Assembly (NCBI GenBank): GCA_004431415.1
Contig: QPMI01000652.1
Location: 19,959-83,958 of the forward strand
Source of the DNA: Cyanophora paradoxa CCMP329
Lineage: Eukaryota > Plantae > Glaucophyta
Direction: 5' to 3'
Length of the DNA: 64,000 bases
The position numbers and the translations under genes were made by a program. Positions 1 through 64,000 of this stretch are shown here, one piece after another (positions within the stretch are counted from its first letter, which is position 1; the number at the start of each line of letters is the position of its first letter). Under the pieces are notes generated by a model. It saw only the letters and a list, made by a program, of their open reading frames with translations, did no database searches and was not told where the DNA came from.

Positions 1-3000
1 CGCTCCGAGGCCGCCCGCCTCTACGACGCCGAGGACCTGCGCCAGTGGGAGCTCAGGCGCGCCCGCGCCCGCGCCCGCTTCCCGGGCGACTGGAAGCGGG
101 CCTCGCGGTCGGCCGGCACGCGCGCCGTGCCCGGCATGGTCGACAAGAGGCGGTCCTCGTGGCGCGGCGCCGACGCCCTCGCGGCCGTCGTGAAGCCCTG
201 GATGGAGCGCAAGCTCGGGCCCGCGCTCACCGGCGCCCTGCTCGAGGCGGGGGCCGTGGACGTGAGCACGTGGAACCCGAACTGCGGGATGCGCGAGGAC
301 ACGCACTACCACGGCTGGACGCTGCGCTACCCGGTGGCGATCGCCGACCGGACCGCCCTCGTCGATCCCGCCCGCGGCGACGCCGTCGACCTCTGCACGG
401 CGCGGGCCGACCCCGCCATCGTCGCCTGGAACCGCGACTTCTACGCCTGGCTCCGCTCCGCCCTCGCCGAGGCCCTCTTCCTCGACCTCCCGGCCCTCCC
501 GCGCCCCGCCGGCGCCGGCGCCGACCTCGCCCGCCGGGCCGCCCCCAAGCGGAGGGCAGAGGGCGCCGGCGAAGAGGGCGGTCGGCCGCGCGGCCGCGGG
601 CCCAAGCGCCCCCGCCGCGGCGCGCCGGGCGCGACCGACCCGGCCGCCGCCGCCGCGGCGGCCGCGGTCGATCCGAGCGGGCCCGAGGTGCCGCCGGACC
701 GCCTCCGCCTCGCCCGCGCCGTCTACCCCGCCGAGAGCGGCCGGGAGTGGGAGCGCCAGGGCGGCGAGGTCGAGGCCTACGTCTCGCGCCCCGCCGGCGG
801 GCCCTGCCTCCACGGGCGCGTCCACAGCAGCCAGAACACGCGCCTCGCCGTCGCCCCGTTTGGGGCGTGGGGCGTGCTGGCGGGCTCCGCCCACTGCTTC
901 AGCCTCGCGTGCGCCGAGCGGCCGCTGCGGGGCGCCCTCGCCTTTGCCGAGGGGCTCCCCGCGCCGCCGCCGCCCGAGGCCGCCGAGGCCCTCGGCCGCT
1001 GGCTCCCGCTCCTCTCCGAGGCGGCCAACGCCGCGATCGCCGCCGCCCGCGCCGCCCGCGAGCTCCCGCCCCTCGTGCTCCCGGACGCGGCGGCGGCGCC
1101 GTACCCGGCCCGCGCCGACCTGGGCACCGACACCGTCGAGTACCGCGTCAAGGCCCCCTGCGCCCTCTGCGGCGACCGCCGCGGCCTCGTGCGCGTCGAC
1201 GCCCTCGAGGGGACGGCCCGCGCCCACGCCTGCGACGCCTGCGAGGAGGCCAAGGCGGCGGAGGCGGCGGCCGCCGCCGGCGCCGCCGGCTCGGGCCCGG
1301 GCCCGGGCCCAAAGGCGGCGCCCGAGGTCCGCCTGGGGCGCGCCTGGACCTCGTCGATCTCGGCCGTGCAGCGGGCCGTGCACCGCGCCACCGTCGGCGC
1401 CGCCGTCGCCGCCGGCCTCCTCCCCGCGTCGACGGGCCTGCTGGGGGCGACGGAGCCGCGGGCGACCCAGCCGCCCATGTCGGCGGCGCGCCAGAAGTTC
1501 GTGGCGGGGCTGGCGGCGCACCTTGAGGAGCGGCTGGCGGCCCCCGCCGGCTCCCCCGACGGGCCGACCCCCCTGGAGGTGGCGCCCGAGCAGGCGGCCC
1601 TCTGGGCCCGCGTCCCGCTCCCGAGCCTCGGGAGGCCGCTGGCGCCGCCGGCGGGGCGGCCCGACCTGGAGGCGGCGTGGCTGGGGATCGACGACGACGC
1701 CGGGGGCGAGGGGCCGAACCGGCGCTACGTCGACGGGGCGCGCATCTCCCGCGAGCTCGAGGGCCCCGAGGGGCAGGCGCGCACCCTCTTCCTGCGGGGG
1801 GGCATGGGGGACGGCAAGACGCGCGCCTGCGTCTCGATCTCCCGCGCGATCGTGGCCGACCCGGCCCGCTTCGGCGTCCGCTTCGCCGAGGGGCAGCGCT
1901 CCATCCTCTACCTCGTCGCGGGGCGGCTGCACGCGCCCGAGATTCAGCGGGACCCCGAGTGGGCGACGGTGGCGCGGTGGGTCTCGTACCGCGACGTGCG
2001 GGACGGGGCGCCCGACGCCGCCGCGCTCCTCAGCACCGTCGAGTCGGTCCGGCGCTTCGACGGGGTCTTTCCCGTCGTGATCCTCGACGAGGGGGCCAAG
2101 GCGATCGTGACGGCCGTCCTCTCGGAGACGCTGGCGCCGGAGGCGCGCCAGAACCAGGCCCTGGCGCGCCTGGGGCGCCTCCTGTGCGAGGCCTCCATCG
2201 TCCTCGTCTCCGACGCCGACCTCTGCCAGCACGACGTCGACTACTACCTCGCCCTGCGCCACCCGGCGCCGGCCGCGCCCGGCGCCGCCCGCGTCGTCTC
2301 CTACACCCTGCGCCCCGCCCCGCGGGGCCCCGCCGCGCGCCGCGAGGCGCTCGCGTACCCCCTGGGGATGGCGGGGGACATCGTGACGGCGCTCCTCCTC
2401 GGCGGCCGCCGCGTCGCCGTCGCCAGCTCGGACCGCCGCACCCTCTTCCGCACGATGGGCGCCGTCCGCGGCCACCCGGGCCTGCGCGGCGGCGGCGAGC
2501 GCGACCTCTACGTCTACGCCGACGCCCGCGCCGAGGAGAGGGCGCGGGCGCTGGACAAGGGACACGTCTGCCGCGAGGTGCGGCTCTTTGCGTACAACTA
2601 CGCCATCCACCAGGGGGCCGACTACACGGACCCCGAGCACCCGTACGACGTCCTCGTCATCGCCGAGTCGGGCCGCACGGGGAGCGTCGTGCAGCTCTGG
2701 CAGCTCGCCGGCCGCGTCCGCTGCATCCGCAGCGACCGCGTCATCCTCTGCGTCGGCGACGGCGGCGGCGGTCAGGAGGAGGACGAGAAGGCGGCCGAGG
2801 AGGAAGGGCGCGGGGGCGAGGGCGGCGACCCCGGGGAGACGGACCCGGAGGCGATCCTGGCGGCGCGGGAGCGGGCCCTGGAGGAGACCTGGGGCCGCCG
2901 CGGGCTCGCCGGCGACCTCGCCTCGCACGAAATGCGGGCGGCGCTGCGCGTGCAGGCGCACAAGCTGGCGGTGCTGCGGGCCTCGCGGGCCGACCCGCTG

Positions 3001-4837
3001 GTGGCCGTCCACATGCGCATGCTCGCCGCCGGCGCCCGCGGCGTCTTCCTCCCGGGCGGCGCGCAGCCCGCGTGGGACGAGGCGCTGCAGGCCGAGGCCA
3101 AGTGGGCCGCGGAGCGGGCCCTCGAGATCGAGATCGTCCTCCCGCACGCCGCGGCGCCGCCCCTCGCGCCGGGGCGCGAGGAGCGCGTGCAAGAGGCCAT
3201 GCACGGCCTCGGGGGCGACGTGGACGACGCCTCCGGCGGCGTCGCCGACGCGGAGCGGCGCGGGTACCGCCTGGGACGCGTCGCCGCCGACTACCGCCTG
3301 CGGGAGGAGGAGGTCGGGACCCCCGAGCTCCGCCTCGCCCTGCGGGCCCGGGACGCGCACCACGCGGCGCTGCGCGGCTACGGGGCCGCCTTTCTGGCGC
3401 ACATGGAGACGGTGGCGCACGTGCGGGGCCAGGACGGCGGGCGCAACATCCTCCCCGACGCCCCCGACGAGGCCCACTCGCGCCGCAGCGCCGCCCTCCT
3501 CCTCCTCGCCGCCGGCTGCGAGCCGCCCGTGACCCCGTCGGCCATCCTCTCGCCCCTCCCGGACCCCGACGCGGCGGCGGCGCGGCGGGCCGGCGAGGCG
3601 GCGCGCGCGGGGTGCCTCTTTGCAGCGCACCGGCGGGCGCCGCTCGTCGAGGCGGCCGAGCTGCTCGCGCTGGAGCCGGCGGCGCGGCCGGCCGACCGCC
3701 TCGCCGCCCTCGCCGCCGCCGCCGGCGCCGGCAAGGCGGAGCGCGGGGACCTCGAGCGCCTCGCCGTCCGCCTCGCCGCGGGGCTCGTGGCCCACGCCGC
3801 CGCCGCCCTGGGGGCCCGCGTGCGCGCGTTCAAGACGCCGGCGGTGCGGGCGAGGGCGGGGCCCGGCGGGGGGCGGACCACGATGCGCAGCCGCGACGAG
3901 CGCGTCTACGCCGAGGCGCGCATCGCCTGCGGGGCCCGCTGGGCGTCCAAGGTGGAGCTCGCGCCCAGCGACGCCTGCTGGGACGACTCGGAGGCGGCGG
4001 CGGCCGCCGGCGGGGCCGACCCCGCGCCCCTCTGGGCGGCGTACGGCGAGGGGTACTCGCCCGAGGGCGGGCACCGCTGGGGCCGCGCCCAGGCCCGCGA
4101 GGCGGCCGACCTCGCCAACCTGTGCGCCCTCGTCGCCCTCTCCTGCCGCCTCGCGTGGGGGGACCGCCCGGAGCGGACGGGGATCCTCCGGCTCCACCCC
4201 GAGGCGTACCTGGGGAGCGGGCGCGCCGCCTGCTGGCCGCCGCGGCCGCCGCGGGGGGCGCCGCCCCGGCCGAGGGGCCGAGGCCGTCGAGGGGCTCGCC
4301 GGGGCCGTCGCGGGGCTCGGGCCGGCCGAGCTCGCCGCCGTCGTGCGCGGCGGGTTCGCCGCCGACGCCCGCCTCGACGCCCTCGCCGCCCGCCTCGCCT
4401 CCGAGGCGCGCGAGGCGCAAGAGGCGAGGGCTCTGCGCGACGCGGCCGACGGGAGGCGGGCCGCCGGCGGGGCGCCGCCGGCGACGGGCGACCCGCGCGT
4501 CTCGGCCGAGGCCGTCGCCTGGTTCCTCCGCCGCCTGCACGAGTCCCGCTCGGACCCGGAGCGCTGCGTGCCGCACCCGCGCTCGCCGGCGCACCTGGTC
4601 TTTTTCCCCGAGCGGATCTTTGGCGCCGACGAGCGCCTCCCGGGGCCCAACGGCGTCGCGGTGCAGCGGGCGGGGCGGGCCTCGGGGCGCGACCTCTGCG
4701 TCCGCTGGGTCGACGAGAACAAGGCGCCCGCCCTCGCGATGCGCCCGGAGCGCATCGGGCCGCGCGGCGGGCAGCACCGCGGCCTCGGCGTGCCCCTCGC
4801 CCTCTTTGCCGAGATGGGGGTCGGCGGGCAGCAGTAG
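1..4837 (+). CDS. PrimPol/AEP primase-polymerase + Zn-finger + UL9/origin-binding-protein-like SF2 helicase (5' partial; apparent frameshift near 4250)
   Basis: Frame +1 is open from base 1. AEP-like motifs: KRRSSWR, and VDVSTWNPNCGMR (cf. PrimPol vD.svY..n..lR). PrimPol/UL52-type Zn finger: PCLHGRVHSSQN...HCFSLAC. Helicase motifs: Walker A LRGGMGDGKT, STVESVRRF, Walker B VVILDEG, motif III LVSDADL, motif V AIHQGADY, motif VI QLAGRVR. After ~4250 the sensible sequence continues in the frame of ORF 3620..4837 (AEAVEGLAGAV...EMGVGGQQ*). Confidence 0.85.
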
Positions 4838-5089
4838 GCCCCGGCCCGAAGAGCGCGGGGGGGTAGGCGAGCGAGCTTGTGGGATGCGTGTTACAAGAAA
4901 TTGAACCGGGCCGCGCGCCCTCGCGGCCGAGGGGCGGATCGAGACGAGGGGGGGGGGGGGGATGGAGATAGGGGGGAGGGGGGGGGAGGGAAAGAGGGGG
5001 GGGAGGGGGGCAGGGGGACGAAAGGGGTGGAAAGAGAGAGGAAGGATAGGCTTGGGGAGCGGGGGCGGCGGGGGGTACGGAAGGGGGCC

Positions 5090-6930
5090 GGGCCTCGCCC
5101 CTCGAAGCTCGCCTGGTCGATTCCGGCAACGGCGCCTGTACCCCTGGGAGGGCCCATGGGCCCTGCCGTGAGCTTGGGCGAGCGGCGGGGGGGCGGGGCG
5201 GGGCGGGGGGTACGGTCGGACCGAGCCTCGCCCCTGATGGCCCGCCTGGGCGATTCCGGCTACGGCGCCTGTACCCCTGGGCGGGCCCAGGGGCTCGTCG
5301 GTGAGGCGGGGCGAGCGGCGGCCGCGGGGAGCGGGCAGAGTGCGGCGTACGGGCGGACCAAGCCTCGCCCCTGATGGCCCGCCTGGTCGATTCCGGCTAC
5401 GGTGCCTGTACCCCTGGGAGGGCCCGTGAGCTCTTCGGTGAGGCGGGGCGAGCGGCGGCCGCGGGAGCGGAGAGAGTGGGGGGTAACGGACGGACCGAGC
5501 CTCGCCCCCTGGTAGCCCGCCTGGTCGATTCCGGCTACGGCGCCTGTACCCCTGGGCGGGCCCGTGAGCTCTTCGGCGAGACGGGGCGAGCGGCGGTCGC
5601 GGGGAGCGGGCAGAGTGGGGGGTACGGACGGACCGAGCCTCGCCCCTGATGGCCCGCCTGGTCGATTCCGGCTACGGCGCCTGTACCCCTGGGCAGGACC
5701 GTTGGCTCTTTGGTGAGACGGGGCGAGCGGTGGCCGCGGGGAGCGGGCAGAGTGGGGGGTACGGACGGACCGAGCCTCGCCCCTGATAGCCCGCCTGGTC
5801 GATTCCGGCTACGGCGCCTGTACCCCTGGGCGGGCCCGTGAGCTCTTCGGTGAGACGGGGCGAGCGGCGGTCGCGGGGAGCGGGCAGAGTGGGGGGTACC
5901 GACGGACCGAGCCTCGCCCCTGATAGCCCGCCTGGTCGATTCCGGCTACGGCGCCTGTACCCCTGGGCGGGCCCGTGAGCTCTTCGGTGAGACGGAGCGA
6001 GCGGCGGGGAGCGGAGGGAGTAGGGGGTACGGGCGGACCGAGCCTCGCCCCCTGATGGCCCGCCTGGTCGATTCCGGCTACGGCGCCTGTACCCCTGGGC
6101 GGGCCCGTGAGCTCTTCGGCGAGACGAGGCGAGCGGCGGGGAGCGGGCAGAGTGGGGGGTACGGACGGACCGAGCCTCGCCTCTGATAGCCCGCCTGGTC
6201 GATTCCGGCTACGGCGCCTGTACCCCTGGGCAGGACCGTTAGCTCTTCGGTGAGACGGGGCGAGCGGCGACCGCGGGGAGCGGGCAGAGTGGGGGGTAAC
6301 GGACGGACCGAGCCTCGCCCCTGATAGCCCGCCTGGTCGATTCCGGCTACGGCGCCTGTACCCCTGAGCGGGCCCGGGGGCTCGGCGGTGAGACGGGGCG
6401 AGCGGCGACCGCGGGGAGCGGGCAGAGTGGGGGGTACCGACGGACCGAGCCTCGCCCCTGATAGCCCGCCTGGTCGATTCCGGCTACGGCGCCTGTACCC
6501 CTGGGCGGGCCCGTGAGCTCTTCGGTGAGACGAGGCGAGCGGCGGGGAGCGGGCAGAGTGCGGCGTACGGACGGACCGAGCCTCGCCCCTGATAGCCCGC
6601 CTGGTCGATTCCGGCTACGGCGCCTGTACCCCTGGGCGGGCCCGGGGGCTCGGCGGTGAGACGGGGCGAGCGGCGGTCGCGGGGAGCGGGCAGAGTGGGG
6701 GGTACCGACGGACCGAGCCTCGCCCCTGATAGCCCGCCTGGTCGATTCCGGCTACGGCGCCTGTACCCCTGGGCGGGCCCGTGAGCTCTTCGGTGAGACG
6801 AGGCGAGCGGCGGGGAGCGGGCAGAGTGCGGCGTACGGACGGACCGAGCCTCGCCCCTGATAGCCCGCCTGGTCGATTCCGGCTACGGCGCCTGTACCCC
6901 TGGGCGGGCCCGTGAGCTCTTCGGTGAGAC
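5090..6930 (+). repeat. Array 1, type-A half: ~14 tandem units of ~131-138 bp, core CCTGGTCGATTCCGGCTACGGCGCCTGTACCCC
   Basis: Cores read near 5112 (degenerate), 5245, 5383, 5521, 5658, 5795, 5932, 6063, 6194, 6332, 6469, 6601, 6738 and 6868. Inter-core sequences are homologous to each other. Confidence 0.95.
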
Positions 6931-6989
6931 CCTCAAGAGAAGAGGCAGTGAGGGCGAGCGAGGGCGGGGGCGCACGAGGGGGTGCGAGA

Positions 6990-8425
6990 GGCCTAGGGGG
7001 TACACACGCCGTAGCCGGAATCAACCAGGCCGCCCCTACTGCGAGCCAGATGCTGCCGGCCGCACGGGGGGAAGAGTGAGCGAGGGCGGGGGGGCAAGGG
7101 AGGGGCGGGAGGCTCAATGGGGGGTACACACGCCGTAGCCGGAATCGACCAGGCCGCCCCTACTGCGAGCCAGATGCTGCCGGCCGCACGGGGGGCAGGG
7201 TGAGCGAGGGCGGGGGGGCAAGGGAGGGGCGGGAGGCTCAGAGGGGGGTACACACGCCGTAGCCGGAATCGACCAGGCCGCCCCTACTGCGAGCCAGATG
7301 CTGCCGGCCGCACGGGGGGCAGGGTGAGCGAGGGCGGGGGGGCGAGGGAGGGGCGGGAGGCTCAGTGGGGGGGTACACACGCCGTAGCCGGAATCGACCA
7401 GGCCGCCCCCTACTGCGAGCCAGATGCTGCCGGCCGCACGGGGGGCAGGGTGAGCGAGGGCGGGGGGGCGAGGGAGGGGCGGGAGGCTCAGTGGGGGGGT
7501 ACACACGCCGTAGCCGGAATCGACCAGGCCGCCCCTACTGGGAGCCAGCTGCTGCCGGCCGCACGGGGGGCAGGGTGAGCGAGGGCGGGGGGGCGAGGGA
7601 GGGGCGGGAGGCTCAGTGGGGGGGTACACACGCCGTAGCCGGAATCGACCAGGCCGCCCCTACTGCGAGCCAGCTGCTGCCGGCCGCACGGGGGGCAGGG
7701 TGAGCGAGGGCGGGGGGGCGGGGGAGGGGCGGGAGGCTCAGTGGGGGGTACACACGCCGTAGCCGGAATCGACCAGGCCGCCCCTTCTGCGAGCCAGATG
7801 CTGCCGGCCGCACGGGGGGCAGGGTGAGCGAGGGCGGGGGGGCGAGGGAGGGGCGGGAGGCTCAGAGGGGGGTACACACGCCGTAGCCGGAATCGACCAG
7901 GCCGCCCCTACTGCGAGCCAGATGCTGCCGGCCGCACGGGGGGCAGGGTGAGCGAGGGCGGGGGGGCGAGGGAGGGGCGGGAGGCTCAGTGGGGGGGTAC
8001 ACACGCCGTAGCCGGAATCGACCAGGCCGCCCCTACTGCGAGCCAGCTGCTGCCGGCCGCACGGGGGGCAGAGTGAGCGAGGGCGGGGGGGCGGGGGAGG
8101 GGCGGGAGGCTCAGTGGGGGGTACACACGCCGTAGCCGGAATCGACCAGGCCGCCCCCTACTGGGAGCCAGCTGCTGCCGGCCGCACGGGGGGCAGGGTG
8201 AGCGAGGGCGGGGGGGCGAGGGAGGGGCGGGAGGCTCAGTGGGGGGGTACACACGCCGTAGCCGGAATCGACCAGGCCGCCCCTACTGCGAGCCAGCTGC
8301 TGCCGGCCGCACGGGGGCAGGGTGAGCGAGGGCGGGGGGTCGGGGGAGGGGCGGGAGGCTCAGTGGGGGGTACACACGCCGTAGCCGGAATCGACCAGGC
8401 CGCCCCCTACTGCGAGCCAGCTGCT
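6990..8425 (-). repeat. Array 1, type-B half: ~12 tandem units of ~124 bp with the core inverted (GGGGTACACACGCCGTAGCCGGAATCGACCAGG on +)
   Basis: The reverse complement of the core recurs every ~124 bp and faces the type-A half. The spacer family differs from type A. Confidence 0.95.
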
Positions 8426-9387
8426 GCGAGAGGGTACGCGCCGCCGAGCGAGCGAGGGGGATGTCGGCGGCAGGGCCCGGGCGGGGGCGGGGGGAAAAGG
8501 AGGGGCGGGGGGTACACAAGCCGCACCAGGGACCGGCCGCGACGCCTAGGCCTGCGCTGCAGCCGAGATGCGCCTCGCGGCTTCGCAACGCGGGGCGGCC
8601 CGCGCCCGGGGCGTGCGACGACGCCGGGAGACGGCGGCCGCCGAAAAGAGGCGCGCCGGCCGAGCCTCGCTCGACGCGCCCTGCGGGGGGGCGAGGCTGG
8701 CGAACCGGGCTCGAGGCGCGGCGGCCCGGCGGCGCGGCAGGAGAGCGAGGCGCCCGGACCGCGCCAGCGCGGGCGCGGGCGCGCTCGCCGCAGCTGCTCG
8801 CCCCCGCACACGCCAGCGCGCTGCGCTCCCGGCGCCGCCCCGCCGCCCTGCGCCCCGGAGGATGAGCGCCCCGCTCGCGCTGGCGCGGAACGAGCCCTCT
8901 GCTTGCGCGGGCGGCCCGGCTGGCCGGCGGATGCGTGTGGCGGTGCGGCGCGGCCGCGGCGCGGCGGCGGTCCATAGCTAGGCGGAGCGGGGCGCCGGCG
9001 GGCGTGGGGCGCCGGCTCCCGGTGCCCTCGGCTAAGACGACCGGCGCCGGCATCCCGCCGGCCGGCCCTCGCGGGCGCGAGCCGCGCGCATCGCACCTGT
9101 TCGAGGCGCGCTCCGCGCCGGGGCGTCTCCTGAACCGCCCGGCCGGTCCTCGGAACGCGCAGCTGGTCCTGGAGCTACATGGACGGTGCAGAGGCGTCGC
9201 GCTGGCCGCGGCGCCGCGCGGCGCCGGCCGCGGACGAGAACTACATGCCAAAGGTCGCCGGGACGGCAGGACCGGCTCCGCGAGCGATCTACTGTACTCG
9301 GGAGCTCCAGAGCTCACGGGGGCGTCGCGGGGCCCGCGGCCGCCGGCGCCCCGCATGCAGCGTTTTTTCGGGGCCAGTTTGCAACGT

Positions 9388-9415
9388 TTCGATCGTGCGA
9401 CATCGCACGATCGAA
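9388..9415. other. Perfect 13-2-13 bp dyad TTCGATCGTGCGA-CA-TCGCACGATCGAA within a conserved ~70-bp element
   Basis: The arms are exact reverse complements. An inverted near-identical copy with flanks is at 52670-52697 and a degenerate copy at 24256-24277. Confidence 0.9.
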
Positions 9416-10639
9416 TTTCAACAGCACGCCACGCCGCGTGAGGGCCCTCCGGGGCCTTCCCTAGCCCTTGTGGAGCCCTAGAGTCACGTCGGCGCACGCG
9501 CGCCCCGCTCGCGCGCGCCGCAGCTGCAGTGCGCGTGCATCCGTACGCGCGCGCGACGTCGACCGAGTCGCGCATCGAAAGCCGTTTCAACCTGGCTCTG
9601 CCAACGAACCCAGAGTTTACGGGCCTTGTGACGTGCGCATCTGGATGCCTTGCGTACCGGCAGCCTCACCTGTTGACCCGCACGCGCGGGCGCGGCCTAG
9701 GCCTAGGTGGCCGAACCATATGCATATGCATGTGCATGCCGATCGACGATGGCCGGGACTCGGGAGGAGCGCCCACCTCGTGTGCCGCCGCTCGGGGTCC
9801 TGATCCATCACACTCTTAATATAAGCTTATAGCTAGCGAAAGTTTAAAGCTGCAGCTCGAGCTCGCAAGCATATGCATCCCGACCGGCCTACAGCGCTAG
9901 CTATAGCTCTAGATCTAGAGATCTCCACGTACTGTGACATGTACATGTACGTGTACATGTGCCGGCCGCGGGGCATGCGCATATGCATGCGCTGCGCATG
10001 CCGTCGCACACGCAGGTACCGCCCCCCTGCTCTCCGCACATGTACGTATACGTATACAGGCGCCGGCATACGTATACGTATACGCCTCGCGTGCGCTCTA
10101 GATCTAGATCCGATCCGCGCGCGCATCTCGAGTCTTCGACTAGTACTTGCAGTAAACGCCCCGCGCGCGCGGCGGCCCGCACCCTGCCGGGCCGGCGGCC
10201 ACTTGCGCCTACGAGACTCGGAACGGTACGCGCCCGCCGGCCTTGGCCTTGGCTCCGGATCCTCCCGAATAATAATCCCGATATCGATCCGGCAGCAGGC
10301 CCACGCGCACCCCGCCGCCGCCGCGGCCGCCCGCAGCGGCGCGCCGGGTCGGCGGCGGCCCGCGGGGCCAGGGGCGCCGTGCTTTGAAAGTCTGCGTGCG
10401 GTTTGCGATCGGTCCGGCCGCGGGGCCTCGGAGCCACGCGTGCCACGCGCCCCGGCCCCCCCGGCCCTCGTTCAGTTTGTTTTCTCCGGAATCCTGGAAT
10501 CGTTTTTTCTCCAGGCCGGCCGGGATTCCTGGACAGCGAGGGGCCGATAAAAGGGAGCGCCCCGCCCCGTTTTCGGCACTCCCCACCGCCCGTGCACGTG
10601 CCGCCCCCCGCCGCCCCCCACCAGTCGCCGAGCATCGAG

Positions 10640-10993
10640 ATGCACATGCTGCCCGTCAAGGCTCTCCGTACCCCCGCCCCCCCTTGCGCCGGCGCCCGGC
10701 GCCCCGCCCCGCGCCCGCCCGCCATCGCCGTCGCCCTCGACGCCCTGGAGCTCTTTCTGCGAAACGCGCCCCTACCGCCCCCGCCTCCCCCGCCGGCGCC
10801 GGCGCCGGCCACCGCCACGCTCAAGCCCGGGCCCACGGCCGGGCGTCCCGCCGGCGCCGCCCCCGGCCGCCCGCGGCTTTTCAGAAAGGAGATCGTGAAG
10901 AAGCGCCGCGTGTGCTGCAGCTTGTGCGGATGCCCGGTGCGCGCCCGGTCCCCCCCCCCCCCCCCCCCCCCCCCCCCGTTTCTCCAGAAATGA
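10640..10993 (+). CDS. Small Pro-rich hypothetical protein with C-terminal basic/CxxC motif
   Basis: ATG at 10640 follows CGGGATTCC (10521) and GATAAAA (~10546). Contains RKEIVKKRRVCCSLCGC. The 3' end runs through a poly-C tract and is uncertain. Confidence 0.4.
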   Translation: MHMLPVKALRTPAPPCAGARRPAPRPPAIAVALDALELFLRNAPLPPPPPPPAPAPATATLKPGPTAGRPAGAAPGRPRLFRKEIVKKRRVCCSLCGCPVRARSPPPPPPPPPFLQK

Positions 10994-11488
10994 AACAAGC
11001 ATCGCTGACCGCAACGGCTCGCGCAGGGTCGCAACAAGCGGTCCCACGAGCGAGGCCGGAAGCCTCACGCTTGCTTCTATAATTTCTATGTACAGCCAGC
11101 GGCCGGACGGATCGTCCCACGTAGCATGAATAGTATATTTTCCAAATCTGTATAAGCGGGTGATGAATTTGAATGGTTGTGTCGATTTGAAACGCAACGC
11201 AACGACGAGGCTATCGGAGGTAGCGAGTATGCATATGAATGCCGCGGTCATCGGCTCCTCCTGGGAGCTCGAGCCGTGATCACGATTAGCGTCCGGGATT
11301 CCCGTCGGTCGTTTTTGAGAGGGGGCCGGGCCGCGGCCGGGAATCCCGCGCCGCGCCAGCCCATGGCCATGCCCACAAAATGGGAGCGGGCCCGAGGTGC
11401 AGCGTCATTTGCGTTTCGCGAAAACTCGGGAGGGGATCGATCTTGCAATTGGATGTCGACCGCACGTTGCTTCACCCCGCTCGTGCCC

Positions 11489-11884
11489 ATGGACGAGGGC
11501 TACGCATACGAGGATGAACTTCAAATGGTAAACGAGCTGGAGGAGCGCGAGGGCGAGGCACACGCGCTGGCCTTCATCCAGGGCAATTTCGGGCCCGATG
11601 GCTACACGTGTACGCTGCTCGGAGATCTAGACGACAAATTCAAACCCGACGACCTGCGTGCACGTGGCTCGGACGTCGACGTCGACGTGGACGCCGTTTG
11701 GAGGGCGAAATTCGAAGCGGGCGAGGGGTGCGCCGGCAAAGGCGCGCTCCGGACCTCGTGGAGCGCACGGACGTGCGATCGCGAGTGGGATATCGATTCG
11801 GATCCGCCCCTCCCGCTTTGTGGCACGCCTGCAGCTATCGTGGCTATGCCCGAGTGCTATGCAGCCTCGTGGTGGCAGTACTAG
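11489..11884 (+). CDS. Small acidic hypothetical protein
   Basis: Non-shadow composition (MDEGYAYEDELQMVNELEE...YAASWWQY). Preceded by two CGGGAWTCCCG motifs (11294, 11338). The start could be an upstream ATG near 11362. Confidence 0.55.
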   Translation: MDEGYAYEDELQMVNELEEREGEAHALAFIQGNFGPDGYTCTLLGDLDDKFKPDDLRARGSDVDVDVDAVWRAKFEAGEGCAGKGALRTSWSARTCDREWDIDSDPPLPLCGTPAAIVAMPECYAASWWQY

Positions 11885-12404
11885 CGTTCACGTTGATGAA
11901 CAGAGATTCATTTTGTGCACGTGACTCATGACATTGAACGCAATCAAAGATCCAGAAAATCCGAGCGACAGGGGGGTTGGCCGCCGTTGGCCGCCGGAGG
12001 GTTTCGGGTTTGAAAATCGCATTCGGAGCTCGAATCAGATCGCGAAGAGGAGCGCTTGCGCTCAACTCACGTCGCAGCCCCCGCAGTGGACGGCGCACGC
12101 GCCAGTGGTGCCACCGGGCCGGCGTAGCACGTGGATATATCAGTGGGAGTTCGACACGCGGTGGTCATATGCATCATCACGTGCGCGCGAGGCCCCGGGC
12201 CGGTGCACGTGCCCACACGCTCGAGATCCGGATCGATATCGCGATCGAGCTCAAGGTCGTGGGTACCGTAGTGCGTAAACGTTGACGGCGCCGCACCGGT
12301 ACCTGTACATGTTGGGATTCCCGCCTGGGATTCCCGATTGATGGGCGCACAAAACTGCGCTGGGCGGTGGGCGGCTCCTCACTCTAGCTCCTGCCACCCG
12401 CAGC

Positions 12405-12644
12405 ATGGACAACCGGAACGCCGGCCTCCCCTTCCACACCCTGATCACCACGACAGGCGACAAGATGTACGCCGTCGCCCCCCCGGGGGCGGCCGCGTCG
12501 ATGGAGCGACTTTGCCAGGATATCCTCTCCGACCCATTCATCGCCCGTGGCCTGCGGGCGCTCAACCTGCGCGTCGAATGCAAGCTGACCGTCTCGCCCT
12601 CGACGGGCGAGATCATCCTCGTCGCCACCGCCAAGCCGCTCTAA
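12405..12644 (+). CDS. 79-aa hypothetical protein
   Basis: Codon usage is GC3-rich and typical of coding sequence. Two GGGATTCCCG motifs lie upstream (12314, 12327). Confidence 0.55.
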   Translation: MDNRNAGLPFHTLITTTGDKMYAVAPPGAAASMERLCQDILSDPFIARGLRALNLRVECKLTVSPSTGEIILVATAKPL

Positions 12645-13186
12645 TTACGCAGATCTAGATCCTATAGCTAGATATGCATGCATATCTAGATCTCTAGATC
12701 TCTGTCCAGCGAGGCATATGCCTAGGTATGCAGGTACATGTTATAATCATAATTACAGTACAACGTTTCTGTTTGGCCCCGGCAACGATATATCGATAAC
12801 TGCAGGCGCTAGCTATAGCGCGTGTCACATATGCATGCACCGTTGATGATTCGATGATTCGATCTGAAGCTTATAATTACACACAAATTAAAACCTGAAA
12901 GCCGGGAACATGCATGCGTAAAAACCTCTGATCGTTGCCCGCGCAGAGGCCTCCTAGGACCGTCTACGTACCCGGCGCGGGGGCGCAGGGGTCAACGTTA
13001 GGACCGTCTACGTACCCGGCCCGGGGGCGCAGGGGTCCACGTTGGGAATCCCGGCGTCGACGCGGGGGTCGCGATCGGCCATGGCCATGGGAATCCCGGC
13101 GTCGGCAGACCGATAAAAGGGGTGGTCCATCGCACCATCCGTGCAGACTCCATTTTCGCAGAAAAGGGGCGTCAATCAGAGAAGCG

Positions 13187-13528
13187 ATGCCGCCGCGCAT
13201 GCGTACGCCCATCGCCCTCGCGGGCCCCGCGGCCGGCCCGCAGCTGAGCGAGATGCACGGCGCCGGCGCGACGGCGACGCGGGCTGAAGACGTAGAGGCG
13301 GTCTTTCTCGCAGGCGTCGACTACGAGACGCTCGAAGATCTGGTCGCAGTCGAGGCGTCGGTGACGTGGGAGCACATCGTGGAGCTTGGAGTCAGATTCA
13401 TCGAGGAAGACGACCGAGCCAACGCCGGCAACGTTGACGTGAACGGTGCCGACGTCGACGGCGACGGCGGGCTCGACGGTGATCATGAGGACGGGTCCGA
13501 AACGGACGCCATGTCGACGTCGCGTTAG
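13187..13528 (+). CDS. Acidic hypothetical protein (113 aa)
   Basis: Two GGGAATCCCG motifs (13044, 13089) and GATAAAA (13112) lie upstream. The C-terminus is D/E-rich. Confidence 0.55.
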   Translation: MPPRMRTPIALAGPAAGPQLSEMHGAGATATRAEDVEAVFLAGVDYETLEDLVAVEASVTWEHIVELGVRFIEEDDRANAGNVDVNGADVDGDGGLDGDHEDGSETDAMSTSR

Positions 13529-14041
13529 CTACATGTATACGTACAGAATGATAGAAACAACGTTTTAACAATAGCAATCGCGCGCGCGCGTGCACGTGGT
13601 ATGTATATATCGATTCCTTCAGTCATCGATATCGCGCTCGTGATATCGATGCGTCGACGTGCGCGTCGAAACCTGCCAGGCCTAGGCTGGCCTGGGTGCA
13701 TCGGTCGAGTCGGGCACGGGAAGGGGCGTCTATTCGATTTGCACGTGTGCGTGCGCGTATACGTAGACCTAGGCGCCGCAATAGCTTCGTGTGATGCAGG
13801 GTTTCACTTGGAGAAAATGCACGCGCCGCGCACGCGTACGGTAGATAATTGCGTTCGCGTACACCGGCGTCTCATGATCACTGGCCATGGAATACATGGA
13901 CATTGGAATTTGCGATAGTGGCAGGGCGTCACGTTTCGGTTCATTTCATGGTACACAAGTACTGTGATTAGAGCAGATCAAGCCACGAGCGATATCAACT
14001 TCAATGGAAACCACGGCTAACTATAAAGACACGCGCGAGGT

Positions 14042-14332
14042 CTACTCGAGACGGCCCCAGGTGCGTCGACGTCCCAGCAGCTGCACGAACCGCTGAAGGG
14101 AGGCGGCGGTCCGGCCGCGCGGCGCGCCGCTGTCGACCACGATATCGACGCCTTCTATCCATGAGGCGCCATAAAAGTCCGCTCCCTGCGGAATCTGAAG
14201 GTTGTTCCACGGGCGCCCGGTCGTGCCGAGCGCCGGCGGGCCATCGATGACAGAGACAGCCTCGACCTCGTTAGCGCGATCGGACTCGACGGACGGAGAA
14301 TGGCAAGGCGCCTCGAATGTGCACATGGCCAT
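14042..14332 (-). CDS. Hypothetical protein (96 aa)
   Basis: Minus-strand ATG at 14332 lies downstream of CGATAAA (14397-14403 reverse) and two CGGGATTCCCG motifs (14412, 14428). Confidence 0.45.
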   Translation of the reverse strand: MAMCTFEAPCHSPSVESDRANEVEAVSVIDGPPALGTTGRPWNNLQIPQGADFYGASWIEGVDIVVDSGAPRGRTAASLQRFVQLLGRRRTWGRLE

Positions 14333-14520
14333 GGCAACTGTCGAAAACGACGATAGAATGCCAATAAATGTCGGCCAAGGGCGCCCCGCAGCCCCGTTTA
14401 TCGAGCCGGGCCGGGATTCCCGGCGCCCGGGATTCCCGACGAGGATTAGAAAAAACGAAAGAGGGGTAGGGGAAGGAAGGCCTAGGGAGGGGGGGGGGGC
14501 CGGGGCGGAGGCGTTAATGG

Positions 14521-14682
14521 GGGCACACACGCCGTTGCCGGAATCGACCAGGCCGCCCCCTAGGCCTACCGCGCGCGAGCCGGTCGCGGTTGCTGCGAGC
14601 CGTGCGGGAGGACGGGCGAGCGAGGGCGGGCAGTGGAAAGGGGGCGAGAGAGGGGTACACGGGCCGTAGCCGGAATCGACCA
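14521..14682 (-). repeat. Two isolated, degenerate type-B core units
   Basis: GGGCACACACGCCGTTGCCGGAATCGACCAGG at 14521 and GGGGTACACGGGCCGTAGCCGGAATCGACCA at 14652, ~131 bp apart. Confidence 0.85.
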
Positions 14683-14763
14683 CGTACACGGCTACCAGCA
14701 ACGCGACGCGTCGACTTTGCATTTTTCATCCGCAGTTCGCCGCATTCATGTTCATATTGCATC

Positions 14764-15225
14764 TCACAAATGATACATCATGACATCGACGTTGAGACGG
14801 TCGCGGGCCCGAGGGTCGGCGCGGGCGACGGACGAGAGCAGCATGTCGACCGCGGCTTGGACCGCGTCCGCCTGGCGACTATAGCTACCCCCGCCGGTCC
14901 GGCCGCCGACGGGCTCGACCACGACGCAGACGCGCCCGCCCGTGAGCATGTACGTGGAGGCAAACTCGACGAGGGCGCGGCGGACCGCAGGCCCGCTCCC
15001 GCCGGGGCCCTCGACGGGAACGAGGAGGCCTCGCCAGCGGCGCTCTTCCACCCTGATAGCAACGATGACGGCCACGCCAAAGATGGCCCTGACGCGCGGT
15101 TCGAGCAGAGACCCCGCCCTGCGGACTATGTCGAGCGCGGGGACGGAAAATTGGACGGGGCGCCCCGTGGGGAGCTGTTCCGACACGCAGCGCGCGATCC
15201 GCCGGACCAGGTGCGAGGGCTCCAT
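14764..15225 (-). CDS. Hypothetical alpha/beta protein (153 aa)
   Basis: The C-terminal part of ORF 14764..16800 from MEPSHLV is globular-looking. Upstream are motif copies at 15341 and 15396 and a reverse TATAAAAA near 15468. Confidence 0.5.
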   Translation of the reverse strand: MEPSHLVRRIARCVSEQLPTGRPVQFSVPALDIVRRAGSLLEPRVRAIFGVAVIVAIRVEERRWRGLLVPVEGPGGSGPAVRRALVEFASTYMLTGGRVCVVVEPVGGRTGGGSYSRQADAVQAAVDMLLSSVARADPRARDRLNVDVMMYHL

Positions 15226-15596
15226 CGAACTCGAAAGAGCTTGCAAGCCGGCTACGTAAACGGCGAGCGATCGCGAGAAACGTTTACGAGAGCAATAGTG
15301 ACGAGGACGCCCGACCACGCGCCCGCGGCGCGGCGCGCCCCGGATTCCCGGGCCCTGAAGTTTTCGGCTTTTTCCCGCGAGGTTCAAGGCCCGATCGGGA
15401 ATCCCGGCCCCGCGCCCGCCCCCGGCCGGGCCTAGGCCTGTCAGCCAATAAGAACGGGCGATTCGCCTTTTTATATACCCTTGTTTGCGGTCGCCGCCGT
15501 TTTTAACGTTGGAGCTACCCGCAGGAATCGAGCCCGGATCATCGGATCTCGCGCGCGCTCGCACCCGCGCCGGCTGCAGCTGAGGAAGCGTTTGCA

Positions 15597-16220
15597 ATGG
15601 CGACGGCCGACGCCGACGGCGCCGCGCGCGCCGGCACCCGCGGCTGTAATCGCCGCGCCGACGGCGAGCCTTCCGGCATCGCCCTACGCTGCAGGCCGAG
15701 CGCCAGAGGGGGCGGGGCCGAGGGCGGGGGCGAGGGCGGGGGAGATCTAGAGGGCGAGGTCGTCCACGTCTGCTGCGGCCTCGCGAGGACGAGCGTGCTC
15801 CTGCAGACCCTCTCCGAGTGCTCCGACGGCGCCGCCGGCACCCCCGAGCGCCCGCTCGTCGTCGACGTCCCCTTTTCGCCGCGCTCCGTGCGGCGGATCG
15901 ACGCCGCCGCGCGGGGCGAGTGGCCCGGGACGGCCGCCTGCGATCTTGGCGCCTACTTTGAGATGCTGGACGTGCTCGCCTACTTCGACAGCGAGGCGCT
16001 CTCCGACGCGACCGCCAGGCGCGGGGGGGGGCGTGGCATCGCGCAAGGACGCTTTCAAGGAGCTCCTGCGCATCCTGGACGCTCGCTGGGCCCGGGAGCG
16101 CCGGCCGGGCCGCCGGCGGCGGGCGGCGCCGGCGCCGGAGCCGCGCGCGGCGGATCGAGATCGAGATCAAGAGGGGTCCTCCGAGGGGCCTCGGGGGGCG
16201 CCCGAAATGGACGCCGATGA
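15597..16220 (+). CDS. Skp1/BTB-POZ-like protein (probable frameshift at the G-run near 16025)
   Basis: VHVCCGLARTSVLLQTL...VDVPFSPRSVRRI...DLGAYFEMLDVLAYFDSEAL resembles the Skp1/BTB fold pattern. The alternative frame continues RKDAFKELLRILDARW. Confidence 0.5.
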   Translation: MATADADGAARAGTRGCNRRADGEPSGIALRCRPSARGGGAEGGGEGGGDLEGEVVHVCCGLARTSVLLQTLSECSDGAAGTPERPLVVDVPFSPRSVRRIDAAARGEWPGTAACDLGAYFEMLDVLAYFDSEALSDATARRGGGRGIAQGRFQGAPAHPGRSLGPGAPAGPPAAGGAGAGAARGGSRSRSRGVLRGASGGARNGRR

Positions 16221-16633
16221 GGGCGCCGACGGCGGGCCGAGCCGCTGTGGCGGCCTCGGGCTCGACGGCGACGTGCACGTGGGGAGCGGGCCCGGACCCG
16301 CCGCCCGTCCCCGCGATGGAAAATCGAAGCGAGCCCGCACGTCCACGGGTCCCGGAGATGAAGAGCACCGAGAATACCGAAGGGGCCACCGAGAAAACCG
16401 AGGGGACGAGGAGCGGTCCGCAGAGGAATCTAGGTCGGGCGCGGCCTCGACACGTGGCGAGCTCTCGGCGGCCCGGATTCCCTCGGCCGTACCCCCGCGC
16501 GGGGCGGCCGGGGCCGAGGAATTTCCTATATAAGGGATGGCGGCGCGCCTCGTTTGGCACTCGACCGCCGACGCTCACGTCCTCCCCCCGCGGCCGGCCC
16601 CCCTCTCCCGCACTCGCGATCGCACCCGACGAC

Positions 16634-16855
16634 ATGGAGAAGCTCGATCGCGCCCCGCGCACGCCCCGTCGCCCGACGACCAAGAGATGCCAGCACGCCA
16701 ACGTCTGCGAGACGGAAGAGAGCTCCGCGACGTGCATGGACTGCGGCGAAGTGGTGTCGACCCTTCCCCCCCTGGTGTCGTGCCCGTCGTACGAACTCAC
16801 GATGTGCTACGCGAATTCGGGGAGCCCCTTTGAATGCAGAGCTCGAGGCCTATAG
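16634..16855 (+). CDS. Small Zn-ribbon protein (TFIIB-type ribbon-like)
   Basis: CQHANVCETEESSATCMDCGEVV. TATATAA at 16527 and GGAATTTCC at 16518 lie upstream. Confidence 0.5.
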   Translation: MEKLDRAPRTPRRPTTKRCQHANVCETEESSATCMDCGEVVSTLPPLVSCPSYELTMCYANSGSPFECRARGL

Positions 16856-17166
16856 CCAGGGGGCCGCCGCGGGCCAAAGGCGTGCGCGAGCCGCCGAGCC
16901 GCCCGCGCGATGAGATCGTATGTTGTAATCACGTAGAATGCGTAACTACGTATACGGATCTAGATGTAGCTCCGGTAATTTGGGATTGTGACAGTTGCGA
17001 ATCGATTTCGTTTCGATCATTTGGAATTCGAGACGAAAAGGATCAAACTCGGGCCCGTAGCCCCCGGGCTTGCGGTCGACGGGAATCGCGCCCCCTTTCC
17101 GGCTATAAAGAGGGGCCGCCCCCGCCGGCGGTCTGACAGTCGAGGACCAACCAGGAGCCCGGGAGT

Positions 17167-17206
17167 ATGGCCCCTGCCGCACCCGCCCCGGCTTTTGCCG
17201 GCCCCA

Positions 17207-17239
<33 letters not shown>

Positions 17240-18138
17240 TCGATTCAAGCCTCGAGCTCGACGACCTCGACCTGGACATCGATCTCGACGATATCGACGG
17301 AGAGGTCGGCGGGCTCGAGCTCGCGCCCGAGGCGCAACGGGGCTGTACCCCCGCCGCCCCCGATCGCGAGCCCGAGCCAGGGGCGCCGCCGGCCGGCGGT
17401 GCGGGGGCACGGGGCGCCGGGCCCGCCCCCGTCCCGGGCGCTGGCGCCTTTGCCGTCGCCGCCCCCACCGGCGCCCAGCGCCCGAAACCAAAGCGGCCCC
17501 CCTCGCCGACGAGCCTCGCCCTCGAGGCGCGGCCGCGGCTGCTGGAGGAGCTCCGCTCCGCCTGCGAGCGGCTGAACCTGCCCCCCGCCGCCGCGACCGA
17601 GGCGCTGCGGCAGCTCAAGCTCCGGCCCGAACTCTTCAACGGGCGGCCCTACTCGCTCCTGGTCCTCGCGGCCCTCTACTCTGCGTGCACCTCGCTGCAC
17701 ATCCCGCGCCGGATCTGCGAGTTCGAGTCGGCCTGCCCCGAGGGCACGCGGCGCCGCGCCCTCGTCCGGTGCTACAGGGAGCTGCGCCGCAGGGTCCCCG
17801 GGGCGCCCGCCCCCGGGACCGACGGGGGCGTGGGGCCCGCCCACTACGTGCCCGGGCTGGCGGCCCGCCTCGGCTGCACCCGCGCCCAGACGGCCGACGC
17901 CCTCGCGCTGGCCGAGCGGTGGCACAGGGAGAGCAGGGCCCCCGAGCTCGGGATCCCGCAGATCCGCGCCGCCACCGTCGCCGCTGCGGCGGTGCTCCTC
18001 AGCCGCGGGCCGGGGGCCCCGCGGCTCAGCCCGCGGCACGCGGCCGCCGCCTGGGGCCTCGCCCCCACCCCGCTGTACACGGCGCTCCCCGTGGTCCGCG
18101 AGTTTCAGCGGCGGGCCTCGCGCCCGGCTGCGGGCTAA
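17167..18138 (+). CDS. TFIIB-like protein (two cyclin-fold repeats, acidic N-terminus, no Zn ribbon)
   Basis: Repeat 1: ELRSACERLNLP...GRPYSLLVLAALYSAC...IPRRICEF...LVRCYREL. Repeat 2: PAHYVPGLAARLG...ATVAAAAVLL. TATAAA near 17104. Confidence 0.8.
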
Positions 18139-18830
18139 GGCCCCGGCCCCGCCCCCGGTGCCTAGGCCTGACGCGGCGATTAGGGCACTTGCAGATCTAG
18201 TCTAGACCCACCGGTACCGTACCGCCCGCTGCGCTGGCCTGGCCGATGTGCCTTTCTCCACATCACCCGAGTCGCGCATTCCTCTCTCCTTCAAATTTGG
18301 ATTCTTCTGTTTGGAAATCACGATCGCGATTGAGGATGTATGCTGCACACGAACAAATATTAATACTATAGCCATTGGATAGGGCCGGGCGGGCGTGGGC
18401 GCGGAGGGGGGGGGTTCCCAATATATTGATTCGGGGTGCGATTTGAAATTTCCCGAGAGCGGTGGCGCGCAGGCACCCGCGCCGCACCGGCGCGCGAGGC
18501 GCCGCCCGGGTCTACCCCGCGGCCGGCTCCGGGCTCTTCCCGCGTGGCGACGGCCGGATTCGCACCCTGCTGCCTCGCGGCTCCCCGCCCGGGAGCCCAC
18601 CCGGCTCTCTCGGGCGCCGGCGCGGATGGAGAGCCTACCAGGGTACCCCCCGCCAGCCCCAGTCGAGCCCCGCGCTAGACGAGTCGCGAAAAACATGTAC
18701 ACCGATTCGCACAACCAATTAAGGGTACATTTATATATTTCGCACTGATCGTGAACATGAACCGTTGAATATGGTAAAGGCCACAACGAGCCCGCTAGCG
18801 CTGCCCCCGCACGGCCCTCGATCGACCCGA

Positions 18831-20552
18831 CTACTGAGCGCGGCCGCGGGTCGCGCGGCCGCTCCTGCGGCCCGAGGTCGACGCCTCCTCGCGCTCGGCG
18901 CGCTTGGCTTCGTTGCGGGCGCGGTGGAGCTCCTTCTCCTCCAGCTTCTTCTGCCGGCTGCGCTGCGCCGCCTCGGCCATCTCGGCCGCCGTCGGCGCCC
19001 GCACGACGACGGGCTCGACGGGAGCGGCGCGGTCGCTCGGGCCGGCGAGGGCGACCCCGCGGCGGCCCAGGGCGGCCCGCAGCCCCTCGGCGAGGTCCCG
19101 CCGCGCCCCGAGCGCCCGCAGCTCCTCTGGGGCCGCCGCCGCGCACATCGCCTCCAGGTACTCGCCCCCGACGCCGCGCCCGGCCGCCTGAAGGATGTGC
19201 TGGGCGGTGAAGCGGACGCCGACCGCGGCGGCCGCCTCGGGGATGCGGGGGTCCGTGCACGTGGAGCGGCATGCGACCCGCCTCGCCAGGGCGGCCCGTG
19301 GTAGGGCGCGGGCGGCCGCGTCGCCCATGGCCAGCTGCAGGCGGGCAAGGAGCGCGTCCTCCCCCTCCGGAAGGTCCTCTGGCACCGCCCGCCGCACCGC
19401 CGCCTCCTTAAGCTTCTTGCCGTCGACGGCGCCCGCGGCCGCCCGCCGCCTCACTCCTGCCAGGGGCGCGTTCCGTTCGGCCACGCGCTGACGCAGGGCC
19501 CTGATGCAGCTCGCGTGCGCGGGGTGAGGGCCGAAAAAGGCCTCCTTGGGCAGCGTGGGCCCGCCCTCAACAAACTCGCCGACGGGCGTCTCCCCCTCCC
19601 CGCGGGGAATGGCCACCGCGGCGAAGCGAATGTGTCCCATATCTGCATCCACCCCCGAGCAGATGTTGTAGACGTGGATGCTCACGTGAAGCGGGCGCCC
19701 CCCGTTCCACGCCGTCAGCTCGGCGGCAAGGCTCGTTTCGATCCAGCCGACGACCTCCTCGCTCTTCCGATCCGTCGCCTCGCCGTCGAGCGAGTCCCCC
19801 CCGCGGAGCGCCTCCATCCCGACGTCCAACGCCACCACGGCCCAGATCGAGAGCGGAGAGCCCGACCGCGATCCCGCGCCGAACAACGAGACGGAGCGAC
19901 CGCGGACGCGATCGCCGGCCCCAAAGGCGAAAAGCCCGAAGACGGTTACCTCGCCGCCGATCGCGAGCTGGGGGGCGGCCGGCGGCGGGGTGCGCGCAAG
20001 TGCAGGCGGCGCCGGCGCCACCCCTGCAGAGGCCGGCGCCGGCGCGGCAGGCAGCACCCGACCCTCAACGAGCCAGCCGCGGCTGACGTGCCCCGGCATC
20101 TCCAGGTGATGGATGCGGACGATGATTTTGGGGCCCGGCCGAGGAATGTAATTGACGACAAGGAGCATCGACCCGTCGGCATCGCGCGCCGTCGATCCGG
20201 AGGGGCTCAGGTACATGTCCCCCACGGCCTCGTAGCCGCCGCCGGGGACGAGCTGGGCCCCCATCTTCTCGACCACCTCCACCCGCAGACGCGTCCACTC
20301 CTCCTGGGCGCCAGCCGAGAGGCTCGTCCCCTTGATGACGGACGCAAAGTGCGACCGCACCATCGGCACGAGGACGGCAAAGCGCGCCGCCCCGCCCGAG
20401 CCATCGGCGACGGCGCCGGCCGCGCAGATCGTCCCGATGGCGCGGCTCGAGCCGACCTTGATCCACGCCTCTGCCCGGCGGACTCCGAAGAGGGCGCGCG
20501 CGGCGGCCGACGACGCGTCGACGGCGGCAAAGTTGGCGGACTCGGTCGACAT
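18831..20552 (-). CDS. Hypothetical protein (~573 aa) with C-terminal coiled-coil/basic tail
   Basis: Long intronless ORF from MSTESANF with globular-looking composition. Motif copies (20687, 20704) and a reverse TATA near 20721 lie upstream. Confidence 0.7.
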   Translation of the reverse strand: MSTESANFAAVDASSAAARALFGVRRAEAWIKVGSSRAIGTICAAGAVADGSGGAARFAVLVPMVRSHFASVIKGTSLSAGAQEEWTRLRVEVVEKMGAQLVPGGGYEAVGDMYLSPSGSTARDADGSMLLVVNYIPRPGPKIIVRIHHLEMPGHVSRGWLVEGRVLPAAPAPASAGVAPAPPALARTPPPAAPQLAIGGEVTVFGLFAFGAGDRVRGRSVSLFGAGSRSGSPLSIWAVVALDVGMEALRGGDSLDGEATDRKSEEVVGWIETSLAAELTAWNGGRPLHVSIHVYNICSGVDADMGHIRFAAVAIPRGEGETPVGEFVEGGPTLPKEAFFGPHPAHASCIRALRQRVAERNAPLAGVRRRAAAGAVDGKKLKEAAVRRAVPEDLPEGEDALLARLQLAMGDAAARALPRAALARRVACRSTCTDPRIPEAAAAVGVRFTAQHILQAAGRGVGGEYLEAMCAAAAPEELRALGARRDLAEGLRAALGRRGVALAGPSDRAAPVEPVVVRAPTAAEMAEAAQRSRQKKLEEKELHRARNEAKRAEREEASTSGRRSGRATRGRAQ

Positions 20553-21139
20553 GGCCCCTCTGCAAAAAGGGTTTACGGGTTCCGGCTGTAGGTGCTGCAG
20601 CTGTGGCTGCCGTCGTTGTCGACGTGTTTCGACCGCGCAAATGCGCCGAGCTCGGCCGCCTCTCTCCCTTTTGTCGACGCGGCAGACGGGAATCCCGGGC
20701 GCCGAGAATCCCGAGCGCCATTTTATATAATTATTCGAGCGCGCGCGCCGCCCTCCGGTATCGTCTACCCGTTGCGCCCGCGCGCCCATCGTGATCATCT
20801 ACCCTTGGTACCCTGTCCGGGATGCCCCAGCGCCCCCGCCTCTTCCTCTTCCCCCCGCAAGGCTTTGCATTGACACGGCGCAATTCGAATCCCGAATTCA
20901 TGTCTGATTTCTTTGCGCAATAGATCACTGATGCATATTTCATCGGCGAGAGCGATTTCGTCCGCGCCCGTCGCCGGCCGCGTCCGCTGCGGAGCGGCTG
21001 CGGCGGCCCCCGCTGCCGCCCCGGGCCTGCCGGCGCCCGGCCCCTCGTCCGCCGTCTTGCTTTGCCGGCGGCCGGGGCTGGGAGGCGGGGGAGCCGCTCG
21101 GCACCGTGCGGGCAGTTGCCGAGGCCTGCCGCAGCGCGG

Positions 21140-22395
21140 GCTCTCGGTGAGACGAGACGCGGGGCGCGGGGCGCAGGTGGGGGGAGGGGTGGGCGGGGGT
21201 ACGGACGGACCGGGACCCGCCCCTGATAGCCCGCCTGGTCGATTCCGGCTACGGCGCCTGTACCCCCTTCGACGGTCGCGGGGCCGAGTCCTGCCGCAGC
21301 GCGGGCTCTCTGTGAGACGAGACGCGGGGCGCGGGGCGCAGGTCGGGAGAGGGGAGGGCGGGGGTACGGACGGACCGGGCCCCGCCCCTGATAGCCCTCC
21401 TGGTCGATTCCGGCTACGGCGCCTGTACCCCTTCAACGGCCGCGGGGCCGAGTCCTGCGGGCGCGCTCTGTGAGACGAGACGCGGGGGCGCGGGGCGCAG
21501 GCGGGGGGAGGGGTAGGGCGGGGGTAAGGACGGACCGGGGCCTGTCCCTGATAGCCCGCCTGGTAGATTCCGGCTACGGCGCCTGTACCCCCTTCGACGG
21601 CCGCGGGGCCGAGTCCTGCCGGCGCGCTCTGTGAGACGAGACGCGGGGCGCGGGGCGCAGGTCGGGAGAGGGGAGGGCGGGGGTACGGACGGACCGGGCC
21701 CCGTCCCTGATAGCCCTCCTGGTCGATTCCGGCTACGGCGCCTGTACCCCCTTCGACGGCCGCGGGGCCGAGTCCTGCCGGCGCGCTCTGTGAGACGAGA
21801 CGCGGGGCGCGGGGCGCAGGTCGGGAGAGGGGAGGGCGGGGGTACGGACGGACCGGGCCCCGCCCCTGATAGCCCTCCTGGTCGATTCCGGCTACGGCGC
21901 CTGTACCCCCTTCGACGGCCGCGGGGCCGAGTCCTGCCGGCGCGCTCTGTGAGACGAGACGCGGGGGCGCGGGGCGCAGACGGGGGGAGGCGGAGGGGGG
22001 AAGCGAGGGGTACGGACGGACCGGGCCCGTCCCTGATAGCCCGCCTGGTCGATTCCGGCTACGGCGCCTGTACCCCTTCCACGGCCGCGGGGCCGAGTCC
22101 TGCGGGCTCTCTGTGAGACGAGACGCGGGGCGCGGGGTGCAGGTTGGGGGATGGAGAGGGCGGGGGGTACGGACGGGCCGGGCCCCGTCGCTGATAGCCC
22201 TCCTGGTCGATTCCGGCTACGGCGCCTGTACCCCCGTCGACGGCCGCGGGGCCGAGTCCTGCGGGCTCTCTGTGAGACGAGACTCGGGGCGCGGGGTGCA
22301 GGTTGGGGGATGGAGAGGGCGGGGGTACGGACGGACCGGGCCCCGCCCCTGATAGCCCTCCTGGTCGATTCCGGCTACGGCGCCTGTACCCCCGT
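21140..22395 (+). repeat. Array 2, type-A half: 8 units of ~160 bp
   Basis: Same core near 21234, 21400, 21560, 21720, 21879, 22045, 22203 and 22361. Confidence 0.95.
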
Positions 22396-22444
22396 CGACG
22401 GCCGCGGGGGCCGAGTCCTGCGTGCCTGCGTGCCGCGGGCGCCG

Positions 22445-23385
22445 AGTGAGCGAGGGCGGGGGCGCGGCGAGGGGGCGAGAGGCTCAGGGGGGTACACACG
22501 CCGTAGCCGGAATCGACCAGGCCGCCCCTACCACGAGCCTGCTGCTGCGGGCCGCACGGGGGAAAGGATGAGCGAGGGCGGGGCGCGGCGAGGGGGCGAG
22601 AGGCTCAGGGGGGTACACACGCCGTAGCCGGAATCGACCAGGCCGCCCCTACCACGAGCCTGCTGCTGCGGGCCGCACGGGGGAAAGGATGAGCGAGGGC
22701 GGGGCGCGGCGAGGGGGCGAGAGTCTCGGGGGGGTACGCACGCCGTTGCCGGAATCGACCAGGCCGCCCCTCCTCTGAGCCTGCTGCTGCGGGCCGCACG
22801 GGGCGCTGGGTGGGCGGGGGCGGGGCGCGGCAAGGGGGGCGAGAGGCCCAGGGGGGTACACACGCCGTTGCCGGAATCGACCAGGCCGCCCCTACCGCGA
22901 GCCTGCTGCGGCGGGCCGTGCGGGCCGCCGAGTGAGCGAGGGCGGGGGCGCTCGAAGGGGGCGAGAGGCCTAAGGGGTACACACACCGTAGCCGGAATCG
23001 ACCAGGCCGCCCCTACTGCGAGCCTGCTGCCGCGGGCCGTACGGGTCGATGGGTGAGCGAGGGCGGGGCGCGGCAGGGGGGCGAGAGGCTCGGGGGGGTA
23101 CGCACGCCGTAGCCGGAATCGACCAGGCCGCGTCTACCACGAGCCTGCTGCTGCGGGCCGCACGGGGGAAAGGATGAGCGAGGGCGGGGCGCGACGAGGG
23201 GGCGAGGGGCTCGGGGGGGGGGTACACACGCCGTAGCCGGAATCGACCAGGCCGCCCCTACTGCGAGCCTGCTGCCGCGGGCCGTACGGGTCGATGGGTG
23301 AGCGAGGGCGGGGCGCGGCAGGGGGGCGAGAGGCTCGGGGGGGTACGCACGCCGTAGCCGGAATCGACCAGGCCGCCCCTACTCT
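22445..23385 (-). repeat. Array 2, type-B half: 8 units of ~121 bp
   Basis: Inverted core near 22505, 22626, 22750, 22870, 22990, 23112, 23235 and 23357. Confidence 0.95.
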
Positions 23386-25259
23386 GAGTCAGCGCTGCGA
23401 GCCGAGCGGGCCGCCGAGCGAGCGGGGGCGGGCGCGTAAGAGGAGCGGGGAGGATTGGGGAGGAGAGGGGGGGGGGGGGGGGGGGGGGGAGATCGGCCGT
23501 ACAAGGAACCGGCCTCGACGCCTGTACCGTGCGCGAGGGGCGCCGCGAGCGAGCCAAGGGGCCGCGTTTCGAGACGGGCAAACTGCAGCCTGGGATCCGC
23601 CGGCGCGCTGCGCGTGCATGAATCGTAAGGGGCGCCGGCGGCGCGCCGCGCACGCGCCCGCGCGGCGCGGCCGTGGGCCCGCCGTCGAGCTTGCGTCTGC
23701 GAGCGCGGGAGCTTCGCGGGGCCAGCGGGCGCCGCTTCTGCAGCTCTTCCGAACGCGCGCCCGTGCAAAGAGAGGGGCAGACGTAGCGCCACGCCCTCGG
23801 GCGCTGCGAGGATGGATGTCAGGCCATGATCAAGCGCGCGCGACGTTGCCGACGCGGCGGGCGAGGCTGACGGCCACGCGCGCGCCAAGCAGGAAGCAAG
23901 CAACGCACCCACGACACCCAAGGGCGCACATCAGGCCACGCGCACATGCACGCCTGAGCCACCGCAAACCAAGTCGGGCGGCGGCCGCGCACGGCGGTCA
24001 GCTCGAGCGGCTGGACGCGGTCGAAGAACGCTCCGGCATCCTAGCAACCGTGCAGTCGAAGCTTTGCGCTTCTTGAAAGAGGCGCGCAGCTCCGCCACGG
24101 CAGGGTCGGCAAACGCCCAAACGCGAGGCTCTAGATCTCGCGATTGGGCTCGAGGAGGTCTCAACTAAGCCACGTGCACCAGAGGCTCGCGAGAGCCCGC
24201 TGGCTCGCCGTGCCGGCCCGTGGGCCGACCTGTCTCTGTATCTGGGTATCCCCCTTCGTGCAACGTCGCACGATCGACGGCGACGCTCGCGCGGCCCGCG
24301 TCTGACCCCCACGTCGCCTATTTGGATGCATAGCGAGGGAGGATACGAGAGCGCATGTGCCCGCGGCGCGCTCCCGGGCCCGGACGCGCCGCCTCGGCTT
24401 TGACGGGCCGGTTTGCGGAGCCAGGGCGTGTAGGTCGCTCTAGCGCAGCATCGATAGCCTAAATGCACATCAAAATCACTTTTCATGCGGCACTGGCGAG
24501 CCGCGCGCCCGCACAGCGACTGTCGCACCGAGGCTGGCTTCCTTCTCGCTGCCGGCGCCCGCCCTCGAGCTCGACGTGCATGCGCAGGCCTAGGGCGAGC
24601 TATCTGTGCAGCGCCAGAGGTGCTTGACACTGCGGCGCGTGCGTCTACCGCGAGGGACACCGGCGAGCCTAGGCCTCGCCGCCGAATCGATATCAAGCCC
24701 AAGCTGCAAGTTAAGAGCGCGAGAAGCGCGGGCGGTACTCGTATGCGAGATCTAGAAGGCTGGAAAAGGGCGGCCGTGGAGACGTCGGCGAGCTCGAGAG
24801 AGACGCATGCGCAGTTTGCGTCGCTAGAAACGGATAGGAACGGTTGCTCGGGTCGTCCAGAGTCAAGGATCGCGTACACGTACGCGTAGCACTGCCCACG
24901 TACGCGTGCCACAGTGCACCCGCGCGCGCCGCCGGCCGGTGACCGGCCGCGGGCCTCGAGGCTCGGACGTCGACCTTGCAATTGAACGTTAATTATATAA
25001 CAAGCTCGCGCGTGGACGCTGCAATAGCTGCGCGCGGTAGACGCACAAACCTCCTTCGGCCCCGCGCGTTAACGTTTAAGACAGCTAGGTCCGTGGCGCA
25101 TGCATGCGCTGGGGCGCATTTTGGGGGGTACGTAAACTCGGCGCGCCGATTCGCTCGCCGCCGCCCCGCACCTTGTCGCGGAGGCCCGTCTAGGGGCCGT
25201 GGTGGCTTGCAGACTCGGTTTTAGCCCGCTGGCGAACCGCCGCGGAGCCAGCGCCTGAA

Positions 25260-28162
25260 ATGGCTCCAGCGAGCGTGGAGGAGAAGGTAGCGCTCCAGCA
25301 GGTCCCTGCCCTCGTAGAGATCCTCAAGCTTCCCGATTTCGTGAAAGAGCTCGCGACGGAGAGCCAGAAGCAGCAGTCCATCCTCAAGTGCCGCTGCGAC
25401 CGCACCTGGCTCCCGCAGTCGGAGCGAGCGTACCTGCCGCCATGCGTCTGGACCAGCATCACAAGCATTCGAACGTGCTGCATGGCTGGCTGCCTACCCG
25501 GTGGCGACTCGGAGACGTACAGCCTGACGCGACTCCTCCGGCGGCCCTGCCAGAACGGGAGCGAAACGCGGACCCGTGCAAAGGCGATCAGTTTGCTCGT
25601 CAAGGGTGGCGTGTTCGCGTGCTTCACTTGCCTGAAAGGCGCCGGTGCGCCCCGCTGCGCGCCGCTGCAGTTCTTCCGGGCGGGATCCAGCGCGCGCGGC
25701 GACGCGCGAGAGCCGCGCCATAGCGCCGGGATATCTAGACCGGCAACGCTCGTATTCCCCCTCCGCTGCCAGCGCTGACCCGAACCCCGGCCCTTGCGCG
25801 CGCAGCGGCGGCGAACGAGCTCGTGTGCACGGCCAGCAATTGCTCCGAGGGGAAGCACGCGCTCTGGGACGCAGAGGCGAACGAACTGGCCTTCAGGCCG
25901 GTCGCAGCGCTTCGCGAGTACTTCTGGCCCCTGCAGATTCTGCTCCCGCCGGCGGAAGCCGAGCCCGCGGACGCGTCCGAGGAGTTCATCAAAGAGGAAG
26001 AAGCGGCTTTCCAGGCGCTGGAGGGCCTGCGCCGCGGGCGCAAGGCCGACAGCTCTCGCTCCAAACGCATGGTAACCCCCAGCCGCCTTCTCGTGCACGC
26101 CCCCTCACGCACGTGCAGGCCCCGGAACGTAAGGAGGAAGACGAGGAGGAGGAGGAGGAGGAGGAGGAGGAGGAGGAGGAGGAGGAGCCCTCGGCCAAGA
26201 AGGCCAAGAAGGAAAAGGAGGCCGCCGGGGGCAAGGGCGGGGGCTCCTCCGGCAAGAGCAAGGTACCCCCCCCCGCTTCCCCCCCCGCTTCCCCCCCCCC
26301 CCTTCTCTCCCCTCCCGCGCCCCTCACGGCTGGCCGCGCAGGGCCACAAGCCAAATGGTCCAGGAAAGGGCGGCAAGGGCAAGGGCAAGGGCAAGGAGAA
26401 GGTACCCCCCCCCTCCCACCCCCTCCTCCTCCCCCCTCTCCCCACTCCCTCCGCTTCCGTACTCCAATCTCCCATCCCAGCCGCGCCCGTTGTCCAGGCT
26501 CTCGGGAAACACCAATCTCCCTGCGCAGGCAAACGAGGAGGAGGAGGAGGAGGGGCCCTCGGCCAAGAAGACCAAGAAGGAAAAGGAGGCCGCCGGGGGC
26601 AAGGGCGGGGGCTCCTCCGGCAAGAGCAAGGTACACCCCTTCCCACCCCACCCCTCCCCTCTCATCCTCCCCCCTCCCCTCCCCCCTCTTCCCACTCCCC
26701 GCCCCCTCCCTCCCTTCCCCCCCCCCCGCCCCCTCCCCTCCCCCCGCCCCCCTTGCCCCCCCCTCCCTCCCGCCCCCCCCCGCCCCCCCCGCCCCCCCCC
26801 TCCCCCGCCCCCCTCCCCCTCCCCCCCCCTTCCCGGGGGGGCCCTCCCCAACCCCTCCCGCGCCCCTCACGGCTGGCCACGCAGGGCCACAAGAACAAGG
26901 GTGCAGGAAAGGGCGGCAAGGACAAGGGCAAGGGCAAGGAAAAGGTGCCTCCCCCGGCCCCTCTCGCTCCCATCTTCCACCCCAGCCGCGCCCGTTTTCC
27001 CCCCGGCTCTCGGCATGCACCAACCTCCACGCGCAGGCAAGCAAAGGCGAGGAAAAGGAGGCGGCAACGGCGGATAAGGGCGGCGATGGCGACAGCGGCC
27101 TCCAGCTGCAGCTCACCCTTCGCGAGAAGCTGCTGTTCAAGGACTACACCGTGGGCGCCCTCGTCGACTGCTACGGGGAGATCGGCCCCGCCGGCGACGG
27201 CGGGCAGGGCTCCAGCTCGGGGCGCGCGCGCCGCTCCGTGGCCACGCGGGCGAAACCCCCCGCCGAGTGGCGTCCCGAGGAGCGCGACTCTGCCGAGAGG
27301 GCGGACGCCGCGCAGCGGGACGCGGCGCTGGAGGAGCTGAAGCTGTCGCAGGAGGAGCGGGCGAGGCCCGACGCGACGCTCAAGGCGTGCCTCGACAAGC
27401 TCTGCGGCAAGGGCGCCGGGCAGCCGGCGGCGGTGGAGGCCGTCGGCAAGCTCGTCGCCAACGACTTCGGCGTGCGGGAGGCGATGCGCGGCAGCATGCG
27501 GGCGGCGCAGGACGTGCAGGCGCGCATCCTCCTCGTCGCGGCGAGCGCCGTGTTCTTCATGTTCCGCTTGTTCCTGGTGCGCCGCGAGTCCCGCGGGGCC
27601 CGCCGACCTCTGGGCCGCCGGCGCCGCTCCCGCTGCGCCGAGCTGACCGATACCCCCCCTCGCCCCCTCCCCCCCTCCCCCCACCCCCCCCAACCTCCCG
27701 CAGGGTCCCAATGGCGCCCTCACGGGAAAGTACGACAAGCAGGCGTGGGGCGGGTACCGGACGACGGAGGTCGAGCCGCGCCTCAACACCCTCCTCGCGG
27801 CCGCCGGCTTCGACCTCGCGCGCGACGACGCGGACGAGAAGCGCAAGCGGGTGTACGGCTTGCTGCGCAACGTCGGGCAGCTGATCTTCGAGCGCCCGCG
27901 CCTGGGCCGCCTCGCCGGCTCCGCCCACCCCGTGACCCTCCTCAACGCGCTCGACTCCGTCTTCAAGCTCGACAACAAGGCGAAGCCGGCCCTCTTCAAG
28001 CGCATGAAGGAGTGCGCGGGGCAGGAAGGCCGCGTCCTCGACGAGCGGCTCTTCGAGCCCGCCGACGCCAAGGAGCTCGCCCCCATCAGGGGGCTCGCCA
28101 TCGACCGGCTCGAGGGCGGCCAGCTCCTCCTCCTGGGCGCCGCCGCCCCTGCCGTCCGCTGA
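25260..28162 (+). CDS. Multi-exon protein: Cys-rich RING-like N-terminus, poly-E/K-G-rich linker, conserved C-terminal domain (paralog of 55738-58061)
   Basis: Motifs KCRC...SERAYLPP...GVFACFTC...LVCTASNC. GT..AG introns with C-rich interiors. Last exon has WGGYRTTEVEPRLNTLLAAAGFDL and ends at the stop at 28162. Confidence 0.7.
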
Positions 28163-29516
28163 GCCCCTCGGCCTCCCTCCCGCCGCTGCCTCCTTTCGCC
28201 CCGTACCCCCGCCCCCGCCCCACACCCGGCACATCCCCTCTCCGACCGCTTTTCCCCGCACGTTTGCCCTCGATCCCCCACCCTCTCTTCCTGCCCCCCC
28301 TCCCCCTCCCCACCCCTCCCCTCCCCCTCCCGCCCCCTCCCCCCCCCCTCTTCTCGCCCCTCCCCTCGCCCTCCCCGTCCTACTCGCGGCCGCCCCCTCT
28401 CTCTCCGGCCCCTCCGCTTTCTCTGCCACTCTTTCACCCTTTTCCGAAAAGATTCAGCGCCCTATTCCTGCATTTCTTCTTTCCGATATGTATCATTTCC
28501 TTCCCTGTTTGGCGTGTTCGGGTTTCCTTTCGGAATCGAAAAGCTTGTCATTCAGAGGCGGTTCTGTGCTCGCTTGCGAGCAATGTTGTCATTGTGAGGA
28601 AAATGAAATGTGCACAATCGCTCTCGCAGCGGCCTTGAGCCGAGCGATCACACACATCTTTGAGGGCTCTAGATCTATGCTCTCTCAGAGTCTCTCAAAT
28701 GTTTGTGGTCTCTATTTCGCGCTGGCTACACATACGGGTGCCCCCTCGGCAGGTCCATGACAGAGCTCGCAGAGCAAGTCGCGTCCATATGCATTTCATT
28801 CTGTCTTTAACGTTGAGCTCGTAAAAACCGTGCCTTGATGGGCTCGAACATGCAACGTCAAGCGGTGCCCACCTTGCGCGCGGACAAGCCGCTGGTTGGG
28901 CATGCGCCACGGGAGGCATCTTGCAGCGCCGCAGCTTGAATTACTGTATACGTGTGTATGCATGTGCCATTTGCGCGCAAGTAATGCTCACAGCTAGCAG
29001 GAAGGATAGCTTCGGTATAGTTACAAAAACCAGAAACAAGAAGCGAGTTCACTCGGGAGTAGAGCCGGTTTCGTTGTGCGTATAGATGATCATGATGCAA
29101 GGGCGTGCAAGCAGAACTCACGGCCGCCCGCCGAGTCGCGATCGAGCACCGCGCAACGCGCGATCCGACGACGCCAGCTATGTAGAGAGCTACATCGAGC
29201 TCTATTCTCTGGCTACTCGACGACGACGACGTGCACGAGTCGAAGGAAGATGAGCGGCACCCACATTGTTATCTGAGGCCACTGTCCGCCGGAGGGGGGA
29301 GGATACGGGAGGCTGTCTCGGTCCCAGACTCCGCGTATCCACCCGGCCCCATTGGAATTGGGTAGCGGATCCAAGCCGGCCACGCGCCTCAGCGTTGCGA
29401 GCTCCGGATCACCTCTCGTCAGGTTCGAGCTCTTCAGCAGTTGGTTCAGGCGTTCCCTGCTCATTTCTCCCAATCAGAAATAATCGGGTTGTCGGGGCTT
29501 CGCGGGGCATTGCGAA

Positions 29517-30572
29517 TCACCCGCAAATTTCCTCAATTCGATCGATGTCGTCGGCCACGTTGAATTCGCGAAGCTCCCTGACACGCGAGAGATCGATCAC
29601 CGCGCACTTGCCGTCCCAATCCACCCGGCGTTTCTCCGGCTTGGGGTGGTCCAGGCCAACGAGGACGGGGGATCGGTCGTCTCCATCGGGCCCAGCGGCG
29701 AGCGTGCCTCCTGCAGCCCTACGGAACCAGGCGCTCGCTAGCGCCTGCTCGATTGTGTCGAATTCAAATTCGGATGCGGCTGCGGGGGCGGCGGAGGGTG
29801 CCAAAGTCGCGGCCGCGGCCGGCTGCGGGCTCTCGCCCGACTCGGGCGACGCGACCGGCTCGAGCTCGCCGCCCGCGCCAGCACCGGGCGGCAGGCTCGC
29901 CGCTGGTTCGCTCGGGCGGCCATCAAAGGTAGAAAGGGGCGAGGACGGGCCGAACGCGTCTGCAAAGTGATCGCGAAGAAACCGGTCCTGCGCTTGCGCC
30001 GGGGGGTCCTGCGCGTGCAGCAATCCGAGGTGAGAAGGGGACGCTCGGAGCGACGTCGGCGCAGGGCGGGCCGGGCCCGGGGAAGATCTGGATCTAGGGG
30101 GAGCTGCGGTGAATGCCTGCGCGCCGCTCACCGGCGAAAGCGGCTCGAATTTCGCGCCAGAGTCTTCACAGGCCGCCGTCAGAACAGGATCGGGCTGCTG
30201 ATCGTGATCGTGCGCCTCTCGAGCCTGCCAGCCCGAGGCGAGCTCGCTGTACAACGCAGGAGTCGACGGCGGTGCCGCTGCCTCGAGCTCCACGTCCATC
30301 CAATCGGCGTGCACGCGATCGCGATCGGCGCTCAATACGGCTGCGGAGCTCCCTCCCGCGCCGTGGCCGGCGGGCGCCGCGCGGTCGCGGGGCTCGCGCT
30401 CGCAATCGTCCGCGCCGGTGCCGGCGGCCGCGGGTCCGACAAAGGCGCCGTCGCTGGTCGTGGCGGGTGCAGAACCGTCGAAGGCGCCGTCGCTGGTCGC
30501 GGCAAACGCCGAGGGGCTTGCGCATGCGTGCATGTGCGCGCGCTGGACTGCCCACGGAGCTCGGGGATCCAC
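29517..30572 (-). CDS. Low-complexity hypothetical protein (possibly spliced further 3')
   Basis: 351-aa ORF with a short internal repeat (ATSDGAF x2). The C-terminal segment looks globular. Confidence 0.4.
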   Translation of the reverse strand: MDPRAPWAVQRAHMHACASPSAFAATSDGAFDGSAPATTSDGAFVGPAAAGTGADDCEREPRDRAAPAGHGAGGSSAAVLSADRDRVHADWMDVELEAAAPPSTPALYSELASGWQAREAHDHDQQPDPVLTAACEDSGAKFEPLSPVSGAQAFTAAPPRSRSSPGPARPAPTSLRASPSHLGLLHAQDPPAQAQDRFLRDHFADAFGPSSPLSTFDGRPSEPAASLPPGAGAGGELEPVASPESGESPQPAAAATLAPSAAPAAASEFEFDTIEQALASAWFRRAAGGTLAAGPDGDDRSPVLVGLDHPKPEKRRVDWDGKCAVIDLSRVRELREFNVADDIDRIEEICG

Positions 30573-30893
30573 CGAAGCAGCATGGTCCAGCTGGAAAGGC
30601 TGCGCGGTCTCCGGTTGCGGCGCCCCGCCCGCTTCCGACGCCTGCGCGATGCGTTGCGTTTTAGTTTGCCAGGTCGACGAATGTTTCGGATTCGCGGCAA
30701 GTCCCTATAGCTAGATCTAGATCTGTTTCGAGGGCGGCCTCTGGACCCAGCGCACCTGCTTCTCCTGGTCCGCCATGCTGCAGTCGCCGTCTTCATCGAT
30801 GCAGGGAGCGCCCTCTGGACTTGCATACTCTTGAATTTGCGGAATCGATTCCTGGCTCTGCGAGCGCGCGGCTCAGAGTTTGATCGCAAATAA

Positions 30894-33800
30894 TTATACG
30901 AGGAGGGGGCGATGACATCCATGTGCGCGCGATCGACCCGACAAGCAACGTACCTCGGGCTCCGGCCATGGAGCACTCGGGCTCAAAAACGTGTCGCTGC
31001 CCGAGGCGGTCCTGAGCACGATCGCGATCGGGAGAGGCATTGTATCGCCGACGCCGCCGACGGCCGACTCGGAACCGCCGCCGCCGTCGGGCCCAAGGCC
31101 GCTGCCAGCTGCAGGCGACTCGACCTCGCCGGCGATGGCCGCGCCGACACCGACGGCGCCGGACACCGCATGCACACGTGCAGCGGAAGCATGGCTCGCA
31201 GCAGGCGGAGAGCCGGCAGCTGCGGAGCACGCCGACGGGGCCGACGATCCATCATCGACCCGGGCCAGCTTCTTCTTGCTGTCGACGGTATCGACCATCT
31301 CCTCTTCCTCTTCTTCGTCCTTCTTGAGCTCGTCCTCCCCGCCGACGTGATCGATGGATCGCTTCACACCAGCTGCAGAGGGACCGGCTGCCTCCGCTCC
31401 GGTGGAAGAAGGACCCCGAGGCGCTCCCTGGACGAGGCCGTCCTGCTGGAGACGGCGCAAAAACTTGCTGTACATCTCGTCCTCGTTTTGGGCTCGCGCA
31501 TACTGGCGCCGGCGCCTCAGCTCTTTGATCACGGCTGGCTGTTGCTCGACTTGCTTTGCGAGCCGTGGTGTCTCCTGCAGGGGCTTTAACTGCGCGTGCA
31601 TCACCGTCCGCATGCCCTTTCTCGAATCCGGGGGGAGGCTGAGTCGACAGGGCGGGGGGACGGGACCAATCAGCACTCAAGGAATCGGCGAGCCACGGAT
31701 GTGAAGGAAGGCGCGTGGCCATGGGGCCAAAGGCGCACGTGATCTGGTTTGTCGTGTGGTGGCCCTTTCCCTTGCGCTCAATCTCCTCAAGCTTTAGTTT
31801 TTCGAACCGGATGCTTTCCAAGGCCTCCTCCAGGTGACGGTAGCAAATTTCCACGTGCACCGGGGGCAACCCTGTGTTTCGTCAAAATCCGAGGGCGGGA
31901 AATTCTACCGGTCATTCATTCGAATTCGCAGCAGGGGGGCAGCTCACCGGGGCTTCCCGCCACTGCTGGGGCTGCCGACTTCGATGGAGCCGCGTTGCCG
32001 TGTTCCTCTCCCTGCTGACCGACCGCGGGCTCGAACTTGCTGATCCCCCAGATCTTAACTGCGGCTTCGATAGCATCCCAACTCTCGTCTGTAATCGCCA
32101 CAAACCCCACTTCTTCAAAGAGCGCGGTACAGTCGCGGTGCGAGAGCGCTAGAGCCTCGCAGCCCCTCGCAAACTTTTCGACGTTGTCCTTGAGCTTCAC
32201 ATCGGCGTTAAAAAAGTACGAAAGACCCTTCTGCTCGGCGTACGCGATGCTAGCCAGCAGGCGCTTCTGAAAGTCCATTTTCCGTGGCAGCGAGAACCAG
32301 ATCCTGCAGGATTACAGAGGAGGGGTTAGAGAGGAATTTGCACGTGGGGATGCCATCGAAAACCAAGTTTGATTCGGAGATCTAGAGCACGCGTGGGCGC
32401 ATGCATTGGTTGCGTTTGCGCTTTTGGCCACGCCAGCATTCTAATGAATGCAAACGTCTATTGCACATGCACGCTGGGGCCGTACCTGGTTTTGAAACGG
32501 GAGTAGATCGCACCGTCGACCATTTCGACGTGGTTCGTGGCAGCAATGAGAATAACGCGCTCGGAAGTGCTCTTGTCGAAGCCCTCCATGCACTGCAAAA
32601 GCTGCGCACGTTTGGGGGGGGCGCATGCGAGGTTTTAGCACGCAGAAGCGGAAAGTTCATCGCATATTGCGGCAGCGCGCGCGCGGTGGGCTGAAGCCGC
32701 CCGCGAGCTGCTGCTGGCGTTGATTGTCTCTAGTGAAAATATTGAATGGGGTTCAGCGCTATGCAAAACGTTGGAGGAGCGCAGGCGCTGGTGGCTCTCG
32801 ATGGTGTGGCTTTAAATGCAAGTCGTGCGCGAGGCCAGTGCGACGTGCGGCACAGCTAGCGCTATGCGCAGGAATTTCGCTACAATAATTATATATATTA
32901 ATCGGGCGTACCGTCGGCATGATATCGCTGGATTCGCTTGCACCGCTTGATCCTTGATTCGCCCTGCTCTGAACGGCGCTCTCGATTTCGCTGGAGGGCA
33001 AGGGTCGATATGAGAGACGCAATCGGTGCAATCATTTAAAACGCAGGAGCGCGAAGCAGCGCAGCGGTCTTGATATTGCGTAACGCTGATCATGATGTTC
33101 TCGTCTCGGGGGCACTATCGACGTTAGGTTGGAAAGGGGAACTCGAGTGCGCACTCCCAAAAGATAATGGATCCGGATCTGGTCGAAGCCCCGAGGCGTT
33201 CGGCCAAGAGGTAGATACACTGGAGTATCTTCTGCGTGTTGCCTCTCTGCAAAGACGGGAGCAAAAACCAGTATTAGTGTCCAGCTGCGGCTCTGCCTTC
33301 TTCCACGATACGCTATCCTGGCCGGGAAGCTAATAATTGCAGACGCGCCCACATGTTCGCCAGCGAGCTGATGCGGATCAAGAAAAAGTTCGCCCTGGCT
33401 TCCTTGGCGAGGGAGCGCGCGAGTTCCGTCTTTCCAGTACCCTGCAGGATATCGTCGATAAACGTCGATGGTGAAAATCTCGTGCGCAAGCAGATCCGCA
33501 GCTCACCGGAGGGCCGTAAAACAGCACTCCGTTTCCGGGCTTCATGAATTCTCCGTCTTTGAACAAGGGATGCCCTGCCAGCTGTGCCTTGATCCGGACC
33601 ATTTTTTTTCTGGCCAGTGCAAGAGAGGAGCCGCCGCCGTTCGGATCGATCGCGAGAGAAGATCCAGAGCCGTCGTCTTTTGGAACTGCAATGCGCGTAA
33701 AAGCAAGATATATAGATTCGTCGCGATTTAATGAAGAGCTTAATTATATGTAGTATATATAAGCTCAAATTAAGAGCACGCGGCGTGTGCGCACTGAGCT

Positions 33801-34951
33801 CGTCTAGGGTCTTGGCTCCCTTCAGCGCAGCGCTGTTGGGGGGGATGCGTGAGCCAATGACCGCCTCCAGAACCACCCTGATTCGACCGCTCGTCGAGAT
33901 CAACTCCTTGGCATCCGCCTCGGAGAGGCCAAGATCAGTGAATGCCTTCTCCCACTCTTCGTCATTGATCTCGTTATCATCGGACGATCCCCCGCTCCCC
34001 GATGGCTGCGACTTCTTTGACTTCTTGGTCCCCTCGATCTCTGTCTGTGGAGCCTCGGCGGGGGTGGCAGACGAATGCGGCTGGCCCGCAGCCGATGCAA
34101 GGTTTTCTCCCAGATGGGCGAAGAGGTCCACGACGCTTCCGTACGGCTTCTTGCCCGTGGACATATCTTTCCACAGCTCGTCGAGCTTCTCCGCTCTGAT
34201 GACGCGGTCACCACTCGTCAAGTCGAACTTGAGAAAGTCGTCTCCAAGGTCGAGCTCCCCTTCGAGTTCTACCCTCCCTTCCCATCGCTGCTCCTGCGCC
34301 CTCCGCTCCTTGAACGTATTCTCTGGCCAAGGTACCCCTCACAATCAATCGCGGGTCTAGGCACAAATGAAATGCTCCGACAGACTCGGATCAAGCAAAT
34401 CCCCGCTATCGTTCGCTACGGACACCGGGGCGCATGATTCTGTTTTAAAGCGTACATGCGATCGCACCGGTGAGGAGCCAAAACGTCCGGCGGGCTCGAT
34501 CTTGATTGCCGAGGCACAGGAACGCAGCAGGAATGTCTTCCTGACCGTTGAACATGATCGCCCTGGCCGCCTGAAGGCGCACGAGCCGACGATTTTGCTG
34601 AGCAGCCGTTTGGATCGCGCTCGCGAGATTTTCCTCCGTGGCGCTGCAGCTGAAATCCGGGCCCGGGCCCAGCGCGACGAGCAGCATTGCTGTGTGCTTC
34701 TGTTTGCTGTCTCCGTCGATACGTTTGCCGAGCTGGAGTAGATTCTTCAACTCGGCCTTCTGGAGAGACGACTGGTCGGACAACTGCGCCACGTGCGCTT
34801 GCCACGTGTACGTGCTCGACATGCTGATTTCGGTCTCCTCATCGGATTCCGAACGCTGCTTCCTCGCCTTGGAATTCTTCTTTGCCGAGCTCTTGATCAT
34901 GCAGTACGGGTAAAGAATGGCCTGCTTATCCCCCGGGTGCTGTGGACGCAA
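30894..34951 (-). CDS. Multi-exon AAA+ ATPase (classical AAA clade); ends approximate
   Basis: Spliced Walker A GNGVLFYGPP|GTGKTELARSLAKEARANFFLIRISSLANMW (~33350-33545). SRH exon QCMEGFDKSTSERVILIAATNHVEMVDGAIYSRFK (~32486-32596). Lid IWFSLP... and ICYRHLEEALESIR. The Walker B exon was not clearly identified. Confidence 0.8.
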
Positions 34952-34991
34952 AAAGAAATGGTGTCCGGCATTAGAACATAGTCTCGAGCTT

Positions 34992-37900
34992 TCAAGAATA
35001 AATTAAAAGCTTGGATATTGTTACAGGTGTTTTGCGACCGCATCCTATCGCAAATATTAATGTGGGCCACCGGTTTATGTCGGACCTTTGACAGCTCTTC
35101 GATGGTGTGGAGGTCGGATGCAGCTGCGACGACGCTTGCAGCAGCTTGTGCACCGGTGCTAGCGCTGTCGCTCGGAGCGGGGCTGGCATCGTTGCACTTT
35201 GCGGCGCCCGGATCCGAAGAGACGTCTCCCTGCGAGTCCGTTGCAATTGCAGAGCCGAGTCGCCAGCGCGCGAGCGCACCGTTCCGGCGGCGCCCGTCTG
35301 CCCGCTCGAGCTCGATTCGGATCTACTCGATGGCGCCCCCACGCCGGCGTTGGCCTGCTGCACACGCTGCAGGGGCTGGTAAAAGGCGTTGGCGTTGAAC
35401 TCTTGCCGGAGCTTCAGGTCGGCCTTGATTCGCTCTTGGCCCTTGCGCATCAGGTCCAGTCTCGGCTTCTGCACCTGGGTCTCGGCAGGCCTAGGTGCAC
35501 CGTCAGGATGACTCGAGCTTGCAATGGGGATCGAGTCCAATGCGATTTCCAGCTCTCGAATCCGTTCCTTGAGATTTGTAATTGCGTCGCCGTGATCGCG
35601 ATGCAGGAAGCGGATGAAGCTCTCGATCAGCAGCGATGCCCCGCCATCTGATTGCGATTGCAATAGGCGTGAAAAACGTTTGTGCAGCGTCTAGCCTATA
35701 GCTAGTAGTGCCGCTTACCGAGGAAGACGACTGCATAATCATTGACACGTGATTTGTGACCGACAAATGCACGCAGCTCTTCGGCGATCTTCATCTCCAG
35801 AACGTTGGTGCCCCTCCACTCATGTGCGCTCTGTAAACTGTTGGGTCCGATGAACAGGGGAGGACAGGATTTGGTGGAAACGCCGTCTCCCTTGCAGCCG
35901 AGCGCGGTCTCGATCGCGACTCCAAGGCCGGCGCTAGCGTTCATAATCGAGTCTTTGATCTGCTCACAGGTATGAGGAGCGAAATGGAGAGATCGGCTAC
36001 TGCACGGATTGCTGAGATCACAATGACGAACCCGTGACGACAATCTGAATCCAGAACCCTGCTGCGAATGGATGCCGAGCTTGCCAATCCAAGCTTTGTC
36101 CTGTTAAAGGAAATCAAACGAGAAGGGTGTGCGGCTACCGATACACATAGCTATCTAGAATTATACGCAACAATGCTACTCTTGATCGAGAATGATCGCT
36201 GCCTGGTCGAACTAAAGAAGTGTACACAGCCTGGCAGCGAGCTATTGCGCTTTATGGTCGCGCGTGATGAGCAAAACGTACCAGCACAACCGCTTGCGAC
36301 CCACTGTGGTCGGTAAAAGGAAGAAGCAGCGCCCGGGCAAAGCTATTGCCTGTAATCAGGTCGCGAATGTTTCTTGCGAGAAAGTTCGTGAGGCTCTCCG
36401 GACCCTCCACTGTCTCTACCAGAAACAGTTCTACGCTGAGCGTAGAAAACGGGTCCGACGTCAATTGGCCATCAACAGTCTTTGTGGGCTTGAAATGGAA
36501 GAGTTTGAATCCTCCAAACGGCGAATTCAAAGAATCCTGCGCATGCATCGGTCGACACGAATTCGAACTCGAACGGTTTCAGCGCACGCGCCGCGCATCG
36601 GATGAACTAAACATTATCTGCACTCTCCGTATCTGCTATAACTCACCGGGCGCTTCTTCGGGTCGATCGGATTTCGCTTGACCTCCAGGTTGAAGGAGTG
36701 GGGCGCAAGCAGACCTCGACTCTCGCGGTTTTTCGGACGTTTCGCGGCTGCGAAACAAGGATTGCACTTTGTCAGAGAAAAAAAGGTACACTCGTAATTA
36801 TCGTAAATTATACACGTTATATATATATATACGTAATAAGAGGGTATATATCGCGCAGTGATGATCTAGTATTCGTGAAGCGCTGGGGTCCCATAAAAAC
36901 ACTACGCCTCGACGCTGCACAGCGGCAGTCCCGGAGTCCGAATACTTTTGAGCACGTTTATCGCTGCATGCGCATTCTGAATCTCAAGGTCAAGCTGGTA
37001 GCAGAGTCGTTTGCGGTCTGCAGCGCTAGCGGAGGGGGCCGGTGCTCTTGCACATTATAATTACAAGATGCCAAAGATGCACGCACTGCTTTCAGTGCCA
37101 TCCGGACTCGAAGTCGATGTAAAGATCTTCACTTCAACAGGTGTTTCTGATTGATTCAGTGCGTTTGGCAGCTGAACGTGAAGCGCTCGTGCGAGAATGT
37201 TGAAGTCGATTTGCGCCTGAGAGATCTTGCGAAACAGCCTTGCATGCTCGTCTGGTAGTTCTGACACGGAAAAATGCAGGATGATGCTACCAACATCGCA
37301 GCCGATGAGGCGGACTCGATTCTTGGTGATCATGGAGTGGAGATTGTCGAGGTTAACGTTGGAATCCGCTGGCGCTTGCGCACCAAGCACAATCTCAATC
37401 CAGCCCCACAAAGCCTCTTCGAGCTGCATGTGCTTCAAAATTAGTGTGTCCGATGTACCAATTCAGGTGAATCGAAAAGAGAATCTAGATCTAGCACGCA
37501 TACGTGGTTGAACATATACACATATATGCATATGCGCATGCATATCTGCTTGTTCAAATAAATATCGAAACGCGCATGCGCAGTCTTACCAGATTGTGCA
37601 GATGAAGTGATTCGCGGGATCCAGAAACTATGGACTCACAGTGCTCGGTTTTGAAATCTGTGCAAGTCTCCAGGCAAAACCAGGCGCAGTTGTCACCGAC
37701 GATCTCCACATCGGCGTCTGGGCCCTTGTGGGGAGCCTCCAGCTCCGAATCCCCCGGATCTGTGACTTCGACATGGAACGAGGGCTATGCGCCGACAGCG
37801 ACGTATACAGAGATCTAGAGTGGCGGGTGCCCGAATTAGAACGCAGGGCTTGTACATGCTTATATACGTATACGTATACGGTCGAATCGATGGGGTTGGG

Positions 37901-38550
37901 GCACAAACTTCAACATTGCTTTCGGCTCCGGAGGCCTATAGCTAGGTCCGGGGGCGGTCTTTGATTTAATTTGTGCGAGTATTGCACCTTCACGTTTGGC
38001 CTCGCGGTCAGTTGCGAGCTTTGCACGCCCCAAGTAAGAGATTTGTGAGCACGGCAACGCGAGGTCCCAGACAACAATCTGTGCGGTGATGTGGGATTCC
38101 ATCAACTTTGACAGCGATGCATGCGCTCAAGGCAACGGTAAAACCGAATCAAATTAAATGCCTTTGCTTCGTTTGATTCGCAAAGGAGAGCGGAATTGAC
38201 TGTGTTCGTGGCATCACGATCGGATCCCGAACGGGGCGCTTGCTGCATTGACGGCGGCGGAAAGAGGCCTCCATCAACTGAGCGCGCGAGACTGCGTTCG
38301 CATTCCTCGGAGGCATCGGCGATAGCCTGGAAGAGAGCGTTGTGGCACGAAAGGTCGATGTCGTAATCGGGGTGGATCCAGAAGACAACGGAGCTCGGGT
38401 CCGGATCCGTCTCAACAGGGTGGTGCGAATCACTTCCGGAGGATGAGATTGTCTGTGGAACACGGACGTCGGCGCCCTGTACGCAGAGACTCAGACGCCG
38501 CGGGAGAAGAGATCTAGTTCTAGAGGCTACAGGTAGCGCCGGTCTCAAGG
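34992..38550 (-). CDS. Probable multi-exon hypothetical gene(s); structure unresolved
   Basis: A series of minus-strand exon-like ORFs (34992-35663, 35702-36043, 36252-36548, 37061-37438, 38102-38548) with protein-like composition and flanking splice-like signals. Confidence 0.4.
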
Positions 38551-38961
38551 TAGGCGTACGGCTTCTGAGGGGCCGCGGTGGGATCCGGAGGGGGGGTGCA
38601 CGCGCACGCTCAACATCGCTGCAGAATGTGCATCCAGATCTGTGCCGCCGGAAGCGTGCGTGACCGCAGGAGAAGCCTGGCTCACGCCCGCGTCCTGCAT
38701 GCGTACGCCAGCAAAGGCGCTCGCCGGCGCACTGGCGAGACCGCCGAGGCGCGGGCCGTCGGCGTCCGAGCCTGCCGAGGCGGTGGCCCCCGCGTCTGAC
38801 CGCGGCACCATGGCCAGGGGATCGATATCGGTTGATGGAGACCCGACAGGGTCGTCAAAGCCATGAAGGCGCCCATGGCCAACAACGGCTCCCGCGGTTG
38901 ACGACAGAGGCGCCGGCGCTGGTGACGCCGCAAACGGAGAGCCTGCACAAAAGTTTTTTAA

Positions 38962-41424
38962 CTATTGTTCGCGATGAAATTCAAGGTAGGAGGGGATGCA
39001 ATGATGGCTATTCAGCGGAGACGTGGAGCTTAGCGCACCCTTTGAGGTAGCCTTTGCAGTTTTCGCCTTGGAGGGCATCAGAGAAGCAAGCGAAAAGGCG
39101 GAGAGGTCGCGGTCGTTGCCGTCTGGAGCGACGAAACTGCCGAGGGTAGGGCCCTCTTCATCCGGATTCTTGATGCGGAGATCGTGCTTAGCGCCCATCG
39201 ATTCCTCCACCTCCGCCCATGAAGGACCGAGAGCGGCTTTCAAGGGTGCGAGGACCTGGGCACGTGCGCAGAAGACGTCCTGGAACCCAACCATGTGCTC
39301 TGGAGATACGGACAGCATCCTCTCCATCAGGCTCTGATTCTTCTTGTCATTCTTGCCCGATGGACCTAGAGCGCACAGTGAGCGAAAGTCGATCGCGGGC
39401 GCCATCCATTTTCGAAGTCTACTGCCGGCGCTAATCCGACTGGTAAATTTCGTAAACTAGTGGGCAGCCGTAATGAAGATACGCGGGGCAGCATTGACAT
39501 CAATAGCGTCGGTCGGCGTGCATACCTGGATGCTTCCCCGCATCCCCGCTTGCAATCTTGACGAGGCGGAGATCGACGGGCCCGGGCGAATCGCGTTCCT
39601 CCCCGCCGATCGTGCTCGCACCTTGCACTTGTTTGCGAGCCGCGGAAGCTCTCTCGGCCTCTGACAACGAAAAGAGAAATCCCAGCGCCATGCCAAGCTC
39701 TCGGGGAATCTCTCCGCTGACTGCGCACGCGACAGCCGCTTCGGCATCCTCGGCGGTGAGCCTGTAATCGCGATTGCCGGTGCGGGCGAGCTCGAGCTTG
39801 GCCTGTAGTGCCTGTTCCAGCACGCGCCTGTTGTGGCTGATGATATCTACAATGCTAGCGCTGGACGTCTGTGGAATTGCGATAATAGAAGTGGGCGCCT
39901 TGAGGTTGTCCAGGTCTTTTGTGGCGGGGGGGCCGGGCGAGGCCAGCTGCGAGCTCGAGACCGATGCCCGAGGCAGTTGCGGCTGCTTGCCATCGCCATG
40001 AGAGGCTTCAGCTGCTGTCTCGCTTCCTGCCTGCTCGGGCGAAACGAGGAGATCGTCCAGAGAAATCCCCTCCGGAAAGTGAACCTCTTCGAGAGGGATG
40101 TGGCTGCTGCAGAACCAGCAAAACAGGCGGACACCCTCCAGATCGGGCGTCCGAACCTGCTCGCGCACGAAATCGCCTACGTGAGCTGATATTTATTATA
40201 TTTAAAGCACTTGCCGATCAGGCGTTCGCACGACACGCACGCGTGCACGCACCACGAACTTGGTCATGTTGGCATGCAGTGCATGACGATAGCAGTTCAT
40301 GCATGCGACGTGGTGGTTGACTTCGGAGGTAGAATCGTGCATGATGATGTAATCTTGCGATGCCTTGCCGATCATGTCCTTTGCAGCGTCCTCGCCTGGG
40401 GCGCAAACGCAAAAGTCGATCTTCTTCGGATCGATCGAGGAAAGCACTCTCTTTCGAAGGCGTGCCGAGGCTATGTCCCGCAGGGCCGCATCGTCGGGAT
40501 TCCACGTGCGGAGGGGGAGGAGAGCGAGAGTTTCGATGTCTAGCTCGCGCGTCATCGGAGACCGATTCTCACGACAAACCTCGACAGCTCCACCAGCACC
40601 TGCACGTGATGTGCGAAATATCAAATAGCGATCTTGGAGTAAATCATGATCATACCGAAACAGTATATATATTGAATAATGAAACTTGAATTTCGGGGAA
40701 CGATGGGGGGCGGATTGCGAATTGCGGGAGCTGAACCATAATTAAATATATAAACACTTCTAAATCTATAACCACGTGCACGTGGCATAGCCGAAGATCT
40801 AGAGAGCCCGTGGGTCTAGGGTGAGGTAAGCGATGTGCGAGCTGAGGCATACCGAGATGTTTGTCAAAGAGTGTCTTAAATGTCTCGTCCTTGTTGGCAC
40901 AAATCATCGCCTCCAGCAGACCACGGGATTGGCCCGCGCCGTGGTAACAATCAGCCAGAACACAGGTTTCGGGATTGCACAGCCAGCCTGAATGGGAACA
41001 ACACGTGTACATGGGCGCCTCTGAGGTTGACATCTGCGGCTGCAGAAAGCCGGACAGAGGAATAGAACTCAAAGGTCAGAAAACTGGAGCTCGCAATCGA
41101 TGGCGCGCGTGGGATAGGAAGGCTAGGGCACCGGTACCGGAGGAAGGATGGGGCCGACAATTGACAAGTGTGCGACAGAGGCAACGAATTGCGTGACGAG
41201 GGGATGGGTGAGGAGCTCGTAATCGTTGGCGTAAACGGTGGCACCCGAAGACAATAGTAGTGCGATTAGAGAGAGGAGGCACGGTGCGCATGCATATGTG
41301 CAGCCCTTGACTTCTTCACCGAAATTCTCGAATTCATCGCCGTGAGAAGCACAAGGGGATTTGAACCCTTTCAGCTCCTCGAACTCAACATCGAACTGGA
41401 GCCTTGCCAGAAGAGCTTCTGCCG
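38962..41424 (-). CDS. Probable multi-exon protein with RING-like Cys/His domain
   Basis: FCVC...NHHVACMNC (40202-40624) followed by LFCWFCSSHIP (~40100). Exon boundaries are approximate. Confidence 0.4.
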
Positions 41425-41931
41425 CCATGGTAAGCAACCGCTTCGGCGTTTGATATGCTGACAGGAGAATTCGATTCTCGCTTCTCGGGATGAGAAACTT
41501 GAGCGTGTCCAGCGGTAGTGCCACCTCTTCGTCGATGAGACGCTGTCCGCATGTGTTAGAGCACGATGATTGAGCCGGAAAAAAGGGAGACGTCTTGGAG
41601 ATCTAAAAGCTACACGTCGGAGTGAACAAGATATTCGTTGACTAAACGTGCGACCAGAGACGAACCTTCACGTCACCATGCATACAAATAACCGACAAGA
41701 GGTGAGCCGTTTCCGCCGGCCGCAAAACGTGCCTTCCATCTGGAGAAAGCCGCCCGCCGGGGCTGGCCGCCAAGAGCATCGAGCAGTGCATCATTCGAAA
41801 AAGAAAAAGCCTGGGTCCGTAGAAAGGGTCGGGCAGATGCCTTGCACTGTCACCTGCGAGATGCCGATGATTACTAAGTATAAACGTATTTCATTTGAAT
41901 GCCCGCTTGCGGAGACCGAGATTAGCACAAG

Positions 41932-43950
41932 CTACACACATTCACCAAGAGTCTTGCCAGTTGCAAGGGCATCTCGAGCTCGAGGGGCGCCGGTTGAAAT
42001 TCGCTTATTACAAGAAATTACTGAGGCGCGAAAGTGAAGTCGATGTGCTCCCGGAATTCCGTCGCCGGCCCAAAAGAGTACTCTAGTCGCGGTCTCGATT
42101 CCATGCTGCAGAAGCATGGTACCCCCGTCAAGCTCCGTTCGAACGATGAGCCTTCTACAGAGGGTGTCGAGAAGGGTTGCGAAATCGGCGGTTGGTAGAC
42201 TCGTGGCTGCAAGTACGACAAGCCACTCCGTGGCACAAGGATCGTGAAACTCGTCAAGCTCTGCGGCGCCAATGCAATCGAGAATGCGGAGAAGAGGCCA
42301 GTTCTTTTCTAGCATTAGTGAAAGGAATATCCCGTCGACTGGGAATCCATTCCGAAGAGCAAGGAAAATGATCTCATCCAGCCGTTTCAAGATCTGTCGG
42401 GTTTGCAGAAGTCCAGGAGTTGGTACCACATCGGATTCACAATCAGAGTAGGTCTCGAAAACTTATACATATTCACTTTCATCTTGAAAAACATTCCGAT
42501 ATTCCTATGTGTGCATTTATGAAAACGATTCGAAAGCTTGCGCTTGGCGTTTCAATGACTTTAAAGCTTATGATCAATCGAGTTACGATGTTCGCGCATG
42601 CCGACTCGCAATTATTTTATGATTTCCAACTGATCGTGAGACACATGTACGCACATCGTCGGCGCTCAGAGACCAGTCGTGCTTCTTCTCACTGGCAAGG
42701 CGTGTGCCTGCAAGTCCGTCCGACTGCAACATCGAGTTCTGTAAAAGATGGAAATTGAAGTTATTTCACACTAACAAAGATTTCAAGGGATTCGACTGCG
42801 ATTGAGATACCTTGACATCGATCCCGGAGTCGACGTCAGAATCAATGGTTGCGTGCGTTTGCGTACGTGCGCGCAGAAGCGCGGTGATTCCGTCGTCTCC
42901 ATCTTCGAGTAAGCTCTCAATCTGCGGTCGATTCGAGTCAAGCGTCAAGCGTATCGCAAAGGCAAGAGAGAACATCTAAATTGGGGGTCGCGTCCACTTA
43001 TTTAGCTTGCAAAAACTATGTTCGTGTACGCGTTTACACATTCCTCGACATAAATGTAGCGAAAACAAAAATGCATGTGCGCACCGCCTCGCGGGCGAGG
43101 GAGAACAGGTCCTCCATAGGAACGGGATCATCCCAAACCGAGGCTTCCTGCAGCTGCTCATCCTCTTGATCTGAGCCACATTCGACGGATTCAGGTCCGG
43201 AGTCACGGTCGCCCACGTGCACCACATGTACAGGCGCTGTTTTCTCCGATTCGTGTTCAGATGTCGACTTTCGATGGTGCAGCGGAATTCTAAGGCATCT
43301 ATCTTCTGGAACGTTGCGCATCGTTTGTGTGGGGTCACGATTGGTAGGACCAGGCCCGACAAGCGCTTGAGAGGAGAAATGGGGGGGCGGAACTTGAACA
43401 GGTTGTAGTGAGGTTTTGTCATGCAACGTTTCCCGTAGGAAGGAATATGCCCGACCGAGAACTTCGAGAACCTGGATGCATCCAGCCGCATCGTCAAGCA
43501 ACTCACGCTGCGTCAAAGCGTTTCGCTGGGCCAGCGGCGTGCACGTGGGAGAGGGGCTCATTTTGGAAAAGAGCCACTTCAGCACATCAGGGTGCTGACA
43601 CAAAACAATGCCGAGCTTCACGGGGTGATGCACGCCAACCTCCCAGCCGCCTACTGTTTTAATCCAGCGCACTGCGGAAGTCCTTGTCACGACTTTAATT
43701 TGATCGAGACTCGAGACTAGTTGATCGCGAACGTTGATGCATTTTACGTATGCATGCTTAATTGATCTAGATCAATCTTGAATTAGTTTGCATCTATACG
43801 TATACCGTACATGCATGAACTTTGATCTACAAAAGATCTACAGGATGCCGCGCACCCTTGAACAACTCCCGTCGATCATTCATCCAATTCGGCCCGATGG
43901 GATCTCCTTCGTGCACGTGCTCATGGACTTCCCGCAAGAAAGTCAAGCTC
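41932..43950 (-). pseudogene. Fragmented hypothetical gene
   Basis: Exon-like ORFs 41932-42429, 42766-42975 and 43034-43690. The upstream segment near 43830-43925 appears interrupted by stops. Confidence 0.3.
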
Positions 43951-44301
43951 ATGCAGTCAGCAATGTTCGAGACGTCGTCTAAAGCGTAGAAGCGATCAAT
44001 CTTGTGATCTGCCAGAGGCACAACTTGTACATTAGAATGGGACAAATTAAATATTATATTAATTACATGCATATGCGAAGCATCTAAGCGTATCGCTGTA
44101 AATAGATGTCAACGTTCTAGCGCAAACGTTAACTATAGATCTAGATAGCTGGCTCGTTTTCGAACAGATTTTAATTTCAATTGTAATCAGCAAGCTAATT
44201 ATAAACTCAAAATTATCACCAGGTCGGAAATTAATTACGCGTGCTCCGGCTCATGATTTAATTTAGAGCAATAACGGTGTCAAACGTACGCGTGCTCATG
44301 A

Positions 44302-45570
44302 TCACGCACCCGGGTTTGCGGTCGCGGAGTTCATGGTTGAGGCTTCCGAAGGCGTCGACGTCGCGATCGACGTCGACGTTAATGTCGCATCCATGTGCCC
44401 GGTGGCCGATCGTGAGAGTGCACTGAAGCACGGGCAGCTAGCGCAACCCTTTGACAGGATGTCGAGACAGGAAGTAATTTCCTTGACTGTCCAAGAGCAA
44501 CCCACAACCAGAGAGGTGCAGAGGCCGCCGCGGACGAGCGGGCAGGCGCCCATCTCAACAAGCACAGCAACAGTGATCAAATACTCTCCAACACGGCTGT
44601 TGCTATTGCTGGCAACCTCCGAAGTCTCACGGCAAAGTCTGTCAACGGCAAACGCACCGCAGTACACGGCCAACATGAGGGCCCGCCCCTGCGCCGCGTT
44701 GGGCGACGCTCCAGCTCCGATTAGGCGGGCGACCAATCGAGGCCACCCGCCGGCTGCAGCTGCTGCGAGGGCATTGCTGAGCTCGGTAGACAGGGTGTCG
44801 GATCCGTCGTCGACGTCTCGAGAGTTGGAGGTGCTAACATGCATGGCGGCGAGAAGCTCGTTCACGGCTGCTTCGTTGCCTTCAAATGCGGCAGCGGAAA
44901 GCGCGGAGCTCTCGATCACCGCCAAAAGCTCCAGATCCAGACCACCAATCACGCCAAGGAGGGGCTTGCATTTGACGCGGGTCATCAAGTCGAACCAGTG
45001 GACACTGGGGGCACTGTCGTCGCTGCGAATCATTATCTCTAACATGCGAGATACGTTGAAATCGTTCCGCGCAATCTGGTAAAGGCGCTCAATGTCCGCT
45101 GCAAGGGCCTCATCGCATTCGTGATCGAGCTCAGAGGGAGCAGCCCAGAGTGGCGGGTCGAGCTGGCCATGGCTGCCTGGGGGCCAGATGGGGTCGAAGG
45201 TGGAATGACGTTCGTTCTTATTCCACCGCATCTTGGACCCCTTGAGAACCCCCAGCCTGAGAGCACAAGGCGTATACGTACTCAGCGTTAATATAACGTT
45301 GGGCATACATGGAATTCTTGATGGGCCGGGGGTTCGGGCGGAGCTCGCCATGCTCGTACCGTTTACAGGCTGCCTGCTGGGCGAACCGACTGGCCTTTTG
45401 CTTCTCCGGAGCCAGGTCTCGATCCCCGTTCCTGGGCAGCACAGCCTGACGCCGCCGCTCCCACGGAAGAAAGATGCGATACGCTCCGAGCGGGTCGCGA
45501 TCAGCCACGCCTCGGACGAGGCCACGGTCATGGGTATACGTAGCCGGCGCCGACCGCGGCACGGAAACAA
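44302..45570 (-). CDS. Ankyrin-repeat protein
   Basis: SALSAAAFEGNEAAVNELL and NALAAAAAGGWPRLVARLIGAGASPN...ALMLAV match the ankyrin consensus. Start uncertain. Confidence 0.7.
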   Translation of the reverse strand: MFPCRGRRRLRIPMTVASSEAWLIATRSERIASFFRGSGGVRLCCPGTGIETWLRRSKRPVGSPSRQPVNGTSMASSARTPGPSRIPCMPNVILTLSTYTPCALRLGVLKGSKMRWNKNERHSTFDPIWPPGSHGQLDPPLWAAPSELDHECDEALAADIERLYQIARNDFNVSRMLEIMIRSDDSAPSVHWFDLMTRVKCKPLLGVIGGLDLELLAVIESSALSAAAFEGNEAAVNELLAAMHVSTSNSRDVDDGSDTLSTELSNALAAAAAGGWPRLVARLIGAGASPNAAQGRALMLAVYCGAFAVDRLCRETSEVASNSNSRVGEYLITVAVLVEMGACPLVRGGLCTSLVVGCSWTVKEITSCLDILSKGCASCPCFSALSRSATGHMDATLTSTSIATSTPSEASTMNSATANPGA

Positions 45571-48326
45571 ACATCGCCATAGCCAGCACCTAGCCGCCAG
45601 TACGTAGATACCCGACGCGTACGTCGACGTCGACCTGCGTTGCGCGCGCGCGCGTGATCAGGAGCTCGTACGCGTGCCGCGGTGATCACTGTCGTGCGCA
45701 GCGCCGGTGCCGGCGTCAGAGCGATATCGATACACTGTGTGACACATGTACAGGCTGTTCGTCCTGCATACTAAGATTATTTAAGGCCGACATGCATGCC
45801 AGCGCCCTACTAGGCTAGCCGGCGCCTATAGCTAGCTATAGTAGCTATACAATGATATATATATATATTATGTATTTCTAGTGGATCTATCATGGTATAG
45901 CGCCGCGGCGAGAGCTACATATATATACACTTGCAAGCGATAACTAGCTTAGTATATACGTATATACGTAGCAATCGATCGCGAGTCGGCCAAGTCCGAC
46001 AGGTGTGGACCATGTGGTCTGACAGTACTAGCTATAGCGGCGATGGTCACATCTCTGCGTACGCGTCCCTATATATGTACTTGTCCATATTGACGCCGGC
46101 GCCCCCGGGCTGGCCATGGGCGGCCCGGGCCTAGGCCTCAGGGCCTGCGATTGCGTGGCGGCGTCCGGCCGGATATATATATATATATGTATCGTCTGAT
46201 GGCATCCAATCTATATATAGTACACTCACGCGGATCGCAATCGGCCGGGGCGGCCCGCGCAGGCGCGCGCGCAGCCGGAGGCTTATGAAAATGCATATGT
46301 CGGCTCGAGCCTGACTAGTACTCGAGCTCGGTGGTCATGTATGATCATGATATATGGGTCGGCCGCAGACCGTCGGACCTAATTATATAAGCTGGCCCAG
46401 TGGGCCGGACGGCCAGGAGCGAGACACAGATCTAGAGGTGAGAGGCAGCCGCTCACGTTCAACGATTGCACTCAATGTCGAGATGCTCTTCGAAGCCCTA
46501 CTCCGCGGGCGGCTGCAGCCGCTGAGGCCGAATGGCCGGCACGGTCTGACGAGGCGCGCGCGGCCGGCCCAACTTCGCCGCCCAAGGTATATGCAACTGC
46601 CGAGAGCCCGCGGCCGGATCGGAGTCACGGGAAGCTCAACTTAGTAAGCCCGTCGACCTCGTCGGACCGTCGGACTGGAGAAAGATCGTTCAAAGGTGGC
46701 TTAAGCTTGATAGCTGCAGGCTGCAGCCTGCAGCCTAGGCCAAGGCCTGCATCATGGCTGCATGACTAGCAATGTCTAGCCTAGTAGCATGCAGTTGTCT
46801 CAGAGCCTCGAGGCTCGAGCTCGGACTCGGATCCGGAGAGTCTAGATCTGAGCGCGCGGCTACGTAGTACGTACGGTACTGTAGTATACCGTGGTAGCGT
46901 CGTTACGGTACTACGGTACGTATACGCGTACGCGTATACGTACGTACTACGTTACCTAGTACTGAAGTAGTCTACGTATACGTAATTAATTAATTATGCA
47001 AGGTTGAAGTTGCATGTATGCATGCTTGGCATTGCATTATATAATTATATAATTATATATATGGCAATGACGGCATGCCGCGGCCGCAGTACCAGTACTA
47101 CTGTAGGTCCTGTGTAGTGCGCATGCGCGCATGATCATGATCATGAGTCGCGGGACTCGCGGCATGATCGACCCGGATAATGGCCATGGGCCGGATTCGA
47201 CCGTCGGATCCCCGCCGATTCCCGGGTCCCCGGTCCCCGGACTCGGAAGTCGGGACGTCGACGTCGACGGACTAGTACCGTAATATTTTAATGCACTTAA
47301 TTAATGCACTTAATTAATGCGCCAGATAATTAATAATACTGTCAATCCACAAAGTTAGGCGTATACACAATGATAGGCGCGGATAGACGAGGGTGGGTAG
47401 CACTGGGTACTCGTCTAACTAAAACCTCGTCTATATGTCCCTAGCTTTTGCGTAATTTCTTAGGTAAATTCAAGCTAATTCCCGTCCGACGGTCATTCTT
47501 CTATCTTTGTGAACGTCTATATCACAACGGGTGGGCAAACGTCTATGAAAAGCGACGCCTAACTTAATGACATGACCGTCGGACAGTACCGGTGCCGAAT
47601 CACTGTCGATAGAGTTTTCAAGTTTCTCGCTGCGCTAGGGGTGCGGCTTGACCGCCAGAAAGTCGGCTCAAGTCAAGCCAAGCCCGGGGCGCTCGCTGCC
47701 AAGCCAAGCCAAGCCGGCCGACCGGCCCGGACAAGCGCTTGGCCACTTGGCCGGGTCAAGCGCTTGGCCCGGCTTGAGGCAAGCCGAAGGGGGGGTACAC
47801 TTCCGCAAGCCCTCAGCGCCGCAGCGAAATGCTAGAGCTAGCGCTTATTGTGCTTTGAATTCTAAAGAAACACATCTAAACACTGATCATGATCATGAGC
47901 TGCTAATATATCGACTCGGCAAGCTCAGAGCTCGCGACGGCGCAGGCCGTGCACGTGCGCGCGCGCGCGCGCCGCGCCTCGATATCGATCATACCTGCAC
48001 GCTCTTCAGACCTCTAGATCGACATTCGGTCCAACGGTCGCGATGCCATCGCTAGCGCTCGCAGGCGCGCGCGCGCGCGCCGCGCCGGCTTCGAATTCGC
48101 TGCAGCTGCGTCGAAGTACCCCCCGCGCGCCGATACCCCCCTCCCTGGCCCCCCTCGGGCCAGGGCTTGAGCCGGCTTGAGCCGGCCAAAAGCCAGTCAA
48201 GCGCTTGACCGCCCAGCCCGGCTTGAGCTTTGGCTCAAGCGCTTGACGGCAAGCCGCAGGCCTACGCTGCGCTCGCGCTGCCAGGCTGGGTACCGGACCT
48301 ACTACCGGTACGCCGTTGTGGAGTCA

Positions 48327-50140
48327 ATGTGGACTCTGGTCGATGGGACTCTGCCAGAGTCTGGGAGCCCGGCCGGGATGGAGCCGGACGGCTGGAGAGC
48401 CTGGGGGCTCGATATCGGCAGCCCGGTGATCCTGCTGGGGCTCGAGGACGCCGGCGAGGCCACCGCCGACGCCGTCCGCGCGGCGCACGCCCGCGCGGTC
48501 TCCGCCGTGGGCCCCGCGCTCCTGCCGGTGCGGCCCGCACGCCGGCCCGTCGCCGAGTCGCCCCCCAAGCCGACCAAGCCGCAGGAGGGCGTGGCGGAGC
48601 TCTCCGGCGAGCAGCGCGCGGCCTGCGCCGCCGTCCTCTGCCGGCACATCGACCTGGGTGCGCCCCCGCCCGCTCCCGGCCCCGGTCGACCGCCCCCAGC
48701 CGACGCCCGCGCGCCGCGCGCAGCCGCGCGCCTGCTGCGCGAGCCGGCGGTGCGCCGCAAGCTCGCGGGACGGCCGCGCGGGAGCCGGCTGGTGGCGGGC
48801 CTCGCGGCGCTCGCGCTCGCCGTCCCGGGCGCCCCGTGCCCGGCCTGCGGCGGGGACGGGGGAGACGGGGCGCCGGCGCACGTCTTTGACGAGGCGGCCC
48901 CCGCCCAGCGGTGCCCCCGGACCGGCCGGCTCGTGCGCACCGCCGAGCCGATCGAGCCTGCCGCCGTGCGCCGCCTCTTCGGGCCCCCGACGCCCCGGCC
49001 TCGCCGCCGCCGCGCTCCCCAGACGGGCCCGCGGCCGGGCCGCCGGCCCCGCGGCCCGTCCGGCGGGACGCCTTTCGGGACCGGGGAGGCTGCTCAAGCT
49101 CCTCGCCTCGCTGGGCGCCGGGGAGCAGGCGGCCGAGCTTCGGGACCTCCTCCCCCTCCGCGCCCTCGCCGCGCGCCTCTGCGCCGAGCGCGGCCTCGAC
49201 GTCTCCCACTGGTGCGCCCGGCCGCCGCCGCTCCCCGCCTCGTTCGCCCGCCCGGCCCCGACCGACCCCGACGCCCGCGCGCGGCAGCGATCCTCTGCCG
49301 GAGCGATTCCTTGCGGCTGCCGAGTGAGCTCGCGGCCTCGCATCCCCTCACGACCCGCTGGGCCGCCCCGAGACGTCCCCCTGCCGCCGCAGGGCCGCGA
49401 GGCGGATCGAGGCGGGCGGCGTCGTCGATCCCAGCACGCGTGCGCAGCGGGGCCCTGGGGCGCTCCCCCACCACCGCCGCCGCCGGCCCGCCGCCGCCCG
49501 ACCGACCCCGCCGGCGCGCGCAGGGCGCAGACGTACGCCTCCAGGAGCTTCTTCCGGCGCGGGACGGAGGACATCCGGCAGTTTGCGCTGCGGCACCTGC
49601 CGGCCGAGGCGCCGGCGGACGAGGTCCTCGAGATGGACCGCGACGCCGTCGTCGCCCTCGTCGTCCTCGCCGCCCGCCGCCTCGGCTGGCCCGCCCCGGA
49701 CCCGTGCGCCCGTCCCCCGCTCTCGCCCTTGCCCCCCCTCCGAGCCCCCGACGCCCCCGCCCCCGAGCAGCGGCAGGCAGCCCGGGGCGCAGCGGTGGCT
49801 CGAGATGTCCGACGCGCACCTCGTCGCCCTCCGGTGCGGCAGGCCGCGCGCCCACGGCGCGGCCGCGCGCCGACGGAAAGGCCGGGGCGGGGCGCGCAGA
49901 AGCGGCGACGAGCTGGCGGCTGCGAGGGCGCCCCGCGACGCGACGTGCGCGCCCCTCTTTCCCCCGTTTCCCTCGCGTGCGCGCGCGCGCGCGCGCGCGC
50001 GCTCCCGACCCGAGGGCCCAACCGGCAGGACGGGGGGCGGCGGCGGCAACGACGGCGGAGCGGGGCGGAGCAAGCGGCGGCGGCGGGGCGAGCCCGGCGT
50101 CTCCCACGCGAGCGCAATCGAGGACGAGGAGGCCGACTGA
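48327..50140 (+). CDS. Hypothetical protein with Zn-ribbon-like motif; multiple frameshifts and/or introns
   Basis: MWTLVDG...; CPACGG...HVFDEAAPAQRCPRTG. Coding-like segments switch frames (LLKLLASLG..., EDIRQFALRHL..., WLEMSDAHLVAL...IEDEEAD*). Confidence 0.5.
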
Positions 50141-50369
50141 GGCCGCCCGACGGGGTCGGACGGGCTCGCCCTCTATCGGGGGCCCGCCCATGCCAAAGCC
50201 CGTGCACGTGCTTGGACAGGTAGAAAGGTAGCTAGGAAGCTAGGCAGATGTACAGTTGGCGTTCAGGGCGCGGGTTTGAGTTGATCGCGATCGGAATCAC
50301 AACCGAGCCGGGCGTGGAACCATAGCGGAAAAGGGGGGGAGCTCGAGGGAGATGGTGCGGGCCGGCCCC

Positions 50370-50830
50370 TGCTGACAGATAGCCCGCCTGGTCGATTCCG
50401 GCTACGGCGCCTGTACCCCCCGACGGGCCCACGAGCTCTCTGGTGGGACGAGGCGGGCGGCGGGGGGCGGGGAGAGCGGGGGTACGGACGAACCGAGCCC
50501 CGCCGCTTATCGCCCGCCTGGTCGATTCCGGCTACGGCGCCTGTACCCCTGGGCGGACGCGCGAGCTCTCGGTGAGACGCGGCGAGCGGCCAGAGGGTTC
50601 GGGGGAAGCGGGGGGGTACGGACAAACCGAGCCCCGCCGCTTATGGCCCGCCTGGTCGATTCCGGCTACGGCGCCTGTACCCCTGGGCGGGCCCGCGAGC
50701 ACGTCGGTGAGGCGAGGCGAGCGGCCAGAGGGTGCGGGGGAGCGGGGGTACGGACGGACCAGGCCCGCCGCTTATGGCCCGCCTGGTCGATTCCGGCTAC
50801 GGCGCCTGTACCCCTGGGCGGGTGCGCGAG
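50370..50830 (+). repeat. Array 3, type-A half: 4 units of ~131 bp
   Basis: Core near 50388, 50517, 50652 and 50782. Confidence 0.95.
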
Positions 50831-50917
50831 CTCTTTGAGAGACGGGGGCGAGCGGTCGGAGGGTGCGGAAGCGCGCGAAGGGGTGGGTCGAGAGGAAAGG
50901 CAAACGACAGCGTTAGC

Positions 50918-52050
50918 AGGGGTACACGCACCGTAGCCGGAATCGACCAGGCCGCCCCTACTGCGAGCCAGCTGCTGCGATCCGTACGGGCCGCCGAGTG
51001 AGCGAGGGCGGGGGCGGGGGGGGCGCGTTGGAGGGTACACGCACCGTAGCCGGAATCGACCAGGCCGCCCCTACTGCGAGCCAGCTGCGGCGGGCCGTGC
51101 GGGCCGCCGAGTGAGCGAGGGCGGGGGCGCTCGAAGGGGGCGAGAGGCCTAAGGGTACACACACCGTAGCCGGAATCGACCAGGCCGCCCCTACTGCGAG
51201 CCTGCTGCCGCGGGCCGTACGGGTCGTCGAGCGAGCGAGGGCGGAGGCGCACAAGGGGGGCGAGGGGCCTAAGGGGTACACACACCGTAGCCGGAATCGA
51301 CCAGGCCGCCCCTGCTGCGAGCCAGCTGCGGCGGGCCGTGCGGGCCGCCGAGTGAGCGAGGGCGGGGGGCGCTCGAAGGGGGCGAGAGGCCTAAGGGGTA
51401 CACACACCGTAGCCGGAATCGACCAGGCCGCCCCTACTGCGAGCCTGCTGCCGCGGGCCGTACGGGTCGTCGAGTGAGCAAGGGCGGAGGCGCACAAGGG
51501 GGGGCGAGGGGGCCTAAGGGGTACACACACCGTAGCCGGAATCGACCAGGCCGCCCCTACTGCGAGCCAGCTGCGGCGGGCCGTACGGGCCGCCGAGTGA
51601 GCGAGGGCGGGGGGCGCTCGAAGGGGGCGAGAGGCCTAAGGGGTACACACACCGTAGCCGGAATCGACCAGGCCGCCCCTACTGCGAGCCTGCTGCCGCG
51701 GGCCGTACGGGCCGCCGAGTGAGCGAGGGCGGGGGCGCTCGAGGGGGGGCGAGGGGGCCTAAGGGTACACACACCGTAGGCGGAATCGACCAGGCCGCCC
51801 CTACTGCGAGCCAGCTGCGGCGGGCCGTACGGGCCGCCGAGTGAGCGAGGGCGGGGGCGCTCGAAGGGGGCGAGAGGCCTAAGGGTACACACACCGTAGG
51901 CGGAATCGACCAGGCCGCCTCTACTGCGAGCCAGCTGCCGCGGGCCGTGCGGGCCGCCGAATAAGCGAGGGGCGGGGCGCTCAAAGGGCCGAGAGGCCTA
52001 AGGGGTACACACACCGTAGCCGGAATCGACCAGGCCGGGCCCCTACTGCG
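50918..52050 (-). repeat. Array 3, type-B half: 10 units of ~120 bp
   Basis: Inverted core GGGTACACACACCGTAGCCGGAATCGACCAGG repeated. Confidence 0.95.
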
Positions 52051-52669
52051 GGCCAGCTGCCGCGGCCGTGCGGGCCGCCGAAGGAGCAACGAGGGCGGGG
52101 GGCGCGCGAGGGGCCGCGCGGAGCGGGGCAGCGGGCCGAGGAAAAGGGGGCGGGGCTCGCTGCAGCCCGAAGAAGCGGACCGAGCGCGGTGCCGGCCGAC
52201 TCGGTGATCGTCTTGCTCGCCGGACCCGGTGCGCCCGCACTCCTCCCCGCGTAGCGCTTCGCGAGGGTGTGGCGGAGAAGCGCGCGGGTCCGCACGCTGC
52301 GCGCCGGCGCCGCACGCGGCGGCCGCGGGACCGATCGATATCGACGGCCGGAGGCGCGCAGGCGGAAAAGCGCGGAAAGTGCGCCTTGGGCTCCGGCTGC
52401 GTCTGCGCTACCGCCCGAGCGCGGCGCCGTGCGCGCCGAGCTCGGGTGCCCAGCATGTGCGAATAGGGCACGCATACGTGAGCTTGTGGGCCGGAGAGGC
52501 ATCGGAGGGGCGCTGCGGATCGATCGCTAGCCATGGCCATGGGATCTTCGACTCAGTGACTGCGCCCGACCCGAGCACGAGCCGGGCGGGCGCCGACGCG
52601 ATTTTCGAGCTCAACAGGAGCCAAGGACTGCGCCAGAGGGCACTCGCGCGACGCGGCGTGCTGTTGAAA

Positions 52670-52697
52670 TTCGATGGTGCGATGTCGCACGATCGAA
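52670..52697. other. Second (inverted) copy of the 13-2-13 dyad element
   Basis: TTCGATGGTGCGA-TG-TCGCACGATCGAA (1 mismatch). Flanks are the reverse complement of ~9371-9430. Confidence 0.9.
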
Positions 52698-53654
52698 ACG
52701 TTGCAAACTGGCCCCCCCCCCCCCCGAAAGAGCTGCGCTTTGGGCCAGCGTGCGTGCACGCGCTCGCCGAGCTGCGGCGGCAGCTGGCGGCACGCGGTGC
52801 GCGTGCTCGAGCCTCCAGGCTCCAGCCGCACGGCTGCGGCGAGTCTCTGGGTACACGCATTTCCACCGCCGGGCGGAAAAGCACGCTAGAGCCACAGCGA
52901 TCCCACGCACAGAGAGCAGCGGACCCCGAGCCGCGCTCGTGCGGGCGCTCGGACGCGCCCGAGCCGCGAGCCTCCCTTCTGCTCTCCCGAGAGATCTAGA
53001 GCCACGCCTCCGGCGGTTCCAGCTACCCGTGCGGTTCATGCGCCTCCCGTCGGTCGTAGCCTGCTCGGCGGCCGCGGCCCGCAGGCAACTTTCGATCCGC
53101 CGCGGCTGACGTGCGCATGCCTCTGTACATGTCCCTCGCCCCGGCCCGCAGGGCGCCGACGCCGGATTAAGTTTTTGCGCGCCCGCGAGCTCTTCCTGCG
53201 TTCAGTTCGAATCCAAAGCGGCTCATGCCTACGCGCGCCCGCGCGCCCCGGCCGGGCCCGCCCCGCCGGAGCCGGCCGGCGCTCAACCGGCCCAGGCCTC
53301 GGCGCCGGGCCGCGGCGCCCCGTCGCCCAGAGCGGATCGCCTGGTGCGCTTCGGGCCGCCTGCTCGGGGGCGGGACGCGCGGCAGCGGCCTGGCGAGGCC
53401 GGGCGCGGGGACGTCGGTCGGCACGGGGAGCCGGCCGATGCCCTGCGGCGGCGGCGGCGCAAGCGGCGGCGGGGCGTCCATCGCGAGGTTGAGCGCGGCC
53501 CGGCCGGGCGCCGCGCCCGTGGCGGGCGAGAGAGGGCCCCGCTTCGAGCGTCCCCTCTGGATCCGCTTCCCCGCCAACGCCAAGCCCTCCGCAGCCGGCC
53601 CGCCGGGCGAGCCAAGAGCGCCCGGGGCCTCGTGTGGGGGTGCGCCCGAGCACG

Positions 53655-55452
53655 GCGGGCCTGGTCCGTCCGTACCCCCCGCTCTCCCCGCCCCCCGCCG
53701 CTCGCCGCGTCTCACCGAGGGCTCGCGGGCCCGCCCAGGGGTACAGGCGCCGTAGCCGGAATCGACCAGGTGGGCCATAGGCGGCGGGGGGCTGGTCCGT
53801 CCGTACCCCTCGCTTCCCCCGCACCCTCTGGCCGCTCGCCGCGTCTCACCGAGAGCTCGCGCGTCCGCCCAGGGGTACAGGCGCCGTAGCCGGAATCGAC
53901 CAGGTGGGCCATAGGCGGCGGGGGCCTGGTCCGTCCGTACCCCCCGCTTCCCCCGCACCCTCTGGCCGCTCGCCGCGTCTCACCGAGAGCTCGCGCGTCC
54001 GCCCAGGGGTACAGGCGCCGTAGCCGGAATCGACCAGGCGGGCCATAATCGGCGGACCCGGTCCGTCCGTGCCCTCTGCTCGCCCCGCCCCCCGCCGCTC
54101 GCCTCGTCCCACCGACGTGCTCGCGGGCCCACCCAGGGGTACAGGCGCCGTAGCCGGAATCGACCAGGCGGGCGATAAGCGGCGGGCCCGGTCCGTCCGT
54201 ACCCCCGCTCCCCTGCACCCTCTGGCCGCTCGCCTCGTCTCACGAGGGCTCGTGGGCCCGTCCAGGGGTACAGGCGCCGTAGCCGGAATCGACCAGGCGG
54301 GCCATAACCGGCGGGGCCCGGTCCGTCCGTACCCCGCTCGCCCCACCCCCCGCCGCTCGCCTCGTCTCACCGGCGTGCTTGCGGGCCCGCCCAGGGGTAC
54401 AGGCGCCGTAGCCGGAATCGACCAGGCGGGCCATAACCGGCGGGGCCCGGTCCGTCCGTACCCTGCACCCTCTGGCCGCTCGCCTCGTCTCACCGAGAGC
54501 TCGCGAGCCCGCCCAGGGGTACAGGCGCCGTAGCCGGAATCGACCAGGCGGGCCATAAGCGGCGGGCCTGGTCCGTCCGTACCCCCCGCTCTCCCCGCCC
54601 CCCGCCGCTCGCCGCGTCTCACCGAGGGCTCGCGGGCCCGCCCAGGGGTACAGGCGCCGTAGCCGGAATCGACCAGGCGGGCGATAAGCGACGGGCCTGG
54701 TCCGTCCGTACCCCCCGCTTCCCCGCACCCTCTTGCCGCTCGCCGCGTCTCACCAAGAGCCTCGCACCCGCCCAGGGGTACAGGCGCCGTAGCCGGAATC
54801 GACCAGGCGGGCGATAAGCGGCGGGGCCCGGTCCGTCCGTACCCCCGCTTCCCCTGCACCCTCTGGCCGCTCGCCTCGTCTCATCGAGAGCCCGCGGTCC
54901 GCCCAGGGGTACAGGCGCCGTAGCCGGAATCGACCAGGCGGGCGTTAAGCGGCGGGCCCGGTCCGTCCGTACCCCGCTCCCTGCACCCTCTGGCCGCTCG
55001 CCTCGTCTCACCGAGGGCTCGTGGGCCCGTCCAGGGGTACAGGCGCCGTAGCCGGAATCGACCAGGCGGGCCATAACCGGCGGGGCCCGGTCCGTCCGTA
55101 CCCCCGCTCGCCCCCACCCCCCGCCGCTCGCCTCGTCTCACCGGCGTGCTTGCGGGCCTGCCCAGGGGTACAGGCGCCGTAGCCGGAATCGACCAGGCGG
55201 GCCATAACTGGCGGGGCCCGGTCCGTCCGTACCCTGCACCCTCTGGCCGCTCGCCTCGTCTCACCGAGAGCTCGCGAGCCCGCCCAGGGGTACAGGCGCC
55301 GTAGCCGGAATCGACCAGGCGGGCCATAAGCGGCGGGCCCGGTCCGTCCGTACCCCCGCTTCTCCCCGTCCCCCGCCGCTCGCCTCGTCTCACCGAGAGC
55401 TCGCGGCCCGCCCAGGGGTACAGGCGCCGTAGCCGGAATCGACCGGGCGGGT
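53655..55452 (-). repeat. Array 4: ~14 type-A units on the minus strand, with no adjacent type-B half
   Basis: GGGGTACAGGCGCCGTAGCCGGAATCGACCAGG recurs every ~122-138 bp. Confidence 0.95.
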
Positions 55453-55737
55453 CAAAACCGGACGACTCTCGGCGGGCGCCGTTTCGCGGCGCCCACCGCG
55501 GGGCCCGCGCGCCGGCGTTGGGCCCGCGGGGCCATCGCCCACCGCCGGCCGCCGCCCCGCCCGGCACGCGTCCTTCCCACCGTACCTCTCCCTCTCCCCC
55601 GCACCCCGTCTGCCCGCTTTTGCCCATCCGGCGGGCCCCGATGGGGCATATATAGGAGTCGCCGGCCCCCCGATCCTCCCGACGAGACCCGCAGGCCCTT
55701 CTGCCGGGGTCCTCCTCCTTCCCCCCTGCCTCCGGCG

Positions 55738-58061
55738 ATGGCGTCGCAGCCGGCGTCGGGGGCCCAGGTGACGAGCCCGCGGGGCGCGGCGGGCGGCGCG
55801 TCCGGCTGCCCGCCCCTCGACTCGCGGCCGGCCAAGGTCAGCCTCCCCGCGTTCATCAGCCTGGGGCGGGACCCGCTCCTCTCCTGCCGCCCGGCCTGCG
55901 CCCGCTGCAAGTCGGAGCGCATCCTCCCCCGATCCTCCTCTCCTGCGCCGCCGCCCGCCTCCTCGCCAAGACCGGCGCATCGTCCGTCAACGAGGCCTGG
56001 ACGCCCACCCGCGCCCGCCTCGACGACCTCAAGTTCAACTCGACCGGCTCGTTCGTCTGCCTCAGCTGCGCCCTCACCCTCCTCTCCGTCAGCGCCGAGG
56101 GCGGCGCCTCGCCGCCCCTCTTCACCTGCCCCAGCTGCGGCGACCCCCACCCGGCCGCCTCGGGCCTCGTCTGCAGCTCCCGCATCGACGCCCTCTTTTC
56201 CTTTCTCGCCTACATCGACGACGCCGCCTTTGCCGCCTCGTGGATCTCCGGCGACCTCTGCCTCCGCACGGCGCTCACGTACGCCCTCGAGCGCTTCCAG
56301 GCGGCCGCCGCCCAGGCCCGCGCCCCGCCGCCGCCGCCGGCGGCGGCCCCGCCCCGGCCCCGCGGCCCCCGCCGGGCGGGCCCGAGCTCGGGCTCCGGCT
56401 CTGGCCCCGAGCCGCCGCCCCGTCCGACGGATCCGCGCCGCCGCCCAGCCGCCGGCGCGGCGGCCGCCCCCTGGCCCCGGGGAGCCGGCCGCGGGCGCCA
56501 AGGCCCAGGGCGGCAAGAAGCGCAAGGAAAAGGGCGCCGCCTTGGGCCCGGGCCGGCCGCCGAGGAGGAGGGGAGGAGAAGGAGGAGGAGGGGCGGCCAC
56601 CGGGCCCTCGCGATCGCGCGCCAAGCGCGCCGCGACGTCGACCAAGGGCCCGGCGCGGGGCGAGTCGGCGGCCGAGCAGGAAGAGGGGGAGGACGGCGCC
56701 GAGGAGCGGGCGCTGGAGCGGCGCAAGACGCTGCGCCCGCCCAAGCCGGCGAGCTCCCCCGACCCCGAGGCGGCGTCGGCGTCGGCCTCGGCGCAGGGCG
56801 CCGGCCCGGGTCCGGCTCGGGCGCCGGCCCTCGAAGCCGGCGCGGCGGGCGGCGCGGAGCAAGTGGGGCGCCGGGCGCGACCGCCGCAAGGAGTGGGAGT
56901 CGGACAAGCTCATCCGCGTCCTCTACAACGCGTACACGCGCCCCAAGGACGAGGACGCGCGCTCCGAGTCGGAGGGGGCAGCTCGGCCGGGAGCGGCGGC
57001 GGCGGCGGCGGCAGCAGCGGCGGCGGCGGCAAGGGCAAGGGCAAGGGCAAGGCGGCGGCGGCCCCCTCGCCATCGAGGCGGGCCCGAGGGCGGCGGGGGC
57101 GGCGGCGGCGGCTCGGGCAGCGAGGAGGACGGCTCGCGCGCCGGCTCGCCGGACCGCGGGCAAGGAGCTCGCGGAGCGCTGGCGCAAGGCCCTCGCCGAG
57201 GCGGAGCGGGCCGAGGGCGGCGCGGACGACGCCGACGAGCTCGCCGAGGGCCCCGCCGGGGCGGGGGCGAGGCGAGGGCGGGCTCGACCCAGAGTCGCTG
57301 GAGGCCTACGACTTTGGGCTCGAGGCGGGGATCGACCCGGGGCTCATCGGGCGCCAGATCGACGCCAGCCCCGAGGCCGCGCGGCCCTCCTGAACCGCAT
57401 CGAAGAGGCGGGGCGGGAGCGGATCCGCTGCATCATGCTCATCGCCTGCTCCGTCCTCGCCGTCCACCAGGCCTACACGGAGCGCTACGGCCGCAACCGC
57501 CGCCTCTGGGGCGCCTACCGCGCCGAGCACCTCTGCGCAAAGTACGACCACATCCTCCAGGCGGCCGGCTTTCGCCTCGAGGTCAGCGCCCAAAAGGTGA
57601 GGTCGCTTCGAATTCCCTGCGGGAGGAGGGGGCGGGGGCGGGCCCCTAGCGCTAGCTGCAAGCACGCGTGCCCGGCCCGGCGTGCTTTCAACGTCGCTCA
57701 CCGGAGGCTCGCGCAGTCCGAGATCTACAACGACCTCGCGCGCTGGGAGAGACGCTCACGAGGTTCCCTGGCCTGGCGCGCGTCTGCGGGAGCGGCATAT
57801 CGGTCGTCGACTTTGTCAGCTGCTCCCGCTCCTGAAGGGCTGCACGAAAGAGGGGCGGACCAGATCCGGGAGCGGCTCGCGGAAGAGGTGCAGCGCGCCA
57901 AGGGCTTTGTCTTTGACGGCTCGGTGCTGGAGCTTCGGAGGCCGGCGAGAGCGACGGGGACGGGGACGGGGACGAGCAGAGCGAGGCGTCGGGCGAGGAA
58001 GGGGCCGCCGAAGGCGCCGGCGAGGCCGGCGCCAAAGGCGACTGACCGGCAACGAAAATAG
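55738..58061 (+). CDS. RING-like protein with basic/G-rich linker and conserved C-terminal domain (paralog of 25260-28162); frameshifted
   Basis: TATA-like ATATATAG near 55648. Motifs CRPACARCKSERILP/PILLSC...GSFVCLSC...FTCPSCG and WGAYRAEHLCAKYDHILQAAGFRL. Probable intron ~57597-57716. Confidence 0.65.
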
Positions 58062-58479
58062 CACACGTTATACGCTGTTTAGAGTTTAGCCTTTTCGTTT
58101 CAATCATCTAAATAATCTGGCCCTCTCTCTTTCTGGCTCTTTAGTAAGATCTAGATCTAGAGTGAAGCCTATAGCTAGGCCCTAGTTGACTATTTGATGC
58201 GATGTTCCCCGCGCTCTAGACTTGTAGATTTCTGATCTGTGCAGTACGTAGTGTGCTTTTATGATCCGTGTGACTTTCTGCGCTCAGTGCTCACGTGTTA
58301 TCATAGTATCGATATCGATTGCAAGCTTAAGCACCCGATTCTGCCATGCCGTGACGAGGCCTAGGGCGGCTCATGATCACTGACTTGCAATTGGTAAATA
58401 AGTGACCGTGATCATGACCAGAACTCGTGGTGGCGCATTCTAGCTATTTGTCTCAGAGTCTCTATCGCGATTTTAAGCT

Positions 58480-59560
58480 TCAGGCGCTCTCGGTGTCGGC
58501 CGCCGTGTCTCCCTTCAAGCGTCGCGCAAGATCCGTGTCTGCAGGGCTGTCCAAATTCAAGGATCAGGACAGTCGCGATTAGCATCAATCCGAGCGTGAC
58601 ATTATAATTAAAGAAGCAGCCTGGCAGAGGGAGCTTAAGCCATGCTTATAATTATAGTTATAATCAAGGGACGGAAGAGGCACTGCAGCATTTGTAATCA
58701 AAAATAGGGCAAGACCTTACGCGTGCGCACCCGACCGTGACTCGCTTGCGGTGCTTGGCCGCGAGGACACCACCCTCGAACCAGCGAATGATGTGCGCCT
58801 CGGCGGCCTCGCGAATGGCTTGGATAGTGTCCTGCAAGACATGAAATACTAATCAGCCAGCTATTCGCACCCCCCCGCGCCCGGCACTGCGGCACGGGCG
58901 CGCACCTTTGTGAACCGAAAGTTAACAGATTGTTCACGAAGACCGGCCTCCACGTCTTCCTTGATCATCGCGGCCGTGAGCTCGCGCACCTGCGCACGTG
59001 CACGCGCCGCACAGCAGGGCACAGGGCTCGGCGGCAGAGGATAGTTTCAAGTTTTGAAGGGCCCCCACACGTACCAGGCGGCCGAACGGGGCCAGCGGAA
59101 TGAGGGCATTGTAGGTCTTCTGGTACCTGAACAGGAGCGGGGTTTCATTCAGAATTTATTTGTCACAGATCTAAATAGATTTAAACAAGAGTGAAATAAA
59201 AAACATTGAACGTACTTCACAATTTCGCGCTTTGCCACCGTCCCAGGGCGATGGCTGCGCGAGCGAGCGATTCTCACGTGCCGGGACTTTCTCTTCAAAA
59301 TAAAACGTAGGGAAGAGAGCAGGCCGACCGGAACGGCTTTCTCACTCCGCCCTCGCCCACAGCCTTTTTCCGCGCGGCTTTGGTCTTGAGGCCGCTGGCG
59401 CCGGAGCTCTTGAATGCCTTTCGCGGGGCCTTGTTTCCGGTGCCACGCTTGGCAGTTTGCTGCAAAATATAATTACAATGAACGAACTCGAAAGAACTAA
59501 GAATCGCAGATATGAATTCAGCGGCTTTCATGATCATTTTCCCACCTTGATGCGGGGCAT
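58480..59560 (-). CDS. Divergent histone H3-like protein, 7 exons
   Basis: Spliced at GT-AG sites it reads MPRIK|QTAKRGTGNKAPRKAFKSSGASGLKTKAARKKAVGEGGVRKPFR|HRPGTVAKREIVK|YQKTYNALIPLAPFGRL|VRELTAAMIKEDVEAGLREQSVNFRFTK|DTIQAIREAAEAHIIRWFEGGVLAAKHRKRVTVG|PADTDLARRLKGDTAADTESA*. This is colinear with canonical H3 throughout. Confidence 0.92.
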
Positions 59561-60697
59561 TGTTATATATGAGTAGACCGCGGGGTCAAAAGCCACTGGG
59601 CCACCGGGGGCACTAATCAAAAGCGAACGACATGCTTATCTGCTCGACCGCCAGCTGCAGCCGCTGGGCTGCAGGTCCGACCGTCCAATTCAGGCACGTG
59701 ATATAATTATATTCTGCCCGACGCCGGCGCAGCCGCGAGCACGCCGCGCAGCTCGCTCTGAGCGTGCAGGACGCACTGCATCATGATCAAGCTCAAGCGA
59801 CAGCGGAAAGCGGCCCGGGCGTATTCGAACCTTCCCGACCCGAGGCCAGGGAGCCCGGCGCCGGCTTCACGCCCGCAGACGATGCGTTCTATTAGCTCGG
59901 AATGCATCAGAAGAACGCTTGGAACGATCCCGGCAGCCGCCTCTGCGCTCGCGCCGCGCCAGGGCGCAGGGCCCGCCCCGGGCTCGGGCCCCCGACCAGA
60001 GCTCCGGCAGAGACGAAGCGCTCTATTAGCTCGGGCTTCACTGCAGATGCGAATTCGTGCCTTCTCGGCCCGCGGGCGGGCTCAGGCGCGCCAGGTCCGA
60101 CGGAAAAGCCCCGGCCGGGGTCGGCCGAAACCCGGGTACCGGGACCGCGGGAACTAACGATGTAAATCGCTTCCTAGCGCACCGAGAATGCGTTTTAGTC
60201 ACTCTGTTCCATGCCGAGCCGCCGGCCGCGATGCCAGAGGCCCATTGAAAGGTGCCACCAGAACTGGACCCCCCCAAAGGAGGCTATTCCGGGGCCCCTG
60301 AACGGAACCAAGGCCGTTTAAGGCATCTCCGAGGCCAGAGGCTCAGGAAAAATACCAGTTCCATACCCGGAGCGGATCCTAGGGTCTCGGGGGAGGCCCC
60401 CCGGACCCCCCCGCCCCCAACTCGCCAGGAGAGGCCCGGGGAATGGAACCGGCGCTCTATTTCAACACTACGAGACCCGCAGACGCTAAATACGCGCTCC
60501 CCGCGGCGCCGGGGCGCGCCGGCGGCGCCGGCCGGGGGCGGATCAAATCTGCGCCCCGAGGCCCCCCGGAGGCTCCGAGAGGGCCGGCCGAGGCCGGGGC
60601 GAGGGGCGGAGCCGGCCATATATAGGGGCCCGAGCTAATAGAAGGTCCACGGGAGCGAGCGGAGAGGCGCAGGGGGCGGGGCGGAGGGCGGGGCGGG

Positions 60698-63414
60698 ATG
60701 TTCAGCGTGGTCAAGGACGCCTACGAGGTCGCCGAGTTCGACGGCCTGTGGGGCCGGGACCGCCTGATCCTGCTGCGCTCCGACGCCGGCCTCGTCGTGC
60801 CCGTCGCCGAGCTGCGCCGCATCCTCATCTACGCCCCCGATGAGCCGCCGGAGGACCCCGACCGGGCGCTGGCGGACCTGTACCGCGTCCCCTGCAGGCC
60901 CGTCGCGAGCGAGGAGACGATCCTGCTGCTCGAGATGCTCGGCGTGATCCGCCGCGGGGCGCACCGGCCCGACGGGAGCCCGCCGCGCGTCGTCTCCCTC
61001 CGCCACGCCGAGCAGATCGTGTGCGAGCGGTGGGACGAGGACCCCGGGGTGAGCGCGAGGAAGCGGTGCGTCGCCCGCCACATCCCGCCGCGATCGAGCG
61101 CCGCCGGCTCGAGTCGTTCGAGCGCGTCGAGCTCCGCGTCCTCCGCCTCGGCCCTCCAGCGCCACCGCGTCTTTGCCCTCCGCTGCAAGCGCATCGAGGT
61201 CCCGTGAGCGGCGCCCCCGACCAAGCACCGCCCCGGCGCCCCGCCCGCCCCGCGCCCCACGCTCACCCGGCCTCAGGACGTCGAGTGGTACGCGCCCATC
61301 GCGTCCCTCGCGCAGGCGGCGTACGGCTCCTCGCGGGACGTCCCTCGCTGCGGGCCGAGATCAGGCGCAAAGCACCCCGACCTCGGGGCCGACTCGCCTT
61401 TTCGCTTCGAGGCACGGACCGACGTCGTCGGGCGGGCCCGCTTCGCCCTCCTCACCAAGGCGCGCGCCCGCCTCCCGCCTCCCGACGCGCCCGGGCGCCG
61501 GCTGATCGATATTGTGACCGCCCGCGGCCGGGGGGTCAGACGCTGACGCTGTACGCCGGGCTGAACGCCGAGGTCGAGGGCGAGGCGACGCGCGGGGCGG
61601 CGCGCAAGTGGGGCTTCATCAGCCTCGCCGGCGCCGAGAGGATCCTCCAGGGCCTGCCGCGCTTCGGACGAGCTCCTCGTGCCGTTCCGCCGCCAGCGCC
61701 TCGCCTCGAGGGCGCCGACGCCGCCGAGATCGAGGCCGCGCCGCTGCCCCTCGCCCCCGCCCGCCGCATCGCCATCTTTACGAAGCGCGAGTGGCTCACG
61801 GTAAGCAGAGGGACGCGCGGGGCCGGGGCGCGGGATCGAGGCGGAGGGGCCGGGGGCGCTGACGCGGGCGGCGGCGGCAGGACCAGCACATCGCCAACTG
61901 CCTCTCGATCGTGCTGGCGCGGGCCAGCGCGGCGCCCCGCGTCCGAGCCCTGTACCCCATGACGCTCGACATTGCGACGAGCCTCCTGCCGCCGCCACGC
62001 GCGCGCCAGCCCCGAGAAGCGCCGGCGCCGCGCCCTGGGGGCGGCGGAAGGAGGGGCGCGTCATCCTCTGCCCGTCTCGGGCGGGCTCGTGCGCGCGGGT
62101 CGGAGCGAACCTGGAGCGCGGGGGGCCACTGGACGCTCCTCGTATCTCCGGCGACCTGCGCCGCACCCGCTACTTTGACAGCCTGGGCGCGCGCCCGGAC
62201 CCGTCGCTGGAGCGGGCGGCGAAAAAGGCCTTTCCGAACTTTGAGTTCGAGGTCGAGACGCAGCTGCGGCTGCAGGCCGATGGGTACCAGTGCGGCATCT
62301 GTGCGCGCCCGCCGCCGCTCAGCGAGTGGTACCGGTACGGTGCAAGGGGAAGGACGCCGACGCACCCGTGCGCGCGCAGGGGTCCTCTACTTTGCGGAGA
62401 GCGTGGTGAGCGAGGCGCTCCTCGGCTTTCCCTGGGACGACGAGCTGCGCACCGGCGCCCTCCACTACCTGCGCACCAAGTCGCCCTCGTACGAGGAGAG
62501 AAAGGCGATCAACGGGCGCTTCATCGCGGGAAAGAGGGAGCACTTTCGGAGCCTGCTCGAGTCGGCGCTCGTCGGCGACGTCTACCTCTTCTGCGAGGCC
62601 GACGTCGCCGATCCGGAGCGCGTGACGCTCCCGCCGCCGGCCGCCGCGGGCGAGGCCGCCGCCGCCGCCGCCGCCGCCGCCGAGGGGAGGCCCCGCCGGC
62701 GGGCGGACGGGGGGCCGCTGGTCATCTCCTCGTCCTCTTCCTCGTCGTCCTCGTCGTCCGCCCCGTCCGACGAGGCCGACGAGGCCCAAGGCGGGGCCGC
62801 GGACGGCGGCGCCGACGGCGAGGCAGAGGGCCTGGAGCTGGAGGCGGCGCCGGAGGCGAGCGAGGGCGAGGGCGAGGGCGAGGGGGCCGCAGAGGGCGGG
62901 CGGTCGCGCCCGGAGCCGTACGCGCTGCCGGAGGGCGAGTGGAGCCGCGAGCTGCGGGCGCAGATGAAGCTCTTCGAGGAGTGGAGGACGAGGGCGATCA
63001 ACCCGGACCGCGCGGGGGCGGCCGTCGAGCGGAGCACGGCCCTGACGAACGACGTCGGTGAGCGGGCGCGGCGGCGGCGGCGGAGATGCATATGGGCGGG
63101 GCGGGGGACGGAGGAAAGGGGGCTCACGGGGAATCGACGCAGGGACGGTGGGGCGCTTCCTGGGGTACCTGGCGGCGAGGGAGGAGGTCAGACCGCTCTC
63201 GTTCGACGTCTTCTCGCGGGGGGACCTGATCGACCTGTGGATGCGGTTCCTGACGTTTCTCAAGGAGGAGAGGAAGCTCACCGCGGGGACGCTGAGCGGC
63301 TACACCAGCTCGATCATCATGGCCGCCGCCTTTGTGCACTCGAGGACGGGCGCCGCGACGGGGAGCGAGGGCCCGCACGCCCGCGCCCTGAAGAACGTCA
63401 AGGTCAGAGGCGCT

Positions 63415-63459
<45 letters not shown>

Positions 63460-64000
63460 GGAGGAGAGGGCGGAAGAGGGTCGGGGCGGGGCTACGAACC
63501 CGACGCCCGCCCGCCCGCAGGCGCAGCTGGAAAAGGAGAAGCGGGAGGAGCGCAAGTGGCGGCCGCGGGGCGAGAACTGGGTCGAGTACGAGCAGGTCCT
63601 GGGCGCCCGGCTCGCCGCCCTCGAGCAGTACGAGGGCGCGAAGACGGACTACGAGCGGGCCCAGGCCCTCCGCGAGGCCTGCCTCCTCGGCTTCCTCGCC
63701 GTCACGCCGGCCCGCGTCGGGATCATCCGCCGCCTGCGCGTGGGGGTGAGCCTGCGGCGCGACGCGGGGGCGTGGTGCATCGTCATCGACTCGATGCGGG
63801 CGGACGACGGGACGGGGGAGATGGCCCTCGCGAGCAAGACGGCCCGCTTCCACGGGGCCCTCTCGATCCCCGTCGCCGCCGTCCTGCAGGAGCCGCTCAC
63901 CCTCTTCGTGGAGCGCTTCCGCCGCCTCCTCATCCCCGACGGCGCCCCCGACCAGCAGTGGCTCTTCACCAGCTCGAGCGGCGGCGTCCTCAGCGAGAGC
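60698..64000 (+). CDS. Multi-exon fusion: N-terminal putative DNA-binding repeats + Ulp1/SENP (C48)-like protease + tyrosine recombinase (3' partial)
   Basis: TATA near 60619. Protease motifs: REWLT|DQHIANCL, GHWTLLV, RYFDSLG, QADGYQCG (1-nt frameshift near 62143). YR core-binding region: RFLGYL...FLTFLKEERKLTAGTLSGYTSSI. YR catalytic region: NWVEYEQV...LLGFLAVTPARVGIIRRL...SKTARFHG...WLF. The HxxR and Tyr motifs lie beyond the window. Confidence 0.8.
63424..63462 (+). repeat. (GA)n microsatellite in an intron of the recombinase gene
   Basis: Direct reading of the sequence. Confidence 0.9.

Follow-up and report, generated by a model that had tools for sequence, protein, structure and literature searches.

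What kind of genetic entity carries, within a single 64-kb stretch of Cyanophora paradoxa DNA (the window, analysed here over its whole length), a primase-helicase, a tyrosine recombinase, a TFIIB-like factor, a histone H3 variant and arrays of one short repeat? Within the plastid-founding algae the glaucophytes form a deep branch, and almost nothing on their DNA viruses came up in our literature searches. A preliminary description had taken these features as parts of one undescribed entity without a visible capsid or PolB gene. Our results show that the window is the inner part of a multi-copy element whose genes run off both edges. We propose, with a probability of about 0.55, that it is a mobile element, likely descended from a large DNA virus, which would replicate in the nucleus and integrate by its own tyrosine recombinase. 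The window contains neither a host junction nor an att site, so that integration is a prediction only.

Table 1. Positions of genes, repeat arrays and other features along the 64-kb window
Feature	Position	Strand	Remarks
AEP primase, zinc finger, UL9-like SF2 helicase	1..4866	+	
Array 1, back-to-back	5070..8427		14 type-A cores on minus (131-138 bp spacing), then 12 type-B on plus (123-126 bp)
Non-coding block	9370..9502	+	Inverted copy, 84% identical, at 52583-52715
Cassette of short ORFs, mostly without introns, downstream of TATA-like boxes	10547..20798		
Two isolated type-B cores	14532..14682	+	
ORF earlier labelled Skp1-like	15597..16220	+	Label not confirmed
73-aa Cys/His ORF with its own TATA box	16634..16855	+	TFIIB zinc ribbon likeness by eye, no HMM support
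TFIIB-like core, 323 aa	17167..18138	+	Both cyclin repeats
573-aa intronless ORF	18831..20552	-	No assigned function; 98% identical in second copy
Array 2, back-to-back	21136..23383		8 type-A cores on minus (158-167 bp), 8 type-B on plus (121-124 bp)
Spliced gene Z1	25260..28162	+	Cys-rich N-terminus, acidic/basic middle, C-terminal motif common to Z2
Low-GC block (56%) with spliced genes	28400..48200		Depth as high as in flanking element
AAA ATPase, spliced, in low-GC block	~32.3-35 kb	-	
Ankyrin-like ORF in low-GC block	44302-45531	-	
GC-rich spliced gene	48327..50140	+	No assigned function
Array 3, back-to-back	50382..52113		4 type-A cores on minus, 10 type-B on plus
Array 4	53653..55451	+	14 type-A cores on plus; orientation inverted relative to arrays 1-3
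Spliced gene Z2	55738..58061	+	Cys-rich N-terminus
H3 variant, at least six exons	58690..59560	-	Pfam 2.4e-5; GT-AG introns in phase
Spliced gene: N-terminal domain, Ulp1-type protease, tyrosine recombinase	60698..64000	+	Cut by window end

The primase-helicase and its relatives

The first gene of the window bears out the AEP primase and UL9-like helicase proposed for it. In an 1811-aa gene model (P0001) it starts some 217 codons before the window, and this model also contains AEP motifs I-II just upstream of position 1; the AEP motifs are intact in five of the seven helicase-family members checked. The helicase carries SF2 motifs and has a fold closest to UL9: the four best PDB matches of its profile, at E 3e-4 to 9e-4, are without exception origin-binding proteins of herpesviruses, and its structure model (mean pLDDT 63) places the HSV-1 origin-binding protein first in the PDB and matches viral UL9-type helicases in BFVD at E 5e-13 to 1e-9. 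A single-sequence fold (pLDDT 36) was set aside. Viral ancestry is not the unique reading of this domain, because it also matches CyRepA1, the NCBIfam family of cyanobacterial plasmid initiators (E 3.5e-7 for a paralogue, 0.013 for the protein of the window).

All 12 relatives retrieved by phmmer from 1.84 billion proteins belong to C. paradoxa, where they lie on nine contigs and form several subfamilies 26-40% identical to each other, three of them near-identical pairs; this distribution argues that the helicases are not host orthologues. The helicase tree has eight rows (P0016, P0003 and AEP-only fragments left out) and long branches, and it shows subfamilies only; the alignment offered no stretch conserved enough to serve as a scan probe. 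Split and frameshifted copies are present on other contigs, with assembly errors as a possible cause too.

Repeat-core arrays as putative origins

One core of about 32 bp recurs in 72 copies (at most 3 mismatches) between 5114 and 55445, and thus joins loci from 5 to 55 kb as had been claimed. The core stretch is conserved in at least 90% of the units and the spacers at 30-60%, and three of the arrays are arranged back to back with divergent spacers. The two copies of the duplicated non-coding block are each some 0.95 kb away from an array. Rfam and tRNA searches of the window gave no matches, and neither did an IMG/VR scan with the core; the sole metagenome match (L001) had only the 21-mer in common and was taken as chance. 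The core is no high-copy genome-wide satellite, its abundance being about 50-150 per element-depth, near the 72 of the window (an estimate made without run X1, in which the arrays were not recovered).

We predict that the arrays are replication origins. Dispersed origin repeats are known as baculovirus hrs, herpesvirus origins and plasmid iterons, and the element resembles these in having several arrays of a single short, conserved box near the gene for an origin-binding helicase; it differs from them in that its boxes are non-palindromic, 113-167 bp apart, set back to back and of two sub-types (A and B).

Transcription genes and other ORFs

The TFIIB-like factor and the shared promoter motif of the preliminary description both stand. 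The former matches NCBIfam at 1.4e-7 and PDB at 2.5e-4, and the palindrome GGGAWTCCC has 10 matches against 1.06 expected, all of them inside the cassette (11295-20696). None of the listed runs that contain the sequence is recorded as RNA, and run X16, an RNA run by guess, left the TFIIB cassette uncovered; neither observation bears on expression. Two labels found no confirmation: the ORF called Skp1-like has no match in Pfam, PHROG or PDB and is put out of frame relative to the second copy by a 1-nt difference at 16023, and the RING-like label of Z2 comes down to one sub-threshold match to a treble-clef finger (E 0.0037). Z2 is probably a paralogue of Z1. The 573-aa ORF had no match in PDB or Atlas. 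Spliceosomal introns occur throughout the window.

The histone H3 variant

The H3-like gene, likewise proposed earlier, is intact and spliced. Among the features by which centromeric H3s are recognised (PMC4359364), an extended loop 1 and loss of Q69 are both seen by eye: in the exon translations loop 1 is about 12 residues longer than the canonical one, and Gly stands at the Gln position; an alignment search yielded nothing over these exons. The loss of F85 and T118 is not observed, the Thr being kept in the alignment and the Phe by eye, and the tail is H3-like. A search with the last H3 exon found no full-length protein.

Could the window then be a segmental duplication of host DNA, for instance from a centromere or from next to a telomere, that contains a satellite, the centromeric H3 of the host and some viral genes in decay? 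The long loop 1 and the missing glutamine would suit this, as would the introns across the window and, in the accessible part of PMC8097292, the divergent tandem repeats with a common short box that are centromeric in Meloidogyne. We nevertheless consider it very improbable: no housekeeping gene was found in the 64 kb (450 frames against Pfam), the helicase family has no member outside C. paradoxa, the histone retains two residues that CenH3s usually lose together with its H3-like tail, and the core abundance is close to that of one window.

A second copy and raised depth

Another C. paradoxa contig carries a second copy, about 98% identical, in which g9749, g9750, g9756 and g9764 correspond to the 573-aa ORF, TFIIB, the helicase and the recombinase. 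The recombinase lies on the opposite side of the helicase relative to the window, a gene order that cannot be obtained simply by inverting the stretch between arrays 1 and 4. Methylation-type decay was negative overall in this copy, a CpG transition being possible in 5 of 54 single-base amino-acid changes, four of these five in one gene. Two element variants occur side by side in three runs.

Relative to the stray-contig median, contig depth, which is no copy number, was 2.9-4.0x in run X4 and 3.7-5.3x in run X8, the low-GC middle block included. Run X2 is ambiguous: where the element is richest in GC, its depth of 26-37 is level with the stray-contig median (31), so that the excess in this run may be due to GC bias. 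The four relinked genes and the depth raised along both tested stretches uphold the view of one entity. Scattered single-copy host orthologues and a core spread genome-wide, the state of affairs that would have spoken against that view, are not what we find, given the second linked copy, the lack of helicase relatives outside C. paradoxa, the raised depth and a core that is not high-copy genome-wide.

The same depth data, being raised, run-dependent and non-integer, would also suit a viral genome or episome that persists in the culture on separate contigs and never integrates, as would the lack of a host junction in the 31.6 kb examined and the circular mirusvirus genomes found inside algal and protist assemblies (10.1101/2024.01.18.576163, in excerpt). 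This alternative seems unlikely to us, because the recombinase of the second copy has all its catalytic motifs, two variants coexist in three runs, and split or frameshifted helicase copies fit decaying insertions, although assembly errors could also explain these.

The protease-recombinase and the search for virion genes

The tyrosine recombinase (YR) joined to a Ulp1-type protease, another earlier claim, is assigned by Atlas (0.97) and by its catalytic motifs. The window cuts the gene after the first two of these; the second copy (P0005) has all five (R, K, R, H, Y) and continues into a GIY-YIG nuclease. In Atlas the clusters nearest to the recombinase are of eukaryotic and viral (Preplasmiviricota) origin, with a further one in which 17% of the members carry Phage_integrase; the recombinase itself has no Phage_integrase match in Pfam and no match in IMG/VR or phage records. 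Starship and Crypton YR transposons bear a DUF3435 captain or a Crypton-type YR at the element end; neither was found in P0004 and P0005 against Pfam (E<=1), and the ends of our element are outside the window. As for the former Ulp1/SUMO assignment, a Ulp1/CE-clan protease is retained (Pfam C48 0.005 in the second copy; PDB 6e-4) and SUMO specificity is left aside, the best PDB matches being deubiquitinase/deneddylases.

A Pfam scan of 450 of the 453 selected stop-free frames detected no capsid (double jelly-roll included), portal, terminase, packaging ATPase (A32 included), PolB, RNA polymerase, VLTF3 or HUH endonuclease, in agreement with the earlier statement on capsid and PolB; these frames cover part of the element and its exons are short. 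Virion, PolB and RNA polymerase genes were equally absent from 21 proteins searched against PHROGs and 26 against NCBIfam. Remote or intron-split capsids would escape the libraries used, and only part of the element is visible.

Less probably, in our view, the element never makes particles and is a capsid-less, self-replicating nuclear element, plasmid-like or a giant YR transposon, in which the AEP-UL9 initiator and iteron arrays would do the copying, the recombinase the insertion, and the rest would be cargo. Besides the missing virion genes, the iteron-like cores with their variable spacers are consistent with this, and so are the match of the helicase to a plasmid Rep family, the changed side of the recombinase relative to the helicase in the second copy, which a circular map would produce, and a depth that varies by run, with a 1.4-fold step at about 32450 in X4 and X8 that is absent in X2. 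Set against this are the continuation of the element past both edges, the limits of the libraries for capsid genes, and the combination of TFIIB, histone, AEP-UL9 and Ulp1-type protease, which is a large-virus gene set. More speculatively still, and in our view rather doubtful, this glaucophyte might harbour a whole class of capsid-less giant nuclear elements, several ancient subfamilies of them side by side in its genome: the elements' own primase-helicase would initiate at the back-to-back iteron arrays, the protease-fused recombinase would insert and excise circles of about 80-100 kb, and the long-loop H3 variant on the arrays might form a private segregation or chromatin system.

Proposed mode of life and significance

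For the large-virus descent that we prefer, we propose that the AEP-UL9 protein binds the cores of the back-to-back arrays, unwinds the gap between them and primes synthesis, and that a host polymerase may extend the primed strand, no PolB being seen in the window. Excision and insertion of a circle would be the task of the recombinase, and co-regulated expression of a gene cassette that of TFIIB and the GGGAWTCCC/TATA promoters. The H3 variant and the protease could modify chromatin and ubiquitin-like marks, and the virion genes would be located beyond the window or have diverged past detection.

That the helicase has no detected relative outside one species, and yet several subfamilies within it, suggests that these large nuclear DNA parasites form an old lineage so far unsampled. 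Because C. paradoxa grows in culture, is reportedly haploid (PMC6704402) and has run-to-run differences in element depth, experiments could directly address excision, origin binding and the control of copy number. Should the element prove to be capsid-less, eukaryotes would have in it an equivalent of integrative plasmids, scaled up to the size of giant viruses.

Comparison with known systems

AEP-UL9 fusions are known in mimiviruses, ASFV, oyster herpesvirus and some mriyaviruses (PMC11253617, in excerpt). The protein of the element, an AEP with intact motifs followed by a UL9-type SF2 helicase, has the same domain order as those of mimiviruses (R8), ASFV (pF1055L), oyster herpesvirus and Yaraviridae described there, but its helicase is only 9-18% identical to its BFVD matches. 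The AEP-fused helicase and the TFIIB-like factor are traits also of Nucleocytoviricota, where they are common and not diagnostic. Membership in Mriyaviricetes does not apply, since these viruses are of 35-45 kb in that same excerpt and the element is of at least 64 kb, with no match to their HUH endonuclease or jelly-roll capsid. Polinton-like viruses share with the element a GIY-YIG nuclease and the Preplasmiviricota among the nearest clusters of its recombinase; they measure 14-40 kb (PMC12220804, in part), whereas linked element genes span all 64 kb, are spliced and include TFIIB and H3, with no capsid or packaging ATPase found.

The intron-rich nuclear mirusviruses (Okeanovirales and Styxvirales; PMC12768974) carry histones and lack PolB, and the element is like them in its spliceosomal introns, histone, basal transcription factor and Cys-rich finger proteins and, within the window, in showing no PolB or RNA polymerase. 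It differs in that their HK97 virion module, TBP, heliorhodopsin, Snf2 and Snf7 were not found in the window with the libraries used; the main text of that paper does not mention helicase, TFIIB, Cyanophora or glaucophytes.

Integration by a YR is documented for large algal and crustacean DNA viruses, namely the phaeoviruses of Ectocarpus (PMC13236599) and the endogenous nimaviruses (PMC10871703), for which concatemer or episome forms are reported, both sources being cited from excerpts. Like these, the element is a large DNA present in several copies in a eukaryotic genome and encodes a YR of its own; it differs from them in the fusion of this YR to a Ulp1-type protease (with GIY-YIG in the gene model of the second copy), in having no att site in the window, and in that no capsid, PolB or other family marker was found there. 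Giant endogenous viral elements have been reported in general terms from C. paradoxa itself (PMC12344493, in part), so that "undescribed" has to be qualified. They were defined by best hits to Nucleocytoviricota, and the available text and one supplementary file name no contig; compared by description only, they share with our element the species and the clusters of genes of viral ancestry. The element is best read as a new, divergent variant among the endogenous large DNA viruses of algae.

RESULTS

A primase-helicase family confined to C. paradoxa

The first ORF of the window is part of an 1811-aa model (P0001, AEP-zinc finger-UL9-like helicase) whose start lies upstream of the window. On this replication protein Pfam gave a weak primase match alone (LigD Prim-Pol, E 0.0098), and phmmer against 1.84 billion representatives returned 12 proteins, all from C. 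paradoxa, on 9 contigs. The family alignment placed AEP motifs I and II in five of the seven members checked, and the four-cysteine finger and the SF2 motifs were also visible. The four best PDB matches of the helicase profile were all herpesvirus origin-binding proteins, and an alignment-based structure model (pLDDT 63), for which HSV-1 OBP ranked first in the PDB, matched helicases of the UL9 type from mimiviruses, marseilleviruses, Clandestinovirus and herpesviruses, with 9–18% identity. These motifs, profile matches and fold matches bear out the PrimPol and UL9 helicase of the preliminary description. NCBIfam also matched CyRepA1, a cyanobacterial plasmid initiator family (E 3.5e-7 for the family member P0016, 0.013 for P0001). 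The helicase cores form subfamilies 26–40% identical, three of which are pairs 95–100% identical; judged by sequence comparison, the family is species-restricted and multi-subfamily.

Proteins P0013–P0021, on other C. paradoxa contigs, make up at least five further helicase subfamilies. AEP motifs are absent from two subfamilies (tig00020539/tig00000104; tig00000042). One contig carries two identical helicase cores at a distance of 23 gene models, and another has two different subfamilies 15 gene models apart.

Repeat cores and their arrays

The 19-nt core occurs 72 times in the window (≤3 mismatches), linking loci from 5.1 to 55.5 kb as had been noticed earlier. With units anchored on the core, conservation extends over about 32 bp, at 90% of units or more, except at four positions that separate type A (n = 40) from type B (n = 32), and the spacers between cores show 30–60% conservation. 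A fixed box, drifting spacers and a fixed dyad layout have the look of protein-binding arrays. Is the core simply a satellite with thousands of independent copies? The bin with the two lone cores had a depth of 790 in run X2 and 6146 in run X8. Core abundance was roughly 50–150 per element-depth, with an upper bound of 120–720 per stray-contig depth; this estimate, which is rough and inflated by stray matches, comes near what 72 cores per apparent copy of the element would give. So low an abundance excludes such a satellite.

Z1 and Z2, spliced Cys-rich genes that are candidates for array-binding or tethering proteins, each follow an array. Both have an acidic/basic middle and a C-terminal motif in common (36% over 36 aa; pairwise E 2e-4).

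Features of the window
Feature	Position	Description
Array 1	5.1–8.4 kb	Back-to-back; type A 14, type B 12
GGGAWTCCC sites	11.3–20.7 kb	All 10 sites, mostly 5' of TATA-like boxes
Tandem duplication	12955–13047	44 bp, 5' of 113-aa ORF
Lone cores	14.5 kb	Two type-B units
TFIIB, seemingly split	16634–18138	Zinc-ribbon-like ORF and cyclin-core ORF, each with its own TATA box
Array 2	21.1–23.4 kb	Back-to-back; type A 8, type B 8
175-nt contig	24301–24475	From run X15, taken as RNA by guess only; depth 428; about 0.9 kb beyond array 2; no Rfam match or folding signal
Z1	25260–28162	
Duplication within Z1	26167–26688	Exon-intron unit, 87% over 160 bp
Second X15 piece	28873–29450	Depth 78
Inverted-repeat region	47660–48260	Between CAAGCC/GGCTTG-rich inverted repeats, at low-to-high GC step; may be a small non-autonomous transposon
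Array 3	50.4–52.1 kb	Back-to-back; type A 4, type B 10
Array 4	53.7–55.5 kb	14 type-A units, orientation opposite
Z2	55738–58061	

TFIIB, recombinase and H3 genes

PDB profile and NCBIfam matches confirmed the TFIIB-like gene. Just 5' of its core lies the 73-aa zinc-ribbon-like ORF, for which HMM support was not found. In a paralogous TFIIB model a splice acceptor falls right before the second start. The promoter motif proposed earlier also held: GGGAWTCCC has 10 clustered matches where 1.06 would be expected, a number that none of 100 shuffles reached.

The last gene encodes a CE-clan protease fused to a tyrosine recombinase (Atlas score 0.97 over 30 matches, nearest clusters eukaryotic and viral). 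Both halves of the suspected Ulp1-recombinase thus stood; the window copy contains the first two catalytic motifs, and all five are present in the second copy, on contig tig00020509. The second-copy model ends with a GIY-YIG nuclease (E 4.6e-7), perhaps a genuine fusion, perhaps the product of two gene models run together. Six in-phase exons, separated by GT-AG introns, make up the H3-like gene. Of four features used to recognise CenH3 (PMC4359364) it shows two, so its predicted product is classed simply as an H3 variant, as anticipated, and not as a CenH3. The Skp1-like and RING-like labels failed in every library tried.

A second copy and the one-entity question

Window proteins have near-identical paralogues in EukProt, named C. 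paradoxa, which makes this glaucophyte the window's most likely source. On tig00020509, models g9749 (573-aa ORF), g9750 (ORF labelled Skp1-like, merged with TFIIB), g9756 (helicase) and g9764 (recombinase) match window genes at 95–99%; the flanking genes, taken from the start to belong to one entity, are thus linked again for these four. An exact-sequence look-up of 10 window proteins found 5 in the collection, and for three of the five the cluster, or one next to it, led to the second copy. The differences between copies include real substitutions, 57 of them isolated. Two variants of the TFIIB cassette occur side by side at similar depth in X1, X2 and X8 (e.g. 281/517 at 11135–11198, X8), and tig00021536 carries a third copy of the helicase, with a frameshift. 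By gene number, the second-copy recombinase lies eight models past the helicase, on the side opposite TFIIB; in the window one meets it 56 kb downstream of the helicase, beyond TFIIB. This difference would follow from a circular or head-to-tail map, as it would from a rearrangement.

Window setting and read depth

The window is eukaryotic; GC ranges from 50 to 81% per 2-kb bin, and spliceosomal introns are present. Because P0004, the protease-recombinase model, stops exactly at the window's final codon, contig end and window end seem to coincide. All sampled words of 28.5–38.4 kb were present in 14 of 24 listed runs (one organism label, 2012–2024), and 13 runs were flagged as possible sources. 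Of 453 selected stop-free frames, all but three short ones were searched against Pfam; 9 of these 450 had any match at E ≤ 0.01, with no capsid, polymerase or housekeeping gene among them; this agrees with the lack of capsid and PolB described earlier, as a weak negative owing to short exons and remote homology.

Depth was compared on long contigs over 23.6–43.5 kb. It was 83–85 (X2), 143–199 (X4) and 364–531 (X8), against stray-contig medians of 31 (n = 18), 49 (n = 17) and 99 (n = 31), computed after dropping a few high values and any row in which two contigs were merged. The ratios are 2.7–2.8x, 2.9–4.0x and 3.7–5.3x, contig depth being, by the tool's own warning, no copy number. The most GC-rich of the element contigs stand at 26–37 in X2, so GC bias may explain the X2 excess. 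The low-GC block, which carries an AAA ATPase and an ankyrin-like ORF, equals its GC-rich flank in depth and therefore, given a correct baseline, is carried along with the element rather than being single-copy host DNA. At ~32450, inside the AAA ATPase gene, depth falls 1.4-fold in X4 and X8, not X2, which suggests a partial copy in some cultures; no alternative junction was found there among the rows listed. C. paradoxa is described as likely haploid (PMC6704402).

DISCUSSION

Our results establish the gene identities, the array layout, the second-copy linkage and a species-restricted, multi-subfamily helicase. We propose that the helicase would bind the cores and open the gap between back-to-back arrays, where its AEP may prime and a host polymerase extend. 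The recombinase could carry a circle into and out of chromosomes, movement shown for phaeoviruses (PMC13236599) and proposed for endogenous nimaviruses (PMC10871703), and the GGGAWTCCC palindrome may co-regulate the TFIIB cassette.

C. paradoxa has already been reported to carry giant endogenous viral elements, on the evidence of methylation and best hits (PMC12344493). The genome paper (PMC6704402) does not contain the words 'virus' or 'viral', and the main text of a mirusvirus host survey (10.1101/2024.01.18.576163) mentions neither Cyanophora nor glaucophytes, which its supplements may list. We found no description of the present gene set or arrays in the literature covered, subscription journals lying outside it. 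We consider it unlikely that the element represents a separate class without a capsid, and we do not file it under mirusviruses, Nucleocytoviricota, polinton-like viruses or mriyaviruses. Its introns, histone and missing PolB fit the nuclear, intron-rich mirusviruses (PMC12768974). The AEP-UL9 pairing of its replication protein is shared with the fusions known from mimiviruses, ASFV, oyster herpesvirus and some Yaraviridae (PMC11253617).

Follow-up and report, generated by a model that had tools for sequence, protein, structure and literature searches.

In a stretch of 64,000 nucleotides from the glaucophyte Cyanophora paradoxa (the window), a 28-bp dyad at 9388-9415 marks the centre of a conserved block that, judged from sequence, occurs in at least five contexts, with a 63-bp core as their common part. 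As this core is joined to several flanks and identity peaks on the dyad, the block is probably a selected cis site rather than a neutral duplication, and that it has some function, by whatever mechanism, appears quite likely to us. The mechanism we tentatively put forward, rating it somewhat below an even chance, is recombination: the dyad block would be the core site at which the tyrosine recombinase encoded by the element acts. This reading is supported by the identity peak, the many flanks, an 11-6-11 layout, the encoded recombinase, and the permuted synteny of the unit.

The dyad and its copies within the window

The perfect dyad announced in a preliminary description of this DNA (d1, forward strand) is present, its letters at 9388-9415 being TTCGATCGTGCGA-CA-TCGCACGATCGAA. 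It is a 13-2-13 dyad that can alternatively be read as 11-6-11 with the centre GACATC. Taken singly, d1 is only a mild rarity; when its neighbourhood was shuffled locally, a perfect inverted repeat with arms of at least 13 appeared in 6 of 30 shuffles, and the window holds two further palindromes with perfect arms of at least 13, at 10043 and 46916. Short self-complementary words are dense in the intergenic stretches 9700-10150 and 45600-47350 (perfect palindromes 10043-10080 and 46916-46943), which calls for caution with single dyads there. Since d1 is modest by itself, it is the recurrence of the dyad that counts.

An inverted copy, d3 (52670-52697, reverse strand), has an identical centre and a single change, located in one arm (27/28). 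Self-comparison with the arrays masked aligned 9370-9502 with 52715-52583 as an inverted 133-bp duplicate (84%, E 6e-35), the block around d3 thus spanning 52583-52715 on the reverse strand. When the alignment is anchored on the dyad, identity is 61/63 across the core around d1 (9370-9432, forward; 56% GC, flanks 70-73%) and 51/70 across a decaying one-sided flank (9433-9502, forward), to which related sequence exists in further copies; outside, it is at background on both sides (22/70 and 28/98). This 51/70 flank is on the side facing away from arrays 1 and 4, and the other side is at background. The contrast between core and flank (Fisher p 1e-4) was equalled in 7/20000 permutations, making the identity peak at the dyad unlikely if divergence were even. 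The initial statement that the surroundings are otherwise poorly conserved therefore holds outside the block but not for the block itself, which d1 and d3 share beyond the dyad. The two copies are head-to-head and 43,282 bp apart, with identical centres, a geometry that bears out the suggestion that exchange between them would invert about 43 kb.

A third copy, d2 (24251-24278, forward strand), is degenerate and limited to the core, with the centre AACGTC and unrelated flanks. Its identity to the dyad is 21/28 overall and 20/22 across 24256-24277; among order-3 Markov nulls, 20/22 was reached by 0/300 and 21/28 by 3/300. Both mismatches of the 22-nt match sit in the central 6 bp. With 11-bp arms, inverted-arm identity is 11/11 for d1, 10/11 for d3, and 7/11 for d2.

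The shape of the block invites another explanation, namely that it is a relic, left by an old internal duplication or by the end of a transposon, small or large (with terminal inverted repeats around 43.3 kb, or of MITE/Helitron-like type), whose copies gene conversion at the hairpin would keep similar. As in terminal repeats, identity ends sharply at one border and fades at the other; a single dyad of such size is not rare, and in polinton-like viruses (PLVs) that bear a tyrosine recombinase, terminal inverted repeats are present but target duplications are not (PMC12220804). We nevertheless regard a relic as unlikely: there is no target duplication at the block, similarity in every left flank runs beyond the apparent end, d2 retains the dyad free of any flank, and Pfam scans found neither capsid nor transposase between d1 and d3. 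Moreover, the genes on either side of d1 and of d3 show synteny with another copy of the unit (see below), and the recombinase and helicase genes lie outside the d1-d3 interval. A Helitron 3' end, which consists of a hairpin, 10 nt, and CTGG (here on the minus strand), was considered and rejected, as similarity continues past it. The long neutral segmental duplication that the preliminary description had named as its refutation is disfavoured as well, given a length of only 133 bp, the steep identity peak, and the at least five contexts. Purifying selection and short gene conversion fit the conservation of the block equally well.

Convergent tandem arrays near the dyads

Array 1 (5070-8427) consists of 14 A units of about 137 bp followed by 12 B units of about 124 bp, with a common core motif in opposite directions. 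Array 2 (21136-23383) has 8 A and 8 B units, array 3 (50382-52113) has 4 A and 10 B units, and array 4 (53653-55461, reverse strand) is made of 14 inverted A units, a sister sequence of array 3A. One core motif is found in all arrays, and in arrays 1-3 the A and B parts are oppositely oriented and converge on their junction, where the spacing is 141, 141, and 149 bp despite differing junction sequences. The array units fold no better than shuffles, and the core motif had 0 matches in viral contigs. Arrays 3A (50382-50868) and 4 are inverted sisters flanking array 3B and d3, and homologous recombination between them could flip a 2.8-kb segment. Two isolated core motifs at 14532-14684 (reverse strand) form a two-unit mini-array; no dyad is found near it.

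Measured to the array ends given by TRF, d1 lies 961 bp past array 1 (end at 8427), d2 lies 873 bp past array 2, and d3 lies 956 bp from array 4, in agreement with the approximate values of 960, 870, and 960 bp first reported; the distance from d3 to array 3, put at about 620 bp, had to be corrected to 557 bp. From the dyad centre to the nearest array core motif, the distances are 1002 (array 1), 892 (array 2), 650 (array 3), and 1067 bp (array 4). As these vary, dyad-array spacing is not fixed, and the near-equality of 961 and 956 bp depends on the TRF array ends. The spacers between dyads and arrays have no detectable shared sequence on alignment. Each of the three dyads is found less than 1 kb from an array end, a zone that holds 13.7% of the positions outside arrays, although d1 and d3 are paralogous and the 3/3 does not amount to three independent cases.

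This proximity would also suit a replication origin, or a site bound by the initiator, at which the primase/UL9-like helicase of the element acts. Copies of the block would then recur in the unit much as ori palindromes do in herpesviruses or hr regions in baculoviruses, and the arrays would serve as enhancers or in partition. The helicase features match Herpes_ori_bp clusters and there is a weak match to CyRepA1, a comparable UL9-primase fusion is known in ASFV F1055L (PMC10653895), the core is AT-richer than its flanks, and the d1 hairpin folds better than shuffles (z -3.75). However, dyad and arrays have no motif in common (their longest common word has 7 letters, compared with 7-8 in the null; arm identities reach 8/13 and 7/13, at null level), and the core, at 56% GC, has no AT-rich spacer. 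The hairpins of d3 and d2 fold no better than shuffles (z -1.2 and -1.4), GC skew in the flanks of the dyads is small, and the PF02399 match of the helicase is limited to the helicase part, with no DNA-binding domain. We see an origin as possible but not probable.

A virus-like host unit

The window is part of a virus-like, multi-copy unit of more than 64 kb. At its left end lies a gene for a primase joined to a UL9-like SF2 helicase (model P0001; 1-4866, forward strand), which begins upstream of the window. In Atlas, the helicase is at 0.98 to a cluster with 53% PF02399 (Herpes_ori_bp); the direct Pfam match to PF02399 (E 0.33) covers profile positions 54-202 of 820, that is, the helicase part only, with the DNA-binding domain not covered. 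Weak profile matches were obtained to LigD_Prim-Pol (E 0.0098) and to the plasmid replication protein CyRepA1 (E 0.0011). ASFV F1055L, a UL9-primase fusion, has the same architecture (PMC10653895). No relatives of the helicase were found in viral contigs, and when its second half (2386-3621) was used as query against all representatives, the four matches were two paralogs, the distant relative P0018, and a weak match to the repeat protein P0019. P0018, a protein of 2182 aa in which primase and helicase are laid out in the same way (E 4e-12), suggests more lineages of the element.

Other genes include one for a TFIIB-like protein (17167-18138, forward; PRK00423.1, E 1.4e-7, under the curated cut-off), a 573-aa orphan that serves as a synteny marker (18831-20552, reverse; = tig00020509_g9749), the orphan gene T (48327-50140, forward), and an intron-containing gene for a histone H3-like protein (58700-59560, reverse, ends approximate; Pfam Histone E 2.4e-5). 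The tail of the H3-like protein is, we take it, closer to canonical than to centromeric H3 and seemingly altered around K9/S10. At the right end, cut by the window boundary, is a gene for an Ulp1-like plus tyrosine recombinase protein (model P0004; 60698-64000, forward). P0004 has frame-shifted stretches relative to its full paralog P0005, which also carries an SLX1-like GIY-YIG domain and shows the expected order of tyrosine recombinase catalytic residues. P0005 is an intact-looking enzyme. The recombinase part is at 0.97 in Atlas to Preplasmiviricota clusters and at 0.96 to a cluster with 17% PF00589. The domain was undetected in Pfam, PHROGs, NCBIfam, and PDB sequence searches, and tblastn against plasmids gave no match. 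Single-sequence folds were unusable (pLDDT 37 and 43), and fold searches with them returned no match.

Pfam scans of 56 and 146 proteins revealed no capsid, packaging ATPase, polymerase B, or transposase in the window, with the proviso that divergent capsids can escape such scans. Nor did they reveal a serine recombinase gene in the window, the rest of the unit lying outside it. Rfam, tRNA, and promoter/terminator scans gave no matches. The stretch 28500-47600 has lower GC (50-60%) and contains an AAA fragment at 33.3 kb, a weak PD-(D/E)XK match at 40.2-40.7 kb, and an ankyrin-like ORF at 44.3-45.6 kb; it is possibly cargo of the unit. A MITE-like insertion at 47636-48264 has terminal inverted repeats of 15 bp (87% complementary) and short repeats that cluster in its subterminal parts; 8-bp direct repeats (47628-47635 and 48265-48272) flank it, and it resembles hAT elements. 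At 26167-27061, within the gene at 25-28 kb, there is a local direct duplication of about 160-300 bp.

A second copy with permuted gene order

A further copy of the unit, on tig00020509, has 95-99% identity in the best-aligned stretches. Its order is T (g9767), two models, the tyrosine recombinase (g9764), seven models, the helicase (g9756), g9753, TFIIB (g9750), g9749, four models, and a second T (g9744). In the window, the order is helicase, a g9753-like gene, TFIIB, a g9749-like gene, 28 kb, T, two genes, and the recombinase. On gene numbers alone, the two orders fit one cycle opened at different points, such as a circle, or a tandem integrant, of more than 64 kb would give; we therefore infer that the unit is circular or tandem. 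More relatives are found on tig00000540 and tig00000923. Exact look-up recovered 8 of 30 window proteins (7/10, 0/10, and 1/10), with 0 of the 12 queried from 29-46 kb among them, so that synteny is not directly supported in that interval.

Giant endogenous viral elements (GEVEs) have been reported in C. paradoxa (PMC12344493); in one supplement file of that report, three contig names had no match. A term search of the main text of the C. paradoxa genome paper found no mention of viruses or tandem arrays (PMC6704402). The element is apparently undescribed, as no account of it was found in the literature searched, which covers supplements incompletely.

Further copies in sequencing runs and databases

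Among 24 sequencing runs, 15, all from one organism, contain at least half of the words of 8400-14000. Contigs covering 8450-10850 in 4/4 runs include a paralog that differs from the window by 25 substitutions and 15 gap letters over 237 bp to the left of the dyad and by 27 substitutions and 12 gap letters over 271 bp to the right. In all four runs the paralog contigs end at the dyad on both sides, as would be expected for a shared core under 31-mer graph logic. No recombination product appears among these contigs, which cannot resolve recombination junctions across the 63 bp shared. At 9345-9475, runs X1 and X4 have at least four left-flank and at least five right-flank types, both window copies among them, counts that draw on the 19 of 25 records listed and, for the others, on loose ends and depth.

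Contig ends and the same graph logic suggest that the arm change of d3 is probably common to 3/5 right-flank types, and that the paralog would differ within the 6-bp centre. In one paralog contig, 3-6 letters immediately left of 9404 are unaligned; together with the centre mismatches of d2, they hint weakly that the centre varies. In X1, window-type contigs (9157-9671) have 1.6-1.7 times the depth of paralog-type contigs, compared with a ratio of 0.8-1.2 in X3, X4, X9, and X11, which, depth not being copy number, is only a hint of copy-number variation between lines. The exact dyad had 0 matches in viral contigs. An 18-base part of it matched 24 loci in metagenome contigs, of which 0/24 had the full dyad or matching flanks, indicating that these matches are due to chance.

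Two further readings bear on where contigs break. If the dyad were a transcription-factor site, promoter, or RNA boundary, the TFIIB-like gene of the element would be in keeping with it, as would the weak hint that contigs of 2/2 RNA-guessed runs start at 9404-9405; that these contigs leave the left half of the block uncovered is given no weight here. Yet contigs of DNA runs break at the same place, the RNA status of the runs is itself guessed, and one RNA-guessed contig has an adapter-like loose end at the dyad. With no Rfam match, about 1.2 kb between d1 and the next ORF, and d3 pointing into an array, we judge a transcriptional role very unlikely. Highly improbable is a role in telomere resolution, with the dyad as a hairpin end of a linear form, an idea to which the near-perfect palindrome and the encoded tyrosine-recombinase-like enzyme with its SLX1-like GIY-YIG domain lend themselves: among the records listed, no strand-switch joints occur at 9345-9475 in 4/4 runs, the dyad centre is asymmetric, and d3 is imperfect.

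A candidate target for the encoded recombinase

Were the dyad block a tyrosine recombinase core site, recombinase monomers would bind both 11-13 bp arms and strand exchange would proceed across the central 6 bp, with the CA asymmetry setting direction. Exchange between d1 and d3 would invert the 43.3 kb separating them, while sites in the same orientation, as in a dimer or tandem, would lead to resolution or excision of the unit. The 70 bp of one-sided flank may have an accessory role, and d2 may have decayed or be a site of target type. In this scheme, the arrays would form a separate protein-binding system, a partition or replication aid, and not oriP-type partners of the dyad.

Several features agree with such a site. 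The inverted arms of d1 are of the 11-13 bp found in tyrosine-recombinase core sites, with a recombinase encoded in the same element. The dif site has an 11-6-11 layout (PMC5357621), and PLV recombinases are described as using circular donors and leaving no target duplication (PMC12220804). Against a recombinase site, 11-6-11 can be read into any 28-bp dyad, the arms appear to vary (the d3 change), and both assembled copies are one isomer, the helicase adjoining g9753-type genes in 2/2. The two sites of the paralog may not recombine with each other if its centre differs. Typical recombinase spacers are also less symmetric than the near-symmetric centre of d1, GACATC, in which only the middle 2 bp are asymmetric, and 13-2-13 would suit a serine recombinase, or simply a homodimer, equally well. 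Serine invertase/resolvase sites have a 2-bp crossover between arms of 12-13 bp, a layout that d1 also has.

The earlier idea that the dyad is a target of the element's tyrosine recombinase or resolvase remains plausible as to its setting, in that a tyrosine recombinase is encoded, d1 and d3 share one centre and face each other head-to-head, and conservation is highest at the dyad; activity is predicted only. To our knowledge, the target sites of tyrosine recombinases from eukaryotic viral elements have rarely been defined, and here d1 provides a concrete 28-bp candidate target and P0005 a candidate enzyme for one such recombinase.

Comparison with known systems

The analogy to EBV oriP drawn in the preliminary description stands in terms of layout, with a tandem array about 0.6-1 kb from a dyad (here 557-961 bp), but not in terms of sequence. 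In oriP, both FR and DS are made of EBNA1 sites (PMC3095595), whereas here array and dyad share no binding motif and nothing beyond chance. Units in the window are 120-160 bp compared with 30 bp in oriP, and the arrays are bipartite and convergent. Pfam scans found no EBNA1-like protein, with 7 gene models of the unit lying outside the window. As with HSV oriS, a UL9-like helicase is encoded; oriS-like origins have an AT-rich spacer between their binding boxes, while the dyad has a 2-bp centre in a core of 56% GC.

The likeness to dif (XerCD, 11-6-11) and FRT (13-8-13) lies in a 28-bp dyad readable as 11-6-11, with a small central asymmetry and a tyrosine recombinase nearby. In contrast to these sites, the centre in the window is almost palindromic, the conserved core extends to 63 bp plus a one-sided flank, and the putative enzyme of the site, which is PLV-like, also carries Ulp1-like and GIY-YIG domains. 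PLVs that encode a tyrosine recombinase and GEVEs are a further comparison, since the recombinase resembles Preplasmiviricota proteins and GEVEs are reported in C. paradoxa (PMC12344493). The unit differs from them in its size of more than 64 kb and in its UL9-like primase-helicase, TFIIB-like, and H3-like genes, with no capsid, packaging ATPase, or polymerase B found in the window. Unlike PLV terminal inverted repeats, d1 and d3 are bordered on the outside by genes syntenic in the second copy and not by unrelated host flanks.

The yeast 2-micron plasmid offers a further parallel, with two head-to-head recombinase-type sites in short inverted repeats, arrays, and a circle-compatible gene order. 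That plasmid amplifies via Flp recombination between head-to-head FRT sites and is regulated by SUMO enzymes including Ulp1 (PMC6594588), and its partition locus, STB, carries a histone H3 variant (PMC2064333). Among protists, Aurantiochytrium provides a precedent for a viral episome that is circular (PMC12606086). The unit is over ten times larger than 2-micron, has its own primase-helicase, and has no Rep1/Rep2 found; its recombinase is nearest to Preplasmiviricota/phage-integrase clusters in Atlas, with no Flp family in the Pfam scan. As the recombinase is not Flp-like and the circle only inferred, the element is not a member of the 2-micron family.

A 2-micron-like way of working is nonetheless suggested by the inverted site pair, the Ulp1-fused recombinase, the arrays, and the H3-like gene. 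In its boldest form, which we think distinctly improbable, the element would be a giant (>64 kb) nuclear glaucophyte episome, 2-micron-like but built from viral parts, in which a PLV-type recombinase flips inverted dyads to amplify and resolve the circle, the primase/UL9-like helicase replicates it, and convergent arrays together with the element-encoded H3 variant partition it. If true, this would represent a second, independent case of recombination-driven plasmid amplification in eukaryotic nuclei. In this element, convergent arrays occur together with genes for a recombinase, a UL9-like primase-helicase, and TFIIB-like and H3-like proteins, all within one permuted multi-copy unit.

Follow-up and report, generated by a model that had tools for sequence, protein, structure and literature searches.

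The window analysed in this study, a stretch of 64,000 nt from the Cyanophora paradoxa CCMP329 contig QPMI01000652.1, contains a divergent histone H3 gene on the minus strand (58480..59560), delineated by a gene model, homology and spliced contigs. Its seven exons (59560-59546, 59459-59329, 59254-59216, 59126-59075, 58989-58906, 58831-58731 and 58546-58480) form a 489-nt coding sequence for 162 amino acids without internal stops, and the six introns between them are all GT..AG and 74-184 nt long; the canonical introns and intact frame reported in the first-pass annotation of this DNA were thus confirmed by the model. Exon 1 (59546..59560, minus strand, five codons) was placed by homology to the H3 start. 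An alternative ATG at 59537, inside intron 1, was rejected, being out of frame owing to an additional base at 59522 present in both DNA runs. Exon 2 (59329..59459, minus strand) encodes the H3-like tail with the K9R, S10G, S28K and K36R replacements and an 8-aa insertion, and is joined to exon 3 in contigs of runs X15 and X16. Exon 5 (58906..58989, minus strand) encodes loop 1 with a 12-aa insertion and retains F84, as seen in the alignment and the spliced contigs, and exon 6 (58731..58831, minus strand) encodes helix 2 and loop 2.

The runs X15 and X16 were guessed to be RNA, no run being recorded as such. In their contigs introns 2, 3, 4, 5 and 6 are spliced out at the predicted sites, with intron 4 retained in one X16 contig. 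No intron skips at the histone gene are listed in the DNA runs X1 and X11, which cover the locus. Since the X15 and X16 contigs skip introns 2-6 and the DNA runs have no such skips, the histone gene is real, transcribed and spliced. The junction check by RNA proposed in the first-pass annotation thus succeeded for these five introns; no contig among those of X15 and X16 bridges intron 1. Depths of the histone contigs in the RNA-like runs are low (2-10), depth being a poor measure. No contig is listed over the histone coding exons in X17 and X18 (one sample) or in X19, and this was not counted as silence. Comparison with both DNA runs (X1, X11) reveals 1-bp indel errors in the window; all 12 such rows among the matches listed (there are 34 further rows) lie in introns or outside the coding sequence.

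Exon 6 matches Pfam Histone with E 2.4e-5, under the curated cut-off, as well as H3 proteins from PDB, and phmmer gives the window histone 105-107 bits against H3s. Queries with exons 6 and 2 against a set of 5.8 billion proteins retrieved no matching protein, which is weak evidence and at most hints that the gene is unannotated. In a profile search of 1.84 billion representatives the matches listed (at least 258 bits) are canonical-like H3s only; as the window protein itself scores 204 bits, this search is uninformative on its relatives.

Residues were numbered by a 136-aa H3 (L050) that aligns without gaps to H3.3 from PDB. The alignment bears out most of the earlier residue calls: loop 1 is longer by 12 aa (the first-pass annotation had about 12), Q68 and T107 are replaced by glycine, and F84 is retained. 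In the tail, R8K, K9R and S10G (the reported change of RKS to KRG), S28K and K36R all hold, as does the retention of K4, K14, K18 and K27; K23, also called as kept, is so if the tail insertion is placed after residue 19. This insertion is indeed present, its length being 8 aa rather than about 7. Further changes are A1P, T3I, R63P, A75T, K79S, C110A and K122A, while K56, H113, R116 and T118 are kept. At the chaperone site 87-90 the sequence is D-T-I-Q, position 90 being R in a second version, and the C terminus is predicted to be longer by 6 aa. All three of T3, S10 and S28, which we take to be mitotic phosphosites, are changed; K14, K18, K23, K27 and K56, presumably acetylable lysines, are kept; and the active-mark sites K36 and K79 are lost together with K9. 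The identity to H3 is 46/95 (48%) in the fold and 25/39 in the tail (21/39 with a poorer tail alignment), and the best full-length identity among the H3 proteins compared equals 51%.

Fold positions conserved in both reference sets were compared with variable ones by the Fisher test, the fetch motifs being excluded. The window histone keeps 19 of 29 conserved positions, including H113, R116, T118, D123 and L126, versus 12 of 36 variable ones (p=0.013), which suggests selection to stay a nucleosomal histone. Relaxed selection also fits, given the loss of 10/29 conserved residues, the unconserved chaperone site and the very long branch.

On one side of the histone gene is an expressed convergent gene without assigned function (55738..58045, plus strand; GT..AG intron skip 57594>57715), whose transcript contigs merge with the 3' end of the histone gene. 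Introns of C. paradoxa have a mean length of 86 bp, overlapping UTRs are frequent and the alga is probably haploid, according to the available part of PMC6704402; the histone introns and the merging 3' ends are consistent with these host features. On the other side lies an intron-containing gene (60698..64000, plus strand), cut by the window end, that combines a Ulp1-like protease part with a tyrosine recombinase. Its N-terminal part is Ulp1-like (Peptidase_C48, E 0.005, under the cut-off). In the recombinase part (P0010; Atlas 0.97) the R, K, RxxR, H and Y motifs were read following the motif layout as we presume it to be, and among its closest Atlas clusters are Preplasmiviricota and Phage_integrase (17%). 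Viral contigs gave no match when searched with the recombinase. A copy of the gene, tig00020509_g9764, is 99% identical and carries real substitutions; a GIY-YIG domain closes its gene model and may come from a neighbouring gene fused to it. X17 contigs skip CT..AC stretches across the recombinase (60828-63900), the first skip being seen in X18 as well. These skips correspond to spliced antisense transcripts at the recombinase, partly from diverged copies.

At the opposite end of the window an intron-less SF2 helicase resembling the herpes origin-binding protein (OBP) is open at the window start (1..4863, plus strand); its ESM Atlas score is 0.98, Herpes_ori_bp occurs in 31-53% of cluster members, and there is no Pfam match. 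A TFIIB-like gene (17167..18138, plus strand; Pfam TFIIB E 0.13) has an approximately 97% copy within tig00020509_g9750, and its ORF is found in EukProt in a 90% cluster with this C. paradoxa gene. A small Cys-rich ORF directly precedes it (16634-18138 region), zinc-ribbon-like by eye, as if TFIIB were split. Altogether four window genes have copies on tig00020509: 18834-20552 corresponds to g9749, 15597 and 17167 to g9750, 11453 to g9753, and the recombinase to g9764. Exact look-ups of 25 window-encoded proteins (one asked twice) found seven different ones present, three with a named tig00020509 partner. The gene numbers on tig00020509 rise as the window coordinates fall, hence the recombinase would lie beyond the helicase end there.

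Second versions of the locus were also observed. In both DNA runs the intron of the convergent gene has a second version with 11 differences at a ratio of about 2:1 (410:216; 37.6:23.4), and so has histone exon 6, with the sole coding difference seen, Q>R at H3 position 90. A second version of the recombinase promoter is present in X1 and the RNA-like runs. Two locus versions in a probably haploid alga point to at least two copies including the histone, with the reservation that depth is not copy number and that alleles are possible. Together with the near-identical copies of neighbour genes on tig00020509, the second histone version supports the suggestion of the first-pass annotation that the histone is element-borne, and the gene is most likely part of a virus-like element that bears a recombinase and exists in several copies. 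The window probably opens with the final part of one element copy (1-23 kb) and closes with the initial part of another (50-64 kb), the stretch between them being lower in GC; the unit order would be arrays, convergent gene, H3, recombinase, further genes, helicase, arrays, TFIIB-like gene, arrays, which would place the histone within the element, with the arrays on one side and the recombinase on the other. GC3 of the histone (0.74) is below that of the helicase, TFIIB-like and recombinase exons (0.93-0.99), with two other small element ORFs at 0.74-0.81; the lower GC3 suggests that the histone is cargo acquired by the element. Capsid, packaging ATPase and maturation protease genes were absent from Pfam/PHROG scans of the window, and no other histone was found among its 402 scanned frames, a part of the element lying outside the window in both cases. 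In the stretch between the two presumed element copies (28000-48000; GC 50-66%) there is an AAA ATPase gene with many introns at 33316-34338 and an ankyrin ORF at 44305-45657; short palindromes are densely packed at 44-48 kb.

The repeat arrays nearest to the histone gene (50382..55461, without strand assignment) occupy 50382-50868, 50918-52113 and 53653-55461, share a 16-19-nt core and lie 3 kb from the gene. Head-to-head pairs of the same family, likewise unstranded, lie at 5070..8427 and 21136..23383; the left element copy may end at the latter. A remnant of two degenerate units is found at 14469-14697. Across four array blocks a fixed 16-nt core occurs 63 times, arranged in inverted blocks in the manner of protein-binding sites, and 47 of 52 single-unit spacings are shorter than 147 bp. 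Herpes-type OBPs bind origin repeats. The arrays are therefore more likely to be the origin or the terminal repeats of the element, served by the OBP-like helicase, than a centromere. The earlier proposal that they are a segregation locus is disfavoured by the short spacings, by the fixed core in inverted blocks and by the incomplete agreement of the histone with CenH3 (see below). A single terminal-inverted-repeat unit spanning 5-55 kb was also considered and rejected, being backed only by one 133-bp inverted match outside the arrays (9370-9502 / 52715-52583, 84%); permissive self-comparison of the window yielded GC noise. One exact 19-nt match to the array core occurs in a 9-kb viral contig (L070:1824-1842), probably by chance.

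Further, the CenH3 identity of the histone was considered. We took the diagnostic CenH3 threonine to be T107. Position 118 is printed for it in PMC4359364, the available part of which characterizes CenH3s by a longer loop 1, a highly divergent tail, the absence of three residues and phylogenetic grouping. In the window histone loop 1 is longer and Q68 is lost, as in CenH3, whereas F84 is kept and the tail is H3-like; the threonine depends on the numbering, since T107 is glycine and T118 is retained. A comparison set of 58 distinct full H3-like proteins was formed from viral contigs (69 loci, 11 of them dropped as duplicate or short). Q68 is absent in 20/58 of these proteins and in 3/33 of those with H3-like tails, T107 in 27/58, both residues in 18/58 (2/33 with H3-like tails), and loop 1 is longer in 13/58. 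The longest extension, 19 aa, was noted in L001 (L001:383-853, a 130-kb IMG/VR contig), an H3 with a near-canonical fold. A long loop 1 and the loss of Q68 and T107 are weakly specific for CenH3 because they are common in diverged non-centromeric H3s. The first-pass annotation had relied on these three traits as pointers to CenH3; this argument is not supported, the tail and F84 moreover disagreeing with the published description.

CenH3-like references were taken from metagenomes (24 kept of 38) by selecting unlabelled genes with A68 and W84, so that W84 in 24/24 of them reflects the choice on that residue. One has Cnp1 as its best PDB match, and one corresponds by eye to a published CenpA entry. 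For the maximum likelihood tree 36 of 92 rows were retained, leaving out fused viral H3s, the longest viral singles and near-duplicates. In this tree a 16-row CenH3-like clade (98/93) does not contain the window histone, which forms a long branch nearest to the H3 rows; a quick tree of all 92 rows agrees. Forcing it into the CenH3-like clade costs 9 log units, which is not significant (AU p=0.19; 0.191). The tree therefore placed the histone outside the CenH3-like clade and nearest to H3, although by the AU test a CenH3 placement stays acceptable. The viral L008 appeared as its sister in the 36-row tree, a relationship left unconfirmed, L008 being absent from the ten rows that share most derived residues. 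A CenH3-like gene filed as viral (L066:617-1006, an 8-kb IMG/VR contig) falls inside the CenH3-like clade and may be eukaryotic contamination.

Profile scores of the window histone fold are 94 bits for viral single H3s, 84 for CenH3-like and 75 for canonical profiles. The excess of CenH3-like over canonical bits is +9.5 for the window histone, up to +6 for fused viral H3s and +32 for a held-out CenH3-like row. Of 16 columns discriminating H3 from CenH3-like rows, 12 agree with neither group in the window histone, 3 with CenH3-like and 1 with H3, and its mean fold identity with loop 1 omitted equals 0.525 to 23 canonical, 0.519 to 30 viral single and 0.483 to 24 CenH3-like rows. The CenpA file in supplement 3 of PMC5579357 holds, in its available part, five entries from C. 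paradoxa (CPAR004798, 022740, 026130, 004349 and 010062), none of which is the window histone. Thus the host does have separate CenH3 candidates, the existence of which the first-pass annotation had proposed to check. By eye the best of them is CPAR010062, which has A68 and a tail unlike that of H3; as the file also includes plainly H3-like entries, it does not establish which gene is the true host CenH3. By eye, four of the five entries keep Q68 and three clearly F84, and the gene model of the fifth includes a fused MCM-like protein. The repertoire of diverged H3 variants in C. paradoxa seems to be enlarged. We conclude that the window histone is probably not a CenH3, its residues pointing to a fast-evolved H3 derivative, and that it likely derives from ordinary H3 (AU p=0.19).

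K9 methylation and its readers form a silencing route that would be lost without the K9 motif. The suggestion of the first-pass annotation that the histone could alter silencing is a fair one. The reading we hold most probable, though tentatively, is that the element carries a derivative of ordinary H3 lacking K9, S10, S28, K36 and K79, whose nucleosomes would refuse the K9 mark and possibly ease repression. The gene, presumably carried inside the element between the arrays and the recombinase, would be translated and its product would pair with host H4, as may be expected from the preferentially kept fold core. The variant would then be loaded on element DNA, or would dilute host H3 once the element is active. 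The loss of the K9 motif, with K14, K18, K23, K27 and K56 still acetylable, would block K9 methylation and its readers. In the available part of PMC12344493, C. paradoxa silences repeats and viral genes by CpG methylation, and H3K9/K27 methylation tracks 5mC in two other protists.

A close rival, itself rather unlikely in our estimate, is that the gene is passive cargo, a paralogue of host H3 which the element picked up or which was duplicated along with it, and which now drifts, weakly transcribed and without an element role. The introns are host-like (74-184 nt against the host mean of 86 bp), histone GC3 is lower than that of core element genes, the host has several other diverged H3s, 10/29 conserved residues are lost, and the only coding difference between the versions is an amino-acid change. 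Against such drift stand a frame intact over seven exons and exact splicing, the preferential retention of conserved positions (p=0.013), and the change of about half of the fold residues without a stop, which suggests long selection.

The unmapped element ends leave room for an improbable reading in which the gene encodes an H3 variant that serves the host, either at a particular stage or as a second CenH3, and sits in a duplicated region beside the element by chance. The long loop 1, the loss of Q68 and T107, the AU p=0.19 and the +9.5 bits towards the CenH3-like profile would suit a CenH3; the H3-like tail, F84 and the 16 discriminating columns (neither 12, CenH3-like 3, H3 1) do not, and the bit excess stands beside +6 for fused viral H3s and +32 for a held-out CenH3-like row. 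CPAR010062 is a better CenH3 candidate by eye, and element-type sequence flanks the gene on both sides. More improbable still is an element-specific CenH3 mimic marking the arrays as the partitioning locus of an episomal form. The arrays lie 3 kb from the gene, loop 1 is long, and a tyrosine recombinase implies a circular intermediate (PMC12220804, available part); yet 47/52 spacings fall below 147 bp, the 63 fixed 16-nt cores stand in inverted blocks, the OBP-like helicase is a simpler array binder, and the agreement with CenH3 is partial. We give the least weight of all to a packaging or dominant-negative histone of a virus phase that compacts element DNA or disturbs host chromatin generally. 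Single viral histones are supposed to work within the chromatin of the host (PMC9145170, available part), and some derived residues are common with fused viral H3s, possibly by convergence; the Pfam/PHROG scans of the window, outside which the element partly lies, revealed neither a capsid nor a packaging ATPase nor a further histone.

To sum up, the CenH3 and segregation story falls; what holds is a transcribed H3 lacking K9, most likely on a multi-copy element not described before, and this can be put to the test. A long loop 1 and the loss of Q68 and T107 alone do not identify CenH3. A literature search, with most subscription papers outside it, found neither this histone gene nor any H3 of a recombinase-integrating element described. 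The broader reading is speculative and unlikely to hold in full: a new glaucophyte family of large, intron-bearing, recombinase-integrating elements would encode its own fast-evolved, silencing-proof H3 that keeps its chromatin open. If true, this is a mobile element that works against heterochromatin with a nucleosome of its own supply. Most single viral H3s come from uncultured genomes (PMC9145170, available part). A spliced, multi-version H3 in a culturable alga with a published methylome makes entry into chromatin and the offset of silencing testable.

Among known systems, transposons capture chromatin readers, Cyanophora being unmentioned in the available text of the report (bioRxiv 10.1101/2021.11.30.470311). 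Polinton-like viruses (PLVs), adinto-like sequences and giant endogenous viral elements (GEVEs) have been reported in C. paradoxa, and PLVs with tyrosine recombinases have been described, in the available parts of PMC12220804, PMC8502044 and PMC12344493. The element shares with PLVs a YREC-type integrase, with nearest clusters including Preplasmiviricota. It differs from PLVs and GEVEs in its probable unit size of more than 40 kb, intron-containing genes, OBP-like helicase, TFIIB-like gene, Ulp1-like fusion and dispersed arrays, and no capsid gene was seen in the window. Mirusviruses have intron-rich genes and count histones among their core functions (PMC12768974, available part), so that intron-containing genes and a histone are common to them and the element; the main text of that paper mentions neither a recombinase nor Cyanophora.

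The window histone resembles CenH3/CENP-A in the longer loop 1 and the replacement of Q68 and T107, and its A75T and R63P also occur in plant CenH3 entries (PMC5579357 supplement 3, available part). In contrast to CenH3, it has an H3-homologous tail, keeps F84 and T118, and falls outside the CenH3-like clade, and the host has other candidates. Some of the C. paradoxa H3 variants, in the available entries, share with it S57T, L92I, V101I or the M-P-R-x-K start (by eye); unlike it, they have canonical alpha-N and alpha-1 sequences and no 12-aa loop insertion. A parallel in arrangement is provided by the single H3s of DNA viruses (xenomavirus, DSLPV1, sylvanvirus and MAGs; PMC9145170, available part), each a single H3 whose tail is H3-like, whose setting is virus-like and which presumably uses host H4. 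Their fold identity is 73-87% to host H3 and 73-89% to eukaryotic H3, compared with 48% for the window histone, and they largely keep the chaperone and modification sites (same source), whereas the window histone has lost K9, S10, K36, K79 and the chaperone motif. Unlike them, it is encoded by a gene with six introns and resides in an integrated element.

Follow-up and report, generated by a model that had tools for sequence, protein, structure and literature searches.

A single reading frame near the end of a 64,000-nucleotide stretch of Cyanophora paradoxa DNA (the window, meaning the whole stretch analyzed) joins a ubiquitin/SUMO-type (CE-clan) protease to a tyrosine recombinase. The encoded order is a Dachshund-like DNA-binding fold, the CE-clan (C48) protease, an acidic linker and the tyrosine recombinase, and in full-length copies the recombinase is followed by a zinc finger, a conserved beta-rich domain and an AT-hook. 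The end missing from the window is supplied by P0002, an unbroken 1,517-residue C. paradoxa model that is near-identical to the window gene. Taken as a whole, our observations are best explained if this protease-recombinase serves as transposase for a Crypton-like DNA transposon present in multiple copies in the glaucophyte alga C. paradoxa, a reading to which we assign a probability of about 0.6. The features of the locus are as follows.

58510 to 59560, minus strand: H3-like histone gene, divergent and with multiple introns, lying head to head with the fusion gene (Pfam Histone, E 2.4e-5)
60607 to 64000, minus strand: spliced antisense RNA spanning the whole gene, with about 11 minus-strand introns
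60619 to 60624, plus strand: TATA-like box about 75 bases 5' of the start codon, a putative promoter element
60698 to 61203, plus strand: exon 1, with the start codon, the Dachshund/Ski-like fold (about 60698-61080) and the start of a second N-terminal subdomain
61204 to 61276, plus strand: GT-AG intron between exons 1 and 2
61277 to 61459, plus strand: exon 2, with two compensating indels and an uncertain 3' end
61540 to 61800, plus strand: exon 3, last part of the N-terminal region, then WLT from the WLxD motif of the protease (Trp 61792)
61881 to 62300, plus strand: exon 4, CE-clan/C48 protease core (His 62127, Asp 62177, Gln 62273, Cys 62291)
62380 to 63057, plus strand: exon 5, C-terminal helices of the protease, an acidic linker of low complexity (about 62620-62900) and the opening helices of the recombinase
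63143 to 63402, plus strand: exon 6, recombinase core-binding (SAM-like) domain
63521 to 64000, plus strand: exon 7, recombinase catalytic domain, cut by the window end

Exon 5 is the physical fusion point: 225 codons checked contained no stop, and 218 were identical to P0002 residues 451-676. A preliminary description of this DNA had proposed that the protease continues through introns and an acidic linker into the recombinase, and this is borne out by exon 5, which spans both, and by exons 6 and 7, which carry the frame onward (85 of 86 and 158 of 160 residues identical to P0002). Its reading of the locus as one gene holds in P0002, where the fusion is in frame, but not for the window as written, which is interrupted by 13 frame-breaking indels and not just by one near 62143. 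The gene has six spliceosomal introns and host-like GC. At the 3' end of exon 2 the paralogs point to a GC-AG intron at 61460-61539, and P0002 is modeled with its splice some 30 bases before that.

The protease carries a complete set of catalytic motifs, as had been claimed, with WLxD, His, Asp, Gln and Cys each in place. The WLxD motif straddles intron 61801-61880 (WLT/D, the slash marking the intron), His lies in GGHW, Asp in YFDS, and Gln and Cys in QADGYQCGI/W, which straddles intron 62301-62379. This His-Asp-Cys triad with its oxyanion Gln, in the order H, D, Q, C that marks clan CE/C48, is kept in paralogs and in metagenome relatives. The complete P0002 model matched Pfam C48 at E 0.005, and its 17.1 bits for PF02902, like the 14.4 of P0003 and the 16 of P0004, lie below the curated cut-off of 20.7; among isolated exons and pieces of the window, neither the protease nor the recombinase passed the Pfam cut-off. 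A family profile compared with PDB profiles reached a CE-clan enzyme at E 2e-9. Structural models of relatives, as opposed to the window protein itself, showed the same fold: residues 1-187 of P0028 aligned with SnCE1 at Z 13.6 (rmsd 2.6, 155 aligned), and the P0004 model gave a CE-clan fold at Z 7.5 (rmsd 3.1, 113 aligned). A Foldseek search of the two-domain model against the PDB returned no match at E < 0.001, with OtDUB and Cre at ranks 1 and 2.

The closest structures were CE-clan deubiquitinases and dual-specificity enzymes, and the matches, which also include a NEDD8 protease, SENP5 and adenain, span about 3 Z units. Yeast Ulp1 and SENP1 (E 0.9 in the profile search) were not the best matches, so SUMO specificity should not be assumed. 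Of the earlier label 'deSUMOylase', a catalytically complete CE-clan protease stands, whereas SUMO is one candidate target among several, as SUMO, ubiquitin and NEDD8 enzymes all match within about 3 Z units; based on these models, the protease may act on any of the three. The fold and the arrangement of W, His, Asp, Gln and Cys are shared with SnCE1, OtDUB, ChlaDUB, XopD, NEDP1/SENP8 and SENP1/Ulp1, although the window family is just 12-21% identical to all of these.

Within the window, the recombinase contributes R828 (63713) and K869 (63836), and R944, H978 and Y987 were read from the near-identical P0002. Across 61 family members the catalytic residues are strongly conserved (R828 61/61, K869 60/61, R944 61/61, H978 59/61, Y987 57/61). 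The HxxR...Y signature anticipated in the preliminary description was found in part: R and Y are conserved, but the first His is replaced family-wide. That position is Arg in P0002, and the commonest residues there among the 61 members include Lys (30), Asn (14), Ser (6), Arg (4), His (4) and Thr (2); with His in only four of them, its absence is no refutation of activity. A recombinase profile reached a XerC-like enzyme among PDB profiles at E 3e-6, and residues 564-907 of the P0004 model aligned with XerH at Z 13.0 (rmsd 4.8, 282 aligned) and with Cre at Z 12.2. Paralogs and relatives matched Phage_int_SAM, P0003 matched XerC/XerD, and 14 of 54 members matched the PHROG integrase family phrog_1; single window exons matched Cre weakly (E 0.18). 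The protein thus resembles Cre and XerC/D/H in fold and in the R-K-R-H-Y set, and differs from them in the replaced His and in its extra N- and C-terminal domains.

For the N-terminal region, a predicted model of paralog P0004 (residues 6-108) matched the Dachshund structure 1l8r at Z 8.6 (rmsd 2.9, 93 aligned). The second half of this region bears a weak likeness to the N-terminus of recombinase-only relatives (E 0.004, probability 8%). An internal duplication here was unsupported (E 0.31), and a GIY-YIG domain, present in one of four aligned models and possibly a gene-model read-through, was not accepted as part of the transposase.

Consistent with a multi-copy element, protein records of C. 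paradoxa hold at least three near-identical copies together with several diverged families. P0003, P0004 and P0005 are 51-52% identical, P0007 and P0008 come from the same organism, and the catalytic residues are intact despite 51% divergence among paralogs. A domain-architecture search for C48 plus recombinase, proposed as a check in the preliminary description, found both domains in 10 of 152 relatives. Two of these, P0015 and P0028, are intron-free ORFs on metagenome contigs of 18.7 and 11.5 kb; at 21-25% overall identity they share family-specific protease features (YPM and an NxxF helix). The same fusion is conserved in a distant clade, where it ends in a chromodomain. In 131 of the 152, many of them fragments, a recombinase was detected without the protease, so sister clades can do without the protease. 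The recombinase tree, which comes from a quick search, requires three changes for the protease label. At E <= 0.001 we obtained 491 representatives, a count that includes protease-only matches. Scans of plasmids, viral contigs (queries A1, P0015, P0022 and P0014) and JGI metagenome contigs yielded no relative, these being exact-pattern or single-collection scans.

Close parallels among known elements include Cryptons. Oomycete Cryptons carry a C48 peptidase along with the recombinase (Kojima and Jurka 2011, PMC3212892), and CryptonF-2_PS and CryptonS resemble the window gene in being eukaryotic DNA elements that pair a tyrosine recombinase with a peptidase related to C48/Ulp1, no reverse transcriptase being seen. 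The CryptonS peptidase is described as 'an additional protein' (PMC3212892) and as a second gene (PMC13465315), whereas here it is N-terminal and in the same frame; for CryptonF-2_PS the wording 'in addition to a YR' (PMC3212892) fits a fused or a separate peptidase. The window recombinase differs from Cryptons in grouping with unnamed environmental proteins, and the Crypton domains GCR1_C (CryptonF) and DUF3504 (CryptonA) were absent from the Pfam matches of P0001-P0005 (E <= 1) and of 59 relatives (E <= 0.01). Many unrelated transposons have acquired ubiquitin-like proteases, whose part in transposition or repair is so far a suggestion (PMC2836005). Ginger transposases are fused to Ulp1, and Ginger1, Mutator and Helitron, with Ulp1 or OTU domains, likewise combine a transposition enzyme and a ubiquitin-like protease in one chain within intron-containing elements (PMC2836005), but their enzymes are of the DDE or HUH type and their protease is C-terminal, whereas here an N-terminal protease precedes a tyrosine recombinase. 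We found no one-chain protease fusion with this Xer/Cre-like recombinase in the literature searched. The preliminary description cited no known fusion of an Ulp1 domain to a tyrosine recombinase; the pairing of C48 with such a recombinase does have a precedent in oomycete Cryptons (PMC3212892), while the one-chain fusion remains without a precedent in that literature.

Based on tyrosine recombinase chemistry and the Crypton model, we predict that the recombinase would excise the element as a circle, which would integrate at a short matching target via a covalent tyrosine-DNA intermediate (precedent and mechanism: PMC3212892, PMC9977147, PMC2836005). The N-terminal fold, AT-hook or chromodomain would place the transposase on DNA. 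When topoisomerase I or Flp is covalently bound to DNA as an intermediate, hosts mark the adduct with SUMO and ubiquitin. The tethered protease may strip ubiquitin-like tags from the recombinase-DNA intermediate or from nearby chromatin or repair proteins, so that the host would neither destroy nor silence the complex. Having protease and recombinase in one chain makes the role of the protease testable with a single Cys mutation and a recombination readout on a plasmid.

A broader reading, which we hold tentatively and consider possible but well short of even odds, is that the family represents an old and so far undescribed superfamily of eukaryotic transposons with tyrosine recombinases, outside the four Crypton groups, derived from a viral-type integrase, in which the element's own ubiquitin-like protease protects the covalent intermediate and a dedicated multi-intron antisense RNA restrains it. 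With this family, the eukaryotic recombinases gain a large clade, as yet unnamed, that falls between Cryptons and viral integrases.

A minor possibility is that the gene encodes the integrase of an integrated DNA virus, such as an endogenous polinton-like virus, with a captured maturation or deubiquitinating protease and further viral genes beyond the window end. The nearest Atlas clusters of the recombinase include two labeled Preplasmiviricota (score 0.97; Viruses 100%), algal giant viruses have recombinases and Ulp1-like proteases that match in fold, and polinton-like viruses, which employ tyrosine recombinases, are present in C. paradoxa (PMC4642659, PMC12220804); the sequence 3' of 64000 lies outside the window. 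OLV11-like and other recombinases of polinton-like and algal giant viruses share the Xer/Cre-like fold with core-binding and catalytic domains, but the viral Atlas clusters listed are stand-alone proteins of 325-339 aa, and the accounts consulted mention no protease fusion (PMC4642659, PMC12220804). Against a virus stand the six spliceosomal introns and host-like GC, the tails with an AT-hook or chromodomain, which suit a chromatin-targeted transposase, and the four viral-contig scans that found no relative, weak as exact-pattern scans are. No capsid module was seen in the window: its 62 long ORFs, which lie upstream, included no capsid, packaging ATPase or reverse transcriptase family, capsids being poorly covered by Pfam. 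Tandem arrays upstream showed no link to the fusion gene, and a tblastx of the window against itself gave noise.

That the locus is a silent or decayed relic, either through real frameshifts or with the whole family unexpressed under a host antisense transcript, is unlikely. The 13 indels all fall within 60698-62300, 5' of the recombinase part, with four in exon 1 and five in exon 4 (an event near 61165 was counted as two), and paralog models P0004, P0006, P0008 and P0010 look broken or truncated. The window frameshifts are nonetheless very probably assembly or sequencing errors, since two independent DNA runs correct the indels, showing gaps with almost no substitutions. Contigs of run X1 showed 3, 2 and 6 gaps and no substitutions over 60686-61203, 61274-61483 and 61514-61802, and no gaps over 63154-63404 or 63494-64000. 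Run X3 showed 10 and 4 gaps, again without substitutions, over 61274-61802 and 61863-62142, the latter reaching up to the spot near 62143 for which the preliminary description had advised inspecting raw reads. Similar gaps of one or two bases, 12 of them listed, occur in DNA 5' of the gene and are present in both runs. Contigs of a multi-copy element can display a sister copy, which leaves the error reading short of proof for the window locus. The catalytic residues, intact across 51% divergence, also argue against decay.

The single sense transcript expected from the preliminary description was not seen, and spliced RNA in contigs from four runs of two studies, whose RNA nature was guessed, none being recorded as RNA, was antisense (X20 and X24 gave short pieces only). 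None of 15 RNA joints matched any of the six sense introns, and the RNA contigs retain sense-intron sequence. The antisense joints lie at 60828/60878, 61183/61270, 61344/61398, 61775/61863, 62033/62110, about 62312/62366, 62466/62542, 63041/63138, 63166/63280, 63386/63499 and 63732/63900, revealing an intron-bearing antisense RNA over an entire transposase gene. Its sequence variants point to the P0002-type copy, and it likely keeps the fusion gene quiet in culture. The idea that it is itself a protein gene was unsupported, with no Pfam match for three antisense ORFs. Its joined 3' part has 2-5 stops per frame; in the joined 5' part, where several exon borders are uncertain, one frame is open for 156 of 156 codons.

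The preliminary description had also offered self-processing. In such a scheme the protease would cut its own polyprotein in the acidic linker and free a mature recombinase, much as viral precursors are processed by adenain and I7. We find this quite improbable. Adenain does match structurally (Z 11.0), but enzymes of the deubiquitinase type score above it (Z 12-13.6). The linker, long and predicted to be disordered, is unconserved in sequence; Gly-Gly occurs in all six linkers of the window's clade, where it is expected by chance at 8-16% Gly, and in neither of two metagenome linkers.

Domestication of the family as an immobile host chromatin enzyme would suit an intron-rich gene adjoining a histone H3 variant and the repeated domestication of Crypton recombinases (PMC3212892), but is very improbable, as domesticated forms lose the catalytic tyrosine (PMC3212892) that is retained here, and near-identical copies lie on different contigs, P0002 and P0006 sharing 162 of 165 N-terminal residues on different named contigs.

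Translation of the window across 60500-64000 yields seven exons, running from an ATG at 60698 up to the window end, and the protease motif residues lie where the preliminary description had seen them:

Trp 61792, His 62127, Asp 62177, Gln 62273 and Cys 62291, plus strand

Its proposal that a protease of Ulp1/SENP type is fused to a tyrosine recombinase (YR) is borne out by the exon at 62380-63057, which lacks stops and runs from the final helices of the protease through an acidic linker into the first helices of the recombinase. Searching with the last exon recovered P0001, the database model of this same gene, and P0002, an unbroken 1,517-residue model identical to the window's last exon at 158/160 residues. 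P0001 has no stop and breaks off precisely at base 64000, so that the source contig may end there. The fusion is one frame with two intact active sites, occurs in repeated copies and is conserved.

Pfam matches in P0002 comprised C48 below the cut-off (E 0.005), a C2H2-like finger (E 0.19) and, in P0002 only among four aligned models, GIY-YIG (E 5e-7). In full-length copies the C-terminus has a zinc-finger-like motif, followed by a beta-rich domain that is conserved and then by an AT-hook. A four-sequence protease profile matched a CE-clan protease (E 2e-9), XopD (6e-4) and SENP1 (only 0.9), and a 54-sequence recombinase profile matched XerC-like, XerD and Tn1549 integrase structures (E 3e-6 to 7e-4). 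Structure models were those of two relatives, taken in place of P0002. The model of the paralog P0004 (pLDDT 69.7) resembled XerH (Z 13.0), Cre (12.2) and OtDUB (7.5), with a Dachshund match at residues 6-108 (Z 8.6), and that of the metagenome protein P0028 (pLDDT 73.7) resembled SnCE1 (Z 13.6), OtDUB (12.6), Cre (11.4), NEDP1 (11.0), adenain (11.0) and SENP5 (10.7). In the 61 relatives whose recombinase domain is near-complete, out of 141 with any match, the catalytic residues of P0002 are kept at R828 (61/61), K869 (60/61), R944 (61/61), H978 (59/61) and Y987 (57/61). Of the HxxR...Y signature to be checked beyond the window, the arginine and tyrosine are present in P0002; the HxxR histidine is kept in only 4 of the 61.

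The window copy is broken upstream of the linker. To align with P0002, 60698-62300 requires 13 indels that break the frame, plus one in-frame codon; past 62380 no such indel is needed. Two DNA sequencing runs correct these frameshifts: X1 differs from the window by 3, 2 and 6 gaps across three pieces and X3 by 10 and 4 across two, without substitutions and with zero gaps in the recombinase exons. RNA contigs carry indels at no fewer than eight sites (61085, 61149, 61164, 61666, 61703, 61734, 61989 and 62143, with five further entries), one of them in the region near 62143 flagged earlier for a raw-read check; the event near 61165 appears as two in this comparison. Gaps of like kind occur upstream of the gene in both DNA runs (at least 12, with 58 further entries). 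Indels without substitutions are a sign of long-read consensus error, and this pattern points to such error as the source of the frameshifts, with a small residual chance that a sister copy supplied the correcting contigs.

Four runs from two studies, guessed to be RNA, cover the gene. Of their 15 joints we set aside four, which had at most 30 flanking letters and made long, unrelated skips; the 11 that remain tile the gene and are minus-strand introns, which defines one further feature:

60607-64000, minus strand, spliced antisense RNA, about 11 introns (48-167 bases), joints common to two studies

Six of the 11 joints read CT..AC; small shifts bring the others to CT..AC or CT..GC. Among the eight with clean borders, CT..AC/GC lay within 2 bases in six (background 4.7%) and GT..AG in none. 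The minus-strand introns listed in the DNA/RNA run comparison are absent from X1 and X3. RNA letters at the variants 60978 and 62238 equal those of P0002, which makes that copy the likely source of the RNA. None of the 15 joints matches a sense intron, and the contigs retain sense-intron sequence; the expected single sense transcript was not seen in the four runs, nor were separate protease and YR transcripts. Because contigs drop rare forms, sense transcription may occur at a low level.

P0002, P0007 and P0008 are assigned to Cyanophora paradoxa by database accession. The paralogs P0003, P0004 and P0005 share 51-52% identity with P0002 and its domain order, and a near-identical copy, P0006, lies on another named contig (N-terminus 162/165 identical). 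Profile searching across 1.84 billion representatives found 491 matches (E up to 0.001), 150 of them listed. A domain-profile scan of 152 proteins answered the question of a Peptidase_C48-YR architecture: 10 carry both domains, 131 the recombinase without the protease (many being fragments), 9 the protease without the recombinase and 2 the N-terminus alone. Two of the ten, P0015 and P0028, are metagenome ORFs without introns, with a C-terminal chromodomain and 21-25% identity to the algal proteins; their clade also includes three pieces that bear the protease, P0121, P0136 and P0142. On a tree of the recombinase from a quick search, the two clades with a protease are neighbours, branching basally in a group of 42 members, and the protease label changes 3 times against 7.7 in shuffles, one change being due to P0058, which begins after the protease region. 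This distribution is compatible with a single gain and later loss. In the Atlas, the recombinase falls close to unnamed clusters, two labelled Preplasmiviricota (score 0.97). P0022, a protease-less relative outside the window with a weak chromodomain match, belongs to a 28-member cluster with many contigs of 8.4-9.2 kb; a complete element may be of this length.

Tyrosine recombinases go through a covalent DNA adduct, and hosts tag such adducts for destruction; because the adduct is of this kind, the putative role of the protease would be to strip ubiquitin-like tags in cis. Self-cleavage, the self-processing also suggested in the preliminary description, appears less likely since Gly-Gly is absent from the acidic linkers of both metagenome proteins. 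We infer from the Crypton model and the activity observed for CryptonF-1_cRei, as given in PMC3212892 and PMC9977147, that the recombinase would excise the element as a circle and integrate it at a short matching target. The fusion gene probably works like a Crypton, here with its own ubiquitin-like protease; the earlier observation is confirmed and its interpretation partly supported. By the domain test the family is neither CryptonF nor CryptonA, and it is a candidate Crypton in the broad sense. Published work describes C48 together with a recombinase in oomycete Cryptons (PMC3212892) and Ulp1 fused to a DDE transposase in Ginger1 (PMC2836005). Neither a one-chain protease-recombinase fusion nor a description of this recombinase clade and the Cyanophora element was found in the passages covered from PubMed Central papers, PMC13465315, PMC4642659, PMC12220804 and PMC4981718 among them.

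Pfam matches among 62 long ORFs in the window were limited to an AAA fragment, a set of ankyrin repeats and a zinc finger of weak score, and no element ends could be defined within it.

Features surrounding the fusion gene
58510-59560, minus strand, divergent H3-like gene (about six introns), about 1.1 kb upstream of the fusion gene in head-to-head orientation
33316-34338, minus strand, AAA ATPase fragment (Pfam E 2e-4)
44305-45657, minus strand, ankyrin repeats (Pfam E 5e-4)
55656-58061, plus strand, Cys-rich zinc-finger-like gene (weak PF23475, E 0.004)
5070-8427, 21136-23383, 50382-52113 and 53653-55451, tandem arrays of 120-160 base units

The H3-like gene sits in an AT-richer island (GC 0.46-0.64) and may represent an H3 variant, centromeric or otherwise, or element cargo. 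Both the AAA fragment and the ankyrin repeats fall inside a lower-GC stretch at about 28000-48000 (GC 0.50-0.66). The Cys-rich gene directly follows the 53653-55451 array, and its 3' end is covered by RNA contigs. One 14-base core is common to all arrays, with single cores at 14537, 14669, 31284 and 47190; arrays of opposite strand abut one another three times, and they may represent transposon ends or satellite.
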